Notes: a model not told the origin generated them from the letters alone. 64,000 nt of DNA from an uncultured Nitrososphaerota archaeon (GCA_963799845.1 CAWCYI010000004.1:800001-864000); one strand, 5' to 3'; counted from the first letter of the stretch, positions 1-64,000 are shown. A program made the numbers and translations.

Positions 1-81
1 CAGTCCGCGCTATTGTCGAAGCAAGAAAGCTCGTATGGTCGGAAAAATAAAACATCGAAATTGAGAGGTGAAAAGTAAAGC

Positions 82-483
82 ATGATAGGTATAGTTCAAC
101 TGATAACAGCAATTGCAGCAGTTTCAACCCTTGTAATCGGGACAATCGTGGTCTGGATCTTGATGGGTTACTACTCAGTAAGAATCCTCAGAAGCTTCAA
201 GGGTGGGTTGTTGAGCAACGGCTGGAAATACATCTGCATTGCCGTGCCATTCCTAATCTTCGGACAATTGGCGACTAGCATGAGCGGCTCGGATTCAATC
301 TCTGTGACCCTGGAGCAAACTTTCAAAGTCCTTGGCGCATCTCTTTCCCTGATAGGAGGCATCATGATCGTCATAGGGTTTAGGTCGCAGTACAGAATAT
401 GGAATCCGAAGGGAATGAAATCTGCTCCAACTACTGCTGAGCAAGAACCAGTTTCCCAACAGGTAGTGGCCAAGACTACCTGA
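82..483 (+). CDS. small multi-pass membrane protein, unknown function
   Basis: 133-aa ORF with 3 hydrophobic segments; GAGGTG SD-like motif upstream. Confidence 0.75.
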   Translation: MIGIVQLITAIAAVSTLVIGTIVVWILMGYYSVRILRSFKGGLLSNGWKYICIAVPFLIFGQLATSMSGSDSISVTLEQTFKVLGASLSLIGGIMIVIGFRSQYRIWNPKGMKSAPTTAEQEPVSQQVVAKTT

Positions 484-667
484 CGGACTAGACTCAAAAT
501 GTCAGGACGGTCCCGCAGTTGATGCCTGACCGACCCTTCTACTACCACCCCCTTCCTTTGTACACACATGGGAACTAGTATAAAAAAGGTGAAAATATGT
601 GCTCTAAAAATTTATGTGCCTGTCGTTCGACGCGGGAGTCCTAACCTGTTGAAAGGATTTGCGAAAT

Positions 668-1102
668 CTAATGATTCAATTTTTCGACAGCAGCCTTCGG
701 CTCTATTCTCTTAATCCTCGGAATCCGATCGTAAATAGAGTCGGTTGAAATAATCGTGTGATCGGGATCTGCGAGGAGACAGGAAGCTGCATGGTACGCA
801 TCGAACACGGAGGCAATGTCGTAAGTCGCAATCAGAGACAGCGCGAGAAGATCTGTGTCAGTCGTAGTTGACGGCCACTCAATGTTTTTGATACGTGTGA
901 GGGCTCCGATTCTAGATAGTGCCTCCTGCGGGGTGCTCCCACTTCTATCCAATAGATAATAGAGTTCGTGCAGCGATTCTCTGCAGGTATAGACGGTTCC
1001 AAATTTTCCATTCTGAACCGCGCGGAGGAATTCTTCAGCAGTTTCTTTGAGCCAGTCCTTTTCCTTAATGTGGGCAAACAATATGTCGGTTTCTATGAGC
1101 AT
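668..1102 (-). CDS. vapC: PIN-domain VapC toxin
   Basis: MLIETDIL start, ESLHEL, FDAYHAA and STDSIYD acidic PIN motifs; directly downstream of an AbrB-like gene. Confidence 0.85.
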   Translation of the reverse strand: MLIETDILFAHIKEKDWLKETAEEFLRAVQNGKFGTVYTCRESLHELYYLLDRSGSTPQEALSRIGALTRIKNIEWPSTTTDTDLLALSLIATYDIASVFDAYHAASCLLADPDHTIISTDSIYDRIPRIKRIEPKAAVEKLNH

Positions 1103-1138
1103 GCTGATTGCGAACTCCAAAAGAGAGGGTCGTTTTCG

Positions 1139-1402
1139 CTAAATCTGTTTTCTACGTCTCGCTCCAGAAACAGCGTCCCTTGCGGCATTTTCCTCCGCCA
1201 GAGCTCCCAATTTGCCGTTTCTCTCTCTGGCTTTCATCCATCCGCCAGAGGTGGAGAGAGGATCCGGCGGTATGGGTATTCCCAGAAAATACGAATCCAC
1301 GTCAATTATTACAACTGTGCTCCCTGGCTCGGCAATTTCCCTGGAAAGCTTTATTCTCCCCCGATCATCAACTTTTGATATCTGTGCCACTTTCTTCCCC
1401 AA
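1139..1402 (-). CDS. vapB: AbrB/MazE-type VapB antitoxin
   Basis: KVDDRGRIKL swapped-hairpin motif; upstream of PIN gene; start may be GTG 1390. Confidence 0.8.
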   Translation of the reverse strand: MGKKVAQISKVDDRGRIKLSREIAEPGSTVVIIDVDSYFLGIPIPPDPLSTSGGWMKARERNGKLGALAEENAARDAVSGARRRKQI

Positions 1403-1597
1403 TTATGAGAATTATCCCCGAGGTAAATATCTTTCTCCGTGGAGGAGATACCGTTCTAGACGACCTCCGCCCTGAAATGAGCCTGAGGCCGGAATAATGG
1501 TTAGAAGCTGCATTGAACTCGGCGTTTCGAGGTTAATATTGCCAGAAGAGCTTGAAGCGAGTTGTTTCAATCAGACAGAGATCATTCTTGACTTTGC

Positions 1598-2017
1598 TCA
1601 GCCGATGAAAATAACTCCCTCAAGTCCCTTGAAATGTGGGTCTCCGCTAATGACTTGCGCTCTACGCGACCGGCCTGTGGCATAGACGACCGAATCTGCG
1701 ATGGGCCAGTTTCTGATCCTCTTCTTCATGAGAAAATCAATCTGTCCTGCTTCCAAGCTCAATGCCATGTCAAGCGGCACAACTTGTGATACCGATTCGA
1801 TGAACGCAAAGTGTTTCTGCATTTCTTGTTCACTCCTCCTACCTGCTTCAATCTCTCTCAAGTACCATTTTCTGAGTTCGACGATGACAATTGATGGGGT
1901 AAAAGAATGGCCGCCGTCGATGTACTCCTTTGAAATCTTTCCCGACTTGGAACCGATCAAATACTCTACCCAGGCATAAGTGTCGATTACGAATTCGCCA
2001 CTAGAGCTTGTGTTCAA
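1598..2017 (-). CDS. vapC: PIN-domain VapC toxin
   Basis: FVIDTYAWVEY, IADSVVYAT and SGDPHF motifs; TTG start at 2017 overlaps the antitoxin stop. Confidence 0.85.
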   Translation of the reverse strand: MNTSSSGEFVIDTYAWVEYLIGSKSGKISKEYIDGGHSFTPSIVIVELRKWYLREIEAGRRSEQEMQKHFAFIESVSQVVPLDMALSLEAGQIDFLMKKRIRNWPIADSVVYATGRSRRAQVISGDPHFKGLEGVIFIG

Positions 2018-2198
2018 GCTCCAGTTCCCGCCTGAACGGCCTCGATCCTTTGCAGGATCCAAATAGTGATTCCGGCATCCGGGACTCTTTCTTTGCCAAT
2101 TTTCCTATGACCTCGTCATAGCTTTTAAGTCCCATTTCATTTTTGAGCTTCTCTAATAGACGTCGCGTTTCGTTGCTTATCTGAACTGTCGTGGACAT
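2001..2198 (-). CDS. vapB: VapB-type (RHH-like) antitoxin
   Basis: MSTTVQISNETRRLL...SYDEVI...SLFG pattern; overlaps the toxin start. Confidence 0.85.
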   Translation of the reverse strand: MSTTVQISNETRRLLEKLKNEMGLKSYDEVIGKLAKKESRMPESLFGSCKGSRPFRRELELEHKL

Positions 2199-2495
2199 TG
2201 CTATAGACCTATAGTTATAGGCTTATAACGATTATTCCTCGGGCCCTAGAACCTGGCTCCACACTTCTCAAAATCAGAGGTACGGATCTCAAAGGATCAT
2301 CGTCTATTGTCGTGTGAATCTGGAATTCCTCGGTGATACATCTCTAATAGCATCTTTTCACGGGTAGTGTCAGATGATTAAGTTGACTTTTCTTGGAAGG
2401 TTCCAGATGTCTGAGAAGCTCGTCCCGTCGCCGAAGAAGGAAAATGGCTGTGTCTTTACTCCGCTTGAAATCTGACAATTTGATTTGAGGCTTGT

Positions 2496-2531
2496 AAAGG
2501 ATCGAAAAACAGAAAAGGATCGAAAAACAGA
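2496..2531 (+). repeat. 18-bp tandem duplication (AAAGGATCGAAAAACAGA x2)
   Basis: two exact adjacent copies. Confidence 0.8.
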
Positions 2532-2566
2532 AAGGCCTTTATCGGAGATGTAGTCTAACAAATGAT

Positions 2567-2839
2567 ATGATGTCCGAAAAGCAAAGTGGAGACAGCGGAT
2601 GTCTGAATCCGCAGAGAGTTATTTCGGGTAGCAAAGACGAAATGGCAAAGATGTTTGGAACGCATGATTGGGACGTCGACTCCGGGAAGCCTTATGGCGA
2701 GGGCGGAGTGGTCATTCACTATAGCTGCAAAAGATGCAATGCTGAAGGATACTCACTTGTGACTACAAAGGACTCGCCGACTTCCAAAATGATCGAGAGA
2801 AGAATCTTGAACCCGTTCATGGAATCGACACGTCTCTGA
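2567..2839 (+). CDS. small hypothetical protein, possible Zn ribbon
   Basis: 90-aa ORF with HDW and CKRC motifs. Confidence 0.55.
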   Translation: MMSEKQSGDSGCLNPQRVISGSKDEMAKMFGTHDWDVDSGKPYGEGGVVIHYSCKRCNAEGYSLVTTKDSPTSKMIERRILNPFMESTRL

Positions 2840-2960
2840 GATTGAATCCTCCCAAGCACCGCGTCTGAACTTAGCTTCCAGACAATTACCTGCCGTCGAC
2901 GTTTCTAGTAAACAGAATGTATTTTGTCTTGATTACAATATGTAAAATATCGAATGGGCA

Positions 2961-3191
2961 TTGTCGGAAGTCGTAAGTGTAAGAATAAAGAAAGAGACGA
3001 AAGATACGCTCGAACGCAATGGAGTGAATATCCCGAATGCAGTCCGCAGTTATCTCGAGGAACTTTCCTTGAAGGTTCAGAGTCGTAAAAAGGCAAATGA
3101 ACTTCATCAATTGATTGAGAATAAGGTCAGGCCTTCAAGGAAAGGATCTGCGGTATCAAGCGTGAGAGAGGACAGGGATCGTGAGCACTGA
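2961..3191 (+). CDS. vapB: orphan VapB/CcdA-like RHH antitoxin
   Basis: SEVVSVRIKKE...SVREDRD pattern typical of archaeal antitoxins; TTACA-ATA-TGTAA palindrome just upstream; only a 22-codon overlapping stub follows. Confidence 0.75.
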   Translation: MSEVVSVRIKKETKDTLERNGVNIPNAVRSYLEELSLKVQSRKKANELHQLIENKVRPSRKGSAVSSVREDRDREH

Positions 3192-3392
3192 ATTTTTTGA
3201 CATTCTTTCCCCATCGACCGAGAAATCAGAGAATGGAAGCTTTAGATGATATTGCCAGTAAAAGCAAAATCACGGAGAAGGACACATTGGAGTTAGGCGA
3301 CGCCTTGAAAAGAGATCTCGCTGCACGATACAAGATTGCCATGAGGAGAAGGCATGGCAGTTGAAACTAGTGGTCGATTCAATGGGGGCGAA

Positions 3393-4785
3393 TTATGACG
3401 ATGCGAAATATATCTGGGAAGTTGTTCCACTGGTGTACGCCCAGGCCGCGTAGCAGTTAGTGCCGAAGCTGGATAGGGCAAACAGCGTTATGTCGTAGTT
3501 TCCCGCAGCTACTCCCTTTGCGTTGTTGCTGATGTTAATCGGCGAGCTCCATGTAGCCCCGCTGTTCCCGCTGTATGAAATATATGCATGCGATACCGAA
3601 CTTGATCCCACCGCTTGACCCCACAGCAGGAAAACGTTGACTCCGTCAGAGGTGAAAAGGTGGCCGTAAGCCGCTCCCCGGGTTGAAAGAGCCGCATTTG
3701 CTTCTACAGGCGTGCTCCAAGTCGGACTGTTGGAAGCGACATTGGTCGCCGATGTAACGTACACCGCTCCGTTGGCAAGAGAGCGAAACGTCGTGAAAAT
3801 GTTCGTCCCGAATGCAACGTTTTGCGGTTCCCAAGTGTCCTCCTTCAAGTTCCCGCTCAAGATCTGTACTGGTCCCCAGGTCTTCCCGCCGTCCGTGCTC
3901 GTCACTCCGCCGTCTACGTAACGAACACCCGGTGATGTGCTGTTAGCCTCCCACGTCACAAAAACAAGATTTCCACTGGCCGCAACCCACGGCTCGCGTC
4001 CTTCATTGGGAAATGGTGAGTTGAATACGATAGTCGGCGCGCTCCAAGTTAATCCATTGTCGTAGCTTGCTTCAAAGTACACTCCATCTGCCGTAACGTA
4101 GGCATTACTTCCAGAGGCAACTATCTCTTGCTCTCCGCGCGACGACGGATTGAGCTGGATAGGAGCACCCCATGTCGCGCCGTTGTTATTACTGACGCTT
4201 ACTGCAATGCATCCGCCTCCCGCGTTCGAAGAACACCCGGTAGTCTGGAACCAAGTCATGTACAAGTTTGACCCAGATGCTGCGACAGCAGGAGTAATTC
4301 CTCCCTCGGGTACTAACTTGAGTTGTCTTGAAGCTGACTCCGTTGTTTGTACTTACGGCCGCAAAGATTTGTAATCCGGTAGATCCGACGGCCTGCGCCC
4401 ACGAGATTAGGACAGTACCGCCCGCAACGGATTGATTTTGAGTAAACATGACGGGAAATTGTGTGGTGTGCCCAGGATTGCTGATCTTCAGTGCGGCCGA
4501 AGTAAGGGGTGGAACCCAAATCTTACCGCCATCGGAGCTTGCCCTGAAAAACAAACCGCCGCTACCTTCGGTCCAAGCAACATACACGTTGTCTCCGTTG
4601 CTGGAAACGGCCGGCTCGGTTGCTTTTCCGGAATCGTGGCTCAGGTTAACTGCACTGCCGAACACCGGCGTTCCTGCCGCATAGGTAGTTGGAACAGCGA
4701 CAGACGGTACAACGAGCAAAACGAAGCAAGACAAGACGGCCGCGATAATGCAAATCTGACGATTCATGAATTGAAACGTTCTCAT
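3393..4785 (-). CDS. secreted Asp-box (BNR) beta-propeller, sialidase-like fold; one frame break near 4310
   Basis: signal peptide in ORF 4189..4785; six S-x-D/N-x-G-x-x-W/F boxes across that ORF and 3393..4265. Confidence 0.75.
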
Positions 4786-4957
4786 ATTTTCTCCCAGCGA
4801 CTCCTGCGAAAGAAAATTGTCGGAAGTATTTACGCATTAATGAAGAATAGGTAGGGAAGAGATCTTTGTAATTTTAAGGTGAAGAAATCATCTGATTTTC
4901 ATGTAATAGACAAAGGAACTCCCAAACACTTCCTCAGAACCGATCGGACAAGGAAGC

Positions 4958-5071
4958 TCAGTCCAGAGATTTGGAGCCGCTAGTTCCGCCCGAATTGAAC
5001 CTTTCCATCCGCGCAGGCGTGACGGCAAACATTCGAAACAGAATATTTGCATCGATGAACGTGAGCGACAT
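4958..5071 (-). pseudogene. vapC: truncated PIN toxin remnant
   Basis: MSLTFIDANILFR PIN-type start a few bp after the antitoxin stop; ends after 37 codons. Confidence 0.6.
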
Positions 5072-5077
5072 GGTCGT

Positions 5078-5353
5078 TTATTTCCACTGATTCCTTATCT
5101 TTAGTTCTAATTCTCTCGGCTTCATGCGCTCGTACTCCTTCGATAACAGGGACGAGGCCATAAGTATGGAATCCCCCCTCTTGACAATAGAATGAGACAT
5201 TGAACGCTGTGCCCTGAGATTTTGAGTTCCGAGTCTTATCGCTTCTCCGAGACAATCCGTCTCGCTCTTGAAATCGAGTTCCTTGGAGAGGTCTTTCAAC
5301 TCGTCTTTGAGACCCTTGTCGATAGTAGTCCAGACCTTCACGGTTCGAGGCAT
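5078..5353 (-). CDS. RHH-type antitoxin
   Basis: MPRTVKVWTTID...FKSETDCLGEAIR RHH pattern; TTGACAAA direct repeat upstream; followed by PIN stub. Confidence 0.65.
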   Translation of the reverse strand: MPRTVKVWTTIDKGLKDELKDLSKELDFKSETDCLGEAIRLGTQNLRAQRSMSHSIVKRGDSILMASSLLSKEYERMKPRELELKIRNQWK

Positions 5354-5802
5354 TTTTTCACTTTGACAAAAGTTGACAAATGGCAACTTCTAAAGCTTGC
5401 CAATGCAAACTTAACATGTCGTCATAGGCCAAATTTCATTGAGAGCGAGAGAATGATTACCCAGCGCAATGGCACGGTTGTCAGATAATTTAGACTGTAG
5501 TTCTTCTGGTACTGCGAGATAAGATGCTTTCATCGCTCCCGGATGAATTTCCAATTATTGAAGCGTTAACTTATTCCATCAATTCTATTGGTCGTAGATC
5601 GTCAGAGTATTATCAGAGGACCCTAGCCTAAGTCAAGGATTATTAGATTTCATTTCTCATTTGTAACAAAAGAAAAATTGTGCCATTATTGTGCGACTAT
5701 CGTGCTAGGAAATGGACGCTCGAGTCATCGTTACTCCATCGGATAATGCGGTAGGTCACCTTGTAGGAAAATGGTAAAGTAAGGCCTAATGTTAGTAAGA
5801 GT

Positions 5803-6033
5803 GTGAGTAAGTTGTTCCAGGTACGAATCAAACGGAAGGGACAGGTGACTATCCCTTCAGTGCTCAGGTCAAAACTTGGCATGGAGGAGGGAGCGCTCCT
5901 CGAAATCAAAGAAGAACAGGGCGCAATCGTGCTTCGGCTCACTCCTCGGTTGAAGGGTGGAAAGGTGGTCGGCGAAAAAGAGCATGCCCAAATCATCCGT
6001 GAACTCGATGAGTTGCGGAGAGACTGGCGTTGA
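5803..6033 (+). CDS. vapB: AbrB/MazE-type antitoxin
   Basis: IKRKGQVTIPSVLRSKLGMEEG motif. Confidence 0.85.
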   Translation: MSKLFQVRIKRKGQVTIPSVLRSKLGMEEGALLEIKEEQGAIVLRLTPRLKGGKVVGEKEHAQIIRELDELRRDWR

Positions 6034-6210
6034 CGGGCGTTGCCAACACACGGTTATTGCTTACGTTGGAGTTTCCATCCACTGAGGAGACCAAAAAACG
6101 GTTGATTTAGTCAAAAAAAGATTGTAAAGCATCTACTTGCTTCCACAATCAGTCTGGCTGAATTCATCCAGATAGCAGGGGTGAGGATGGGTGAGGTAGC
6201 TGGGTGGGTC
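6030..6210 (+). pseudogene. vapC: degraded PIN toxin
   Basis: overlapping TTG start LTGVANTRLLL (expected D is N), premature stop, then LASTISLAEF PIN-like fragment; C-terminal half missing. Confidence 0.55.
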
Positions 6211-6330
6211 GATTAGGGCACGCCCACCTTTGACGAAGGAATCAAACTGTCGGGGATCATATTCTGAGCTTCGACAATCCTCATCAATCCGAGATATATG
6301 CTCTAAACAGTTTTTCGGAGTTTCACTTAC

Positions 6331-9300
6331 CTAATGGCGCGTGTAGGTCGGTTTTATCGTAGTCGCACCGGTTACAGTACCAGAAGTGGTACCCGATGCT
6401 GTCCACGTGTGGCTGCCCGAGTGAATGGAGGAGGGAACCGACCAGGTCGTCCCAGCATCGAGCCAGTAACCTGTGGGCGTTGTGGTTAGACTTTCGTGGA
6501 CTGTGTGTCCGAATTGCGTGCCCGTGAGCACCACCGAGCCGACCGGGGGAGTCCCGCCCGAGCTTGTAAAGCTCGCCGTGACGAGATACTGGTGGTAGTA
6601 CACGAACTTCATGCTCGCGCCTGGGGTGAGGTTTATTCCGCTAGTAGCTTGACTGGTATCCCACCTCTGAGACGACGAGCCTACGATTGGGTTTGTCACG
6701 CTCCATGAAGAGCGTCCATCAAACCAGTAGGCAGTAGATGTTGTAGTCAAAACTACCCCTGTTGGGAGGCCATATTGATTCGTGGTGAACTTCGGGGCTG
6801 TCGGTGAGCCGCCTCCGACAATTGAGTAGGATAGAGTTACCCTGAACTGTTCCCAGTAAGTTGTGGTGAATGCCGTGCAGGTACCTGAGGCGCACGTGGT
6901 TGTCTTGATTGAGCCAGCGCCACCCGCGAAGACGTATCGGTGAGTAGATCCCGCGTTTGGTGCAGTTATCGTTATGGTGCACCCGCCGTTCGCAGTTACA
7001 GTAACGGCTTTACCGTTGCCCGATATTGATGTCGGTGATACGCCGCAGCCCGAGAGTGTAAACGTAGCAGTAGTTATGCCGGCACCTGGATTGCCCAGTT
7101 TGAGGGTTATCGACAACGTGACCTTCGTACTTCCCGTAACTGTCAGTGAGAAGGTTCCGGAGCTCGATGAGTGACTAGAGTCACCAGGATATTTCGCCGT
7201 AATTGTCTGGGTTCCGGATGCGCTTGGAGTGTAGGTGACCGAACATGCCGCTACTCCCGTCGAAACTTGGCTCAGAGTGCAAGTCGTTGAACCGAAGGTA
7301 CCGGAGCCTGAGGAAGAGAATGTCACCGTTCCGGTTGGTGTGATTAGAGTCCCTGACCCTGTGTCGGTTACCGTTACTTTGCACGTGACTGGAGAACTTA
7401 CCGTGGTCGATGATGGAGTGCAAGTCACCGTTACCGAGGTGGTCCGAAGAGTAGCGCTCTGAACGACAACGGTAGCTGTATTGGATGTAACATGAGCTCC
7501 CGTCACGTCAGTGACGATCAGCTCGAAGGTCCATGTGCCCGTTATGGTCGAACTGGAAGTTGTGAACGAATAGGTTGGAGAGTTCGCTCCAGAGATTGAA
7601 GAGAAAGTACCTGGACCCGGGAGCTTCCTCATACCACTGGTACGTGTAAGGCGAGGTTCCAGTTGTGACTGCAGTTGATGACAACGTTGATGTCGTGCCC
7701 TGAGTCACGGTGCCAGGAGACGAGGAAACTGTGGGGGCGACTAGGGCAGGATTGACCGTGACTGTAAGTGCACTGGAAGCTGTGCCGTCCACAGAATCTG
7801 AAACCTCGATGCAATAACTGGTAGTTGTGGACAAGGCAGCGGTTGTGTAGATGTCGGAAGATCCGGTCTGCATGATGGTGCCGGTGCACCCTCCGTCGTA
7901 GAAAGTGTAGGAGTAAGCATCAGAACCGCCCGTTGCCGTGGCCGTTATTGTTGAGGTCTGTCCAGAGTCAATCGTCGAAGGCGATGCAGAAACTGAGACT
8001 GACAGAGCAGAGTTAACTGTGACGGTCACCGTGGTTTGGGCAGTACCACCAAGCGAGTCTGTTGCCTTGATGCAGTAAGTCGTGGTAGTTGACAACGCAG
8101 CCGTTGTGTACTGGTCTGATGAAGAACTCTGCAATGCGGTGCCACTACAGGTAGCAGCGTAGAAAGCATAGGTATAGCCGCCTGATCCTCCGGATGCTGT
8201 GGCAGTAATTGTTGATGTCTGTCCGGAATCGATGGCAGTTGGAGAGGCTGAAGCTGTCAATGAAAATGCACCGTTGACAGTTACTGTGACTGTCGTCTGA
8301 GTGGTACCTCCCAGAGAGTCGGTAACGGTGATGCAGAATGTGGTGGTCGTAGATAATGCAGAAGTTGTATAGACATTGGAGGAGCCGCTCTGTAGTGGGC
8401 TACCACTGCAGGTCGAGGCGTAGAAAGCGTATGTGGTATAGGTACCTGATCCTCCTGTTGCCGTAGCAGTAATCTTCGATGTCTGTCCAGAGTCGATTGG
8501 GGAGGGCGAAGCTGAAGCAGAAAGCGACAGTGCAGGGTTGACGGTGACGGTGACCGTGGTGGGATCTGTGCCTTCAAGGGAGTCGGTCACCATGACACAG
8601 TAAGTCGTCGTAGAGGTCAGGGAGCCTGTCAAGTAGGTGTTAGACGATGTGGATTGAAGCGGGGTACCAGTGCAACTGGTGCCGAAGTAGAACGCATATG
8701 TGTAGCCGCCCGAACCACCCGACGCTGTAGCAGTAAGTGTGGAAGTCTTGCCGCTGTCAATGATGGATGGAGAAGCCGAAGCTGAGAGTGACAGAGCTCC
8801 GTTGATTGTTACTGTTACGGTCGTGGAAGCCGTGCCGCCTAATGAATCGGTGACCTCTACGCAATAGGTCGTTGTAGAGGAGAGATCAGGAGTAGAATAG
8901 GTGTTGGATGCGCCTGTCTGCAAAGTGGTGGTGCAGTCCATGAAGACGTATGTTGTGTAACTGCCGGAGCCGCCAGTTGCAGTCGCCGTGATGGTAGAGG
9001 TCTGGCCGCTGTCAATCATGGACGGTGAAGCAGAAGCTGAAAGTGTCAGTGCACCGTTTACTGTGACACTTGAAGAATTGGAAGTGGCCGTGCCGCCGTT
9101 CGAGTCTGTCACGGTGACAGAGACGGAGTAGGGGCCCGGAGTGGTGGATGTCACGGTGCATGTAAGCGAGGAGGATGTGCAGCCAGAGGCTACTGTCAAT
9201 CCGGAGGGGACTGACCAGGCGTAGCTATTACCACCGGAGCCACCGGAAGTGGTGATCGTGAACAGTGCACTGGTGACACCGTCAGCGTCGATCGCTGCAG

Positions 9301-12300
9301 ACGTGGGAGCAATGGAGATCATCAGGACAGAGCTGACTGTGACACTCGCAGAATTGGAAGTGGCCGTGCCGCCGTTCGAGTCTGTTACAGTCACGGAGAC
9401 CGAGTAGCTTCCTGCTGTTGTGGATGTGACTGTGCACGTTATACTGGAAGAGGTGCATCCAGACATCACCGTGAGTCCTGCATATGACCAGGCGTAGGAA
9501 TTGCCACCGGAGCCGCCGGTTGTGGTCAGAGTGAACGTCGCACTCGTTACCCCATCAGCGTCGATTGATGCAGTCGATGGTGAAATCGAAGCTGTGAGTG
9601 TTGAGCTGACCGTCACGGTAGCTGTATTGGAAGTAGCAGTACCACCGTCAGAGTCCGTCACAGTGACTGAGACTGAGTAGCTACCTGGAGTCGTCGAGGT
9701 AACCGTGCACGTTGTACTGGAAGAGGTGCATCCGGATGATACGGTGAGACCGGAGCCGAGAGTCCAGGCATAGACGTTTCCACTGGAACCACCTGTGGTG
9801 GTAAGTGTAAATGCGGCACCGGTTACACCATCAGCATCGATTGATGCAGTCGAGGGTGAAATCGATGCGGTGAGTACTGCATTAACAGTCACTGTTGCTG
9901 TGTTCGAAGTAATCGTACCACTGTTGGAGTCAGTTACAGTCACGGAGACGGAGTAGCTGCCTGCGGTTGTGGATGTGACCGTACAGGTCAGGTCGGTGGA
10001 GCCGCATCCGGATGATGCAGAGAGACCGGAGCCGAGCGTCCAGGAGTAGGAGTTTCCTCCGGAACCGCCTGAAGTGGTTAAAGTGAACGTCGCGCTCGTT
10101 ACACCGTCAGCATCGATTGAGGCAGAAGATGGACTAATTGAAGCAACGAGAGCTGCACTAACTGTCACAGTCGCAGTGTTGGAAGTAGCAGTACCACTGT
10201 TGGAGTCTGTTACAGTTACAGAAACTGAGTAGCTGCCTGCGGTTGTGGATGTGACCGTACAGGTCAGGTCGGTGGAGCCGCATCCGGATGATGCAGAGAG
10301 ACCGGAGCCGAGCGTCCAGGAGTAGGAGTTTCCTCCGGAACCGCCTGAAGTGGTCAGAGTGAACGTCGCGCTCGTAATGCCGTCAGCATCGATTGACACC
10401 GTCGAGGGTGAAATGGAAGCGGTGAGAGCTGCACTAACTGTCACAGTTGCGGTGTTGGATGTTACGCTACCAGCGTCAGAGTCTGTTACAGTCACGGAGA
10501 CCGAGTAGCTTCCTGCTGTTGTGGATGTGATTGTGCATGTTGTACTGGAAGATGTGCATCCTGATGACGTGGTTAGACCTGAGCCGAGTGTCCACGAGTA
10601 GACATCGCCACCAGAGCCACCTGTCGTGGTCAGAGTAAATGTGGCACTCGTTACACCGTCGGCATCGATCGATGTGGAAGATGGACTAATGGAAGCGGCG
10701 AGAGCTGCACTGACCGTCACTGTGGCTGTATTCGATGTAATCGTACCACTGTTGGAGTCTGTTACCGTTGCAGAGACGGAGTAGCTTCCTGCTGTCGTGG
10801 ATGTAACTGTGCACACCAAGTCGGTGGGGCCACATCCGGATGATACAGTGAGACCTGAGCCGAGAGACCACGAGTACTGGTTACTACCGGAGCCGCCCGA
10901 AGTGGTCAGAGTAAAAGTGGCACTTGTTACACCGTCGGCATCGATTGACGCACTTGATGGACTGATAGAAGCGGTTAAAGCTGCACTTACTGTCACTGTG
11001 GCTGTATTGGAAGTAGCAGTACCACCGTTGGAGTCCGTCACAGTCACTGAAACTGAATCGGTACCTACCGTTGTGGATGTGACAATGCATGTTGTACTGG
11101 AAGAAGTGCATCCAGAGCTGACAGTCAGGCCAGAGCTCAAAGACCAAGAGTAGGAGTTCCCTCCGGAGCCACCAGAAGTTGTGATAGTAAACGTTGCGCT
11201 TGTGACACCGTCGGCATCGATTGACGCCGTCGAGGGTGAAATGGAAGCGGTAAGAGCTGCACTTACTGTCACTGTGGCTGTATTGGAAGTGATAGTACCA
11301 CCGTTGGAGTCTGTTACCGTGACAGAAACCGAGTAGCTGCCGGGCGTCGTTGATGTGACCGTACAGGTCAGGTCGTTGGGGCCACATCCGGATGATACGG
11401 TGAGACCTGAGCCGAGAGACCAAGAGTAGGAGTTCCCTCCGGAGCCGCCCGAAGTGGTCAGAGTGAACGTCGCACTCGTAATGCCGTCAGCATCGATTGA
11501 TGCAGTCGATGGACTAACCGAGGCGGTGAGAGCTGAGTTGACGATCACAGTCGCAGTGTTGGATGTTATGCTACCACCGTTGGAGTCCGTGACAGTCACG
11601 GAGACGGAGTAGCTTCCTGCGGTCGTTGATGTAACTGTACAGGTCACGTCGGTGGGGCCACATCCGGATGATACGGTGAGACCTGAACCGAGAGACCAAG
11701 AGTACTGGTTACCACCGGAGCCACCGGAAGTGGTCAGAGTGAACGTCGCACTAGTTACTCCATCAGCGTCGATTGATGCAGAGGATGGACTGATAGAAGC
11801 AGTGAGTGCGGAGCTGACAGTCACTGTGGCTGTATTAGAAGTTACAGTACCACCATTAGAGTCTGTCACAGTGACTGAAACTGAGTAGCTTCCTGCTGTC
11901 GCGGATGTGATTGTGCATGTTGTACTGGAAGATGTACATCCGGAGCTGGCACTCAGGCCGGAGCTCAAAGACCAAGAGTAGGAGTTACCTCCGGAGCCGC
12001 CCGAAGTGGTCAGAGTGAACGTCGCACTCGTAATGCCGTCAGCATCGATTGATGCAGTCGATGGACTAACCGAGGCGGTGAGAGCTGAGCTGACGATCAC
12101 AGTCGCAGTGTTGGATGTTATGCTACCACCGTTGGAGTCCGTGACAGTCACGGAGACGGAGTAGCTTCCTGCGGTCGTTGATGTAACTGTACAGGTCATG
12201 TCGGTGGAGCCACATCCAGATGATGCAGAGAGACCGGAACCAAGAGACCAGGCGTACGAGTTCCCTCCGGAGCCACCAGAAGTTGTGAGCGTAAAAGTCG

Positions 12301-15300
12301 CGCTTGTGACACCGTCAGCATCAATCGAGGCAGAAGATGGACTGATCGATGCGGATAAAGCTGCACTGACTGTCACGGTAGCTGTATTCGAAGTAGCAGT
12401 ACCACCGTTGGAGTCCGTCACAGTCACTGAAACTGAATCGGTACCTACCGTTGTGGATGTGACAATGCATGTTGTACTGGAAGAAGTGCATCCAGAGCTG
12501 ACAGTCAGGCCAGAGCTCAAAGACCAAGAGTAGGAGTTCCCTCCGGAGCCACCAGAAGTTGTGATAGTAAACGTTGCGCTTGTGACACCGTCGGCATCGA
12601 TCGATGTGGAAGATGGACTAATGGAAGCGGCGAGAGCTGCACTGACCGTCACTGTGGCTGTATTCGATGTAATCGTACCACTGTTGGAGTCTGTTACCGT
12701 TGCAGAGACGGAGTAGCTTCCTGCTGTCGTGGATGTAACTGTGCACACCAAGTCGGTGGGGCCACATCCGGATGATACAGTGAGACCTGAGCCGAGAGAC
12801 CACGAGTACTGGTTACTACCGGAGCCGCCCGAAGTGGTCAGAGTAAAAGTGGCACTTGTTACACCGTCGGCATCGATTGACGCACTTGATGGACTGATAG
12901 AAGCGGTTAAAGCTGCACTTACTGTCACTGTGGCTGTATTGGAAGTAGCAGTACCACCGTTGGAGTCCGTCACCGTGACAGAAACCGAGTAGCTGCCAGG
13001 CGTCGTTGACGTGACCGTGCATGTTGTACTGGAAGAGGTACATCCCGATGATGCAGAGAGGCCTGAGTCGAGAGCCCAGGAGTACAGATTACCACCGGAA
13101 CCACCAGAAGTTGTCAGAGTGAAAGTCGCAGTGGTTACACCGTCAGCATCAATCGAGGCAGAAGATGGACTGATAGAAGCAGTGAGTGCGGAGCTGACTG
13201 TCACGGTAGCTGTATTCGAAGTGATAGTACCACTGTTGGAGTCTGTTACAGTCACGGAGACTGAATAGCTTCCCGTCGTTGTGGATATGACCGTGCAGCT
13301 CGTGTCAGAAGAGGTGCATCCAGACATCACTGTGAGTCCTACATATGACCAGGCGTAGGAGTTACCACCGGAGCCACCTGTCGTGGTTAAAGTAAACGTC
13401 GCACTCGTGACACCGTCAGCATCGATTGATGCAGTCGATGGGCTAATCGATGCAGTGAGTGCTGAGCTGACAGTCACTGTGGCTGTATTAGAAGTTACAG
13501 TACCACCGTTGGAATCCGTTACAGTCACGGAGACTGAGTAGCTGCCAGGCGTCGTTGACGTGACCGTGCAAGTCAGGTCAGAAGAGGTACATCCGGAGCT
13601 GACAGTCAGACCGGAGTTCAAAGACCACGAGTAAGAGTTACCACCGGAGCCACCTGTCGTGGTTAAAGTAAACGTCGCACTCGTGATACCGTCAGCATCG
13701 ATGGAGGCCGTCGAGGGTGAGATCGATGCAGTAAGAGCTGAGCTGACGATCACAGTCGCGGTGTTGGATGTTATGCTACCACCGTTGGAGTCGGTTACAA
13801 TGACAGAGACTGAATCGGTGCCCGTTGTTGTGGATGTGACGGTGCAGCTTGTGTCAGAAGAGGTGCATCCAGACATCACTGTGAGTCCTACATATGACCA
13901 GGCGTAGGAGTTACCACCGGAGCCACCTGTCGTGGTTAAAGTAAACGTCGCACTCGTGACACCGTCAGCATCGATTGATGCAGTCGATGGACTGATCGAT
14001 GCGGATAAAGCTGCACTGACTGTCACGGTAGCTGTATTCGAAGTGATAGTACCACCGTTGGAGTCTGTTATAGTGACAGAGACGGAGTAGCTTCCTGCGG
14101 TCGTGGATGTGATCGTGCATGTTGTACTGGAGGAGGTGCATCCTGATGATGGAGCTAATCCACCGTACGACCACGAGTACTGGTTACTACCGGAGCCGCC
14201 TGTTGTGGTCAGAGTAAAAGTGGCACTCGTTACACCGTCTGCATCGATAGAGGCCGTCGAGGGTGAAATGGAAGCGGTGAGAGCTGCACTGACTGTCACG
14301 GTAGCTGTATTGGAAGTGATAGTACCACCGTTGGAGTCTGTTACAGTCACGGAGACGGAGTAGCTCCCAGGCGTTGTTGACGTGACCGTACAGGTCAGGT
14401 CAGAAGACGTACAGCCGGATGATATGGTGAGACCGGAGCTGAGAGACCAGGCATAGGAGTTCCCTCCGGAGCCACCTGTCGTGGTTGAAGTGAACGTCGC
14501 ACTCGTAATGCCATCGGCATCGATTGATGTACTTGATGGGTTGATAGAAGCGGTTAAAGCTGCACTTACTGTCACCGTGGCTGTATTGGAAGTGACTGTA
14601 CCACCGTTGGAGTCCGTGACAGTCACGGAGACGGAGTAGCTTCCTGCTGTCGTGGATGTGATCGTGCATGTTGTACTGGAAGAAGTGCATCCAGACATCA
14701 TTGTGAGTCCTGTGTATGACCATGAGTAGGAGTTACCTCCGGATCCACCAAAAGTTGTAAGAGTGAGTGTCGTACTCGTGATGCCATCAGCATCGATCGC
14801 TGCAGACGAGGGAGAGATCGAGATCGTTAGGGCAGAGCTTACAGTGACAGACGCACTGTTGGAAGTGGCCGTTCCTCCATTCGAGTCGGTGACTGTGACA
14901 GAGACCGAGTAGCCGCCGGAAGTGGTGGAGATGACGGTGCAGGAGATCGAAGCAGAAGCGCAGCCGGAGGATACGGTCAATCCGGAGGGGACTGACCACG
15001 CGTAGGAGTTGCCGCCGGAGCCACCGGAAGTAGTGATCGTGAAGGTGGCGCTCGTTATGCCATCAGCGTCGATCGCTGCAGACGAGGGAGAGATCGAGAT
15101 CGTTAGGGCGGGAGAGACGGTGACCGTCGTGGATGAGGTAGCCGTATCGGAGAGAGAGTCAGTCACCTGGACACAGTAGATATCGGATGCCGGTCCTGTC
15201 AGTGCAGGAGTAGTGTAGGGGTTGGATGTCGAGACTGAGCCCCCGGAGGGTGGACACACACCAGAGTACCACGCGTAGGTGTAGCCGCCGGAGCCTCCTG

Positions 15301-18300
15301 ATGCTGCAGCAGTAAGAGTGGAAGTCTGGCCGTTGTCGATGGTCGCCGGAGAAGCCGAGGCCGTAACTGTTAGGGCAGCGTTAACGGTCAGATGCAGCGT
15401 GCCAGAGCTCGCTTGGTGTGTGGCGTCGCTTCCAGGCACATAAGTCGCTGTTATCGTGAAGCTGCCAGTGGAGCCCGATGGGGTGAAATTGAAAGTGCAG
15501 CTTCCAGAGGACAGGGGTGTGCAGTTGGCAGGGAAGCCGGTCGGTGCTCCGCTGAATGTGACAGAGCCAGTTGCGGCTGTACTGTAGGATCCGTCGTTGT
15601 TGGAAACTGTAACTGTGCAGGAATCTGATACACCGCTGACCGCCGGGTTATTCGTACAGCTCAGCGTAGTCGTCGTGGCGGTTGAGATTGTAAGGCTCGT
15701 CGTGCCGGAGCTTGTGGTAAGGCTTGTGCTGCCGGCGAAGGTCGCCTTCAGCGCACTGTAAACTCCCTCGCTTCCCGCCGTCGGAGTGTAGCTGAAACTG
15801 CAGCTTCCTGAGATAATGTTGCAACTCGACTGGAATGTGGAAGGAGCGCTGCTGAACGTAACTGTGCCAGATGGAGAGGACGGAGCTGCTGGGAATTGCG
15901 CAACCAAGTCCGTCATACATCGAGTACTGCCTCCCGTCTCAGCCATGCTGAACGACTCGCTGGAACTTGCAGTCGCTGGATTCAGATGGCCGGCATATCC
16001 AACATTTCCAGTCCCGTAGTCATTGGAAAAGCCGGATGGCGCTGTATTGATGTCGCGAGTGCTACCTCCGCTGCTCTCGCAAACTGCTCCAACTCCAACC
16101 AAGAAGCTGTTCGCTGAAACGGCCATAGAGCTGGTAGACAATGTCTCTGGATTGCTGCAAGCGGTCGTGCAGCTGCCGGGAACCGACGAAATTCCTGCCG
16201 TAGTTGCTCCGCTTAATTCGTACGCTTCCACAACCGAGGCGCTTGGGCTTGCGGAAAGGGTAACGGTAATTTTGTCGCTCCCTCCTGGAGATTTGACTGT
16301 TGCGTAGTAGACTGTGCTGTACGAACAGCTTGTACTAGCAGTGTTAGAGGCGGAAACAACGTTTGCCTGCGTGAAGGTGTCAGACAACTGATCTGTAATG
16401 CTAGAAACAGTTGCACAGGTTGAACTCGTACTCGTGGTACCAATTGCAATTACGATGATTTGTCCTGTCGTCAAAGTATAAGTTGGCGTGCAAGAACTTG
16501 CGGTACTGCTGCACGCAGTATTTGGGAATCCCGAAGAAATTGATACTGATGAGGGCGGTCCACCTGAAACACTAACTGTGCAGGATGTGCTTCCTGACCC
16601 TTCGATCAGCGACGCCGGGCTGCACGAAACATTGGTAGATGTCGAATATATGGTAAGACTGGCTGTTCCAGAACTGCCGCCGTTGTTAGAATCACCGGAG
16701 TATGTTCCGGTTACCGTGACCGCACCAGCGGTTGAACCGGTTGTGGTAACACTGCAACTTCCACTCGAAAGAGTGCATGTTGTTGGACTAAAAGTAACGC
16801 TTCCAACTCCAGATTGACTCCATGTGATAGTTCCGGTCGGGGAATGTCCGGTTACCGTAGCTGTGCATGTTGAGGCAGTACATGAAACCGCTGTAGTTGT
16901 AGAGCCCACAGTTATTGAAAGTGCTGATGCCGTCCCCGAGCTACCTATGTTATTTGTGTCACCAGAGTAAGCGGCCTGAGGAGTAACGCTCCCTGTGGTT
17001 ACTCCGGTCAGAGTCACCGAACAGCTGAGCTGGAGATCCGGATAAACTGCAAGTCGAGGATGAGAACGAGACAGATCCGGTCCCGGATTGGGTCCATGTC
17101 ACTGTTTCGCTAGTGACTGTTCCGTAATTTCCAGTCACCTTGGCGGTGCAGGTCGAGGTTGCTCCAACAGCAAACGAAGTTGGTGTGCATGTAACAGCTG
17201 TCGAGGTTATTGCCTGAGTTACCGTGATTGACTGCGTGCCAGAGCTTCCAGCGTTAGCGGAATCTCCAGCGTACGCGGCCATAATAGTGGGACTTCCCAC
17301 ACCGGTTCCGGTGACTGTAGATGAACACGAGCCCGATGAAAGAGCGCATGTAGTGGGGGAGAATGACGCGCTTCCCGTGCCGGCCGATTGCGACCAACTA
17401 ACGGAACCTGTTGGAGAGCTTCCCGCAACCGTAGCTGTGCAGCTTGTAGTGGTACCTGCTACAATTGAGCTGAGAAGTGCAGCTGATCGAAAAAGTGGTT
17501 GCCCCGATTGTGAGGGTGGTCGATCCTGTACTACCGAGGTTGCTCGAGTCGCCTCCGTACGTTGCAGTTAAGGTCGCTGAACCTGCCGTTGAGGCTGTAA
17601 TTGTGCCCGAGCAGCTTCCTGCCGCAAGAGTGCACGTATTGGATGAAAACGTAACAATGCTGGTAGGGCTCTGAGACCATGTTATTGTTCCGGTGGGGCT
17701 TGCTCCGGAAACAGTGGCAGTGCAGGTCGTACCGGTGCAGGACACCAAGACGCTGGTTGAAGCTTTCGTTATCGAAACTGTGGTGGAACCGCTGCCCGGG
17801 GCATTGTTGCCGTCACCAGGATAGGACGCCGAGATTGTCACGCTGGTTACAACAACGTTGCCAGTAATGGTTACCGAGCACATGCCTCCTGCGAGTACAC
17901 ATGTTGTGCCGGAGAAACTGACATCTGCCGAGGGACTAGCTGTCCAAGAGATCAAGCCTGTCGGGGAGTTTCCAGTGACAGTTACAGTACATGTACTTGA
18001 GGAACCATCCTGGAACGGGGTGGGGCTGCAGGAAACGGAAGTCACGGTGTTCGACCTGAATGTTGCCGTTATTGTACCTGATCCGGTAACCTCCATGGTA
18101 GTACTCGCTGCGGTCGTGCTGGAGAAGCTTATTGCGCCGGTGGTCGTTGTTGCGCTCCACGAGTAGAAAGTGTAGCCGGAATTCGCGGACGCAGCTATGG
18201 CGTCAGCTGAACAGATCGTAGAACAGTAGTTGAAGTAAGCGGGATTCGAAGCAGGAGTGGTGACCTGCCCGGAACTGGTCGGTGTTACAGCAAAAGAAAT

Positions 18301-21300
18301 CTGGAACTGATCTTGGAATGTGACCGCAGTTTCGCTGTTCCCTCCGGTTGTAGGTGTGAAAGTGTTTGTGTTTGTCGCCATCCACTGCTCAGTGGACGAT
18401 CCTGTTGCTGCAACGGGCGACGTCACGGTTACTGTTTGGTCGTAATCGGACCAACCCTCACAATTCTGGTTTGTTCCTCCGCTTCCTGTAGCGCTTATTG
18501 AACAGATATTAGTACCTGTGGCGCCTGCAACTGTTCCTGTCACTGGAACGCTGAAAGCAGAACCAGAGTTCGGCGTAGTCGGCGTTAGTCTAAAGGTATT
18601 TTCAAGCTCGTAATAGTAAGTTTGGGAGAACGCGTTGCATGGCGCCGTTCCGCAAGTTGTAACACTAGTCGTAGTCACTCCACCGCTGAACATGTAACGT
18701 GTATTCGCTCCAGTCTGTCGGAACCGTGATGGTAATTGTGCAGCTGGGGGTAGCGGTAACCGTCTGAGCAGCGCCATTGCCCGGGATTGACGTCGGAGTA
18801 ACCGAACAGCCTGAAAGTGTAAACGTAGCAGTACTGCCGGCTGCGACGGTTAGAGTGATCGATTGTGTGACCGAAGGATTAACAGTGTAAGTAGCAGAAG
18901 ATACTATCGAAGCGCCCCCGGAGTAAACAATGACGGAGTAAGTACCTGGCGCGGTTCCACTTGGTATCGTGACTGTTGTTGCTGAAGGAATCGCTCCGCC
19001 ACTGCTTGAAGTAAACGTTCCAGTTGAACCTGTAACGCAGGCAATCGAGGAGGAACTGGTGCTCAAGCAATCACCGTATGAAGTACTATCTGCATAGTTC
19101 GCGCCAGTCAGCGTCGTAGTTGAGCTCGAGAATCCTGAGGTAGGCGAAAGAGTCAGTGTAGCTGCCGAGTTAACCGTGAAGGCAGCAAAAGTCACAACCG
19201 TGCTTCCAGAGTACACCAATACAAAGTCTGATCCGGCAGCTGTTCCACTGGGTACGGTTATCGTCGTCCCTGAAGGAATCGAGGTGGTCGTAGTAGTGAA
19301 GCTCGATTCAGAAGCCACTATACAGCTCGATGTGGAGGTTGAGCTCGTGCTAAGACAGTCGCTGTATGTTGTCAAGGTTGCGTAGTTCGATCCAGCAAGA
19401 GTTGTGACCTGACCTGGCGGACCTGTTGTAGGTGTAAGCGTGAGGGAGATGACGCTGAAAGCCGCTGACGCCAGGATCGAACTAGTGCCTGAGTAGACGA
19501 TCACGAAATCATTTGCCGCGGCGGTGCCGCTTGGGACTGTGACTGTTGCACTTGAAGGTATTCCTCCAGAACTAGTGGAGGTGAACGTTCCTGTAGAGCC
19601 CGAGACACATGTAACAGAGCTCGAGCTGGTGCTCAAACAATCATTGTATGAAGTACTCACTGCGTAGTTTGTGGTGGAGCTGGAGAGCGAAATGACTTGT
19701 GTCGGAGGACCAGAGACAGGAGCTACAGTTAGAGTGGCCGCTGGATTGACGGTGAATGCTGCTTGGGAGACAATCGAGATCGATCCGGAGTATACGATAA
19801 CGAAATAACTGCCTGAAGAGGTTCCGCTCGGAACTGTCAATGTTGTACTGGAGGGTATAGCCCCGCCGGCACTGGAAGTGAAAGTTCCTGTCGTTCCAGT
19901 AACACATGTCACGGAAGTTGAACTCGTACTGAGACAATAACCATAAGACGTGCTATCCGAGTAGCCGGTACTGGAAGTACTGAGAGTCACGACCTGCCCG
20001 GGTGGACCAGTGGTGGGGGTTACAGTCAGTGTTGCTGTAGTAACTGTAAACGCGGCCCAAGATATGACCGTCGTTCCGGAGTAGACTAACATATAGTCTG
20101 ATCCTGCAGTTGTCCCACTTGGGACTGTCATAGTAGTTCCTGATGGAATCGAGGTGGTCGTAGTAGTGAAGCTCGATTCAGAAGCCACTATACAGCTAGA
20201 TGTGGAGGTTGAGCTCGTGCTAAGACAGTCGTTGTATGTTGTCAAGGTTGCGTAGTTCGATCCTGCGAGAGTGACTACCTGTCCAACTGGTCCGGACGTG
20301 GTAGTAAGCGTCAAAGAGATAACGCTGAAAGCCGCTGACGCCACGATCGAGCTGGAGCCTGAATACACAATAACGAAATCATTTCCAGCCGCTGTCCCGC
20401 TCGGTACTGTCACTGTTCCTGACGTTATAGTCCCCGAAGCGCTGGAGGTGAAGGTATTTGTTGATCCGCTGATGCAGCTCGCTGTTGAAGTTTGACTGGT
20501 ACTCAAGCAATCATTGTATGAAGTGCTAATCGCGTAGTTCGATCCCGAAGCTAAGGAGATGACCTGCGTCGGAGGTCCCGTTGTTGGGGTTATCGTAACG
20601 GTAGCTGTCGGGTTAACTGTGAAGGAAGCTGAAGAGACCACTGAGCTCGAACCAGAGTACACTATAACGAAATCGCTACCAGATGCTGTTCCACTTGGGA
20701 CCGTAACTGTTGTGGCGGAAGGAATCGTTCCAGTGCTACTCGATGTGAAAGATCCCGTTGAACCAGCGATGCATGCCACCGAGGACGAGCTGGTACTAAG
20801 ACAATCATTGTAAGATATTGAATGCGCGTAGTTTGAAGTAGTAGTACTCAAAGTAATTACTTGTCCGGGCGGGCCCGATGTGGGAGTTGCCGTCAGAGTT
20901 GCCGCGGCGTTGACAGTAAATGCCGCGGTAGAGGTAATCGTAGTGCTTAGGTAAACGATTACAAAGTCATTCGCGGCCGTAGTTCCACTCGGAACTGTGA
21001 CTAGCGTGTTGCTTGGAATAGTTGTACCAGCCCCCGTGGCGAAAGTAGATGTCGAACCAGAAACGCAGGAGATGCTGCTCGAGCTGGTGCTCAAACAATC
21101 ACTGTAAGTTGTTCCTGTTGCATAATTTGACCCGGTAAGCGTAATGACCTGCCCTGGTGGACCGGATGTAGGAGCGAGAGTAAGAGTGGGTGCGGGGACA
21201 GCTTCCACCGCGTCGACGATTTCCGTCCACTCGGCACCTGGACTAGTTCCGAAACTTACAGTTATTCCTGATTGAGTTGTGCTCACTATCTCGTCTTCTG

Positions 21301-22402
21301 CAGCTATTCCTTGGCCTGTTTGATCATGAGCACTCCCGACGAGGGTAAAGGGAGATGATGCAGTTTCCAAAGTGGTACTGGCGACTCCTACTAATCCGAC
21401 AATAATGTCATTGGTATTAGCTGTCGATACGCCAGTTACGGTGGGGGCTCCGCTAGATGAGTGGCCGGTCAGCAAACTGTTTGCAGTGAAGTCAGCATCG
21501 AATGGTGAAGCCGTATTCGCTCCTGTGATTCCGAAAGCGTAAATGTCGTAAGTAGAAGTACCTGCCATCGTTGCTGTAATCGTAAAGGTTGCCGCGGAGC
21601 TGGTAATGGCATAATACTCCTCAACACTTTCCGAATTATGTCCCGTCGCACCACAACTGGATGTACTACATCTCCCCGTATAGGTGAGATGAGTGCTTAA
21701 GCTATCGGTTATTGAAGAAACTAAATTGTTACTAGCAGATGAAATGAATACTATTATGACATCACCTGCCGCGCAGGTAATTGACGCGGTTGTGACTGTA
21801 GTACTGGTAGCGGAACTACCAAATCCTTGGCAGGCGGTATCCAGTCCGAGACCCGAATCAGTGAATGTAGTCTCTGCTGTGTTGGTTCCGTCAGTAGCGA
21901 CCACGAAATAAAGGTGGCCCATTACGATTAACTGATAAGTTGTTGTGAAGGCCCCCGTACTATTTGCGAACACAGACCAAGAATAAGTTGAGTTGTCAGG
22001 ATTCGTCAAAGTCAATGAGACATTGGCGTCAGGACTGAAGTCGCTGCCGTAGATAGTCACTAGGCTTCCAGGAGGGTAATCGGCTTTATTCGTCCAGATC
22101 TTCGCATTCGAATTAGAAAGATCAGGAAATTGAAGATTTGATGGAGCCAAAGCCGCAAGAATACCGGTCTTGATAGTGCTCGGACTCGTCGCGCTTTGCG
22201 TAGCCGCATTCGGAACAATTACAAACGAGGGGCTAGCTGTAGCTTGATTGGACACGGGGGTCGTCGATGTACCAGTGAACGCCCCAATTCCCGCGAAAGC
22301 AAGAAAAGTCACGATTGAGGAAGAAACCAGTAGGATCGCGACTATGAGCGATCGAGTCTTGTCGGACCTTGGCTTCTCGAAGGAGACGAACTCAAAGGCC
22401 AA
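6331..22402 (-). CDS. giant secreted Ser/Thr-rich multi-Ig/PKD-like repeat adhesin (~5,350 aa), 4 frame breaks (~18718, ~17472, ~17026, ~7618)
   Basis: ORFs 18665..22402, 17398..18777, 16959..17300 (extends to ~17470), 7508..17017 and 6331..7632 join mid-domain by frame shifts; N-terminal hydrophobic segment; tandem beta-sandwich repeats with Cys pairs; no C-terminal TM. Confidence 0.8.
9050..15110 (-). repeat. 22 tandem ~276-bp (91-92 aa) IDADG PKD/Ig-like repeats
   Basis: unit ALTASISPSxASIDADGxTSATFTLTTxGGSGGNSYxW...GC..C...YSVSVTVTDSNGGT counted 22 times. Confidence 0.95.
18880..21200 (-). repeat. 8 tandem ~95-100 aa PTxGPP...CLSTSS.S..C repeats
   Basis: eight copies of LTxxPTxGPPGQVxTL...YxxCLST...C...F...IPS..VTVPSGT...FVIVY in the 1245-aa ORF. 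Confidence 0.9.
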
Positions 22403-22584
22403 TTTTGATGTTCTCTCCGAATGATACGATCGTCCAGCACTTCGAAAAATAGGGCAAAAGGGATCCTAGATTCTTATCAGTATGGATCAATAATCTGGTC
22501 ACGAAATTAGTACGCCAAATCTATGAAACCTGTTCTTAAACTAGACATACAATAATCCGATATATCTTAGGGCAGCAACCGATA

Positions 22585-22603
22585 TCTATCGTAATCCGAT
22601 ATA
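22585..22603. promoter_or_regulatory. TATCG-N5-CGATA palindromic operator candidate upstream of giant adhesin
   Basis: TCTATCG-TAATC-CGATATA; extra CCGATA half-sites near 22557 and 22579. Confidence 0.65.
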
Positions 22604-23194
22604 TTCGCCGAAACAGAGACCAAGAGTCAGAATAGCATACTAAGGATGTAAGATTCTTCATCCTTTTCAAAGTGGAGCTGCAAGAGATTCCGATAGCTCG
22701 CACATATCGGTTTATCCAATATTGGAGAAAAATGAGCATCTTCTTACTGAGACGTTTTTTAGGGGATAACGATTTACTACCATAGTAGTAATACCTTATT
22801 GGAGCTATTACCATTTCTTCGTTTATTTCCTGAGTTTTCATTCCGGCCCTCTCAGAGGCCGTATTCATAATCGATGGCGATGCAATAATCTGGTTAAGAT
22901 AATCGTGGCTGGAAAGGGGGTGGTAGCATGTTTGATTGTGTTCGTACTGCGATCCTGACGTATGGTGCTTGATCCGCCCAAGACAATAAGATGCGTCTTT
23001 GCAAATTTGACGTCAGAAGGTTCGGTCCTCAGACAATGACACAAACTGAATGATATTTAGTCGGTATTCGGTCAAATTCTTACAACAATCGTTGTAATAA
23101 AGAATTAAGGCGTAAGTGCGAGTGAGTGCCCTAATTTCCATCGTATCGTTCTAGCTTAAGCTTTTTCCCGGGGCGGTCGAATCACGCGCGAAGA

Positions 23195-25504
23195 TTAGAG
23201 GTGCACGAAGAATTGACATACGAAAACAGTGATGATGCTGATTGCCACGAGGAACGTGGCGTGCTTGAACCCGTCAGAGACGTTGAGCTCACCCATCTTC
23301 CCGGCGACGAGTCCCATGATCCAAGCCTGGAAGATTGATGCGGTAAGAAGGACTCCCGTGGCAGCGTTCGTGACCGGAGAGACAAACGGAGCGTTGTTTC
23401 CGCCGGTCGCGATGGATAGACCGGAGCCCGCGAGAAGACTCACCATCAGCGCGGTCGTGACAACTACCAGGACTGCTCCGATGTATGGGACTATGATGTA
23501 GGGCCTTACCTGCGACTTTCTTTCACTATCTAGAATCCGGTTCTTTTCAGTGAACTCTGCAAGCGTTTCAAACATCTCGGGCGAGCCGCCCCCGACCTCG
23601 ACAACTTCCAGGAGGAGGAATGCCATCGCCTGCGTCAGCCAGCTGTGGACGGAATTTTTGAAGTTCTCAAGGACTCTCCTGATCGGAATCCCCCAGCTCA
23701 GTTGATGGGAGATCTTCTTGACGTGCACCGACAGACCATCATAATTCCGGTTTGCGAGCTGCTGAATTGTCCTCTCAGGTGCAAGGCCCGTCTTTCTTAC
23801 CTCGGAGATGTCACGCAGAAAATTCGATAGGCGTGACTCGACAGCTCTCTTTCTCCTACTGTGAATTATGCTGATCAGCATGGCGGGAGTGCTTATGATC
23901 ATCAGGGAGATGCCTAGCTGAAGATATTCGGGGATGCCCAGAGGCAGCAAGAAGAACAGAATGCCGACAGGTACGAACCCGAAGAACACGTAGTATGGTT
24001 TCTTGTCCATGAAGGGCTCCTTTATCTGGGCTCCGTCTATCACGGCGATGAAGGCGATTGAGATGGCAGGCACCAGGACAACTGAAAAGAGGAGAATCCA
24101 CGTTGGGCTGATCGACTGGGAGCTCTTTCCGATGAGGTTCTCCGTCAGGTAAATTATGAATAGCGAAACGCCGGTGACAACGGTCGCGATAATGTAACTC
24201 TCGGCAAGGGTTCCTATCATATCGGAGACGGACTTTGACTTGATTTCCCGATAGGCGAAAATCTCCCTGAGCTGAGCTTCGAGGTAACTCTGCACGTTCC
24301 CCCCCACTTTCAACACTGAAAGATATCCGCCGAGGAAATCGGCAAACTTGCGGTTGGGGTTGTTGTGGGCGGCCTTTTCCAGCGCGGAGATGGGGTCTTT
24401 GCCAAAGAGGTCAATATCCATGATGATTCGTCTTGCTTCTCTCGCGCCAGCGGGGAAGAGTTCCCCGACGCTAGCTATCCTCTTTATCGCCGTGAAGGGT
24501 GAGACTCCTCCCGACGCTAGAACCGTGATGTAGCCCACGAGGTAGGGGAGCTCGTTATCCAGAGCAGCGCTACGTGAATTTGCGTTGATTTTTGGCAGGT
24601 TGATCGCGAGGAGCGTAGGGAGGATGAGCAGAAGAGGTAAGAATAACGACTCTAGGAAATAGCCCATTGTATACATGAAGTACATCAGGATCGCAATGAC
24701 TGGGACCATAACGATCGTTACAAAGAAAGAGACTGAAATTATCCCCTCAGGAGTGGCGGAGAGGTTCGACCTTTGGATTTCCTCCCTCATGTTCGGAATC
24801 CTATCGGCGAGAAAGTTGGTGGGAGCTCGCGTGATCCTTATCGCAAATCTGAGGAGGTGCTCGAAGGGAGAAACATGCTGCTCCTTTGGCAGGCCGTAAG
24901 GTGATGGCCGCTGAGGAACTTTTTTCTTCTTTTCCTCTTCAACTTGGGTCTGTCTAAACATTTGCTCCTGTTCCGTCACGAGCTGCTGGCGCTGCGACGA
25001 TGTGGCCATTTCTCTCTGCAAAGGAGGAGGACCAATCGCAGGCTTTGATTTCGACATGATGGTATCCTGCTTCCGACCGTCAACTCGCTCGTCAAAGGAG
25101 GGGGACAGATAATACTTCAGTCCGAAGGCTACGATTGCGAACAGAACGACTGATACCCCGAGCCCGAGGAAGAAGAGTGCGAGGACACCGCCTGAGTCGC
25201 TGAAATTTATTCCGTAGCTCCAGGGAAAATAGGCCGTTACGCTATTAAGCGACTTGAACACTTCGAGGAAGTAAAAGTCGTAGACGAGAAGAGAAACGCC
25301 CGCAACCAGAACTAAAGTTATGACGATAGCTAAAATTAGAGCGAGGCGTCTTGGAAACCATGTTTTACTAAACACATTCCTATTACCGGCTCTACCATCT
25401 TCTTGGCCATCGCTTTCCGATATTGGGTCGTTTTGGCGAATGGAAGACGAGTTTCCGTCGTTGGTCTCCTTCCTTTGAAAAATGCGGTCGATGAGGTTTG
25501 TCAT
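23195..25504 (-). CDS. pilC: type IV pilus membrane platform protein (PilC/TadC/ArlJ-like, two T2SSF domains) with an extra 2-TM N-terminal region
   Basis: LDNELPY...GKDPISAL and VESRLSNFLRDISE...LSWG T2SSF motifs; follows the ATPase; probable ATG 25504. Confidence 0.9.
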   Translation of the reverse strand: MTNLIDRIFQRKETNDGNSSSIRQNDPISESDGQEDGRAGNRNVFSKTWFPRRLALILAIVITLVLVAGVSLLVYDFYFLEVFKSLNSVTAYFPWSYGINFSDSGGVLALFFLGLGVSVVLFAIVAFGLKYYLSPSFDERVDGRKQDTIMSKSKPAIGPPPLQREMATSSQRQQLVTEQEQMFRQTQVEEEKKKKVPQRPSPYGLPKEQHVSPFEHLLRFAIRITRAPTNFLADRIPNMREEIQRSNLSATPEGIISVSFFVTIVMVPVIAILMYFMYTMGYFLESLFLPLLLILPTLLAINLPKINANSRSAALDNELPYLVGYITVLASGGVSPFTAIKRIASVGELFPAGAREARRIIMDIDLFGKDPISALEKAAHNNPNRKFADFLGGYLSVLKVGGNVQSYLEAQLREIFAYREIKSKSVSDMIGTLAESYIIATVVTGVSLFIIYLTENLIGKSSQSISPTWILLFSVVLVPAISIAFIAVIDGAQIKEPFMDKKPYYVFFGFVPVGILFFLLPLGIPEYLQLGISLMIISTPAMLISIIHSRRKRAVESRLSNFLRDISEVRKTGLAPERTIQQLANRNYDGLSVHVKKISHQLSWGIPIRRVLENFKNSVHSWLTQAMAFLLLEVVEVGGGSPEMFETLAEFTEKNRILDSERKSQVRPYIIVPYIGAVLVVVTTALMVSLLAGSGLSIATGGNNAPFVSPVTNAATGVLLTASIFQAWIMGLVAGKMGELNVSDGFKHATFLVAISIITVFVCQFFVHL

Positions 25505-25529
25505 GAGAAAATTAGGGCGTGCCTCCCAT

Positions 25530-27209
25530 CTAGCTAGAAGCGGGGGACCCCGGCGCTGATCCGTTTGCATTGATCTTGTCAAGAACACTCTGCGGGTCGT
25601 TGTGGTACTGCGAAAGGACGGTCGAAATATCGACGAAGTTTCGCATGTTTTTCGACACAAGGTATTCGAGCACCCGGGCCCTGTTCCTGATCTCGTCCAA
25701 GATCTGATCCATTGTCTTTCCTCGATCCTGGGCGAGCTGGCGGAGTTTCACGCTGTTCTGAAGGAAATTTTCAAATTTGTCGGTCTGAGGGTTCCACGTG
25801 AACGTCCTGACAAAGTTGTCCGCGTCAATTATCTCGTCTATCGAAATCAGGCGCCTTGCGATCTTCGGAGCATCCGGATTCGATGAGTTGGAGAGCAAAA
25901 CCCTCCTCACCGTGTAAACGAAGTCTAGAAATGGAATGAATGCCGGCGCAACGTCCATCGGTTTGGAGATAAGTCTCTGGAAAGCGGACTGGGTATCGTC
26001 CCCATGTATCGTCGCGAGACCGCCGTGGCCCGTTGACAGAGCCTGGAATAGTGCGTACGCTTCTTCACCACGAACCTCGCCCACAACCAGAACATCCGGA
26101 CGCATTCTCATGGCCGTCTTTACAAGACCGAATAGAGAAATTTCTCCGAAGCTTGTTTCGGTCAACCCGTAGCTCAACCGGGAGACCATCGGGGTCCAGT
26201 TGGTGTGATGAACGTTGATTTCTTGGACCTCCTCGATTGTCACTAGCTTCGATGTGGGATTGATCGTTGAGAGCAGAGAGTTGAGGAACGTGGTCTTGCC
26301 GGACGCGGTCGCCCCGACGACCAGGGCGGCCGCTCTGTTTTCTATTAGCAGCCACGAATATGCCCCTGCGAGGTAGTCGATCATGCCTAATTTGATCAGG
26401 TCGACGAATGTCATCGGGTCCTCGCGGAACTTTCGGATGGTAAACGATGAGCCAAGAGGCGTGACTTCGGTGCGAAACGTGACGGTTAACCTGTGCTTCC
26501 CGGGGAGAGTTGCGTCCACGATTGGAAACGCGGTACTGATGTGCTTGCCCGAGATGTGGACGAGCCTTACTACGGCATCGTCGAGTCTTTGGTCTCTTCC
26601 GAACACCAGATTTGTCTCGAGGTTTTCGTACTTGCGGTGGTAGATGAAGACGGGCCTCGCGGCCGAGTCAAGGGTAATGTCCTCTATGCTCGGGTCCCTC
26701 ATCATTGGGTCAAGGGCTCCGAAACCGACCATGTCCCTCTCAGCGTAGTAGAGAAGCTTGGCCCATGAGATTGGAGTCTTTGACTTCTTTGTTAGGCGGT
26801 AGCGGTTTGCAGTTCTCAGCGCCTGCTCCGAGAAATATTTTCTCAGGTTATCTCCAGCTTTGGGCGCTTCGATCTCGACCTCGAGTGCAGCAATGATTTT
26901 GGTGTAGAGGTCAGTCTCTTCGGGTGTCAGTGGAGTCTCTTCCACGAAGTACATCGGTAACCTCTTCTGGGGGTTTTCTGCGATCACGGCATAAGCAAAC
27001 GGCGCGAGTAGAGGGTACTTCTCAATCGTCCTAAAATTAGGCGGCATTCTCAAACCGATGAGAGGGCCCTCGATCTCTTCTTCGACAAGTCCTCTTGACC
27101 TCTTCTTGGTCTCTGGCTGTACAGTTAGGGCGCTTTGAGTTGTGGTAGTAGTCACTGAATTTGTTTTCACAGATCTTGAAAATGGATTTTGCATGGTTTC
27201 CTGATTCAC
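25530..27209 (-). CDS. pilB: type IV pilus assembly ATPase (PilB/ArlI/VirB11 family)
   Basis: Walker A GATASGKT, Asp box TIEEVQE, Walker B MRPDVLVVGEVRG, His box GHGGLATIH. Confidence 0.95.
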   Translation of the reverse strand: MNQETMQNPFSRSVKTNSVTTTTTQSALTVQPETKKRSRGLVEEEIEGPLIGLRMPPNFRTIEKYPLLAPFAYAVIAENPQKRLPMYFVEETPLTPEETDLYTKIIAALEVEIEAPKAGDNLRKYFSEQALRTANRYRLTKKSKTPISWAKLLYYAERDMVGFGALDPMMRDPSIEDITLDSAARPVFIYHRKYENLETNLVFGRDQRLDDAVVRLVHISGKHISTAFPIVDATLPGKHRLTVTFRTEVTPLGSSFTIRKFREDPMTFVDLIKLGMIDYLAGAYSWLLIENRAAALVVGATASGKTTFLNSLLSTINPTSKLVTIEEVQEINVHHTNWTPMVSRLSYGLTETSFGEISLFGLVKTAMRMRPDVLVVGEVRGEEAYALFQALSTGHGGLATIHGDDTQSAFQRLISKPMDVAPAFIPFLDFVYTVRRVLLSNSSNPDAPKIARRLISIDEIIDADNFVRTFTWNPQTDKFENFLQNSVKLRQLAQDRGKTMDQILDEIRNRARVLEYLVSKNMRNFVDISTVLSQYHNDPQSVLDKINANGSAPGSPASS

Positions 27210-27224
27210 TTCGCTTTTTTTCGA

Positions 27225-29370
27225 TTAGGTGTAGGTGAATATGGCATAGGCGTAAATTGTCGTCCCGATGTATACGAGCACATAGTACGTTCCCGCCGCT
27301 CCAACCGTCGGGGCGGCAAAGGTTGCACCCGCTGGAATCGCTCCCGTCGCAGTCGAAGTAAAGCCTCCCGTTGCTCCGTTGCACGCTATGGTTGGGGGAG
27401 CTGCCGGTCCGCTCATGCAAACGGTGTACGCCGTACTCAGCTGCAAAGCCCGACCCGGAAAGGGCAACAGATCCACCAATCGTGTGTGAGTACGTTGCCG
27501 GGTTAATGTTGAGCGTCGGGGGAGGAATCGTGAATGTGTCGGCGACTATTGGGGCTTGTCCCGTTGGGTAAATCACGACATAGTATGTCCCATACGTTGT
27601 TGCAAAAATGCTCGGGACGGCAACGCCAGTTCCGGTTGGAATTGTGCCAGTAGTGCTTGACGTGAACGTCTGAGCGGTGGTGGCACAAGTAACTGTAGCT
27701 GATGTGCTACTGAGACAGAAGTTGTAAGCGATTGACTTCCCGTAGCCTATTCCCGACATCGTGATCGTAACCGGCGCTGAAGATTGTGTCGGATTAATCG
27801 TTAACGTTACAGTTACTTGGAAGGGATAGAACGCTGTAACTGTCGTTCCCGTGTACACTATGACATAATCATTCGCATATTGCGTTGCCGAGCCTACAGT
27901 GAAACTGACACCATTTGGTATTGATCCGCCGGTTGTTGTTGTAAAGGCACACGTTGAAGAAGGTGTACAACTTGTGGTGGCACCAGCAACGCATGAAACA
28001 GTCGTCGAACTGCTACTCAGACAGTAGCTGTAACTAGCAGGGCTCGGCTTGTAACCAATGCCTGAAGACAAATCAATAACAGTAAGGGGTGGTCCTGAAG
28101 TGGGGTCTATTGCCAGAGTTGGATTCGATTCGAACAGAGAAGAAATGTAAGGCAGATCTTGCCCGTAATTGGGGGGGCTGCTGCTGCTGCTAACGTAAGT
28201 CAGGCCGCTCACGACCGGGTTAGTGTACTCCCATCCGCTCGTCAATACAAATCCCGCCGTACTGAGGTAAGGAGTGCTGCTCTCTGCTGAAGAGGGAGGC
28301 GTTTGTATCTGGCTACCCAAGGTGGAGCTGAGAGTTTGACAGTTAGAAGTTGGTGGGTTCTGACCTGCCCCGTACGAATCGACGACGCAACTATTGGCAG
28401 CAAAATAGATCGTAGTGGGCACATTGTAGGCTAATGGAATGGGTGTGTATTGATTCAGGATTTGCGTCGTCACGCCGCTTGATGAAGTGCTGACTATGTA
28501 CCAGGGTATGAACGCTGCGGGAGTGCTTCCGCTTTCCGCACCCGAAAGTGACGTTGGCGCTTGGTAGAGTACTGTGAACTGATCGAGAACTATTGACTTC
28601 TGATTAGGATTCAAATCGGTAACTTGGACGGAGAACGCTATGGGCCCTGCCTGGCAGAGACCTTCGGGATCGTCTGAGTCATAGTCTCCACAGCCCTGAT
28701 CATCACCAGAAGGAGGTTTCACTACCACTTTGGTAATAGGGATAATTGAAGCACTGGCTCCGAGCGATGGAAAACAGTATCCAGAATTCCCAGAACCTGA
28801 TAAACAACCCGAGGTTACCACACTATAGTAGTCGTAGCTGCTGAAATTCATCAAGAGGTCTCCAACCGTGCCAGCCACAACGGCCTGAGGTACCACAGTT
28901 GTCGTCGGATAGATAATCTCGTCAACAGTTCCAAGACTGGATATCGCTTTTATCCAAACCGTATAGATCGAGCTACTGCTGGCGTAGGTGAAACATGCTC
29001 CACCACATGGTACGTTTGCAGTTCCACTAGGGTTTATACCGACAGCTGGTGAGATCGCATCAGTCTGCAAAACAGTGTTGGTTGACTCGTTTCCGACGAC
29101 AATTTCCACTATGCTAATCGAGGTAGGGCCTGTATCTGTAACGTTCGCCGTCAATTTGGTTGAGCTTAGGTTTCCGGCAACTGTGAAAGACTCCTCGGCT
29201 GCCTGCAGATTCAATAGTGCTCTTTGGTTTGTGGCCTGCTCGGTAAACGTGAAGTAAGTTGCGATTGTAGAAAATATAATCGCAAAAATGATGACGCCAC
29301 CAATGATAGTTGATACCGCTTTCTTTTTTCTGGAAGTTCTGCCTAAATTCTTCATTAATTTTTTTAACAA
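27225..29370 (-). CDS. large pilin-like adhesin (class III signal, 3 C-terminal Cys-paired repeats); frame break near 27440
   Basis: RKKKA/VSTIIGGVIIFAIIF; the third repeat continues in ORF 27225..27479, so the tail of the 777-aa ORF overlapping pilB is spurious. Confidence 0.8.
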
Positions 29371-29379
29371 GTTTTATTT

Positions 29380-29916
29380 TCAACCAGTTACTTGATAGTC
29401 ATAGTTTGTACCATACTGCCCGGTCACTACGACTGAGACAATTGTCCCCTTTGCCACTCCACTGCTGCAGCTACCTGAGGAGGTATAAGTAGCTCCACTG
29501 AGGCTGCCAGAGACACCAGTCAGAGATATAGATTGCAATGAGTTAAGCGTCCCAGCGCTAAGCGTCCATTGAGGGGCGGAGCCGGTCACTGAAATCGTGC
29601 ATGTCCCATACGTGATTAGGATCGCTGCAGCTATCGTGTTTTTCTGTCCGCTGTTGAACACGTACAACGTTATCGCACTCCACGGCGCGGTTCCACCCGA
29701 AAAAGTAGAGGCAACGATCTCAAATTTTTCGGCAGTCACGTTGAAGTAACTATTTTCCGAACTTAGGGCGTTCGAGTTAGCCCAGACCCAAGCGACCGAC
29801 CCGATAACAACCGTTATGGCGACAAGAACAATCGTCGCTATGACTTCGCTGATTGCAGATCTATTTCTGCGCCTGCGGACTCTTAGTTTCTTTGGCTGCG
29901 TCATTGTGGGTATCAT
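29380..29916 (-). CDS. minor archaeal type IV pilin
   Basis: RRNRSA/ISEVIATIVLVAITVVIG class III signal. Confidence 0.9.
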   Translation of the reverse strand: MIPTMTQPKKLRVRRRRNRSAISEVIATIVLVAITVVIGSVAWVWANSNALSSENSYFNVTAEKFEIVASTFSGGTAPWSAITLYVFNSGQKNTIAAAILITYGTCTISVTGSAPQWTLSAGTLNSLQSISLTGVSGSLSGATYTSSGSCSSGVAKGTIVSVVVTGQYGTNYDYQVTG

Positions 29917-29949
29917 TTATCCTGGCAAACTTTCGTTTCGCTTGAGAGA

Positions 29950-29971
29950 GGAGAAAAGAAAAAAGGGGGGA
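29950..29971 (-). terminator. U-rich terminator after major pilin
   Basis: pyrimidine/T tract on the minus strand ~25 bp after the pilin stop. Confidence 0.55.
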
Positions 29972-29992
29972 GTCGCTTAATTTTTGAAAAAT

Positions 29993-30391
29993 CTAAACGG
30001 CGACTGCTACACCGGTGATGGCTTGTCCGTTCGACAGTGTGATGTCGAAGTTGTAGTTATTTCCTGAAGTTACGGCTGTACCTACAGTGCACGTTCCTGA
30101 ATATACACCCGTAAATGCTGCGTAGGTGCCAGTACATGCTCCGTTTACAGTGACAAGACTTACAGTCACTTGAGAGCTGGCCGGATTATCCAAGGAAAAG
30201 GCGAATGTAGTAGGTGCTGTCAGGGTTGCTGACTTCAATGATACCGTGTTGGCATTGGCGCTGAACAGACCGAACGCGAACACACCAACCACGAGTGCCA
30301 GTACTAGGGCAACCGCGATGAGTATGATCGTAGCGATGACCGGACTGATTCCTTTCTTCTTTCGTTGTCTCAGACGTGAGATGGAAACCAT
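29993..30391 (-). CDS. pilA: major archaeal type IV pilin
   Basis: KKKG/ISPVIATIILIAVALVLALVVG; first gene of the operon; TTTAAG TATA-like box ~27 bp upstream. Confidence 0.92.
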   Translation of the reverse strand: MVSISRLRQRKKKGISPVIATIILIAVALVLALVVGVFAFGLFSANANTVSLKSATLTAPTTFAFSLDNPASSQVTVSLVTVNGACTGTYAAFTGVYSGTCTVGTAVTSGNNYNFDITLSNGQAITGVAVAV

Positions 30392-30437
30392 AGGCGCCTA
30401 AATCTAGATCTGGAATCCTTAAACCTTCCGATGCATA

Positions 30438-30456
30438 TCTATCGGCATACGATATA
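30438..30456. promoter_or_regulatory. TATCG-N5-CGATA operator candidate between pilin and divergent surface gene
   Basis: ATATCTATCG-GCATA-CGATATATT, with flanks identical to the 22585 site. Confidence 0.65.
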
Positions 30457-30657
30457 TTTGTTGGAGGTTTCCTCTTTTGGCGAAATAGTTATGCACTAGA
30501 ATTCGCTTAGAGGTGCTATTCATTTATTTCCGGATTCGTGTATCTAAAAGCGTCATATCGCGAATAAATAGGGAAGAATCTGAATTCCGATTCCATATTG
30601 GCTCTCTTGATCGGAGATAATGCTTCTTTGATTCGCACGATAAGGAAATCGAATAAT

Positions 30658-33218
30658 ATGAAAACTAAGATCGAATCTTCACAGAGGATTAAGGTCTCGG
30701 CTCGCAGAAGGAATGCAGCTGTTTTCGTTATCTTTATTTTTGCCTTGTCGACGTTGATTGCCCTAATTGGATTCCCACTCTTCAGCTAGTAGTGCGTCAG
30801 CACCTTCTGCCCCCTTCAACGAGGGCATCAGCCTACTTGCGAGACCTCCAATCCTCCCTGCGGATGGCGGCGTATATTCGTCTCTAGTTTTGCAGTTTGA
30901 AAATACTACATCTTCTGTACCTATTATTCCGAGTGTGAACATAACCGTGCAGCTGACATCTTCTAGTCCACAGACGGGGACAGTCCCTCCGAGCGTTCTG
31001 TTCCCTGCTGGACAGACATTCATCACCGTTCCATTCAAGACGACAACGTCACCAGGAAGTACCACGGTAAGCGCATTTGCCAGCGGATACGAACCCGCAA
31101 ACTTGATTGTTAATACTCAGGAGCTTGGCGGAATCCCGGTCGCGCTTAATGTTTCTGTTACCCCCAATCAGATTCCTCCAGACAAAAGTTTCCAAGCGAG
31201 TGTAGTTGTTCAAGCCAGAGATTCGTTTGGAAATCCTGTGAAATTGGCTTCCAACCTGGTCGTGACACTGTCATCCTCAAATTCCCAGATAGGAAGTGTT
31301 CCCAGCTCGCTGACAATTCCGGCGGGTCAGAGCTTTGCCACGACCACATTTTCACCGAGTTTTCTCGCCGGGAATTCGGTGGTGACAGCCTCAGCATCCG
31401 GCTATCTTTCGGGTTCGGCATCAGTGTCTACCGTAGGTCCGGTACCGCGCCGATTGGTGATATCTATAGCACCCGCCCTCTTGTCCGATGCCAAGGGCAC
31501 CAATGCAACAATGTCTATTCAACTTCAGGACAATAACAGCCAGACGCCGGCTCTCGCCGCTTCTCCCGTCAACGTCGTTGTCACATCGAGCAACGATAGT
31601 GTGGTCCAACCGGAAAACACAGTTGTTACCATCCCCGCTGGTTCAACGTATGCCACGACAACTTTGGTCTCAGAGGGCGATGCCGGTTTTGCAAACGTAA
31701 CCGCGTCCGCCCAGGGATTCGTGAAGGGGTCAGCGCTTGTGACCACGAGCGCGCCCGGTAAAAAACCCAACAGCCTAGTCTATCTATTTTGTTCCCAATA
31801 CTCTGCTCCCAAATGACCGGAGTTACAACGGTACTGTCGTTGTCGAACAGCAGGAAGCGTTTTCAAACGGAAGCGTCATCCCCGCGGTGTCTACTAACTC
31901 TACTTCAATTTACGCAAGGTCATCGGACAACGCAACGATGCAGGTCAGCGGCGCGACGATGAATATCACTGCAGGATCCACCTACGTATCGATGGATGTG
32001 AATACGACCTTCCTGCCGGGTCTTGTATCCATTACGGCGCAGAGTCCAGGTTTCTTGGCGGATACTGCCAACCTTCTTTCCTTCGGCGCGATACCTGATA
32101 CCATCAGCTTGCAATTCGCGCCCGCCACTTTGATTTCAGATGGAAGCAGGTACAACTCTGTCGTCGTCGGCTTGATTAATTCTGGAACCGGAGGTCCCGC
32201 GATTGCTCCGCTGCCCACGATAGTCGATCTCTCGAGCAATTCCAGTTCGGCAGGCGTGATTCAGAGTTCCGTTACAATCCCCGCAGGTGCGACCTATGCC
32301 AGGGCAGAATTTACTACATCCGGTCTCCCGGGCAACGTACAGGTTATCGCGACCGCTTCGAATTACAATTCTTCAACGCAAACTCTAACCCTGGTGACCC
32401 CAGGCGCCACGAACTTAGGGCTGTACGCGGCTCCGTACTATGTGCTCGCCGACGGAGGATCCTACCAGAATGTAGCGGTCCAACTACAGGATTCAAATCG
32501 GAATCCCGTTAAGACTAGCATACCGGTGTCCATTCAATTGGATTGTCAATCAGCAGCCTACTGCAGCGTTCCGCCCAGCGTCACGATCATGCCGGGCGAG
32601 ACCTTTGCTGTTTTCCCGGTCAACACGACTACCACGCCGGCCGCCTTCAATGTGTCAGCCTTTGCAGTGGGCCTCAGACCAGGATCAGTGCGGATGAACA
32701 GTACGTTAGAAGCCCTGCAGGCTAACATCACACTTGACACATCCAAACTGCTACCAAACGGGCAGACCCAAGCGACAATCACGGTAGAATCAAATGGACT
32801 TTTGATAGCTAACGCGAACGTAAAGTGGGTCCAATCAAGCGACACGCAATTTGTTTCTGTGCAAAACCAGACAGACTCGAATGGAGTTGCGACTGCAATA
32901 GTCGAAGGCGGGCTTTTGGCAGGGACTTTCCAAGTTCAAGCGGTTGTGCAAAAAGCCGGATATACGGACTACCTTGCCTCAACCGGCCTGACCATAGCAC
33001 CGCCGGTGCCGGTTCAGAGCAACGGAATCTACGGGAAATACCTCTTTCTTCCAAAATGGGCTTGGATCCTGATTGTGGTCGCTGCCGCAGCCGCGGCGGG
33101 TGTGGTCGTTGTTTGGAGACGAAGAAGACCGGCAACAATCTTCGAAGAGGAAAGGCTGGAAATGCCGCCGGTCCCGATTGCTGAGGGTTCGGGAGACACA
33201 AACCCCTATTCACTATAA
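30658..33218 (+). CDS. membrane-anchored multi-Ig-like surface protein; frame breaks near 30785 and 31790
   Basis: signal peptide, repeated P..L.ADG...V.VQLQD...SVTIPAG.T.A domains, C-terminal TM followed by RRRR; ORFs 30598..30789, 30767..31816 and 31887..33218. Confidence 0.8.
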
Positions 33219-33457
33219 GCCAACAACTTACAAAATAATACCGCCGAAAAAGGAAGCTGGCATATCACAAGTCGAAATGGCGAGACGATAGAACTCTGAC
33301 CTTGTGAAAGTCCTCGCAATACCCTCGTTCCCGAATGTAACGACTAAAGAAGAGGTCGAAATACGGGCAAGAAAGGAATTCGAGAGGATCCCAGAATTAG
33401 GCTATGGCTACAAGATTCGAGGGAATCTTTGAAGTGCCAAGAAGAGGAGACAGAAGA

Positions 33458-33925
33458 ATGAGCAAGAAAACTTTGTCAGATATAACTGGGGCATCTCTGC
33501 TGACTGTTGGCGCGTATTTCTTTATCGTTCCTGTTATCTGTGTGGACATTCTACCGTTCATTAATGGTAATGCAATCTTTTTTCGCCTTGACAGCCCAAT
33601 ACTCCAGATTGAATATGAATTTGGTATAACGTCGATTGGTATTATCGCAGCAACAGGACTTTTGGCAATGTTGTCAGGTTTGATCATTGTAAGGCACAAT
33701 CTCTTGGAAACAGTACTTCTTGTTGCGCCGACGATAATATTCATCTTTTCACTAGACTTTGTTACACTGGATCCTACTCAATTCAATCTGCAAGTGATTT
33801 ATTGGTTTACACAGGTTCATCTAGCATGGATTACTAATGGACTGATGATGTATGTATCTGCGATATGGCTCATTGTAGGATGTATTGTTTTCATATTAAA
33901 ACGAGGGAGATTAATAACGAATTGA
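33458..33925 (+). CDS. 4-TM membrane protein, unknown function
   Basis: four hydrophobic segments; GAGGAG before ATG 33458. Confidence 0.7.
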   Translation: MSKKTLSDITGASLLTVGAYFFIVPVICVDILPFINGNAIFFRLDSPILQIEYEFGITSIGIIAATGLLAMLSGLIIVRHNLLETVLLVAPTIIFIFSLDFVTLDPTQFNLQVIYWFTQVHLAWITNGLMMYVSAIWLIVGCIVFILKRGRLITN

Positions 33926-34431
33926 CAGAGCAATACGAAAAATTCGAATGCTGTACAAATCTGGACGCGAACATCAGAATTAGAAGTTAACGGTAATGTC
34001 TGAAGATGAAGAGGAGAATGAGATCGAATGGATACACGCACGATGGTACAGACTTGTTGCAAAGTCCCAGAAGCTCACTCAAAAGAGGCTCTTCGGGATA
34101 AGATCTTCTACCATATCGCAATTTCTCATTTAAGGGTTCGAGAATCTTGACAGGAGGCATGAAAAAAGTTCCGCACAAGTTTTTCAATTAAACTAAAAGC
34201 AAATCCTTTCACACTCCCTGTAGCAGATCTACTCTAGGCAAAGCGCTTCCTGCAAAAGTATCAACGGTGTTAGACGGAGTTAATGATTTCTTAATCTAAA
34301 GTCAAGCCAGTGGACTGATCGTCATGAGTGATTGGGAAATAACTCCAAGAATATGACTTTATTCAGTACATTCGGCTGTCGATCTAACCAGTTATGAAAA
34401 AGAAGGCCGGTCACCCCCAAAATCCCGTCAC

Positions 34432-34450
34432 TATATCGTAGTCCGATACA
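34432..34450. promoter_or_regulatory. TATCG-N5-CGATA operator candidate immediately upstream of PadR gene
   Basis: TATATCG-TAGTC-CGATACA, ~33 bp before ATG 34483. Confidence 0.65.
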
Positions 34451-34482
34451 CTAAAATCCCGCTGAATGAACTCCCTTGGCCT

Positions 34483-34833
34483 ATGAATCGTCACAGGTTG
34501 CGACCCGCCGGGCCAACGGCAAAACAAGGTTATCGAGATACAAAGTTACGGCTGGTCGATTCGCAAGTGCTTCTGGCTTTGAGAACGAAGCCGCATACGC
34601 TTTACTCGCTGTCGAGGTCCAATATTGATATTTTTGGCCGGGCGATAATGTCAACCGGCATTCTCCATCCCCACCTCATGAAATTGGAGAGCATGGGTTT
34701 CATAAGGGGATACACAAAGATGCACAAGCGAAGGTACACCCGAATCTACAAGGTAACGAACAAGGGTCGCGCCGAACTGGGTCGGCAGGTCAAACTCTTC
34801 AGTAGAACTCTAATGAAATTGAAAGCCGTCTAG
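34483..34833 (+). CDS. PadR-family winged-helix transcriptional regulator
   Basis: VLLALRTKPHTLYSL...STGILHPHLMKLESMGFI...RIYKVTNKGRAEL. Confidence 0.85.
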   Translation: MNRHRLRPAGPTAKQGYRDTKLRLVDSQVLLALRTKPHTLYSLSRSNIDIFGRAIMSTGILHPHLMKLESMGFIRGYTKMHKRRYTRIYKVTNKGRAELGRQVKLFSRTLMKLKAV

Positions 34834-34925
34834 TAGTGCAATTTTTCGCGCGCGTACATCCAAGGTCATACTAGAATCAACAACTTGGCAGGTCGATTGA
34901 TGCCCAAAAGCGATCGGGCAACTTT

Positions 34926-35438
34926 GTGCATTATATTAGAGCAGATTGCTCAAAAGATCTAGATTTCTTCCACCTATCCAAGACGGAGCCAAAGTTAATC
35001 AGATCCATATGGCCCGGCATTGCAAGTCTGCAGGGAGGAAAAGTTTTCTTGTATCCCATTCTTGAACGACTTCGCCCTTTTTCAAGAGACCGGTTTTTCC
35101 TCTATTCGCTCGCTTCGACGCTCGTGTTAAATTTCATCGCGGTCACCCTAACCTGGTTTGTAGTATTTTCCTGGAACGCAGGGTACGAATATAGCCCGGT
35201 CTCGCTGTGGCAGCTTTCCAGCTTTGGTCCTGTAATTACTCTGGTCGTGACCCAACTCACCTTGACGGGAGTGTTCCTGATGGTGAAAATTGGCTTTTCG
35301 CGGATTGCAAGGCAAAGACCCAACACCCAAAGTTATTCAACGATTGCAAGGATGGTTTTGTCCGTAATTCTTGCAATAATTGCGGTTGATGCTCTAAATG
35401 ATATTTCCAATTTCATCGTCCTGCTCCACATACTCTAA
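34926..35438 (+). CDS. 3-TM membrane protein, DUF5658-like (start uncertain)
   Basis: TM-xTW...YEYSP-TM-TM with a terminal N motif. Confidence 0.55.
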   Translation: MHYIRADCSKDLDFFHLSKTEPKLIRSIWPGIASLQGGKVFLYPILERLRPFSRDRFFLYSLASTLVLNFIAVTLTWFVVFSWNAGYEYSPVSLWQLSSFGPVITLVVTQLTLTGVFLMVKIGFSRIARQRPNTQSYSTIARMVLSVILAIIAVDALNDISNFIVLLHIL

Positions 35439-35582
35439 CCCCAGGGAGTTGGGGCCGTGCCATGTCACGCGCTAACGTGAGAATTACTTTTGAAATAATG
35501 TGCATTTGTCATGACACCGTCGAGGGATAAGCCCGTGTCTATTCATTTCATACTTAAATAGTTCAAATGCTCATATGCTCAT

Positions 35583-35879
35583 ATGGGCATTAAGGTCGAT
35601 CTGGACGAGGATCTCGAAAGGGAGTTTCGGGAGCTCGCGATGAAGAGATTCGGTTATTCAAAGGGCTCGATCAAGAAAGCTACCGAAAGTGCTATTCGCC
35701 AGTGGACAGCCACGGAATTGCAGATAAAGCCAAGTTCTATGGAAAGAAAGAAACAGAACAAGTCCGGAGTGGATCTTCTGACCGGCCTGTTGAAGGATGT
35801 CAAGCACAAGAGCTCAGTGGTAGAGCAGCATGAAATAAGAAAGCTCTGGATGAGGTCTGCAGAGGAAGGCCACAGGTAA
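35583..35879 (+). CDS. vapB: RHH antitoxin
   Basis: IKVDLDEDLEREFRELAMKRFGYSKGSIKKATESAIRQW; ATGCTCAT direct repeat upstream. Confidence 0.85.
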   Translation: MGIKVDLDEDLEREFRELAMKRFGYSKGSIKKATESAIRQWTATELQIKPSSMERKKQNKSGVDLLTGLLKDVKHKSSVVEQHEIRKLWMRSAEEGHR

Positions 35880-35881
35880 AA

Positions 35882-36349
35882 ATGCAGTCATCCTCTCGGC
35901 CGCTATACTTCATAGACACGAACGTTTTCCTTGAACTCGAGTTTCAGGATGCGAGATGGGAAGAGAGCAGGGGATTCTTGAAGATGGTGGAAACGGGAGA
36001 GGTCATTGCTTGCACTTCAGATTTTGTTGTCTACGGTGCGATTCTAGAGATTGAAGCAAAGACTAGAAAGAGATCAGAGTTAAAGATAGAGACTTTTCTC
36101 GATGCTCTTTCATCTCTAAGCGGGCTCTCGATTTTGAGACCAACAATCAAAGAGATGAAAGATGCAGCAAAATTCGTGTCGAGCCGGAAATTGGATTTTG
36201 ATGATGCTTACGTGGTGTCATGCATGACTGCCAACGAGATAACTAGCATAGTTTCTTTTGACAGACATTTTGATAATCTGGAAGAAGTCAGGAGGCTAGA
36301 GCCGATTGAAATTCTTAGGGCTGTGGAATCAGACGAGGAAAATCATTGA
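35882..36349 (+). CDS. vapC: PIN-domain VapC toxin
   Basis: YFIDTNVFLE, LDFDDAY and SFDRHFD motifs. Confidence 0.9.
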   Translation: MQSSSRPLYFIDTNVFLELEFQDARWEESRGFLKMVETGEVIACTSDFVVYGAILEIEAKTRKRSELKIETFLDALSSLSGLSILRPTIKEMKDAAKFVSSRKLDFDDAYVVSCMTANEITSIVSFDRHFDNLEEVRRLEPIEILRAVESDEENH

Positions 36350-36484
36350 ACACCAGCAACCGGGTAGAGCTCGGTCATAAGGCCTTAAAGTATCGCGTTG
36401 CCGCGTCTTGAAAATTGAAATGGTTTTCTGGCCGATCCGTACAGCCACCGATCAGAATGGATTTCGGACATTATTCTGATTTTT

Positions 36485-36935
36485 TTACCAAAGTCGCATG
36501 ACCAACAAGGGTATGTTGTGGAGCAAAACTATAGCCGTAAAATAGATCCGCGACTATCAGGCCGATGATCGCCGCCAATTTTACCTGTCTTATTTCGACC
36601 GGCTGGGCTAGAGGTTGATTTCCCTCCTTCAGCAGCAGAGGGTAGATGATTACCAGGGCAGGGATTACCTTGAGGACGAGCGTTGAAAAGACAAACCCGG
36701 GGATTCCGCCGCCGAAGAGAAGGGCCGCTACGCGGTTCAGCTCATAGAACGAGTCCTGGAAGACAGTCATCGCGATGAGCGTCGACGCAATGTCCAGTAT
36801 GCTCAGGATGATGAACAGAGCGAAAAGGCTTCGGAGGGCTCTATCCAGCTGGCGGAGGTCGAGAGCGGAGAGCCACTTCTTGTCCCGCTCGTTGAGCCGA
36901 TGAATCCTTTCAAAGTAATTGACCAAGAGTTGCAA
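36485..36935 (-). CDS. DUF5658-like membrane protein; frame break near 36533
   Basis: LDIASTL...YELNRV...LK motif; the alternative frame gives IVLLHNIPLLVMRLW-stop. Confidence 0.65.
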
Positions 36936-37326
36936 AAAAACCTCTGGCAGTCTCAGACCAAAACACGGAAAAAAAGACCATTAAAGTTGATGGATCCGTG
37001 ATGTGATTGCTTGAGTCCATAAGACTTGATCTATGAACAGGCAAGAATGAACCAGAGAACGATCAAGACTTATCAATTTTGAAATTAATTTCTTCGTCAA
37101 GATCTATCGTATCAATCTTCAGGACTTAGGCGGTCTCCTCCAGCTCTAGTTGCTTGATGATAAGATATTCAAGAAAGGCCGCGCAAATATTTGCACTTCG
37201 TTTGATGATCGACGAAACGAGAATGTTCTCCAATTTTGGAGAAATCATTCAGTAATTTCAATATGAAAATTTGAAACGCCGACAAAGCATAACTAATTGG
37301 GGCACGATGAGAATGGGAGTAATTAG

Positions 37327-37923
37327 TTGGCAACTTTTAGGACTATGGCCCTCGCCCTGACAGTGTTCATCGCGGCTATAGTCGCATCCGCCATAGTCGT
37401 CAGTTCTTCCGCCAGCCCGACCGCGACGTCGGTAGGAGAGGCGTCCGCCACTACGCAGACTTCGATTGTGATCCAGACCGTCAATCTCACCAGAAGCCTA
37501 ACAACTGTTGTTCCAGAGACGACTTTTACAACCGCTCGCGTGACATCTACCGTCCTAAATTATTCCAATATCGTTAGATCGTTCAATTCAACTTTTGTCT
37601 CGACGGACGTCACCACGACGACTAGCAGCCAGACAACATATTACACGAGCAACGTCTTCTACCTCACGACTGAAACGCAGATAGTCTACACCACAAATGG
37701 TTCAGGAAGTAGTGCAGGTGTTGCTACTGTAACAACGACAATCACGACAACTAGATACCCAAGTTCAGCTTTCATCTCAACAGCTACGGTAACGAAGACA
37801 GTCCCTGACACTACGATTACCTCCACAGCTACTGTGTCTCAAATCACGACGACAACTGTTGCAAGTACTACTGTGACTGAGACGACGACGTGCGCTCGAA
37901 ATGGACCACCGCCAAAATGTTGA
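37327..37923 (+). CDS. secreted Thr-rich protein
   Basis: signal peptide, Thr/Val/Ser-dominated body, C-terminal CARNGPPPKC. Confidence 0.75.
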   Translation: MATFRTMALALTVFIAAIVASAIVVSSSASPTATSVGEASATTQTSIVIQTVNLTRSLTTVVPETTFTTARVTSTVLNYSNIVRSFNSTFVSTDVTTTTSSQTTYYTSNVFYLTTETQIVYTTNGSGSSAGVATVTTTITTTRYPSSAFISTATVTKTVPDTTITSTATVSQITTTTVASTTVTETTTCARNGPPPKC

Positions 37924-37982
37924 TCGCAGTTCAAACTTTACTTTGAGTGTGTTGAAGCTGGTAGACAAAGAGTCCTAATTCT

Positions 37983-38297
37983 TCAGATGCCTTTCGCGAT
38001 GTTCCTCTTTTTTGTGACTTCCCGCTGATAGAGCGGACATTTAGCGCATCCCATCGATTCCATCTCAGTGATGCTTTGAATCCTTATGAACTCGGATACA
38101 TCTGTACCCATTTCCCTTATCAGTTGATCTAAGGCTTCGTCGTAAATCTTCCAGATTTCCGTGGAAGACGTAACCTTCTGAACTCTCAGATCGCGTTTCC
38201 TGAATATTCGAAAAAGAGAACCTTCCAGACATATGGGGAACCCATGTCTTTTACAGTCCCTTATTCTAGATACAACGGCTCCATCCAAAACGAACAA
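37983..38297 (-). CDS. hypothetical protein with CxxH and CxxC motifs
   Basis: CKRHGFPIC and CAKCP; start uncertain. Confidence 0.55.
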   Translation of the reverse strand: MFVLDGAVVSRIRDCKRHGFPICLEGSLFRIFRKRDLRVQKVTSSTEIWKIYDEALDQLIREMGTDVSEFIRIQSITEMESMGCAKCPLYQREVTKKRNIAKGI

Positions 38298-38516
38298 GGT
38301 CGGAAAATATTGGATCTCGTTGGATATTGAGTTGAACCCGAACGTATACGTGAATCATAGAACTGGATTGCCAGTAGGTTAGTGCACTGGTAAACTTCCT
38401 AAGAGAAATCAGGACAAATCTCGGGAATCTCCAAACAGGCTGTTTTGCATGGATTAGCCGGAAAATTCGAGCATACTCTTTTTAACATGGGGGGCTCTTC
38501 CGCGAGTCGTACCAAA

Positions 38517-39134
38517 ATGTCACAAGTCCAGAAATGGCACATGAAGGGAGATTTCTTTGACAGCTGTTCCTGCGAAGTCTCGTGTCCCTGCAACTGGTCG
38601 TCTCCTCCGACCGGGAATCACTGCATTGGGGCCGTGGCGATTCACGTCCGGGACGGAAAGTATGGGGACACAAAGCTCGATGATTTGAGCATCGTCCTAG
38701 TCGTTGACCTTGGAGAAGGCGTCATCTGGAAGGGTGGTTGGAGAGCGGGAGTGATATTTGATGAAAAAGCCAATCCGAGCCAGCGTGATGCGCTAGCAAC
38801 AATAATGACCGGGAAAGCTGGCGGAGCTCCAGCGATGATCGCCTCTCTGATAAAGGAAATGGTGGGCGTGGAATTTGCCCCGATCAGTTTCCATTACAGC
38901 AAGGACGGCTGGGGTGTGTCGGTGGGCGGGGGCAAGGTCGAAGTTCAGACCGAAGCTACGAAGGATTCTAATGGAAACATCACGCAGATTCATAACGCGC
39001 CGGTTGTGGAGACGGGAACCGGGCCGATAACCTCTGGAAAGGCAAAGAGTTCTACGGTTAGGGCGTTCGGATGGACGTGGGACCTGACCGGCAAGAGCAG
39101 CAAGCACGAACCCGTTGACTGGAAGGGCCCGTGA
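38517..39134 (+). CDS. DUF1326 family protein
   Basis: W.MKGDFFDSCSCEVSCPC...PT..HC signature. Confidence 0.88.
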   Translation: MSQVQKWHMKGDFFDSCSCEVSCPCNWSSPPTGNHCIGAVAIHVRDGKYGDTKLDDLSIVLVVDLGEGVIWKGGWRAGVIFDEKANPSQRDALATIMTGKAGGAPAMIASLIKEMVGVEFAPISFHYSKDGWGVSVGGGKVEVQTEATKDSNGNITQIHNAPVVETGTGPITSGKAKSSTVRAFGWTWDLTGKSSKHEPVDWKGP

Positions 39135-39172
39135 CTGACTAGTCAAAGTAATTAGATCGGCCGAGTGATCTT

Positions 39173-39982
39173 ATGACTGAAACCCGCAAACCGTTTTTTG
39201 TCCCCGACAGGCTTGCGATTTCTGTAGCAGCAGCTCTATTGACCCTAGCCGCGGTCTCCTGGTTGGCATCCTACTATCTCATGCCTCTCATGGCCGGTGC
39301 CGGCATGATGTCGATGGGAGTTGCGGGCATCGTTTCGTCCCTCTCTTTTTCTTCGGTAGGCATCTTTGAAATCGTCTGGGTCATAGGGATGGCGGCGATG
39401 ATGTTTCCCGCGATGATTCCGATAGTTTTGTTTTACAACAAGGTTGCAACTAAGCAGGAGTCAAATCCGTTCCTGGCGAGGGTCGTGGGGACGCCCCTCT
39501 TCCTGAGCGGGTACCTGATAATGTACGCAGTTTTGGGTATCGGAGCTTACCTTGCTGTTTACGAAGGCATCAACCTTTCAATGGGTTTCTCCGATTTGGC
39601 GACACTCGCGATTCTCGCTTCCAGTGCCATCTTGATCATCACTGGGGTCTACCAGTTTACTCCGCTTAAATCGCGATGCCTGTCAAATTGTGCTTCGCCG
39701 ATCGGTTTCTTTGCGGTCCATCTCCAGAAGGGAATGGTCGGGAGCGTTCGAATGGGCCTGAGGCACGGAATCTACTGCGTCGGATGCTGCTGGGCATTCA
39801 TGCTGGTTATGCTCGCCGTTGGGGCGATGAGCATTCCAGTAATGGCGGTACTGGCTGGAGTAATAGCCGTCGAAAAAGTCGTCGTGCGGGGAGCTGCGTG
39901 GTTCAACGCGCTCATTGCGGGGGCATTCATTGCACTGGGCGTAGCTGTGCTGATATTTCCGAGCATTCTGGCTCATATCTGA
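39173..39982 (+). CDS. DUF2182 predicted metal-binding membrane protein
   Basis: MAAMMFP, YQFTPLKSRCLSNC and YCVGCCWAFM motifs. Confidence 0.9.
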   Translation: MTETRKPFFVPDRLAISVAAALLTLAAVSWLASYYLMPLMAGAGMMSMGVAGIVSSLSFSSVGIFEIVWVIGMAAMMFPAMIPIVLFYNKVATKQESNPFLARVVGTPLFLSGYLIMYAVLGIGAYLAVYEGINLSMGFSDLATLAILASSAILIITGVYQFTPLKSRCLSNCASPIGFFAVHLQKGMVGSVRMGLRHGIYCVGCCWAFMLVMLAVGAMSIPVMAVLAGVIAVEKVVVRGAAWFNALIAGAFIALGVAVLIFPSILAHI

Positions 39983-40092
39983 GAATTGCTTATGCATCTT
40001 CAGATCTGTGGAGGGCGAGATAACGTGTCACGATTTTGTACCCAAGAAGCCAATTTCATGTTTGAGAATCGTCTTCAGAATTTAATATATGG

Positions 40093-41112
40093 TTGACAAA
40101 AGCGCTTGAACCCGTGGTAAATACGAGCACGGGCTTTCCTCCTAACAGAACCCGCAAACGGTACGCTGTTTCCAACTCCGTCATGCTTGCCCTCTTCGCG
40201 ATAATTGTCATCATTGTTGCAGGCGTAGCTGTCCTGGGTTATAACTTTGGAAGCACTCAGGCAAACCAGTCACTGGTAAATTCTCTTCAGAGTCAGGTCA
40301 GCACCATTAGCAACCAGCTAAAGTCGCAGGGGAGTAACCTATCTTTGGTCCAGGCAAAACTATCGTCTTTACCAGAGGAGAACCAGAAGCCCCAAGTCAG
40401 GAATATCAAGGTCGACTGGAGCAATACTGAAAATTCTGGTCAGGATAGATTCTACGTTCCTACCATCACGGTAAACCAGGGAGACACGATTGTGATCACC
40501 TTCGTCAGCAACGACACGGACGCGCATACCTTTACTCTGGAATCTCCTTATGACTTCCAGATCAACGCCACGGTTCCCGGGACTCTTGATTACCTGAAGA
40601 ACGAGACGCCTTTCACTACGAACGCCACAAACAACTCGCCCGGCGTGAAGGTGTTCGGAACTCCGGGTAACGTCACCGGGACTGGATCATTTGTTGCAAA
40701 ATACGCGGGAATTTTCGAATACTTTTGCATTTACCATGTAGCGCTAGGGATGTTCGGCTATCTAACGGTGCTGCCGAACGAGGCCTACTCAAATTCATAT
40801 CTGAGCAACTCGACCGCTATATCAGGAACAGTAACTCCGGTCAGCATAGCTTCCGGCGCTGCTGCCAATCCCAATTCCAGCGGATTCACCCCGAGTGTGA
40901 TCACGGTTGTTATAGGAGTCAACAACACCATACAGTGGACTAACAACGATTCCGTGCCACACACGGTAACTGCGGACGATGGTTCGTTCAGCTCCGGGAA
41001 CTTGAATCCAAGTGACGAATTCACGTGGACTTTCACAACTGCCGGCAATTACGCGTATCACTGCAGCTACCACCCCTGGATGAAAGCGACCATCATAGTA
41101 AAGTCGGGATAA
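40093..41112 (+). CDS. membrane-tethered two-domain cupredoxin (blue copper) protein
   Basis: two type-1 Cu ligand sets: AHTF...CIYHVALGM and PHTV...CSYHPWM; N-terminal TM plus coiled linker. Confidence 0.88.
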   Translation: MTKALEPVVNTSTGFPPNRTRKRYAVSNSVMLALFAIIVIIVAGVAVLGYNFGSTQANQSLVNSLQSQVSTISNQLKSQGSNLSLVQAKLSSLPEENQKPQVRNIKVDWSNTENSGQDRFYVPTITVNQGDTIVITFVSNDTDAHTFTLESPYDFQINATVPGTLDYLKNETPFTTNATNNSPGVKVFGTPGNVTGTGSFVAKYAGIFEYFCIYHVALGMFGYLTVLPNEAYSNSYLSNSTAISGTVTPVSIASGAAANPNSSGFTPSVITVVIGVNNTIQWTNNDSVPHTVTADDGSFSSGNLNPSDEFTWTFTTAGNYAYHCSYHPWMKATIIVKSG

Positions 41113-41306
41113 CTGATCTGGGTATGGGTGGATCTATGGACTAGTTAGCTTCGAACACACCCGGGTTCCTTAATCTTAATTCCACAAGCGTTATGCGGCA
41201 ATCTGCCATTTTAGAAATAATCCATTCGAGGGAATTTTGGAAAATGTAGAGCCGGGATATATATCCGGCAGCCACCCTTGATTGCAAAGAGGAGTTCTAA
41301 GCACAC

Positions 41307-41636
41307 TTGGAAATGTATGATTTACTTCAGTGCGTGGATCGGGGACTGGATGCATTCGGCACAAACATGAAACAGGCAGTGTACTGGACGCTAATGTCCA
41401 AGGAAGCTATATCGTCTGACAGAATACTTGCAAATCCGGAAGCATTCGTTAGCGCGCTAAAGGAAATATTTGGTAACGGGTACCATCTTGCAGAGAGATC
41501 TATCGTCAGAGAAATGAAGAAAACTTTTGAACTCAACAAACCCGCGAGCGCTTACACCATCTTGGGGGCATTTGAGATCGTCAGTAAGGACATTACCAAT
41601 GTTGCAGATCCTGTAATACTAACGCAGACACAATAA
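41307..41636 (+). CDS. stand-alone DUF3227/NitrOD5-like protein
   Basis: VDRGLDAFG...PEAFVSALKEIFG...ERSI pattern. Confidence 0.65.
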   Translation: MEMYDLLQCVDRGLDAFGTNMKQAVYWTLMSKEAISSDRILANPEAFVSALKEIFGNGYHLAERSIVREMKKTFELNKPASAYTILGAFEIVSKDITNVADPVILTQTQ

Positions 41637-42261
41637 CCGCCATCAAAGTTACTAAGAACAGATTTAGAGCAGCCTGTGTGCTCATTTCTTCGTCCAGAGT
41701 TCTGCGTTGAGCTCCTTGATAGAATTTCTTTCTATTGTTCTCTAATCGATAAATATGAACCGTTCAGTCAACTAGTGGAGCGTCGGAGAAATTCGAGTAA
41801 TTATTCACATCGAAATTCTCGCAATATCCCAACGCTTTGTTCTTGTTCAGATGTGGGAGTCTCGCGGAAACTATCCTGCCACACGTGAGACACTGATATT
41901 TCAAAACCTGTTGCGCTCCTAAATAATTGGCGGGAAGTCCTAAAAAGAGTTCTCAGTATCGGTCCATCCAGAAATCATCGGACACCCGATATTACTCCGA
42001 AAATGGCGACTCGAAAGTGCTGAGTTTCGATATGATGTACAAACCCGACATGCAAAATCTGAATAATTTTTCACAGATTGAGATCATACATTGAGGAAAA
42101 AGGCCTAGTGGTCTGAAACTCAAGTTGGTAATGGTTTTGCAATCGAAATCATTCCCCAACCATCAGAATCCAACTCTCAAACCCGTTCGTGAATAAAATT
42201 CTTGAGTCTGGGTAGAGGACTCTTCGGGTTCTTCTAAAGGCATAGATTCCGCCAACACAAC

Positions 42262-42976
42262 ATGAAAACAAAACTAGCTCTGATCTCAACGTTAGCCGTA
42301 CTAGTAATTCTGTCTTCAGTAAGCGTCGCATCCGCGGATAAATCGATCTCAATGGTCGGGTCGCAGTGGGCCGTCTTCGAACAGACCACACTGCCAAATG
42401 GCAATTTACTATTCTCTCCAGCGGCCCATGCCGACACTATCCCTTCGGGGGGAGTCCAGTTTTCAATGCCAGACGCTACCGCGTCCAGTCCTGCATACGT
42501 GAATTATCTGCTCGATACTTTCAACGTCGCCCTAACTGAGACAAATACAATAAGCGCTACGATAAATGTTATGACAAGTTCTCCGACAACAGACTTTTGT
42601 AGGCAATCCTGATGGGATCATTCCAGGAACATCCGTAAGGCTCTTTATCCAAGCCAATCTTCCCAACGATCACAGCGCTTCTATCTGCGGAATCGACAAG
42701 AACGTCAATAACTACTGGTGGGCAGATGATGCTTCCTATACTTTCGCCACAGGTCTAAGTGGTACTATCACACTAACTGCATCTCTTGGTGGAGCTTGGA
42801 GCAACATATGCGGGCAAGTTAGCAGTTCTAATCAGGCTGCGTTCGATTCAGCTATAGCGAGCATACACTTAATCGGATTGTCGTTCGGTAGCGGATACTT
42901 CTACTCCAACGGCCTGGGCGTAGACGGAACAACTGGAAGCGCAACCTTCCAGCTTGTCAGCTACTCAATCACCTAG
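42262..42976 (+). CDS. secreted hypothetical beta-protein; frame break in TTTT near 42597
   Basis: signal peptide; removing one T continues VGNPDG...NYWW...IGLSFGSGYFYSNG to TAG 42976. Confidence 0.75.
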
Positions 42977-42987
42977 CGCAAGAAATT

Positions 42988-43017
42988 GGGAGCGCAAGCT
43001 CCCTTCCTTTTGTTTTT
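42988..43017 (+). terminator. hairpin plus U-tract terminator
   Basis: GGGAGC-GCAA-GCTCCC followed by TTCCTTTTGTTTTT. Confidence 0.75.
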
Positions 43018-43020
43018 AAG

Positions 43021-43410
43021 TGCTAAGGCACTGTTGCCTGCATGAGTCATTACCCTGTACTAGAGAGAACGTGCGCGTATTGACACACACGCCGTCTGTC
43101 AATATACATGTGAATCCCACGAGCCTCTGAGACTCGCAATTCCTGTTAGTTTTTGGATAACTGGATGTTCCGCGAGCCAACGTGGTCGATGTACTCGCCG
43201 TAAGATGAGTTCGAGTTGTTGTTATGGGGATTGTGACGCCGAAAGGGGATAGACAATTCCGTCCCCTATCCTGGGCGTCGTCCCGCAGACTCCCGTAGTT
43301 ACAGCGGATAGCGCACGTCTTACTCAAGAGATCACACGGCTCAAAATCTGGGCAGGAGGTCAAGTTTCGAAAGCTCGACCACGTTCTGTAATGAGCTTAC
43401 TTCCAGCTCC
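43021..43410 (+). ncRNA. candidate large structured non-coding RNA, family unknown
   Basis: end-to-end pairing, six short hairpins and a ~124-nt rod rich in plus-strand G-U pairs; no credible ORF. Confidence 0.5.
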
Positions 43411-43430
43411 TCCTATGAGAGACCATATAC

Positions 43431-43462
43431 AAAAAAGAAAGGAATGCGGGTGGTTAACCCGC
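43431..43462 (-). terminator. hairpin plus U-tract terminator
   Basis: GCGGGT-N5-ACCCGC followed by a T tract on the minus strand, just after stop 43470. Confidence 0.7.
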
Positions 43463-43469
43463 TTATTTT

Positions 43470-45651
43470 TTAGGGCACGACGAAGTTAATTGAGGTCCCC
43501 CAGTTAGCCATCTGGCCTCTCGTTCCACCGCAGGTTGGGTCAATAGCGAACGCGGCGGGCGAACAGTTCGGGTACTGGATATAGTTGGTGGCGAAGTAGA
43601 TCTTGTCTCCCGAGGCAATTGCCCAGCTGTAATCTCCCCAGCGGGGGCGATATGAAGCTGAAGCGCCAGGGCACATCGCGGTTGGACTCGCCGTATTAAG
43701 GCACTGGTACTCGGTAAACCCATCCTGAGGTGACTGACCCAGGTCTGCGATGTTTATCACTCTTCCAGTAAGGCCACCCGAGGTACTTGTTAGGCGACCG
43801 TACACCGTACTAGGATAGTAGTTGTGGCCCGATAGCGTGAAGGTAATTATGGCTCCATTATTCCCGCCGTCCTGTGATGGAGACCCGGTCGCGGCCATCG
43901 CTGGGAATTCCAAATCCTCGTGCATAGCTGTTACGTACGCCTGGCTCGTTAGGCTGAAGACTCCACTTGAGTCGAAAGAGCTTGTGCCTATGACCCAGTA
44001 AGCGGCTCCCATGTGGTTTTCCGGCGATCCAGAAATGAACGTTTGCTCCACCTGAGTGCTTATTGCGCTCCAAATCTGACCCTGTGCGTAAGAGGCTTGA
44101 GTAGCCCCGTCACCGTTAGTCGCGATTCCTCCTTCAGGGCAAGTACTTGAGCAACCCTGGTCGTTCCCGCCGGGTGCGTCCTTACTGAAACCCACCGGAT
44201 AATTACTTGTGCCTAGAGGTATTGGCCCGCTTTTCTGCGTAGCAAGAAATCCCAGATTGTAGTACGATAGCACGCCGGAGAATAGCTGACCGCCGAAACC
44301 TATGCCCGAGCAAGTTATGCAGAAAAGGCTATTCAGGTTGATAAGGCCTGTCCAGTCGAATACTGCGATCCGGTTGTCCCCAGCGCCGACAAAGTCGAGC
44401 GATGCGAACATGAATCCGGAGCCTCCGTGGCTTTTGTCGTACTGTGATGGGTCGGATGACTGTGCTGGAATTACCTGGTACCAGCAATCAACTCCGCCAC
44501 TAGCAGCACAGCTTCCGTCTGGTGTTGGGAAGTAACCCATGTTCTCGATAGCGACGTTGAAGGAGGGACTAGCAACCGGTAGGCCCAGTTCCAACGCTGA
44601 CTTTGTAATCGCGATTTCTTGCGCCCCGTTGAAAAAGCCGCCGCCCAAACCGCCACCGCGCAAGGGGAACTCGTCATAGAACAGTAAGAAGGCGTCTCTG
44701 GTGGTTGCGATCTTTGCAAAGTCATTGAGGAGGTAGGGATAACCCGGCTCTAACGGATTGTAATTGGGGTTGAAGAAGTAGACATAGTAAGAGCCCAGCG
44801 GGTTTGCTGTTACGCTCACAGCAATCCCCTCATAGCAGGCTAAAGCTCCAGCTGAAAAGCAACCGTTTGGTGCAAAGGGACCCATCGAGGCCTCAGAACT
44901 TGCTGAAACGATCTCCGTAATGAACCAGTGTCCACCGTTGTTGTAATCGAAGAGGCATGAGGGGTCGCCGCCGCTGCTCCATGGTCCTCCCATTTTGGCA
45001 GGGATGCTTGTGAGACCCATCAGCGCGTCAAGGGAAATAGCGGGTCTTGCGTTGTTCAAGGCGGGGTTGAAAACCATAATCTCCCCTTGGTTGTTAGTCT
45101 CCATAACGAACCCGTTACCAGCACACAGGCCTTGGTCTGCGGGTTCAACGTTCCCGACAACCGGGAAAAGATTGAGGTCGTTTAGTGCGTTCAAACCTTT
45201 CACGCCCTTCGCACCGCCGGAAGATCCACTAACGGTGTCGCAACCCGCACCCGGGCAACTGACTACTGGAGGGGGATCCGCGGCAGGACTAGCCTGCAAA
45301 TTGGAATTTGCAGATGTGACTTGTTTAGGGCTGTAGTAAGGAACCACATGATTTGGTCCGGAGACGGTTAACTGGTTTGAAATAACCGGGCTCGCCGCGG
45401 GTGCGGCAGTCGCCCTGAAGGGGCCGAAGGGCCCAGTTAGAACAGTACCTGGCCGGACCAAAAGTTAGTCCGGTATTTCCTGGTAAAGTGGTTGGAGTAA
45501 TAATGCTAGGAGCGGCTGATGGGGAGCTCGTCAAGATCGAATAGGCTGTGACAGGAAGGGCCCCGCTAACCAGCATAAGCGCCAGCAACGCGATTGACAC
45601 GATTAAGATTCTTTTCGGATATTTTACGAGAAAAGTCCCAATTCGATTCAT
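43470..45651 (-). CDS. secreted Cys-containing protein, probable beta-propeller; frame break near 45460
   Basis: signal peptide in ORF 45325..45651; EPADQGLCAGNG, GDPSCLFD and RWGDYS motifs. Confidence 0.75.
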
Positions 45652-45706
45652 GAGTCGAGAGGGCGAGAGCGCTGAGTAAATAAGTCTTCAGAAAAACCGG
45701 GAACTA

Positions 45707-46744
45707 TGTTTTTTCCAGAAATCATTTCGCATCTGTCAGGAGACCTCCATAGACAAAGGATATTCAAGAGCATCTAACTGCGGCATCTTCTCGTAGTAAG
45801 CCTGGGTTGGCGTCTTGAGGTCAAGGGCTCCATGAGGCCTCACTTCATTGTACCACTTCATGAACTCATCTATCGAGGAGAACCACTTGATCTTACTCTC
45901 GAATATGTCGAAGAACTTCTCGATCTTGCCGTTCGTCTGGGGGTGGTTGACTCTTCCGAGGATGAATCTTATCTTGTGCTTCAAGAGACACCTCTCGAAT
46001 TCTGTCATCCCCTTCTCCCTCCTCTCAGATTCCATCGTGTAAAATGTGGTTCCGTGGTCGGATAGGATCGATGCAGGTTTGCCGTGTTCCTTCATGGCGC
46101 TCTCAAGACAGGAAACAGAGTACTCCGAGGTCAGCGTTTCATGGACCCCAAATCCGGTAATGAGACGAGAAGCATCATCCTCATAGCAGGTGAGCCACTT
46201 GCCCTTCCACCTCGGATCCTTTACCTCGTGCCAGTCCGTATGCCATAATGAATTCGAGTGTTCCCTCTCGTATCTGACCCACTTCCTCCTTATCCACTTC
46301 TTCCTAGAGTTTGACGCAAAGGAGTTCATCAGGAGCACCCTGTGTATCCTGTTGTGGTTGATGTGAATCTTGCTATCGCACTCGATCTTTCGTTCAAGGT
46401 AGAGGGCGTTTGCCCTATATCTCTGATAAGCATCAATGACGAGTGAAGTTTCCTCGTCGGTAATTGGAATGCTTTTCCTTCCTGGTTTCTTGAGGAGGAG
46501 AGGCACACCCCCACCTTTCCTATGCTGGGCAAGTATCTGCTCAACCCTCCTCTTTGACACCCCGAGCTGGAGAGCAATGTTTGCGCAGGTCTCGCCCCTT
46601 TCTCTCAGCTCTGAAGAGGTAACTGATCTTGTCGCTATCAAGCTTCGCGGGCACATGTTTCTCGTAACGCTTTGTTACGCTCTTCCAAAACTCTCCCAGT
46701 CTACTCCTGTTTACCAGCTTGCGAAATAATTGTTGGAAAAGAGA
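45707..46744 (-). mobile_element. IS481-family insertion sequence with 15-bp target site duplication
   Basis: imperfect 24-bp terminal IRs (TGTTTTTTCCAGAAATCATTTCGC vs TCTCTTTTCCAACAATTATTTCGC); AAAAACCGGGAACTA at 45692-45706 and 46745-46759. Confidence 0.9.
45736..46656 (-). CDS. tnp: IS481-family DDE transposase
   Basis: HTH, WHTDW, DDASR, ILSDHG and PQTNGKIEKF motifs; probable frame break in the first ~15 codons. Confidence 0.9.
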   Translation of the reverse strand: MCPRSLIATRSVTSSELRERGETCANIALQLGVSKRRVEQILAQHRKGGGVPLLLKKPGRKSIPITDEETSLVIDAYQRYRANALYLERKIECDSKIHINHNRIHRVLLMNSFASNSRKKWIRRKWVRYEREHSNSLWHTDWHEVKDPRWKGKWLTCYEDDASRLITGFGVHETLTSEYSVSCLESAMKEHGKPASILSDHGTTFYTMESERREKGMTEFERCLLKHKIRFILGRVNHPQTNGKIEKFFDIFESKIKWFSSIDEFMKWYNEVRPHGALDLKTPTQAYYEKMPQLDALEYPLSMEVS

Positions 46745-46768
46745 AAAAACCGGGAACTAGAATGAAAT

Positions 46769-46787
46769 TATATCGGTGTCCGATATA
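46769..46787. promoter_or_regulatory. perfect palindrome TATATCGG-TGT-CCGATATA (TATCG-N5-CGATA site)
   Basis: 8-bp perfect arms; ~65 bp upstream of gene 45651 once the IS is removed. Confidence 0.7.
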
Positions 46788-47097
46788 GATCTCGTTTTTC
46801 TTTAAATAAGATTCCACTTTTTGTTATTCGTTGGGACAATCGAGACGGTTCTCATGATAACCGGCCTGATCTTCGGGAAGAAGACGAGTATTTCACCATC
46901 GATTGACTGTATTCGCGAGCATCCATTTACTTGGTTTTTCGCATGAATCAGCTAAGTATATAGCAAATACTGCAAAAAAAAATTACGCCATTTTTTTGAT
47001 GACCGACCGCCTAATATCTTGAAATCCCGAATATGTTAGGGCGAAAAGATAATATTCGGCTCGATTATGGCTGAATCATTTATTCCTCGGGGGAATC

Positions 47098-47367
47098 TTG
47101 AAGCAAATGTTAACCGAACTCGGTCCTGACGATTGGCGAATATTGGAGTTTCACAAAGACAAGCAAGGTGTTCCTTCTTTGCGAATCCAGAAAGAATTGT
47201 CAATTGATCATCGAAAGGTTGTTGAGTCTTTGCATAATTTACATTCCGAGGGGCTTGTTTATTTCAAAGGTCATTCACTCGCAGGGAATATCGAAAATAT
47301 CGTATCCAAAATTACTGAAAAGGGGCATACGGCATTGAAGGAAAAACAAACGCTGGCAAATAATTGA
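47098..47367 (+). CDS. small winged-helix protein
   Basis: WRILEF...IQKELSI...LHNLHSEGLV...KITEKG pattern. Confidence 0.7.
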   Translation: MKQMLTELGPDDWRILEFHKDKQGVPSLRIQKELSIDHRKVVESLHNLHSEGLVYFKGHSLAGNIENIVSKITEKGHTALKEKQTLANN

Positions 47368-47433
47368 TGTACAAGATCCGATCTGAGTGGTCGGCACTTC
47401 TCGGTCTCTCCAAAGGCAGGGCAGAGGCGTCGT

Positions 47434-47677
47434 TCACGTGGTTTTGAGGATGGTTCTCTTCCTTGATTGTTTTACCGCGCGCACCCATTGCTCCTTTGTC
47501 ACCCCGCGCATCTCGCGTTTGATCTCTTCGATCGCTTCTTTGGTTCTCTTCTCCTTCTGCACTCTGATCGCCTTTTCCAACCCGTCTTCAACAACATCCC
47601 GCACAGCGACGCCCAGGCGCGATGCTTCCTTTGTTCTCTCCCTGCTTTACTCTGACGGAGAGGATATCCGTGTTCAT
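47434..47677 (-). pseudogene. orphan VapB-like antitoxin with one frame break
   Basis: MNTDILSVRVK, then in the shifted frame EASRLGVAVRDVVEDGLEKAI...EQWVRAVKQSR; no toxin follows. Confidence 0.6.
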
Positions 47678-47932
47678 TGCTGTGTTTACAAGATTCGATT
47701 GCATACGTATCAGAGTTTACTATTCAATGATGGATGCACCCATTTGGGCTACTCGCCGGTGTATTTACAAAAGTGATCATTATTTGTCAGACGATAAACT
47801 CTTCGAGCTCGAAGCTCGCTGGGCTGCGGTTATCGTGGATGAGCTTTTCCAAATTATTCTTGGATTTAGGGATCAAAACAAAAGAGAAAAAAAGAGAGGG
47901 ATGGACGCAGACTTTCATCTGCTGTCCTAAAT

Positions 47933-48985
47933 CTACTGAGACGTTACTGTTGCAGTGATGGTTCCAGAGAACGTTACGGATGGAGCTGGCCATGTTACTG
48001 AGTAGCTTCCCATGATTGAGGTGCCACTCATCCAGCTGGATGTCGAGCTGCTAGAGCCCTGCATCGTGAACGAGCCAGTTGAAGTGAGTCCTGTCTCGGT
48101 GCAAGTTCCTTCTGGTAGTCCGGCTAGTGCAGAGCAGTCAAAACTTCCCGCTGTTGGAACGGTGGAAGTTCCGGTGTAGTAGCCGTTTGCGTCAAGCGAG
48201 CTCGGAGACATGTTCTGAAATGCGACTGTGCCGAATTCCTGTTCGTTACCCGTAACGAAGTTCTCGCGTGCGTTCGCTACCTGAGAGAAGGAGCCCGAAG
48301 CCGTCTGTCCGTTCAGTGTACCTGAGACAGTTCCGACGAGCTGGACGTTGCTCCAAGTTGCAGTTCCGCTTTGATAGCCTGCAATGACGTTGATAGAACC
48401 ATCAGTTGAGCTGATTGCTATTGGTGCACCCCAAGGGTTTAGAATTGGAGATTCAATGAGGAGAGTTGCCTGACCAGTGGTCGTGGTTGAACCCAGAGTC
48501 TCTGTCGTAGAAACCATTGCTACGAAGAATCCGGGGATCGCACTTGTGTCAGTTGTCGGGCAGTTCCCGTTCGCATCTGGCGAAGCATAGCTGGGGAAGC
48601 AAATTGATGGGATCATGCCCACAATTTGACCATTTGCATTGAAGCTGATAGACTGTCCATCTGTGGTCGTGCCGGTCAGTGATAGTCGAAAGTTGCCGGT
48701 TGCAGATAGGCCGTTGGACGAAGCGTCCATGTTGTAGTGGATGGTAGCTCCTGGTGGAACTTGCTCCGGACCAAACTGAGCTCCGTAGAGGGTCCCTCCA
48801 GAAAGTGACCATCTCTGGTTACCAGCGCTGGAGATTACTCCTTGGATGCCAAGGGAGAGCTGTTGACTTGAGTGTTTGCCGGATGATTGTATTGAACTTG
48901 GTGTCGTTGCATGAGTTACTAACAAGCCGCTGCTGGAAAGCAGTACGACTGCAAGTAACGTGATCGCCGCTGTTAGTGTTTTCAA
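47933..48985 (-). CDS. secreted Ser/Thr/Gly-rich beta-protein with two Cys pairs
   Basis: 350-aa ORF, signal peptide, T-tract terminator near 47881-47900. Confidence 0.8.
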   Translation of the reverse strand: MKTLTAAITLLAVVLLSSSGLLVTHATTPSSIQSSGKHSSQQLSLGIQGVISSAGNQRWSLSGGTLYGAQFGPEQVPPGATIHYNMDASSNGLSATGNFRLSLTGTTTDGQSISFNANGQIVGMIPSICFPSYASPDANGNCPTTDTSAIPGFFVAMVSTTETLGSTTTTGQATLLIESPILNPWGAPIAISSTDGSINVIAGYQSGTATWSNVQLVGTVSGTLNGQTASGSFSQVANARENFVTGNEQEFGTVAFQNMSPSSLDANGYYTGTSTVPTAGSFDCSALAGLPEGTCTETGLTSTGSFTMQGSSSSTSSWMSGTSIMGSYSVTWPAPSVTFSGTITATVTSQ

Positions 48986-49732
48986 TTGTTTTCGTACCTA
49001 CGAGGGATAAAATCGTTCGGGAAGGAGTTATCTATTATAGCCGATTTACAGAAGTATGAGGATTGTGTTTACAGATTAATACGTATTCAGAAAAGCGATA
49101 CGTCCTAAATAATTAATAATTCTCTATTTTTGGAGAATCCAGCTGATCATAATATCCCCTGCAGATTAGTAAACTAAAGGGTAATGACCTAAAGAAATCA
49201 GAATTTTTTTCCTAAACTGGGATGCGATGAGTTTCTAGTATCCTCCGGCGCTTCGAGGTCTCTGCTGTGTGAGATATTTTCTGAAGAAACCATAGGGAGA
49301 AGGTTCCCTCGTTGTTGTTTGACTGCGACCAGATGGCATGCTCTAAATAGTAGTAATGATTCCTTTCATCATTTTCTTTGTTATGGTTGCCATCGGAGAT
49401 GTATCACTACAGATTGATAAGATTTTGATTTTGGTTTCAAATGTAGTGATAACATTCTCTTAGCAAAAGCTAAAAATCGGTTCAGCCCCTTCCAGATTGC
49501 TCGGGTCTCTCTCTATTGTCGGTAATTTGCAAGAGTCCTGTGAATTTTTTTCGCGGACACACCTGAGTCACACGGAATCTTGGATAAGGAAAAGACATCT
49601 CTTCTATTAAGCTGTCAAATCTAAAGTCTGGTTGGTGGAGACAGCGACCAAGATAAGGCGGATTACAAGGAGATTATGACAGCTCCCCGAAAATAATTTT
49701 GGGACAGGGCCGAACAAACCATCAATTATTTA

Positions 49733-49747
49733 TGATAACAGTTATCA
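49733..49747. promoter_or_regulatory. inverted repeat TGATAAC-A-GTTATCA, probable antitoxin autoregulatory operator
   Basis: perfect 7-bp arms ~18 bp before ATG 49765. Confidence 0.6.
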
Positions 49748-49764
49748 ACAATATATGGCGAGAA

Positions 49765-50091
49765 ATGCCCTCAAGCTATAATCTTCCGGAACTAATGAAG
49801 AAAGAGATAGACGCTCTAGTGAAGGCCGGATACTATTCGAGCAAGTCGGACGTCGTGAAGGACGCCATGAGGACATTCTTGGGAACGAAGAGGAACCTGA
49901 GACTCGCCGCAGCTGTCGAGCTCTACAAACGGGGAGAAATCTCCCTCGGCAAGGGAGCGGAGATAGCGGACACCGGAATCGTCGAATTCAAGGAGAGGCT
50001 AGCTGAACTCGGAATAACACGTGAAATAAAGTCCGAGAGTGCTAAGAGAATGGATGTAGAGCTAGCCAGGATGCGGCGGAAATATGAATGA
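49765..50091 (+). CDS. RHH + UPF0175 family antitoxin
   Basis: GYYSSKSDVVKDAMR and AVELYKRGEISLGKGAEIA motifs. Confidence 0.85.
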   Translation: MPSSYNLPELMKKEIDALVKAGYYSSKSDVVKDAMRTFLGTKRNLRLAAAVELYKRGEISLGKGAEIADTGIVEFKERLAELGITREIKSESAKRMDVELARMRRKYE

Positions 50092-50542
50092 AAGTCGTGT
50101 TGGACACCGATATTCTGAGCACCTTTGCAAAAGTCAACAGGCTTGACGTCCTGAACAAATTATTCGACAAAGCCATCGTGTCTCCGTCAGTATCTCAGAA
50201 CTGAGGAAGGCCGAAATAGAAGCCGACGATCTGAATTCAGAAGTTGCTAGGCTGACGCGGGATGAGCTCTTGGCACTGAGAGGGATGGACATCAGACTCG
50301 GACGAGGAGAGCGTGAATGTCTTGTGATAGCAAAACATAGGAATCTGCCGATTGCAAGTGGCGACAAAATTGTCTATTCCATCTGCGAGAAAGAAAGCAT
50401 CGGTTATTTCACGCTCCCGAGACTTCTGAGGTTTGCGATCCTGAAGAAGGTGGTCGCCAGAGAGGAAACAAGGCAACTTGTTAAGCTGATCCAGCTTGAG
50501 GAAAGAACTTTGATTGTCGGGAAGGACGAGATTTTCGAATGA
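50088..50542 (+). CDS. vapC: PIN toxin (DUF3368-like); frame break near 50195
   Basis: ATGA overlap, MKVVLDTDILS start, LGRGERECLVIA...ASGD. Confidence 0.75.
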
Positions 50543-50679
50543 TCCATTCCCAGGACTTCATGTACAGGCAACGCGAGCTACTATTAGGTTCGCACTGCGA
50601 CATCTCCAACCACTTTGACAGATTCAATCGCGATTACGTCGGTGGGACCCACTCATATTTCTCGCTTGAGATGAGAGAC

Positions 50680-52321
50680 TCAGCTTTTCGGAACGGCTTT
50701 CCTCATGGTCAATAAAAACACGGAACCCACTATCATTACTACAACCCCTGCGATCATATATGGCAGGAGATTTATGGGGATGATGTCTGTGCCCGAGGAA
50801 TCACTAGCGGTCGTTTCGGTCGTTGAGCTTGCACCCGAAGTCTCTCTACTCCCCGAGGCTGACGAATGCGCAGTAGAGGAGGAGACAGAATCCGATGAAG
50901 AATGGTCGGAGCTAGACTCCGACACGCTAGACGTGGTAGAGTTGAAAGAATCTGAAGAACTGTTCGTCATTGCTATGGACGATGATGAAGATTCAGAATT
51001 TTGAGAGGAAGCAGTGGAAGAAATAGAATCATTTGTAGATGATGAGAAACCACTCGTAGTAGTTGTTGTACCATTCCCTGAGATGAATGAGGAGCTGTCT
51101 GTTGAAGAGGTGTTCCCAGAGCCCGACGACGATGTTGTTTCACTCGTTGAATTGCTTGAAGATGAAGAGGATGTTCCGGTGGTCTGGTTCGTAGTTGTTG
51201 TGATGGATGTAGTGTTAGTTGGACTCGATGTTGTTGTAGACGAGTTCGTCGTAGATGAAAAAGTAGAAGTCGTACTAGTAGATGAAGCACTCGTTGAGGT
51301 AGTTGGGGTGGAGGATGAGGTTGATGTGGGAATAAAACCCGTGGAAACTACTGACACGGTACTCGATCCATAATTCGCAATGTACAGGTAACCATTTGAG
51401 GAGTCATATGCAATTCCGTAAGGGTGGTCGCCCACGCTGAAACTCGTGTAAAGCTGATTCACGTTCGCGTCAATTACCGAGACCGAGTCTGAGTCCCAGT
51501 TGGTGACATAGACGTATCCGTTCAGGGGGCAGAAGGCGATCGCCTCGGGTTCGAGTCCCACACCGATCGTCCCCACAATTTGATTCCCTGCGATTATTGA
51601 AACCGTATTCGACCCATAGTTGGCAACATACATATTCTTGTTCGACGAGTCGTAGGTCATGCCTCCTGGAAATTTTTCTACAGCTGACACTGCCAGAATC
51701 TTCTCCGTTGACGATGACTACCGTACCAGAAGACACTAGGTTCGAAACGTATAGTCCTTCGTTCGAAGGATCAAAAGCGATCCCCCACGGAGCGCTTCCG
51801 GCGGAGACATTTTGGACTACAGTGTTTTTGGTGTCGTCTATTACTGAAACTGAGGCCGAGTCGTAGTTTGTCACGTAAATGTATCCGGTTGAAGAGTCGT
51901 ATGCAACTTGGCTGGGAAGTGTACCAACACCAATAGTCCCGATAACCGAATTATTTGACCCATCTATCACTGACACTTGTTCGCTTTCGCTGTCTGCAAC
52001 GTACAGATTCCCGTTCGAAGGATCGAAGGTGATGCCGTAGGGGCCGGTGCCAACTTTTATCGTCGCGATGACCGAGTTGTCTCTACCGTCGATCACGGAT
52101 ACGGTGTTGGCCCCCCAATTTGCGACGTAGATGTATCCATTCGAGGGATCGTAGGCAACCCCGTAAGGAGAAAGTCCAACAGAGACTGTCGTGTTGCTCA
52201 GTCCCGACGATAGGGGAGCAGCCTTGGAGAAAGCAAGAAAGAATATGGAGAACAACATAGGGAGGAGTATGGCAAGTGATAGATACTTTGACCGAGTGAA
52301 AGACTTCGAATTAGATTGCAC
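50680..52321 (-). CDS. YVTN/YncE beta-propeller surface protein with Ser/Thr stalk and C-terminal TM; frame break near 51690
   Basis: seven P.GIAYD..NG.IYVxN..S.TVSVID repeats, Ser/Thr-rich stalk, TM followed by RK. Confidence 0.85.
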
Positions 52322-52651
52322 TGTACCACGCCCGGAACCTGATCATAATTGGCCCTCAGCTCTTTCTAGAGTGTCCATTCACGTACTATAAGCCTTGTAG
52401 AGCTCATCTATTCTGCCTGTGTATGGATTCCAGATCTTGACCGTCAGATATGTCGGAATCTGCTATAGTTGGGTGATTTGATTATTTTCTTTGACGCCGT
52501 AGCCGACATTTTCTTCCGACGGGATTAGAGAACCATTGATGAAAGATTGTTTAGGGCGATCTCGGTTTACGCCTACTCTGGGAGGGAGGGTATTTCTCGC
52601 GTCTTCTTTAGTATTTTTGGGCTAGCCTGCCTTTGAATCATGTTATTCATT

Positions 52652-55258
52652 CTATCCTACAGTGACTGGACCGTAAATTACGGAAGGCAGTTGTGCATTA
52701 GGAGGATCGATTCGGATTCTCCAACCATAAAAGTAGGCCGCGGTATTCGACCCCGCGTAGGTCTCAATGCCGACATACTGGTTTGTTGCTCCCAAATGCG
52801 AGTCAGTTGTACTCGCGCTCGATGATAATGTACCTGAGCCATCTGCTTCAGTGTAGATGTTGGTTGTCAAAGACGATCCGCTTATTATCGCCTGATCGAA
52901 GTACCAGCCGGTCGCGCGCGACCCGCTTCCCGCAAGCAAAGTATTCGTGGTGCCGCTTTCATATGCGATTGAGGCTGCATCACCAGTCCAACCATCTCCG
53001 AGAATGTAGTTTGTCGTGGTCGAGCTGCTGGAGCCTCTGACCGCAAAGAGACCGTTCAAGTTGCTAGCAATGTTCACCCACCCCTCCACAATGAAATTAT
53101 CACCCACTACTGCAGAATTATGCCAAGCGACTGTTTCCGAAGACGTGCCTGTACTTCCCTTCCCGGTAAGTGATAGAACTCCTGACGTGCCACCGTACGG
53201 GTTAGCCTGTGCGGAGGTTGATAGGGTACCACCATTAGTCACACTCAGGCCGCTCGTCGATACACCGTTATTGTAGTATAAGAAAACATTTGCGCCATCG
53301 TCGTATTGTCCATATGTCGAACTGAGCTGCGGCGCCTCGCCAAATGGGCCAGATGAGCTCAAATGGCTAGTCCCCTTTGCGTAAAATCCCATATAGATTG
53401 TGTTAGAGCTCAAAGGCGCGATTCCTGAGGAATTGAGCTTCAGCCAAAGTATTGAATTTGTATTTGTGTTAGCCGTTCCATTGGCGAGCCAGGCGTTCAG
53501 ACTGTTTCCACTGTAGTCAAAGAACAAAACGTTGTCAACAGGGTTGTCAAGATATGAGCTGTATGTGTTCCAGTTGATATTCAACATCACTTGGGTTCCT
53601 CCTGTTACTGAAGAAGTCTGGAGGTTAGCGAGCGTAATTGGAACGTAGAATAGGACGTTGCTAGGAACCGTTTTAGGCACAGGGAAATTCAAGTTTGAGT
53701 TCACAAAGCAGCCTTGAGCGGTCTGAAGTTCGGTCAAAGCGCCTGAGGCCCAATAAATTGATACTGGAAATATGTCCTGTACTGCATAGCTGAGAGTAGG
53801 CGCAAGACCGTTCCAGACGAAATTCAGGTTGCTGTTAACCGCAATATTGTTTCCAGAAGACGAACTGGACCAAGTGATGATCCCGTTGCTAACACCTTCT
53901 GTCCATCCCGAAGGGGCAGTCGCGGATACTGATGAGAATGCTGAGGCGTTCAGAACTATTTTGTCAATTGTACTTCCAGAAAAAGCTGAATTGTTCACCT
54001 CTAGTTGGAAGACAGTGTCGGTGTCCCCTGAACAAATGCTCGGAGTCTCCGAAGACCATCCAACGTTGTCCCCGGCAATGGTTGACTCGAACGGAACGTT
54101 TTGCCCGTAAATTGAGACGCTTGACTGAGTAATCTTGGTGCCAGGTACCAAAAGAAATACGGCGAACTGACCATAGTAGGCTAAGTTGTTTCCCGGAATT
54201 ACTGAATCGTCAGTACCCAGAGACATGATCTGCATGTTATTAGATTCCATCGGATATGCTGCCGCGAAGAAGATGGTTTTCGTTGCTCCGTAGGGAAGGT
54301 TGATCGGAACGAACGAGCCCGTTGTATTGCTTATTATTTCCCCATTTGCCTGATTCACGTTAACCGCATAAAAGACATAGACTGGGCTAGTCTCCCCACA
54401 GTGGCTCGTTGGAGTGCCAGCGTCGCAGGTCTCAATGACCCAGATATTTGCCAAAGAGTTAATCACCACCGTGCTCTGCTGCGAATCTGCATTCGTTATA
54501 TTTACAGAGAATACGATCGGAACCTCAATACCGCAATAGCCGCAGCCATCATCGGTGTGGTTCTGGCCCTCGGGAACCAAAGATCCGTCGAACGGATGGT
54601 TAATGTCAAATTTCCATGTACCACCGTTGCATTGAACCCCTCCGCTGCAGAGGTTTTCAAAGTCTCCGTCTGAATCCGTCTGTGGGGGTCCAGTCAGATA
54701 ATCGTACCATTTGAAAGTGCCGAACGACAGCTCGAGTGAGCCTAGTCCTTGTGCCAGCTCCGAGTTGATGGCCGCGGCACTTTGGTATTGGTTTGGATAT
54801 GCTCCGTTCACCACTATCCCGCTGGTGGTTACAACCCTAATTACAAAGTCTTGAAACGCGCTACTGACTGTGACTGTTGTGTTGAACAAAGCCGATCGGC
54901 CTTGGCCGATGCCCACCGGGCTGGTGTAATTCTTGTACTGGACGACGGCTCCAGTGCTATTCATTACCAACCAAGCGGAAATTGAAACTGCGGATCCAGT
55001 ATTATTGACGTAAAAAGAGAGTACTTGACCCGAAATGACCGTTCCATAAACTAGTAGGTTCGAGGCGCTTTGGATCAATTGATTCTGCTTCTGGTCATTT
55101 TGCAATAGATTCTGTTCGTAGGTCCGCTGCTGGGAGCTAATGCTGTAGAAATAGGTAGTTCCAACACTGAAGACTATCCCAAACAAGATAAGGGCAGCGA
55201 TGACAGGAGCAGTCGCGCGTCTGAGTCGCATTCTTTTTCCAAAATTGTTATTGTGCAA
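52652..55258 (-). CDS. large pilin-like adhesin with C-terminal DUF2341-like domain
   Basis: RLRRA/TAPVIAALILFGIVF; YVPITLAN...NVLFF...AWL...LWLKL...GEAPQLSSTYGQYDDG. Confidence 0.85.
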   Translation of the reverse strand: MHNNNFGKRMRLRRATAPVIAALILFGIVFSVGTTYFYSISSQQRTYEQNLLQNDQKQNQLIQSASNLLVYGTVISGQVLSFYVNNTGSAVSISAWLVMNSTGAVVQYKNYTSPVGIGQGRSALFNTTVTVSSAFQDFVIRVVTTSGIVVNGAYPNQYQSAAAINSELAQGLGSLELSFGTFKWYDYLTGPPQTDSDGDFENLCSGGVQCNGGTWKFDINHPFDGSLVPEGQNHTDDGCGYCGIEVPIVFSVNITNADSQQSTVVINSLANIWVIETCDAGTPTSHCGETSPVYVFYAVNVNQANGEIISNTTGSFVPINLPYGATKTIFFAAAYPMESNNMQIMSLGTDDSVIPGNNLAYYGQFAVFLLVPGTKITQSSVSIYGQNVPFESTIAGDNVGWSSETPSICSGDTDTVFQLEVNNSAFSGSTIDKIVLNASAFSSVSATAPSGWTEGVSNGIITWSSSSSGNNIAVNSNLNFVWNGLAPTLSYAVQDIFPVSIYWASGALTELQTAQGCFVNSNLNFPVPKTVPSNVLFYVPITLANLQTSSVTGGTQVMLNINWNTYSSYLDNPVDNVLFFDYSGNSLNAWLANGTANTNTNSILWLKLNSSGIAPLSSNTIYMGFYAKGTSHLSSSGPFGEAPQLSSTYGQYDDGANVFLYYNNGVSTSGLSVTNGGTLSTSAQANPYGGTSGVLSLTGKGSTGTSSETVAWHNSAVVGDNFIVEGWVNIASNLNGLFAVRGSSSSTTTNYILGDGWTGDAASIAYESGTTNTLLAGSGSRATGWYFDQAIISGSSLTTNIYTEADGSGTLSSSASTTDSHLGATNQYVGIETYAGSNTAAYFYGWRIRIDPPNAQLPSVIYGPVTVG

Positions 55259-55310
55259 TTTTTTAGAACCACAACTCGGTCTTACTGGCCGACAGATCCA
55301 ATCGACTTCG

Positions 55311-57152
55311 TTAGATCACCGTGCAGACTAATGCTTCCTGCATTGTAGTAATCTCACCCGTCGTCCATGTTATTACGATCGGAAACACGTACTGAGTGGT
55401 TGATGCCGGCGAAGGAGCTGTAGCCTTCCAAGTGAAAGTGTCTGTGGTTCCGTTCGCGATGTAATCGGATGGAGTAACAGAATTCCAGGTGATATAACCC
55501 GAATGCGGGGAGTTGGCGGTACCCGTCCAGCCGGTCGGGCTTGCTGAAACACTCACCGAACTAAATGCTGATGCGTTGAGTACTATGTTATCTATTCCCA
55601 CAGGGTTTGTAGGATTTGCGTAGGCGAATATCGAATCATTTACAACTAGCTTAAAGGTTGCCTGCACACCGGGGGTGGCCGTTGTATTTGTTTCTGATAT
55701 CCAGCCGAAGTTATCGGCAGCGGTTGTAGATTCAAACGGAATGTTCTGCCCATAAACTTGGACGCTCGGAGAAATTATTTTCGTTCCGGAGAACAAGAGA
55801 AATACTGCAAACTGTCCGTAATAAAACGGATTGGTGGTAACCGCGCTGGTTAATCCTACCGCTGACATTGGTTGAAGTGAAAGATCGTATGCCGCTCCGT
55901 AGTAGAGAGTTTTCGTCACTCCGTACGGAATGATAATTTCGGAGAAAGAGCCCGCCGTGGTGCTGGTTATGGCTCCAGTTGTGGGATTTACATTCATCAG
56001 GTAGAAGACGAAGAACGGATTTCCACTCGGACAGTTTCCCTCCGTCACTCCTGAATCGCAAGTTTCAATGACCCAAAGGTTTGAGGCAGAGTTGATTACG
56101 ACTGTCCCCAGAGACGGATCGTCGTTTGTGATATTCACTGAGAAAGCGACGGGAATCTGGTAGTATGGTGAAGTTGTTGTGGTTGTTGTGGTGGTGGTTG
56201 TGGAGGTAGAGGTGCTGGTGGATGTAATTGTGGTCTTCGGAGCACTTGTAGTGATGGTTGACGTGATCGTTGATGTAGTTGTGCCGCAGCCGCACCCGAC
56301 ATGATGAGTCGTAGTAGTCGTAGTAGTGGTTGTGGTTGTGGGGGTATAGCTGGTCAGCGTCGTCGTAGTAGTAGTGGTGGTAGTCGAATAAGATGTGCTG
56401 TAATACACTTGTGTAGGATTGTAACCTCCGGGAACCAGTGATCCACTGTGCGGATGAGCGACGTCGATTGTCCAAGCCCCACCGTTGCAGTTTGTCTCCT
56501 GTTCTGAAGAACTAGCGCAGAGGTTATCGAAGACGGTACTGCCTTGTGTAGTTGTCGCTGATGGTCCGTTGCGATAGCTGTACCAATTAAAACTAGAAAA
56601 TCCCATCTCCAGCGAACCGAAACCCCCCGCCACGAGAGAGTTTACCGTTGCGCCCGTAATTTGCTGTGAAGGGTATGTTCCCACTCCCTGTGTTCCTCGA
56701 GCGGTCAGAACTTTGATTACGTATTTAGCTCCCGCTGGAATTATAATCGAGGGATTCAGACTTATCGCATTGAATGTGGCTGACTGCCCCTGGCCAACAT
56801 TGAAGGGAAGAGCCTCGTTTGAACTTGTAGTCGAATTCACGTATTGAATAATGTTGCCCGAGGTCCCGTTCAAAATCCAATACGAGACGATAGAAATTGC
56901 GACGCCCGTGTTGTTGACGTAGAAGGCGAGCTCTCCTGACTGGGACTCTCCGAATACAGTGAGGTGCTCAGCGCTCGGGCCATTAAGGAAATTGTTGTTG
57001 TTTTGAGCTATTGATTTCTGAAGGTTAGACTGGTCCTGCGTGATTATGTAAAAGTAGGTAGAGCCCACCGTTATGAGCATCGCAAACAGCATCACCGCGC
57101 CGATGACTGACGAGACTGATCTCTTTCTCTTCAACGTGACTTTGGACAACAT
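55311..57152 (-). CDS. large pilin-like adhesin with poly-Thr/HHVGCGCG insertion
   Basis: KRKRS/VSSVIGAVMLFAMLI; clear paralog of 52652..55258. Confidence 0.85.
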   Translation of the reverse strand: MLSKVTLKRKRSVSSVIGAVMLFAMLITVGSTYFYIITQDQSNLQKSIAQNNNNFLNGPSAEHLTVFGESQSGELAFYVNNTGVAISIVSYWILNGTSGNIIQYVNSTTSSNEALPFNVGQGQSATFNAISLNPSIIIPAGAKYVIKVLTARGTQGVGTYPSQQITGATVNSLVAGGFGSLEMGFSSFNWYSYRNGPSATTTQGSTVFDNLCASSSEQETNCNGGAWTIDVAHPHSGSLVPGGYNPTQVYYSTSYSTTTTTTTTTLTSYTPTTTTTTTTTTTHHVGCGCGTTTSTITSTITTSAPKTTITSTSTSTSTTTTTTTTTTSPYYQIPVAFSVNITNDDPSLGTVVINSASNLWVIETCDSGVTEGNCPSGNPFFVFYLMNVNPTTGAITSTTAGSFSEIIIPYGVTKTLYYGAAYDLSLQPMSAVGLTSAVTTNPFYYGQFAVFLLFSGTKIISPSVQVYGQNIPFESTTAADNFGWISETNTTATPGVQATFKLVVNDSIFAYANPTNPVGIDNIVLNASAFSSVSVSASPTGWTGTANSPHSGYITWNSVTPSDYIANGTTDTFTWKATAPSPASTTQYVFPIVITWTTGEITTMQEALVCTVI

Positions 57153-57188
57153 TTTTCGACGCGCTCCTCCCTTTCCCTGAAAGTCTCT

Positions 57189-57800
57189 CTAGAGTACCGC
57201 GGGGGTCACTTGTTGGTACTGGGTTGAGACGACGGCACACTGATAAGAGTAGTAACTGCTAGTCTTGCTCACTTGCGTAAGTGTCTCGTTGTGTGCTTCA
57301 GACTGGAACGCATAAATTGCATTTTTAGAGAATGTTATCGGGGAGGTGTTTGCACTCGTCAGTGTGTTTATCGTGAGTGACTTCACATTTTCAGTTAATA
57401 TCTGTCCAGTGGTATTGGTCCTTGACTGAGCCAGAGTGTAAGTATCCAATTTGGTAGAATTACTTATCTGAATATTCGTGATGTTAACCGCGCCGTGCCC
57501 ATTATTGTAGAACCAAAGCGTGATCAAGTTGGCGTTGGTGCTGCTGAAATTTGCGTTGATAATGACGAGTCCGAGATTGAGACATCCAGAGTTGGTGCCA
57601 ATCGTGTTTCCAAAATTCTTCTCGCTCGCTTCTGCAGCACTGCTCGCCCAAGCCCAGACTGCGAATCCTACAGCAAGTGTGACACCCAAAAGTAGAATTG
57701 ATCCCATTACTTCGCTTGCGGCGAGTCGGGATCGTTTTCCTGCTAATTTTTTATTGAGATTTTTCAAGGTTTGATCAGATCGACTTAATGTAATTTTCAT
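57189..57800 (-). CDS. minor archaeal type IV pilin
   Basis: KRSRLA/ASEVMGSILLLGVTLAVGFAVWAWA; paralog of 29380..29916. Confidence 0.85.
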   Translation of the reverse strand: MKITLSRSDQTLKNLNKKLAGKRSRLAASEVMGSILLLGVTLAVGFAVWAWASSAAEASEKNFGNTIGTNSGCLNLGLVIINANFSSTNANLITLWFYNNGHGAVNITNIQISNSTKLDTYTLAQSRTNTTGQILTENVKSLTINTLTSANTSPITFSKNAIYAFQSEAHNETLTQVSKTSSYYSYQCAVVSTQYQQVTPAVL

Positions 57801-57811
57801 AAATTAGAGAA

Positions 57812-57846
57812 TAAGAAAAAAGGGGAGGAGGGACACGTGATCCTCT
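57812..57846 (-). terminator. weak hairpin plus U-tract after major pilin
   Basis: GAGGA...CCCTC followed by CCCCTTTTTTCTT on the minus strand. Confidence 0.5.
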
Positions 57847-57862
57847 CAGTAGGCTTAGCGTT

Positions 57863-58384
57863 CTACTGAGCAATCAGTGAACCCGATACGGACTGTCCGT
57901 TTGCGAAGTTAATGACGTAGTTGAAGACTTGTCCTGTAGTGATCGGTTGTGCTGGTGCAGCATTCTCCGGATAGTAAGTAAATGATGTGACCGTTCCAGC
58001 GGCCATCGCGTTGTTGCCTGGGTGACTTGAAGTGAAGACGACCAAGTTGCCTCCGGTAGCAACGTTCGTATTGTTGTCCCACGCTGCGATAGTTGCTATA
58101 CCACTGCCCGTCATGGTCACCGAAGTGATGTATGTCGCTGAACCTGGGTTGTTAAGCGCAATTGTGAGGCTTGACGTTGCTGCTGCAGCTACAGTTGCGG
58201 TTGTCCCACCGTAGAGTGTTGCCGATGAGAGTGTTACTGTCTTCACGTTCGAACCGAACAGACCAAACGTGTAAGCTCCGACGACGAGTGCTAAGACGAG
58301 TGTTCCTGCGATCAGGATGATTGTTGCAATGACAGGAGTAACTCCTCTCTTGCTGTTCTTCATCCTAAGTCTTTGGGTGTTCAT
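57863..58384 (-). CDS. pilA: major archaeal type IV pilin
   Basis: SKRG/VTPVIATIILIAGTLVLALVVG; paralog of 29993..30391. Confidence 0.92.
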   Translation of the reverse strand: MNTQRLRMKNSKRGVTPVIATIILIAGTLVLALVVGAYTFGLFGSNVKTVTLSSATLYGGTTATVAAAATSSLTIALNNPGSATYITSVTMTGSGIATIAAWDNNTNVATGGNLVVFTSSHPGNNAMAAGTVTSFTYYPENAAPAQPITTGQVFNYVINFANGQSVSGSLIAQ

Positions 58385-59369
58385 GAGAGTGAAATCTCTC
58401 CGTCGTAATATTAGGTCTTAGGAAGATACACTTTTGATTGAAGACTCAGGGCCGTAGTACGAAGAGCATATGATATATCGGATGTTGAGTCTTGACATTT
58501 GTACAACGAACGCCTAGGAATCGAGATTCGTTACATCGAAAAACCATTTTCCAAATAAAAAGACGATGGCTGCGATCAGGGCAAGATATTTGTCTGATTT
58601 CCATGATTCAGCTAAGTTCCATCTGAATAGAGCTGATTCAATTGTGAGGATAAAGTACCACAAAGACCAAAATCTTGAGCAGGTAATTGAGGCCGTTGTC
58701 AAACAGACTTGGTGAACGAAAGAAATGACAGCGTAACAAATCCAATCAAATCGAAGCACTAAGAAGATACTTAGCTTTATCAACAATAAACTCTCCCGGT
58801 GTGCGCACCTCTCTACAATGCTCCCTTTCTCTAGTGCAAATCGTTCGATACCTGAGGCGAATACGCGATTTTCAATCGGCGAATAATATCTTGTCTCCTG
58901 AGAGAGAACTCTATGAGAAATGCCGATATCAAAGCGTATAGGACTCCTAACATCCCAAACACCATAATAAAAGCCACGTGGATTGCATATAGTGCATACG
59001 ACTCTTCACCCAATATTGTGAACTTGCTCAAAATATTAGGCGGATGCGCGACTATTGCCGAAAATCCTACAAGTGTAAAGCAGTAGAATACAATCGCGAA
59101 TGGATAAGGAGCAGAGTAAATGTTCGCAAAAGGAAAAGGAGTGGAGAAAATATTCAACGGATTTACGAAATTTGAGAATATCAGACCAGAGATGCCTAAT
59201 AGAGCAAGCCACCCCAAGTTGGAAGAAATCTTGTCACAATATGCGAATATTCCCAACGCATATGCAATACCAGCGACAGGAATGAATGTCTGAAGGTACG
59301 GCAAACCATATTGTCCGTTCGAAGAGTACGCGTACCCCAACAAGAACGCTACTCCTACGAACGTAACTA

Positions 59370-60493
59370 ACCTGGCCGACATAAATTATTAGACTGAAAG
59401 GGCCACAGACCTAGACATTCTCATTTTTGGCCAACTTCCCTTCCTATCTCAGGTTGTATGTCTCGATTACAGGCACCGAAGGAGATTGTTGAAGAGGCTT
59501 ATAGAGAGGAGAGGGACGCAAACGTAAGCAAGAGGATATTCCTCGTTCTGAAGGTCAAGTACGAGGGTGTCCCGGCGTCGCACGTAGCAAGGGAAGTTCA
59601 CCGGCACAAATCATGGACGACACCGTGGCTTAGACGTTTCGAGAAAGATGGGCTAGAAGGACTCAAGACGATGGAAAGGAGCGGGAGACCTCCGAAGCTC
59701 GATCACAACAAGTTCATTGCGGTGAAGAGGAAGGTCGTGAAGAACGAATGCGGCTGGACCGTGAAGGAGGTCAGGGAGATGATCCGCAAGGAAGCAGACG
59801 TGGCATACACTGAGAGACACATCTACAGGTTGATGCAGAAGTGGGGAGTGAGAGCAATTGTCCCTGACAAGAGGTTACTTCACAAGGCTTCCCTCGAAGA
59901 GAGGCTCGAATTTAAAAAAGGACCGCAAGACTCCTCAGGAATATCCCGGAAGGCTTCACCGTAGCATCCGAAGACGAATCAATCTTCGTCCAGAACATAG
60001 AAACCAAAAGGGTGTGGGCGGTCAAAGGGATTCGACCGATTCGGATTGTGTCAGGCTCGCACGGCAACACCGTGGTGTTTGGAGCGATCAGCCTGGACGG
60101 GACACAAATCTTCAGGCAGTACGAGAAATTCAATGGCGAGACATTCCTCGACTACCTGAAGAAGGTGCACAGGAAGTTTGGATCACTCTATCTCTTCCTT
60201 GACAAAGCAAGGCAACACCACAAAACCAGGATCGTAACTGATTATTTGGGTAAGAACAGGAAGACTCTCAGAGTCAGATGGATCCCGACAGCTTCGCCAG
60301 AGTTCAACATGATGGAGGAGTGTTGGCGCGAGGGTGAGAAGGATCTCTCAAGGCTTCCAACCTTTCCGACGTCATTGAAAGAACTGAAATCAATCCTGGC
60401 AGAATACTATCGAACGCGAAGGTTTTGCTCGCATCTTGACATGAAGAAATTCCTTCTGACCAACAGGTGTCTATGAACTTATGTCGGCCAGGT
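59370..60493 (+). mobile_element. IS630-family insertion sequence with TA duplication
   Basis: 25-bp IRs with 3 mismatches (ACCTGGCCGACATAA...TAGAC); TA at 59368-59369 and 60494-60495. Confidence 0.92.
59458..60476 (+). CDS. tnp: IS630 transposase, two ORFs joined by probable programmed -1 frameshift
   Basis: HTH ORF 59458..59964; TTTAAAAAAG slippery site at 59911-59920; EDES, LFLDKA and SPEFNMMEECW DDE motifs. Confidence 0.88.
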
Positions 60494-61801
60494 TATACTT
60501 GCAAGTATGATCTTCTGATTTACCCTAAGTCTACTAATTATTGGAATCAGTAGGTAGACTGCCTCTTCAAGTTGCAGTGTCCAGAATATGGCTGCTGGCA
60601 CGTATCCGAGTGGGTTTACATAATATTCGACAAAGAAAAGATATCTTACGAAAGCCCAAAATGGAATGTGAAATAGGAAGTAGAAACTAATGATTGAACC
60701 ATAATAAATTGGCCAGATTCGGAGGATCCGTCTTTTGAAGTAGTGTTTCAAGTCGGGCTTTGTTTTTAGGCTGTTCAGAAGAAGGTACATGCTCAGCATA
60801 AAGAAAATTGGGACACCAAGATAGCCAAGCAAGATAAAACCAAAAACCAGAGTCGGAAAGTCAAAGTATCCGCCCATGTGAAATACCACTACGCTGAGCG
60901 CAGCTATTCCTCTCAATCCTGAAAGTCTCGGATCGAAGTTGTGGGTCGGAAGCTTAATTGTGGACTTTGCAGTGATCGTTTCTCTGGTCTGATGTGTCAT
61001 TTTACGCAGTCCAAGATTCGATAAGACATTTTTCAGCATGATGCATTCAAGCTCTTTGGACCGCGATTTTTGGAAATTGTCTACCAAAGAAAAATGAGGT
61101 AGAGGGAACACCGAGTTATGAAAGGAGTAATCTTTTCTTTCCCGCAGTTGCGATCCATTGCGTTTCTATGAGTAATCGGTACGTCGACGCTCTTATATCG
61201 GTGATGCAGTTAGGATTCATGAACTCGCATCCATTACGGTCAAAAGTTGAGTCAAAGAAGTTACCTTGTATTTCATCTTGAAATTTCAGGAGAATTTAGG
61301 GCTATCTTGAATTGAGTTATGGTACTTGCTTAGTGGCGTAGAGCCACTAAGAATCATCTCCAGGGAGCTGAACGAGTCGATCGCGCACGCAAAGATAATA
61401 GGAAAGCTAAGATCTACATGGACGCACATTAGAGTCCGAACGAACGGTTTGGTTCCGCTACACATTCAATTATCAAAAGTGTCAGTTATATCTAATCACA
61501 GTATATTTGGAAGATAGTTGTTCCAGAGCAATTCGAAATCATTAAGCAAGTTTTACCCACGTCTTTCCAACCAGGAAATATTATTGCTAACTAAGATCAC
61601 GCCCGTCATTAATGGAGGATTTTGATAGTATTCTGAACTACAGATCGGTACCCCAAGACTGGGTCGCGAAGAAATGAGCCCAAATCTTTAGGATTGATAT
61701 TTCATGCATTCATTAATTTTTTTATAATCCGAAACGAGAATCAGTATATCGCGTCCACAACCACTATTAAAAAAAGTAGGAGCACATTTCTCGTTTCATA
61801 C

Positions 61802-64000
61802 TTGAATAGTTGTTTCGATAATTGGACTGATCGTGCTCGACCAACGAACTGTCGAATGATTCTTCTTACAAGTGCCTTACTCTTTATCTTTTTGAGCGTA
61901 ACTTTCATGTCTCCATCATTTGTAGAAATGAAATCCTCATCAGCTGTTGCTCAGACTGGACTCGCGTTGGAGTTGAGTGTCCGTCCTCCAGTACTTCCTG
62001 CCGATGGGGGCAGCTACCAAGCGATAGTTCTTGAACTCATGAATCTTACTTCCGGGAAACCGTACATTCCGGCGTCGGATGTTCCAATTTATCTTACGTC
62101 TTCGAGTCCCCAGACTGGCACGGTTCCCAGCGAAGTAACTTTCAGCGCCGGCAGTTTGTTTGAAGTCGTTAATTTCACTACAACAACTTTGCCCGGAAAA
62201 ACTACTATCAGCGGAGTAGCCTCAGGCTATCAACTCGGCAGCTTATCGGTGACCACTAAGACAATTGGAGGAATTCCCAATGCTTTGCAAGTTTTCTTGA
62301 GTCCTGATGTAATACCACCAGACAAGAGCGTTAATTCTCAAGTGATCGTTGAAGCAGTCGACGCCTTTGGGAATCCTGTGGATCTGGACAGCAGTTTGAA
62401 TGTTGCCTTGTCGTCCTCTGACACTCAGATTGGAACAGTTCCTTCGTCTCTTACTATTCCTTCCGGCCAAAGTTTTGGGACAACAGAGTTTTCGCCAACT
62501 TATATCGCGGGTGTGACAACAATTACTGCTTCCGCAGGAAATTATACCACCGGATCGGCAGTTATGAATACAGTAGGACCTATTGCTAGAAGATTGGTCT
62601 TATCGGGACCTTTGACTATTCCGGCAGCCTCGGGTCAAACTGCGCTTATCTCCATACAATTGCAAGACAACAATAGTCAGACCCCAGCGCTCGCTCCTTT
62701 GCCTGTAAGCTTGGTCTTAACAACTAACAACACTGCCGTCGCGGATGTGTCAAGCACAACTCAGACAATTCCTTCCGGCTCATCGTATACCACGATTACA
62801 ATAACTTCGGGAGGTGGTGCTGGCACAGCAAACATCACGGCTTCCGCTCAAGGTTATGTTAAGGGTTCAATTCTAGTTCAGGCCATCGCAGCATCACCCT
62901 CGCCCAATGAGCTATCAGAGTATTTTGTGCCGAACACCCTATTGCCTAACAATGCTACATATTCGGGTGCATTAGTGGTTCAGCTAGAATTTCATAATAG
63001 CACAAGCGGTACAACAGTGCCGGCAGTTGCTCAGAATCCACTGTCCATCTATGCACGGTCGTCAAATAATGCAACAATGCAGGTCGCGACGCAATTTCAG
63101 GGGAGCCAGAATTCCGGAATTATCAATACAGGTGAGTCAGAAGTAGCAATAAGTGTAGCATCCACGTTCTTACCCGGGACCTCTGAAATAACAGCTCAAA
63201 GTCCGGGCCTCGCATCCTCGACAGCAGGCCTACTGTCCTTTGGCCCTGCCCCAAATACTCTAAGTGTAAGTTTCGCTCCATGGACATTACTTTCTGACGG
63301 GAGGACCTATTCACCAGTGACGGTTGGTCTAATTGACAATTCGACAGGTCAGCCTGCCCGGGCACCGGTGAATACAATTGTAAATCTTGCTAGCACAATT
63401 TCGAGCGTTGGAAAAGTCGAAGGAAGTGTAACTATTCCTGCGGGTCAGACTTATGCAAGAGCAACATTCACAACTTTTGCCGTCAATGGCTCGACGCTGA
63501 TAACTGCTAGTGCATCGAACTACACGTCAACAAATGCAACGCTTAACTTAGTGACGAAGGCCGCCACAAGTCTAGGTCTTTATGCCACTCCAAGTTTGGT
63601 TCTCGGAAATGGACAAGAGTTTTCGAATATCGTAGTTCAGTTGCAAGACTCGAAAGGAAACCCAGAGAAAACAGATGCTCCTATCACGGTGAGGCTTTCA
63701 GTTCTAAACTCATCTGTAGGTTCGGTTCCACCTGAGGCCGTTATCCCAGCAGGGAATACATTCACACAAATAGAATTGAATTCTTCTTTGTTGGCAGGCT
63801 CTACAAATATCACAGCCGTGGCGACCGGTTTTCAAGCAGGACAGGCCGAATTCATGAGTTTTGAACTCCCCATGAATGTTTCATCATCTATCTTGAATCC
63901 ACATCTGTATCCTGGTGAACGCACGAATATCACGATCCTAGCCATGTCTGATGGGAATCCAATCTTTGGTGCCAACGTAAATTGGTCTATAGTTACAGGC
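61802..64000 (+). CDS. multi-Ig-like surface protein, paralog of 30658..33218 (runs off the window end)
   Basis: read by hand: signal peptide, then RPPVLPADGGSY, LTSSSPQTGTVPS, IQLQDNNSQTPALA; same frame at the window end; start TTG 61802 or ATG 61856. Confidence 0.85.
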   Translation, partial: MNSCFDNWTDRARPTNCRMILLTSALLFIFLSVTFMSPSFVEMKSSSAVAQTGLALELSVRPPVLPADGGSYQAIVLELMNLTSGKPYIPASDVPIYLTSSSPQTGTVPSEVTFSAGSLFEVVNFTTTTLPGKTTISGVASGYQLGSLSVTTKTIGGIPNALQVFLSPDVIPPDKSVNSQVIVEAVDAFGNPVDLDSSLNVALSSSDTQIGTVPSSLTIPSGQSFGTTEFSPTYIAGVTTITASAGNYTTGSAVMNTVGPIARRLVLSGPLTIPAASGQTALISIQLQDNNSQTPALAPLPVSLVLTTNNTAVADVSSTTQTIPSGSSYTTITITSGGGAGTANITASAQGYVKGSILVQAIAASPSPNELSEYFVPNTLLPNNATYSGALVVQLEFHNSTSGTTVPAVAQNPLSIYARSSNNATMQVATQFQGSQNSGIINTGESEVAISVASTFLPGTSEITAQSPGLASSTAGLLSFGPAPNTLSVSFAPWTLLSDGRTYSPVTVGLIDNSTGQPARAPVNTIVNLASTISSVGKVEGSVTIPAGQTYARATFTTFAVNGSTLITASASNYTSTNATLNLVTKAATSLGLYATPSLVLGNGQEFSNIVVQLQDSKGNPEKTDAPITVRLSVLNSSVGSVPPEAVIPAGNTFTQIELNSSLLAGSTNITAVATGFQAGQAEFMSFELPMNVSSSILNPHLYPGERTNITILAMSDGNPIFGANVNWSIVTG

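Follow-up and report, generated by a model that had tools for sequence, protein, structure and literature searches.

Gene content of the locus

The window (the whole stretch of DNA that was analysed, 64,000 nt in length), from an uncultured Nitrososphaerota archaeon, is a surface-structure island and contains an archaeal type IV pilus operon, genes for surface and secreted proteins, a PadR-family regulator gene and an IS element. The pilus operon (23195..30391, minus strand) was recognised from the Pfam domains Pilin_N, T2SSE and T2SSF and from the N-termini of its products. It includes a pilin gene (29993-30391, minus strand; Pilin_N 3e-5), genes for a PilB-type ATPase (25530-27209, minus strand; T2SSE 3.6e-35) and a PilC-type membrane protein (23195-25660, minus strand; T2SSF 6.7e-24), and genes for proteins of 178 and 777 aa with pilin-like N-termini. 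The features that define archaeal type IV pili, namely the PilB-type ATPase, the PilC-type membrane protein and pilin N-termini with class III signal peptides, are all present. With the 777-aa gene as query, no ortholog of the operon was found in 12 genomes of the same family.

The same strand encodes a giant PKD/Ig-rich surface protein (7508..22402) in three ORFs of 1245, 459 and 3169 aa, which may represent one gene split by assembly indels, since neighbouring ORFs lie in different frames and either overlap or abut; indel errors of the assembly were demonstrated at another locus. Repeats are common to this protein and to the 777-aa protein of the pilus operon. Divergent from the pilin gene lie two Big_1/invasin-like Ig-domain genes (30767..33218, plus strand). 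A secreted protein gene (43470..45651, minus strand) with a signal-peptide N-terminus appears as two ORFs, which fuse when one base is dropped at 45448, as in the short-read contigs (runs X1 and X2). Next to it, on its 5' side, lies an IS element with an rve integrase (45707..46745, minus strand; 1039 bp), present in 11 copies of at least 99% identity in the genome. Finally, two overlapping ORFs (50680..52321, minus strand) encode a beta-propeller protein with NHL repeats, whose N-terminus is signal-like. An 89-aa ORF (47098..47367, plus strand), which the first-pass annotation had called a wHTH protein, matched nothing in Pfam or the PDB; its sole paralog lacks a site of the kind described below.

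The PadR-family regulator (34483..34833, plus strand) has 116 aa and is of the single-domain subfamily-2 type. Its match to Pfam PF03551 (29.8 bits) is only just above the cut-off of 27, and its sequence matches in the PDB are SMU.1704 and Rv3488. The AlphaFold model (pLDDT 75.9) shows helices at residues 24-35, 40-51 and 58-70, strands at 74-81 and 84-91 and a further helix at 93-115, and the top Foldseek matches are Rv3488, LmrR and other PadR proteins, with TM values of up to 0.72. This corresponds to the subfamily-2 architecture of the 11-13 kDa class, with one wHTH domain and a long C-terminal helix. The signature DNA-contact residues of PadR proteins, as given in an excerpt of PMC5728393, are Tyr20, Tyr42 and Lys67; in alignments, the window protein has a Tyr20-like tyrosine (TLYS) and a basic wing residue, with a histidine at the Tyr42 position (ILHPHL) that recurs in its closest homologs from genus g2 (GTIHPHL).

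Palindromic sites in the window

The palindrome TATCGNNNNNCGATA (TATCG-N5-CGATA) occurs in four exact copies in the window, at 22587..22601 (TATCGtaatcCGATA), 30440..30454 (TATCGgcataCGATA), 34434..34448 (TATCGtagtcCGATA) and 46771..46785 (TATCGgtgtcCGATA), all of them intergenic according to a rough ORF caller. In dinucleotide-preserving shuffles the mean was 0.06 copies and the maximum 1, and 0 of 100 shuffles reached four, in agreement with the first-pass annotation, which had listed these four intergenic copies against an expectation of about 0.06. Its assignment of the palindrome to the upstream regions of the pilin and its operon, the giant Ig/PKD protein, the secreted gene (once the IS element is removed) and the PadR gene was likewise borne out. 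The first copy has a weight-matrix score of 23.4; the 1245-aa surface-protein ORF begins, with a TTG, 184 nt downstream of it, and a weaker, half-like site (22548-22562, score 14.6) lies beside it. The second (score 21.0) lies 48 nt 5' of the pilin ATG on the minus strand and 312 nt 5' of the divergent Big_1 gene, with a BRE/TATA-like stretch (GGAAGG and TTTAAG) about 10 nt downstream; as had been noticed before, it has in common with the first copy the longer palindrome ATATCTATCG-N5-CGATATATT. The third (score 20.3) precedes the PadR ATG by 34 nt, within the zone (-45 to -30) in which TATA-like hexamers peak in this genome. Between the fourth (score 22.4) and secreted gene 45651 stands the IS element, which carries duplicated AAAACCGGGAACTA on both flanks and is inserted between the site and the promoter of the gene. 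In-silico removal of the element brings this site to 66 nt from the ATG, as had been supposed, and small ORF 47098 begins 312 nt downstream of the site.

Two additional sequences are of lower standing. A candidate fifth site (52451..52465, TGTCGgaatcTGCTA; score 20.3) about 130 nt 5' of ORF 51470-52321 of the NHL-repeat secreted protein was found with the matrix only; it departs from the strict pattern at three positions, and the matrix behind it was refined iteratively and drifted in the process. The near copy reported previously at 41976..41991 (CATCG-N6-CGATA) does exist, about 270 nt 5' of secreted ORF 42262-42612, and is doubtful as a site because of its one mismatch, its N6 spacer and its score below 9.5; in one relative (G012), a homolog of this ORF (65% identical) is preceded by an exact site.

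Genome-wide distribution and family-wide conservation

The 4.6-Mb genome (G000) contains 16 exact copies of the palindrome, of which 14 are intergenic, with an intergenic fraction of about 20% (binomial probability 1e-8), so that the motif is not equally frequent in coding DNA. Four of the 16 fall within 24.2 kb (approximate scan probability 1e-3), and the densest cluster of the regulon lies in the window. Among spacings from N0 to N11, only N5 is enriched, both for the exact pattern (14 intergenic copies, against 0-4 at other spacings) and for TAKCG-N5-CGMTA (26 intergenic and 7 coding, against 1-7 intergenic); with at most one mismatch, there are 77 intergenic copies at N5 and 21-49 at other spacings. 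The weight matrix, whose site set grew at each refinement round, returned 49 intergenic and 9 coding sites at scores of at least 16, and 18 and 1, respectively, at scores of at least 20. The extended consensus is tATATCG-N5-CGATATa, and its most informative positions are the C and G in both halves. Sites lie from 24 to about 250 nt upstream of start codons in no fixed register, and most of them are flanked by a gene on just one side.

In 12 of 12 other genomes of the same family the motif is present, with 97 matches to the motif and 16 to its reversed control (93 and 15 when the unpublished genome G001 is left out), two genomes being near background. Among 28 genomes from other families of the order there was no enrichment (27 matches against 45 for the control). 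In 11 relatives, 69 of 92 fetched exact sites are intergenic. The site is also kept at orthologous promoters: site-bearing genes cluster across genomes, as in a BNR cluster of 12 members from 5 genomes, a peptidase A4 cluster from 3 genomes, an S53-like cluster from 5 genomes and a divergent Phosphodiest/TauE pair with a site in 4 genomes, in whose aligned intergenic region the site is among the best-conserved blocks. Chance, base composition or remnants of a mobile repeat are a negligible explanation of these observations. Beyond the AT-rich flanks nothing speaks for such an origin, and it is contradicted by the shuffles, by the spacing controls and by the reversed-pattern controls, run in 41 genomes; moreover, the flanks of the 49 matrix sites have nothing in common beyond the motif, except in one tandem pair and one duplicated region, and the motif is therefore not a mobile repeat.

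The genes downstream of the sites code mostly for secreted or surface proteins. Among the targets are acid peptidases (A4, S53 and thermopsin), phosphoesterases, BNR and NHL propellers, beta-helix proteins, Ig/PKD giants, an amino-acid permease and the type IV pilus operon of the window. An N-terminal hydrophobic signal-like segment was found in 28 of 56 candidate targets in this genome, compared with 19% of its 4340 proteins, and in 47 of 73 targets in the relatives; the gene calls, start codons and signal-peptide proxy behind these counts are crude. The genome-wide set amounts to roughly 50-80 promoters, dominated by secreted hydrolases and beta-propeller proteins. The local pilus and adhesin regulon envisaged in the first-pass annotation thus gave way to a genome-wide and family-wide one. 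A regulon confined to this locus and run by the neighbouring PadR alone would account for the four exact sites that surround, over 24 kb, the sole regulator gene bearing one, a clustering improbable by chance; this reading is nevertheless improbable, as the majority of matrix sites and 12 of the 16 exact copies precede hydrolase and propeller genes outside this locus, and as the motif is enriched in relatives in which neither the pilus operon nor (in the same genus) this type of PadR was found. Because the motif is enriched throughout the family and kept at orthologous promoters, and because its targets are mostly secreted, a family-wide secretome regulon is the preferred reading.

The palindrome might also be read as a core-promoter variant, in which two outward-facing TATA-like halves are recognised by an alternative TBP/TFB pair rather than serving as an operator. 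The TATA-like flanks (TATAT...ATATA), the position of several sites 24-48 nt from start codons, where a TATA box is expected, and the occurrence of one site between divergent genes are compatible with it. It is nonetheless very improbable, given that the C and G of the halves are the most informative positions, that the N5 spacing is strict and the motif two-fold symmetric, that a BRE/TATA-like stretch of its own follows many of the sites, and that genes mostly flank the sites on one side.

Candidate binding proteins

Besides PadR proteins, regulators of other kinds adjoin sites, namely HxlR and ArsR-type proteins and a 157-aa putative wHTH protein (C1:123035). In this genome, 2 of 12 PadR-family genes have an upstream site scoring at least 20, compared with 0.7% of 599 control genes, and the other 10 have none. 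A homolog in G003 (C72, 63% identical to the short PadR C6:822528) has an upstream site of 17.7 and two in G009 (C240 and C293) have sites of 16.5 and 17.3, while a PadR2 homolog in G004 (C13, 49%) has none. Among the best 30 PadR loci of the family, 29 are without a site, the exception (score 15.2) being in the unpublished G001. PadR genes also occur in pairs with HTH_45 genes: among the best 12 HTH_45 loci of genera g1 and g2, a PadR gene lies directly 3' of HTH_45 in 10, and an N5 palindrome scoring at least 12 lies within 170 nt upstream in 7, compared with 0 of 8 HTH_45 loci in other genera and families. The palindromes before these pairs are variants with TAACA, CATCA or TGTTA halves, not TATCG, and such pairs extend to genus g3 and to one other family, neither of which shows enrichment of the motif. 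A PadR-family binder is favoured, at slightly better than an even chance, because promoters of PadR genes and of HTH_45–PadR pairs repeatedly hold N5 palindromes, the usual mark of autoregulation.

That the PadR of the window itself binds the palindrome is a more tentative proposal, somewhat short of even. Its type was not found in six genomes of the same genus (58-87% complete), in which the best matches are 30-39% identical (E 1e-5 to 1e-6), and these genomes still show the motif; hence it may be one of several paralogous binders or a mere target, and it is best regarded as a candidate binder or member of the regulon. The same absence, together with the missing signature Tyr42, would suit an operator of the same regulon read by another protein, such as the HTH_45 partner, the putative wHTH protein C1:123035 or an unrecognised one, the PadR genes being ordinary members. 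HTH_45 genes do head the pairs whose promoters hold palindromes, one HTH_45 gene in G006 is near a tandem pair of exact sites, and C1:123035 has two sites upstream, within a six-site cluster. This alternative is unlikely, if by no means negligible: neither of the two short PadR genes that carry the strongest sites is preceded by an HTH_45 gene, only 1 of 8 HTH_45 genes in this genome has a site of at least 12, and the paralogs of C1:123035 have no sites. TrmB proteins fare no better as binders: none of the 11 TrmB genes in this genome has an upstream site, nor has any of 7 orthologs of the single G011 TrmB gene lying near a site.

Comparison with known regulatory systems

EarA-type archaeal activators act on archaellum operons, and their sites are short direct repeats. 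They resemble the present case as small wHTH proteins acting 5' of the BRE/TATA of a surface-filament operon, and differ in having direct repeats where the present sites are N5 palindromes. The sites have no link to an EarA ortholog, and the only match to Pfam EarA was a weak one (E 0.003) to an HTH_45 gene (C6:1677344). In Vibrio cholerae, the PadR-family activator AphA belongs to the cascade that leads to the toxin-coregulated pilus, a case, likened here by description only, of a PadR-family protein upstream of pilus and surface functions. AphA is, however, bacterial, has two domains and acts at one promoter with AphB. It is named as a member of subfamily 1 in PMC5728393.

In the first-pass annotation the motif had been likened to the Thermococcales glycolytic motif (TGM), from which it was said to differ. 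The TGM consensus, in the portion of PMC4706686 consulted, is TATCAC-N5-GTGATA; it is bound by TrmBL1/Tgr, and its position relative to the BRE/TATA sets activation or repression. Both motifs are N5-spaced palindromes that start with TATC and end with GATA, are dispersed over tens of promoters of one functional theme, and are found both over and upstream of TATA-like stretches. The stated difference holds: the half-site here is TATCG, the total length is 15 bp instead of 17 bp, and 7 bp instead of 9 bp separate the TATC block from the GATA block. Furthermore, the targets are secreted proteins and pili rather than sugar metabolism, no TrmB-family gene bears a site, and the hosts are Nitrososphaerales.

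The window protein resembles known PadR proteins (B. subtilis PadR, LmrR, Rv3488 and cdPadR1) in its subfamily-2 fold and size. The known proteins bind, as wHTH dimers, to palindromic sequences within the promoters of their own genes, and the window PadR promoter also has a palindrome. Unlike that TATCG-N5-CGATA palindrome, the known operators covered by an excerpt of PMC5050560 are ATGT-N8/10-ACAT and TACT-N11-12-AGTA, and differences extend to the histidine at the signature Tyr42 position and to the known roles of PadR proteins in detoxification, efflux and virulence. A wide distribution has a precedent in Clostridium difficile, where the cdPadR1 motif occurs at 100-200 genomic places (PMC5050560 and PMC5728393, both in part). 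In the literature searches made here, no paper on the characterisation of an archaeal PadR-family transcription regulator was listed.

A proposed secretome operator

A dimeric winged-helix transcription factor would use TATCG-N5-CGATA as its operator. The centres of its 5-bp half-sites are 10 bp apart, that is, one helical turn, a geometry that would suit a wHTH dimer; the recognition helices of PadR proteins, about 34 Å apart, are compatible with half-sites about 10 bp apart (PMC5050560, in part). The likeliest binder is one PadR protein or several paralogous ones, namely the short PadR 34483, the short PadR C6:822528 and the PadR of the conserved HTH_45–PadR pairs. Binding should repress where the site covers the TATA/BRE zone, as it does 34 nt before the PadR ATG. 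It could activate where a BRE/TATA-like stretch follows 10-35 nt downstream of the site, as at the pilin gene, gene 45651 and the conserved phosphodiesterase promoter, which would match the TrmBL1 position rule. The proposal of the first-pass annotation that PadR represses itself and activates surface genes fits the positions of the sites relative to TATA-like sequences. Taken jointly, the operator-and-regulon reading and a PadR-family protein as the leading candidate binder are probable. The palindrome itself is very likely a transcription-factor operator of a conserved secretome regulon, and this regulon would be specific to a single family of Nitrososphaerales from soil, apparently not ammonia oxidisers.

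The palindrome in the window and in the source genome

The window contains four exact copies of the palindrome TATCG-N5-CGATA and no more, at the places given in the first-pass annotation (22587, 30440, 34434 and 46771), against a mean of 0.06 in dinucleotide-preserving shuffles, none of which (0 of 100) reaches four. When up to one mismatch is tolerated, eight matches are found where 1.47 are expected. The longer shared arm described for the sites at 22587 and 30440 is also present, both carrying ATATCTATCG-N5-CGATATATT; the near copy reported at 41976 does exist, but it combines one mismatch with an N6 spacer and obtains no score on the palindromic weight matrix that was built up from intergenic copies. 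This matrix, with the consensus tATATCG(g/a)nWn(t/c)CGATATa, adds two sites to the window: a weak half-like one at 22548, and a candidate at 52451 that scores 20.3 but departs from the strict pattern at three positions. This candidate precedes a gene for an NHL-propeller protein whose N-terminus is signal-like.

Across the source genome (4.6 Mb in nine contigs, the window being C4:800001-864000), 14 of the 16 exact copies are intergenic, and the placement noted in the window is thereby upheld against coding DNA. Genes were called here by a rough codon-usage ORF picker, which assigned 80% of the sequence to coding DNA and failed to pick up the PadR of the window. Among spacings from N0 to N11, there are 14 exact intergenic copies at N5 and between zero and four at each of the others, while with up to one mismatch the intergenic count is 77 at N5 and 21-49 elsewhere. 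The looser pattern TAKCG-N5-CGMTA gives 26 intergenic and seven coding matches. On the matrix, scores of at least 16 are reached by 49 intergenic and nine coding sites, and scores of at least 20 by 18 and one, respectively; matrix-only sites are less certain than exact ones, since the site set was enlarged in each refinement round. Outside the motif, the sequences around the 49 sites have nothing in common except in one tandem pair and one duplicated region, so the palindrome is not a mobile repeat.

At C6:886300-886329, two operators are placed head to tail without a gap, 30 bp in all, and the same arrangement is seen in the relative G006 (C81:21756-21785). Such gapless tandems suggest that binding may be cooperative at some promoters. 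A duplicated segment (C4:1177776-1178760, identical to C6:952974-953958) has a matrix site between two small ORFs. A second palindrome, TTATCA-N4-TGATAATCG, is enriched at N4 only, with ten intergenic and three coding occurrences (for example at C6:477080, C6:1172709 and C7:49694), and is probably the site of another regulator. As a further regulon motif, TAACA-N5-TGTTA was discarded, as it occurs once.

Genomic surroundings of the window sites

The region of the window is a surface-structure island. A type IV pilus operon on the minus strand encodes the pilin (29993-30391), 178-aa and 777-aa proteins with pilin-like N-termini, PilB and PilC, and is followed downstream by three abutting PKD/Ig-rich ORFs (1245, 459 and 3169 aa), while two Big_1 genes lie divergent to the pilin gene. 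The 777-aa protein (27037-29370) and the 1245-aa ORF (18665-22402) have five repeats in common, with 43-48% identity, and the N-terminus of the former is similar to that of ORF 56508-57137. Two further loci are without a strong site: a second pilin-like cluster (52652-57800), with three large proteins bearing pilin-like N-termini, and a conserved pilus locus that runs from 61694 to 64000 and on to C4:871382, whose PilB is 70-74% identical in other Nitrososphaerales MAGs.

The site at 46771 lies 66 nt from the ATG at 45651 once the IS element at 45707-46745 is removed, as had been proposed, and the gene so placed has a signal peptide at the N-terminus of its product. The element (1039 bp) encodes an rve integrase, is present in 11 genome copies at 99% identity or more, and is bordered on both sides by a duplicated AAAACCGGGAACTA; it looks active and sits between operator and promoter. 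The window DNA is found in soil metagenome runs of one study, with no RNA run listed for it, and no IS-free joint appears in four public DNA runs because their contigs end at the IS ends. Single-base indels separate the window from public short-read contigs at 45448, 46606 and 47372. Dropping one base at 45448, as in the contigs of runs X1 and X2, joins ORFs 45325-45651 and 43470-45461, which shows that the assembly has indel errors and that other split or overlapping ORFs (7508-22402; 50680-52321) may be artefacts.

Other genes of the window include a PIN-domain gene after a small upstream ORF (35583-36349), likely a toxin-antitoxin pair; a UPF0175/RHH gene (49699-50091); and a copper-related cluster (38445-41112) with DUF1326, a PpoB2 copper chaperone and a cupredoxin/multicopper-oxidase-like protein.

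Target genes and their conservation

According to Pfam, the genes beside strong sites in the source genome comprise five BNR propellers, three A4 peptidases, two PF04185 phosphoesterases, a type I phosphodiesterase divergent to a TauE exporter, a GxGYxYP glycosidase, an amino-acid permease, two beta-helix proteins, two DUF4382 proteins, and TIG and PKD proteins. With an N-terminal hydrophobic stretch as a crude proxy for a signal peptide, 28 of 56 candidate targets (both genes of divergent promoters being entered) score positive, versus 19% of the 4340 genome proteins (P = 2e-7). An additional family of 89-115-aa proteins, with about 17 paralogs (41307-41636 in the window; also C6:808936 and C6:1412763), has no Pfam match; its nearest Atlas clusters are Nitrososphaerota hypotheticals, and the lead to NitrOD5 is weak. 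The operator precedes two of the 17 paralogs of this NitrOD5-like family, as well as their orthologs in the relatives G002 and G003; with so few sites among the paralogs, the family was set aside.

Conservation of the motif, which the regulon reading presupposes, is found within the family: each of the 12 other family genomes carries the exact motif, with 97 matches in sum versus 16 for a reversed-pattern control, or 93 versus 15 when the unpublished genome G001 (4 versus 1) is set aside. Outside these counts, G001 enters the analysis with one PadR locus and one HTH_45 locus, and no other result depends on it. Two family genomes are near background, namely G008, from genus g3, and G005 (2 versus 1 each). 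For 28 genomes from 19 other families of the order, the count is 27 versus 45 for the control. Among exact sites from 11 relatives, 69 of 92 are intergenic, and 47 of the 73 downstream ORFs of at least 80 aa have a signal-like N-terminus.

Clustering of the relatives' downstream ORFs together with the targets of the source genome recovers several families that recur across genomes: BNR propellers (12 members, five genomes), S53/pro-kumamolisin-like proteins (six members, five genomes) and A4 peptidases (five members, three genomes). The phosphodiesterase/TauE pair bears the site in four genomes, and a small protein divergent to a large Flg_new_2/PKD protein recurs in three. Further Pfam matches among the relatives' targets are thermopsin, M48, NHL/lactonase propellers, NosD-like beta-helices, FG-GAP, GH99 and transporters. 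When the phosphodiesterase/TauE intergenic regions of the four genomes are aligned, few blocks are as well conserved as the site, which is followed about 21 nt downstream by another conserved block, GGAAGG plus a T-rich TATA-like stretch (TTTTTTTATAT after GGAAGG).

The genes of the window itself allow less comparison. When the window PilB was used to search for related loci, the orthologs recovered belonged to the other, conserved pilus locus (C4:861694-871382) and none to the window operon, and the 777-aa protein has no ortholog in the 12 family genomes; lacking an ortholog in the family genomes searched, the operon has promoters that are not comparable across genomes. The exception is gene 42262: an exact site precedes its homolog in the relative G012, the two being 65% identical.

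Candidate binding proteins

Five DNA-binding candidates are encoded beside strong sites in the source genome: the window PadR (116 aa; 34483-34833, plus strand), a second short PadR (121 aa; C6:822528-822893) with TAGCGggatcCGATA 78 nt upstream, an HxlR, an ArsR-type protein and a 157-aa putative wHTH protein. Of the 12 PadR-family genes in the genome, two have an upstream site scoring at least 20, versus 0.7% of 599 control genes (P = 3e-3). For the second PadR, the homologs in G003 (63% identical; score 17.7) and on contig C240 of G009 (16.5) have sites and the one on C13 of G004 has none. A homolog of the window PadR on C293 of G009 has a site scoring 17.3, 23 nt from the start. Among the 30 highest-scoring PadR loci of the family, the single one with a site comes from G001.

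PadR genes also form a conserved two-gene module behind an HTH_45 gene, found in every family genome and in some genomes outside the family, with two modules in the source genome (C6:1676861-1677685 and C4:884855-885766). In genera g1 and g2, the 12 best HTH_45 loci (one of them, without a site, from G001) include 10 with PadR directly downstream and seven with an N5 palindrome scoring at least 12 within 170 nt upstream; such a palindrome is seen at 0 of 8 loci in other genera and families. The module sites deviate from TATCG, their halves being CATCA, TAACA or TGTTA; the second module of the source genome has TAACAaactcTGTTA, present in one copy in the genome. This pattern fits a paralogous regulator family whose members would read N5-spaced TAWCR palindromes.

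The window PadR, which clearly has the PadR subfamily-2 fold, is a less convincing general binder. Its closest relatives, 36-37% identical and with TLYS...GTIHPHL in common, are in genus g2, and none was found in six genomes of its own genus (58-87% complete). By BLAST, three of the four closest g2 proteins match another PadR of the source genome better and are thus doubtful orthologs, and a His occupies the position of Tyr42, a DNA contact in the PadR family. Absent same-genus relatives, BLAST ranking and this His all count against such a role.

Among other candidates, TrmB was rejected, as TrmB-family genes show no comparable upstream sites; the paralogs of the 157-aa protein (C1:123035) are also without sites. 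The annotation had also put forward ORF 47098 as a wHTH regulator, which is not borne out: it matches no family and no protein of solved structure, and no site accompanies its paralog.

A proposed position-dependent mechanism

From centre to centre, the two half-sites are separated by 10 bp, and this spacing agrees with PadR recognition helices about 34 Å apart, a distance given in PMC5050560; most wHTH dimers would fit likewise. TATA-like hexamers in the source genome peak 30-45 nt before start codons, albeit with few counts, and the site of the window PadR (-49 to -35) overlies this zone, from where it would be expected to repress PadR. The pilin site (-63 to -49) is about 10 nt upstream of GGAAGG plus TTTAAG, and that of gene 45651 about 34 nt upstream of TTATTTA; together with the phosphodiesterase site, they occupy positions from which archaeal regulators can activate, and from which activation by TrmBL1 at the Thermococcales glycolytic motif (TGM) has been shown (PMC4706686). 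By analogy, we infer that the sites may mediate repression or activation depending on their position. No fixed distance from site to start codon or TATA was seen.

A bolder and rather doubtful proposal is that a small paralogous PadR set forms a master switch for the cell exterior in this uncultivated family of soil Thaumarchaeota. One 15-bp operator would then serve throughout, its place relative to BRE/TATA setting activation versus repression, and the switch would cover acid exoproteases, phosphoesterases, propeller and Ig/PKD surface proteins, and type IV pili. Were this to hold, an archaeal PadR would for the first time have a defined operator, and archaea would have their first described regulon of secretome-wide reach.

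Relation to known systems and implications

The resemblance to TGM noted in the annotation stands, and so does the distinction: the gap between TATC and GATA is 7 bp here and 9 bp in TGM, the targets are others and there is no link to TrmB. The palindrome also differs from described PadR operators. A literature search at the level of titles, covering Thaumarchaeota motifs or regulons already described, the sequences of the half-sites and operators of PadR proteins in archaea, returned nothing relevant.

PMC10640624 describes related non-ammonia-oxidising Thaumarchaeota of acid soils, whose S53 and thermopsin peptidases bear signal peptides and work at low pH; the extracellular acid peptidases of this related group are regarded as the basis of a protein-degrading lifestyle. 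These peptidases match the target set found here. An AmoA family search gave no match in the source genome, yet its control matched in no genome either, and it is from context that the organism is taken to be non-ammonia-oxidising.

The palindrome is read as a wHTH operator with a dispersed regulon, a kind already known. Its main interest would be that, in an uncultivated lineage, it marks a conserved regulon of exoproteome and pilus genes and points to archaeal PadR proteins as the regulators. It would also supply a second archaeal case, beside TrmBL1 and TGM, in which position-dependent activation and repression can be tested. To our knowledge, almost nothing is known of how genes are regulated in the non-ammonia-oxidising Thaumarchaeota that are abundant, though uncultivated, in acid soils. 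For these, the analysis offers a short list of regulators for in vitro study without culture, an operator by which hypothetical proteins could be assigned to the exoproteome, and, in linking peptidases, phosphoesterases, surface propellers and pili through this conserved element, a testable regulon.
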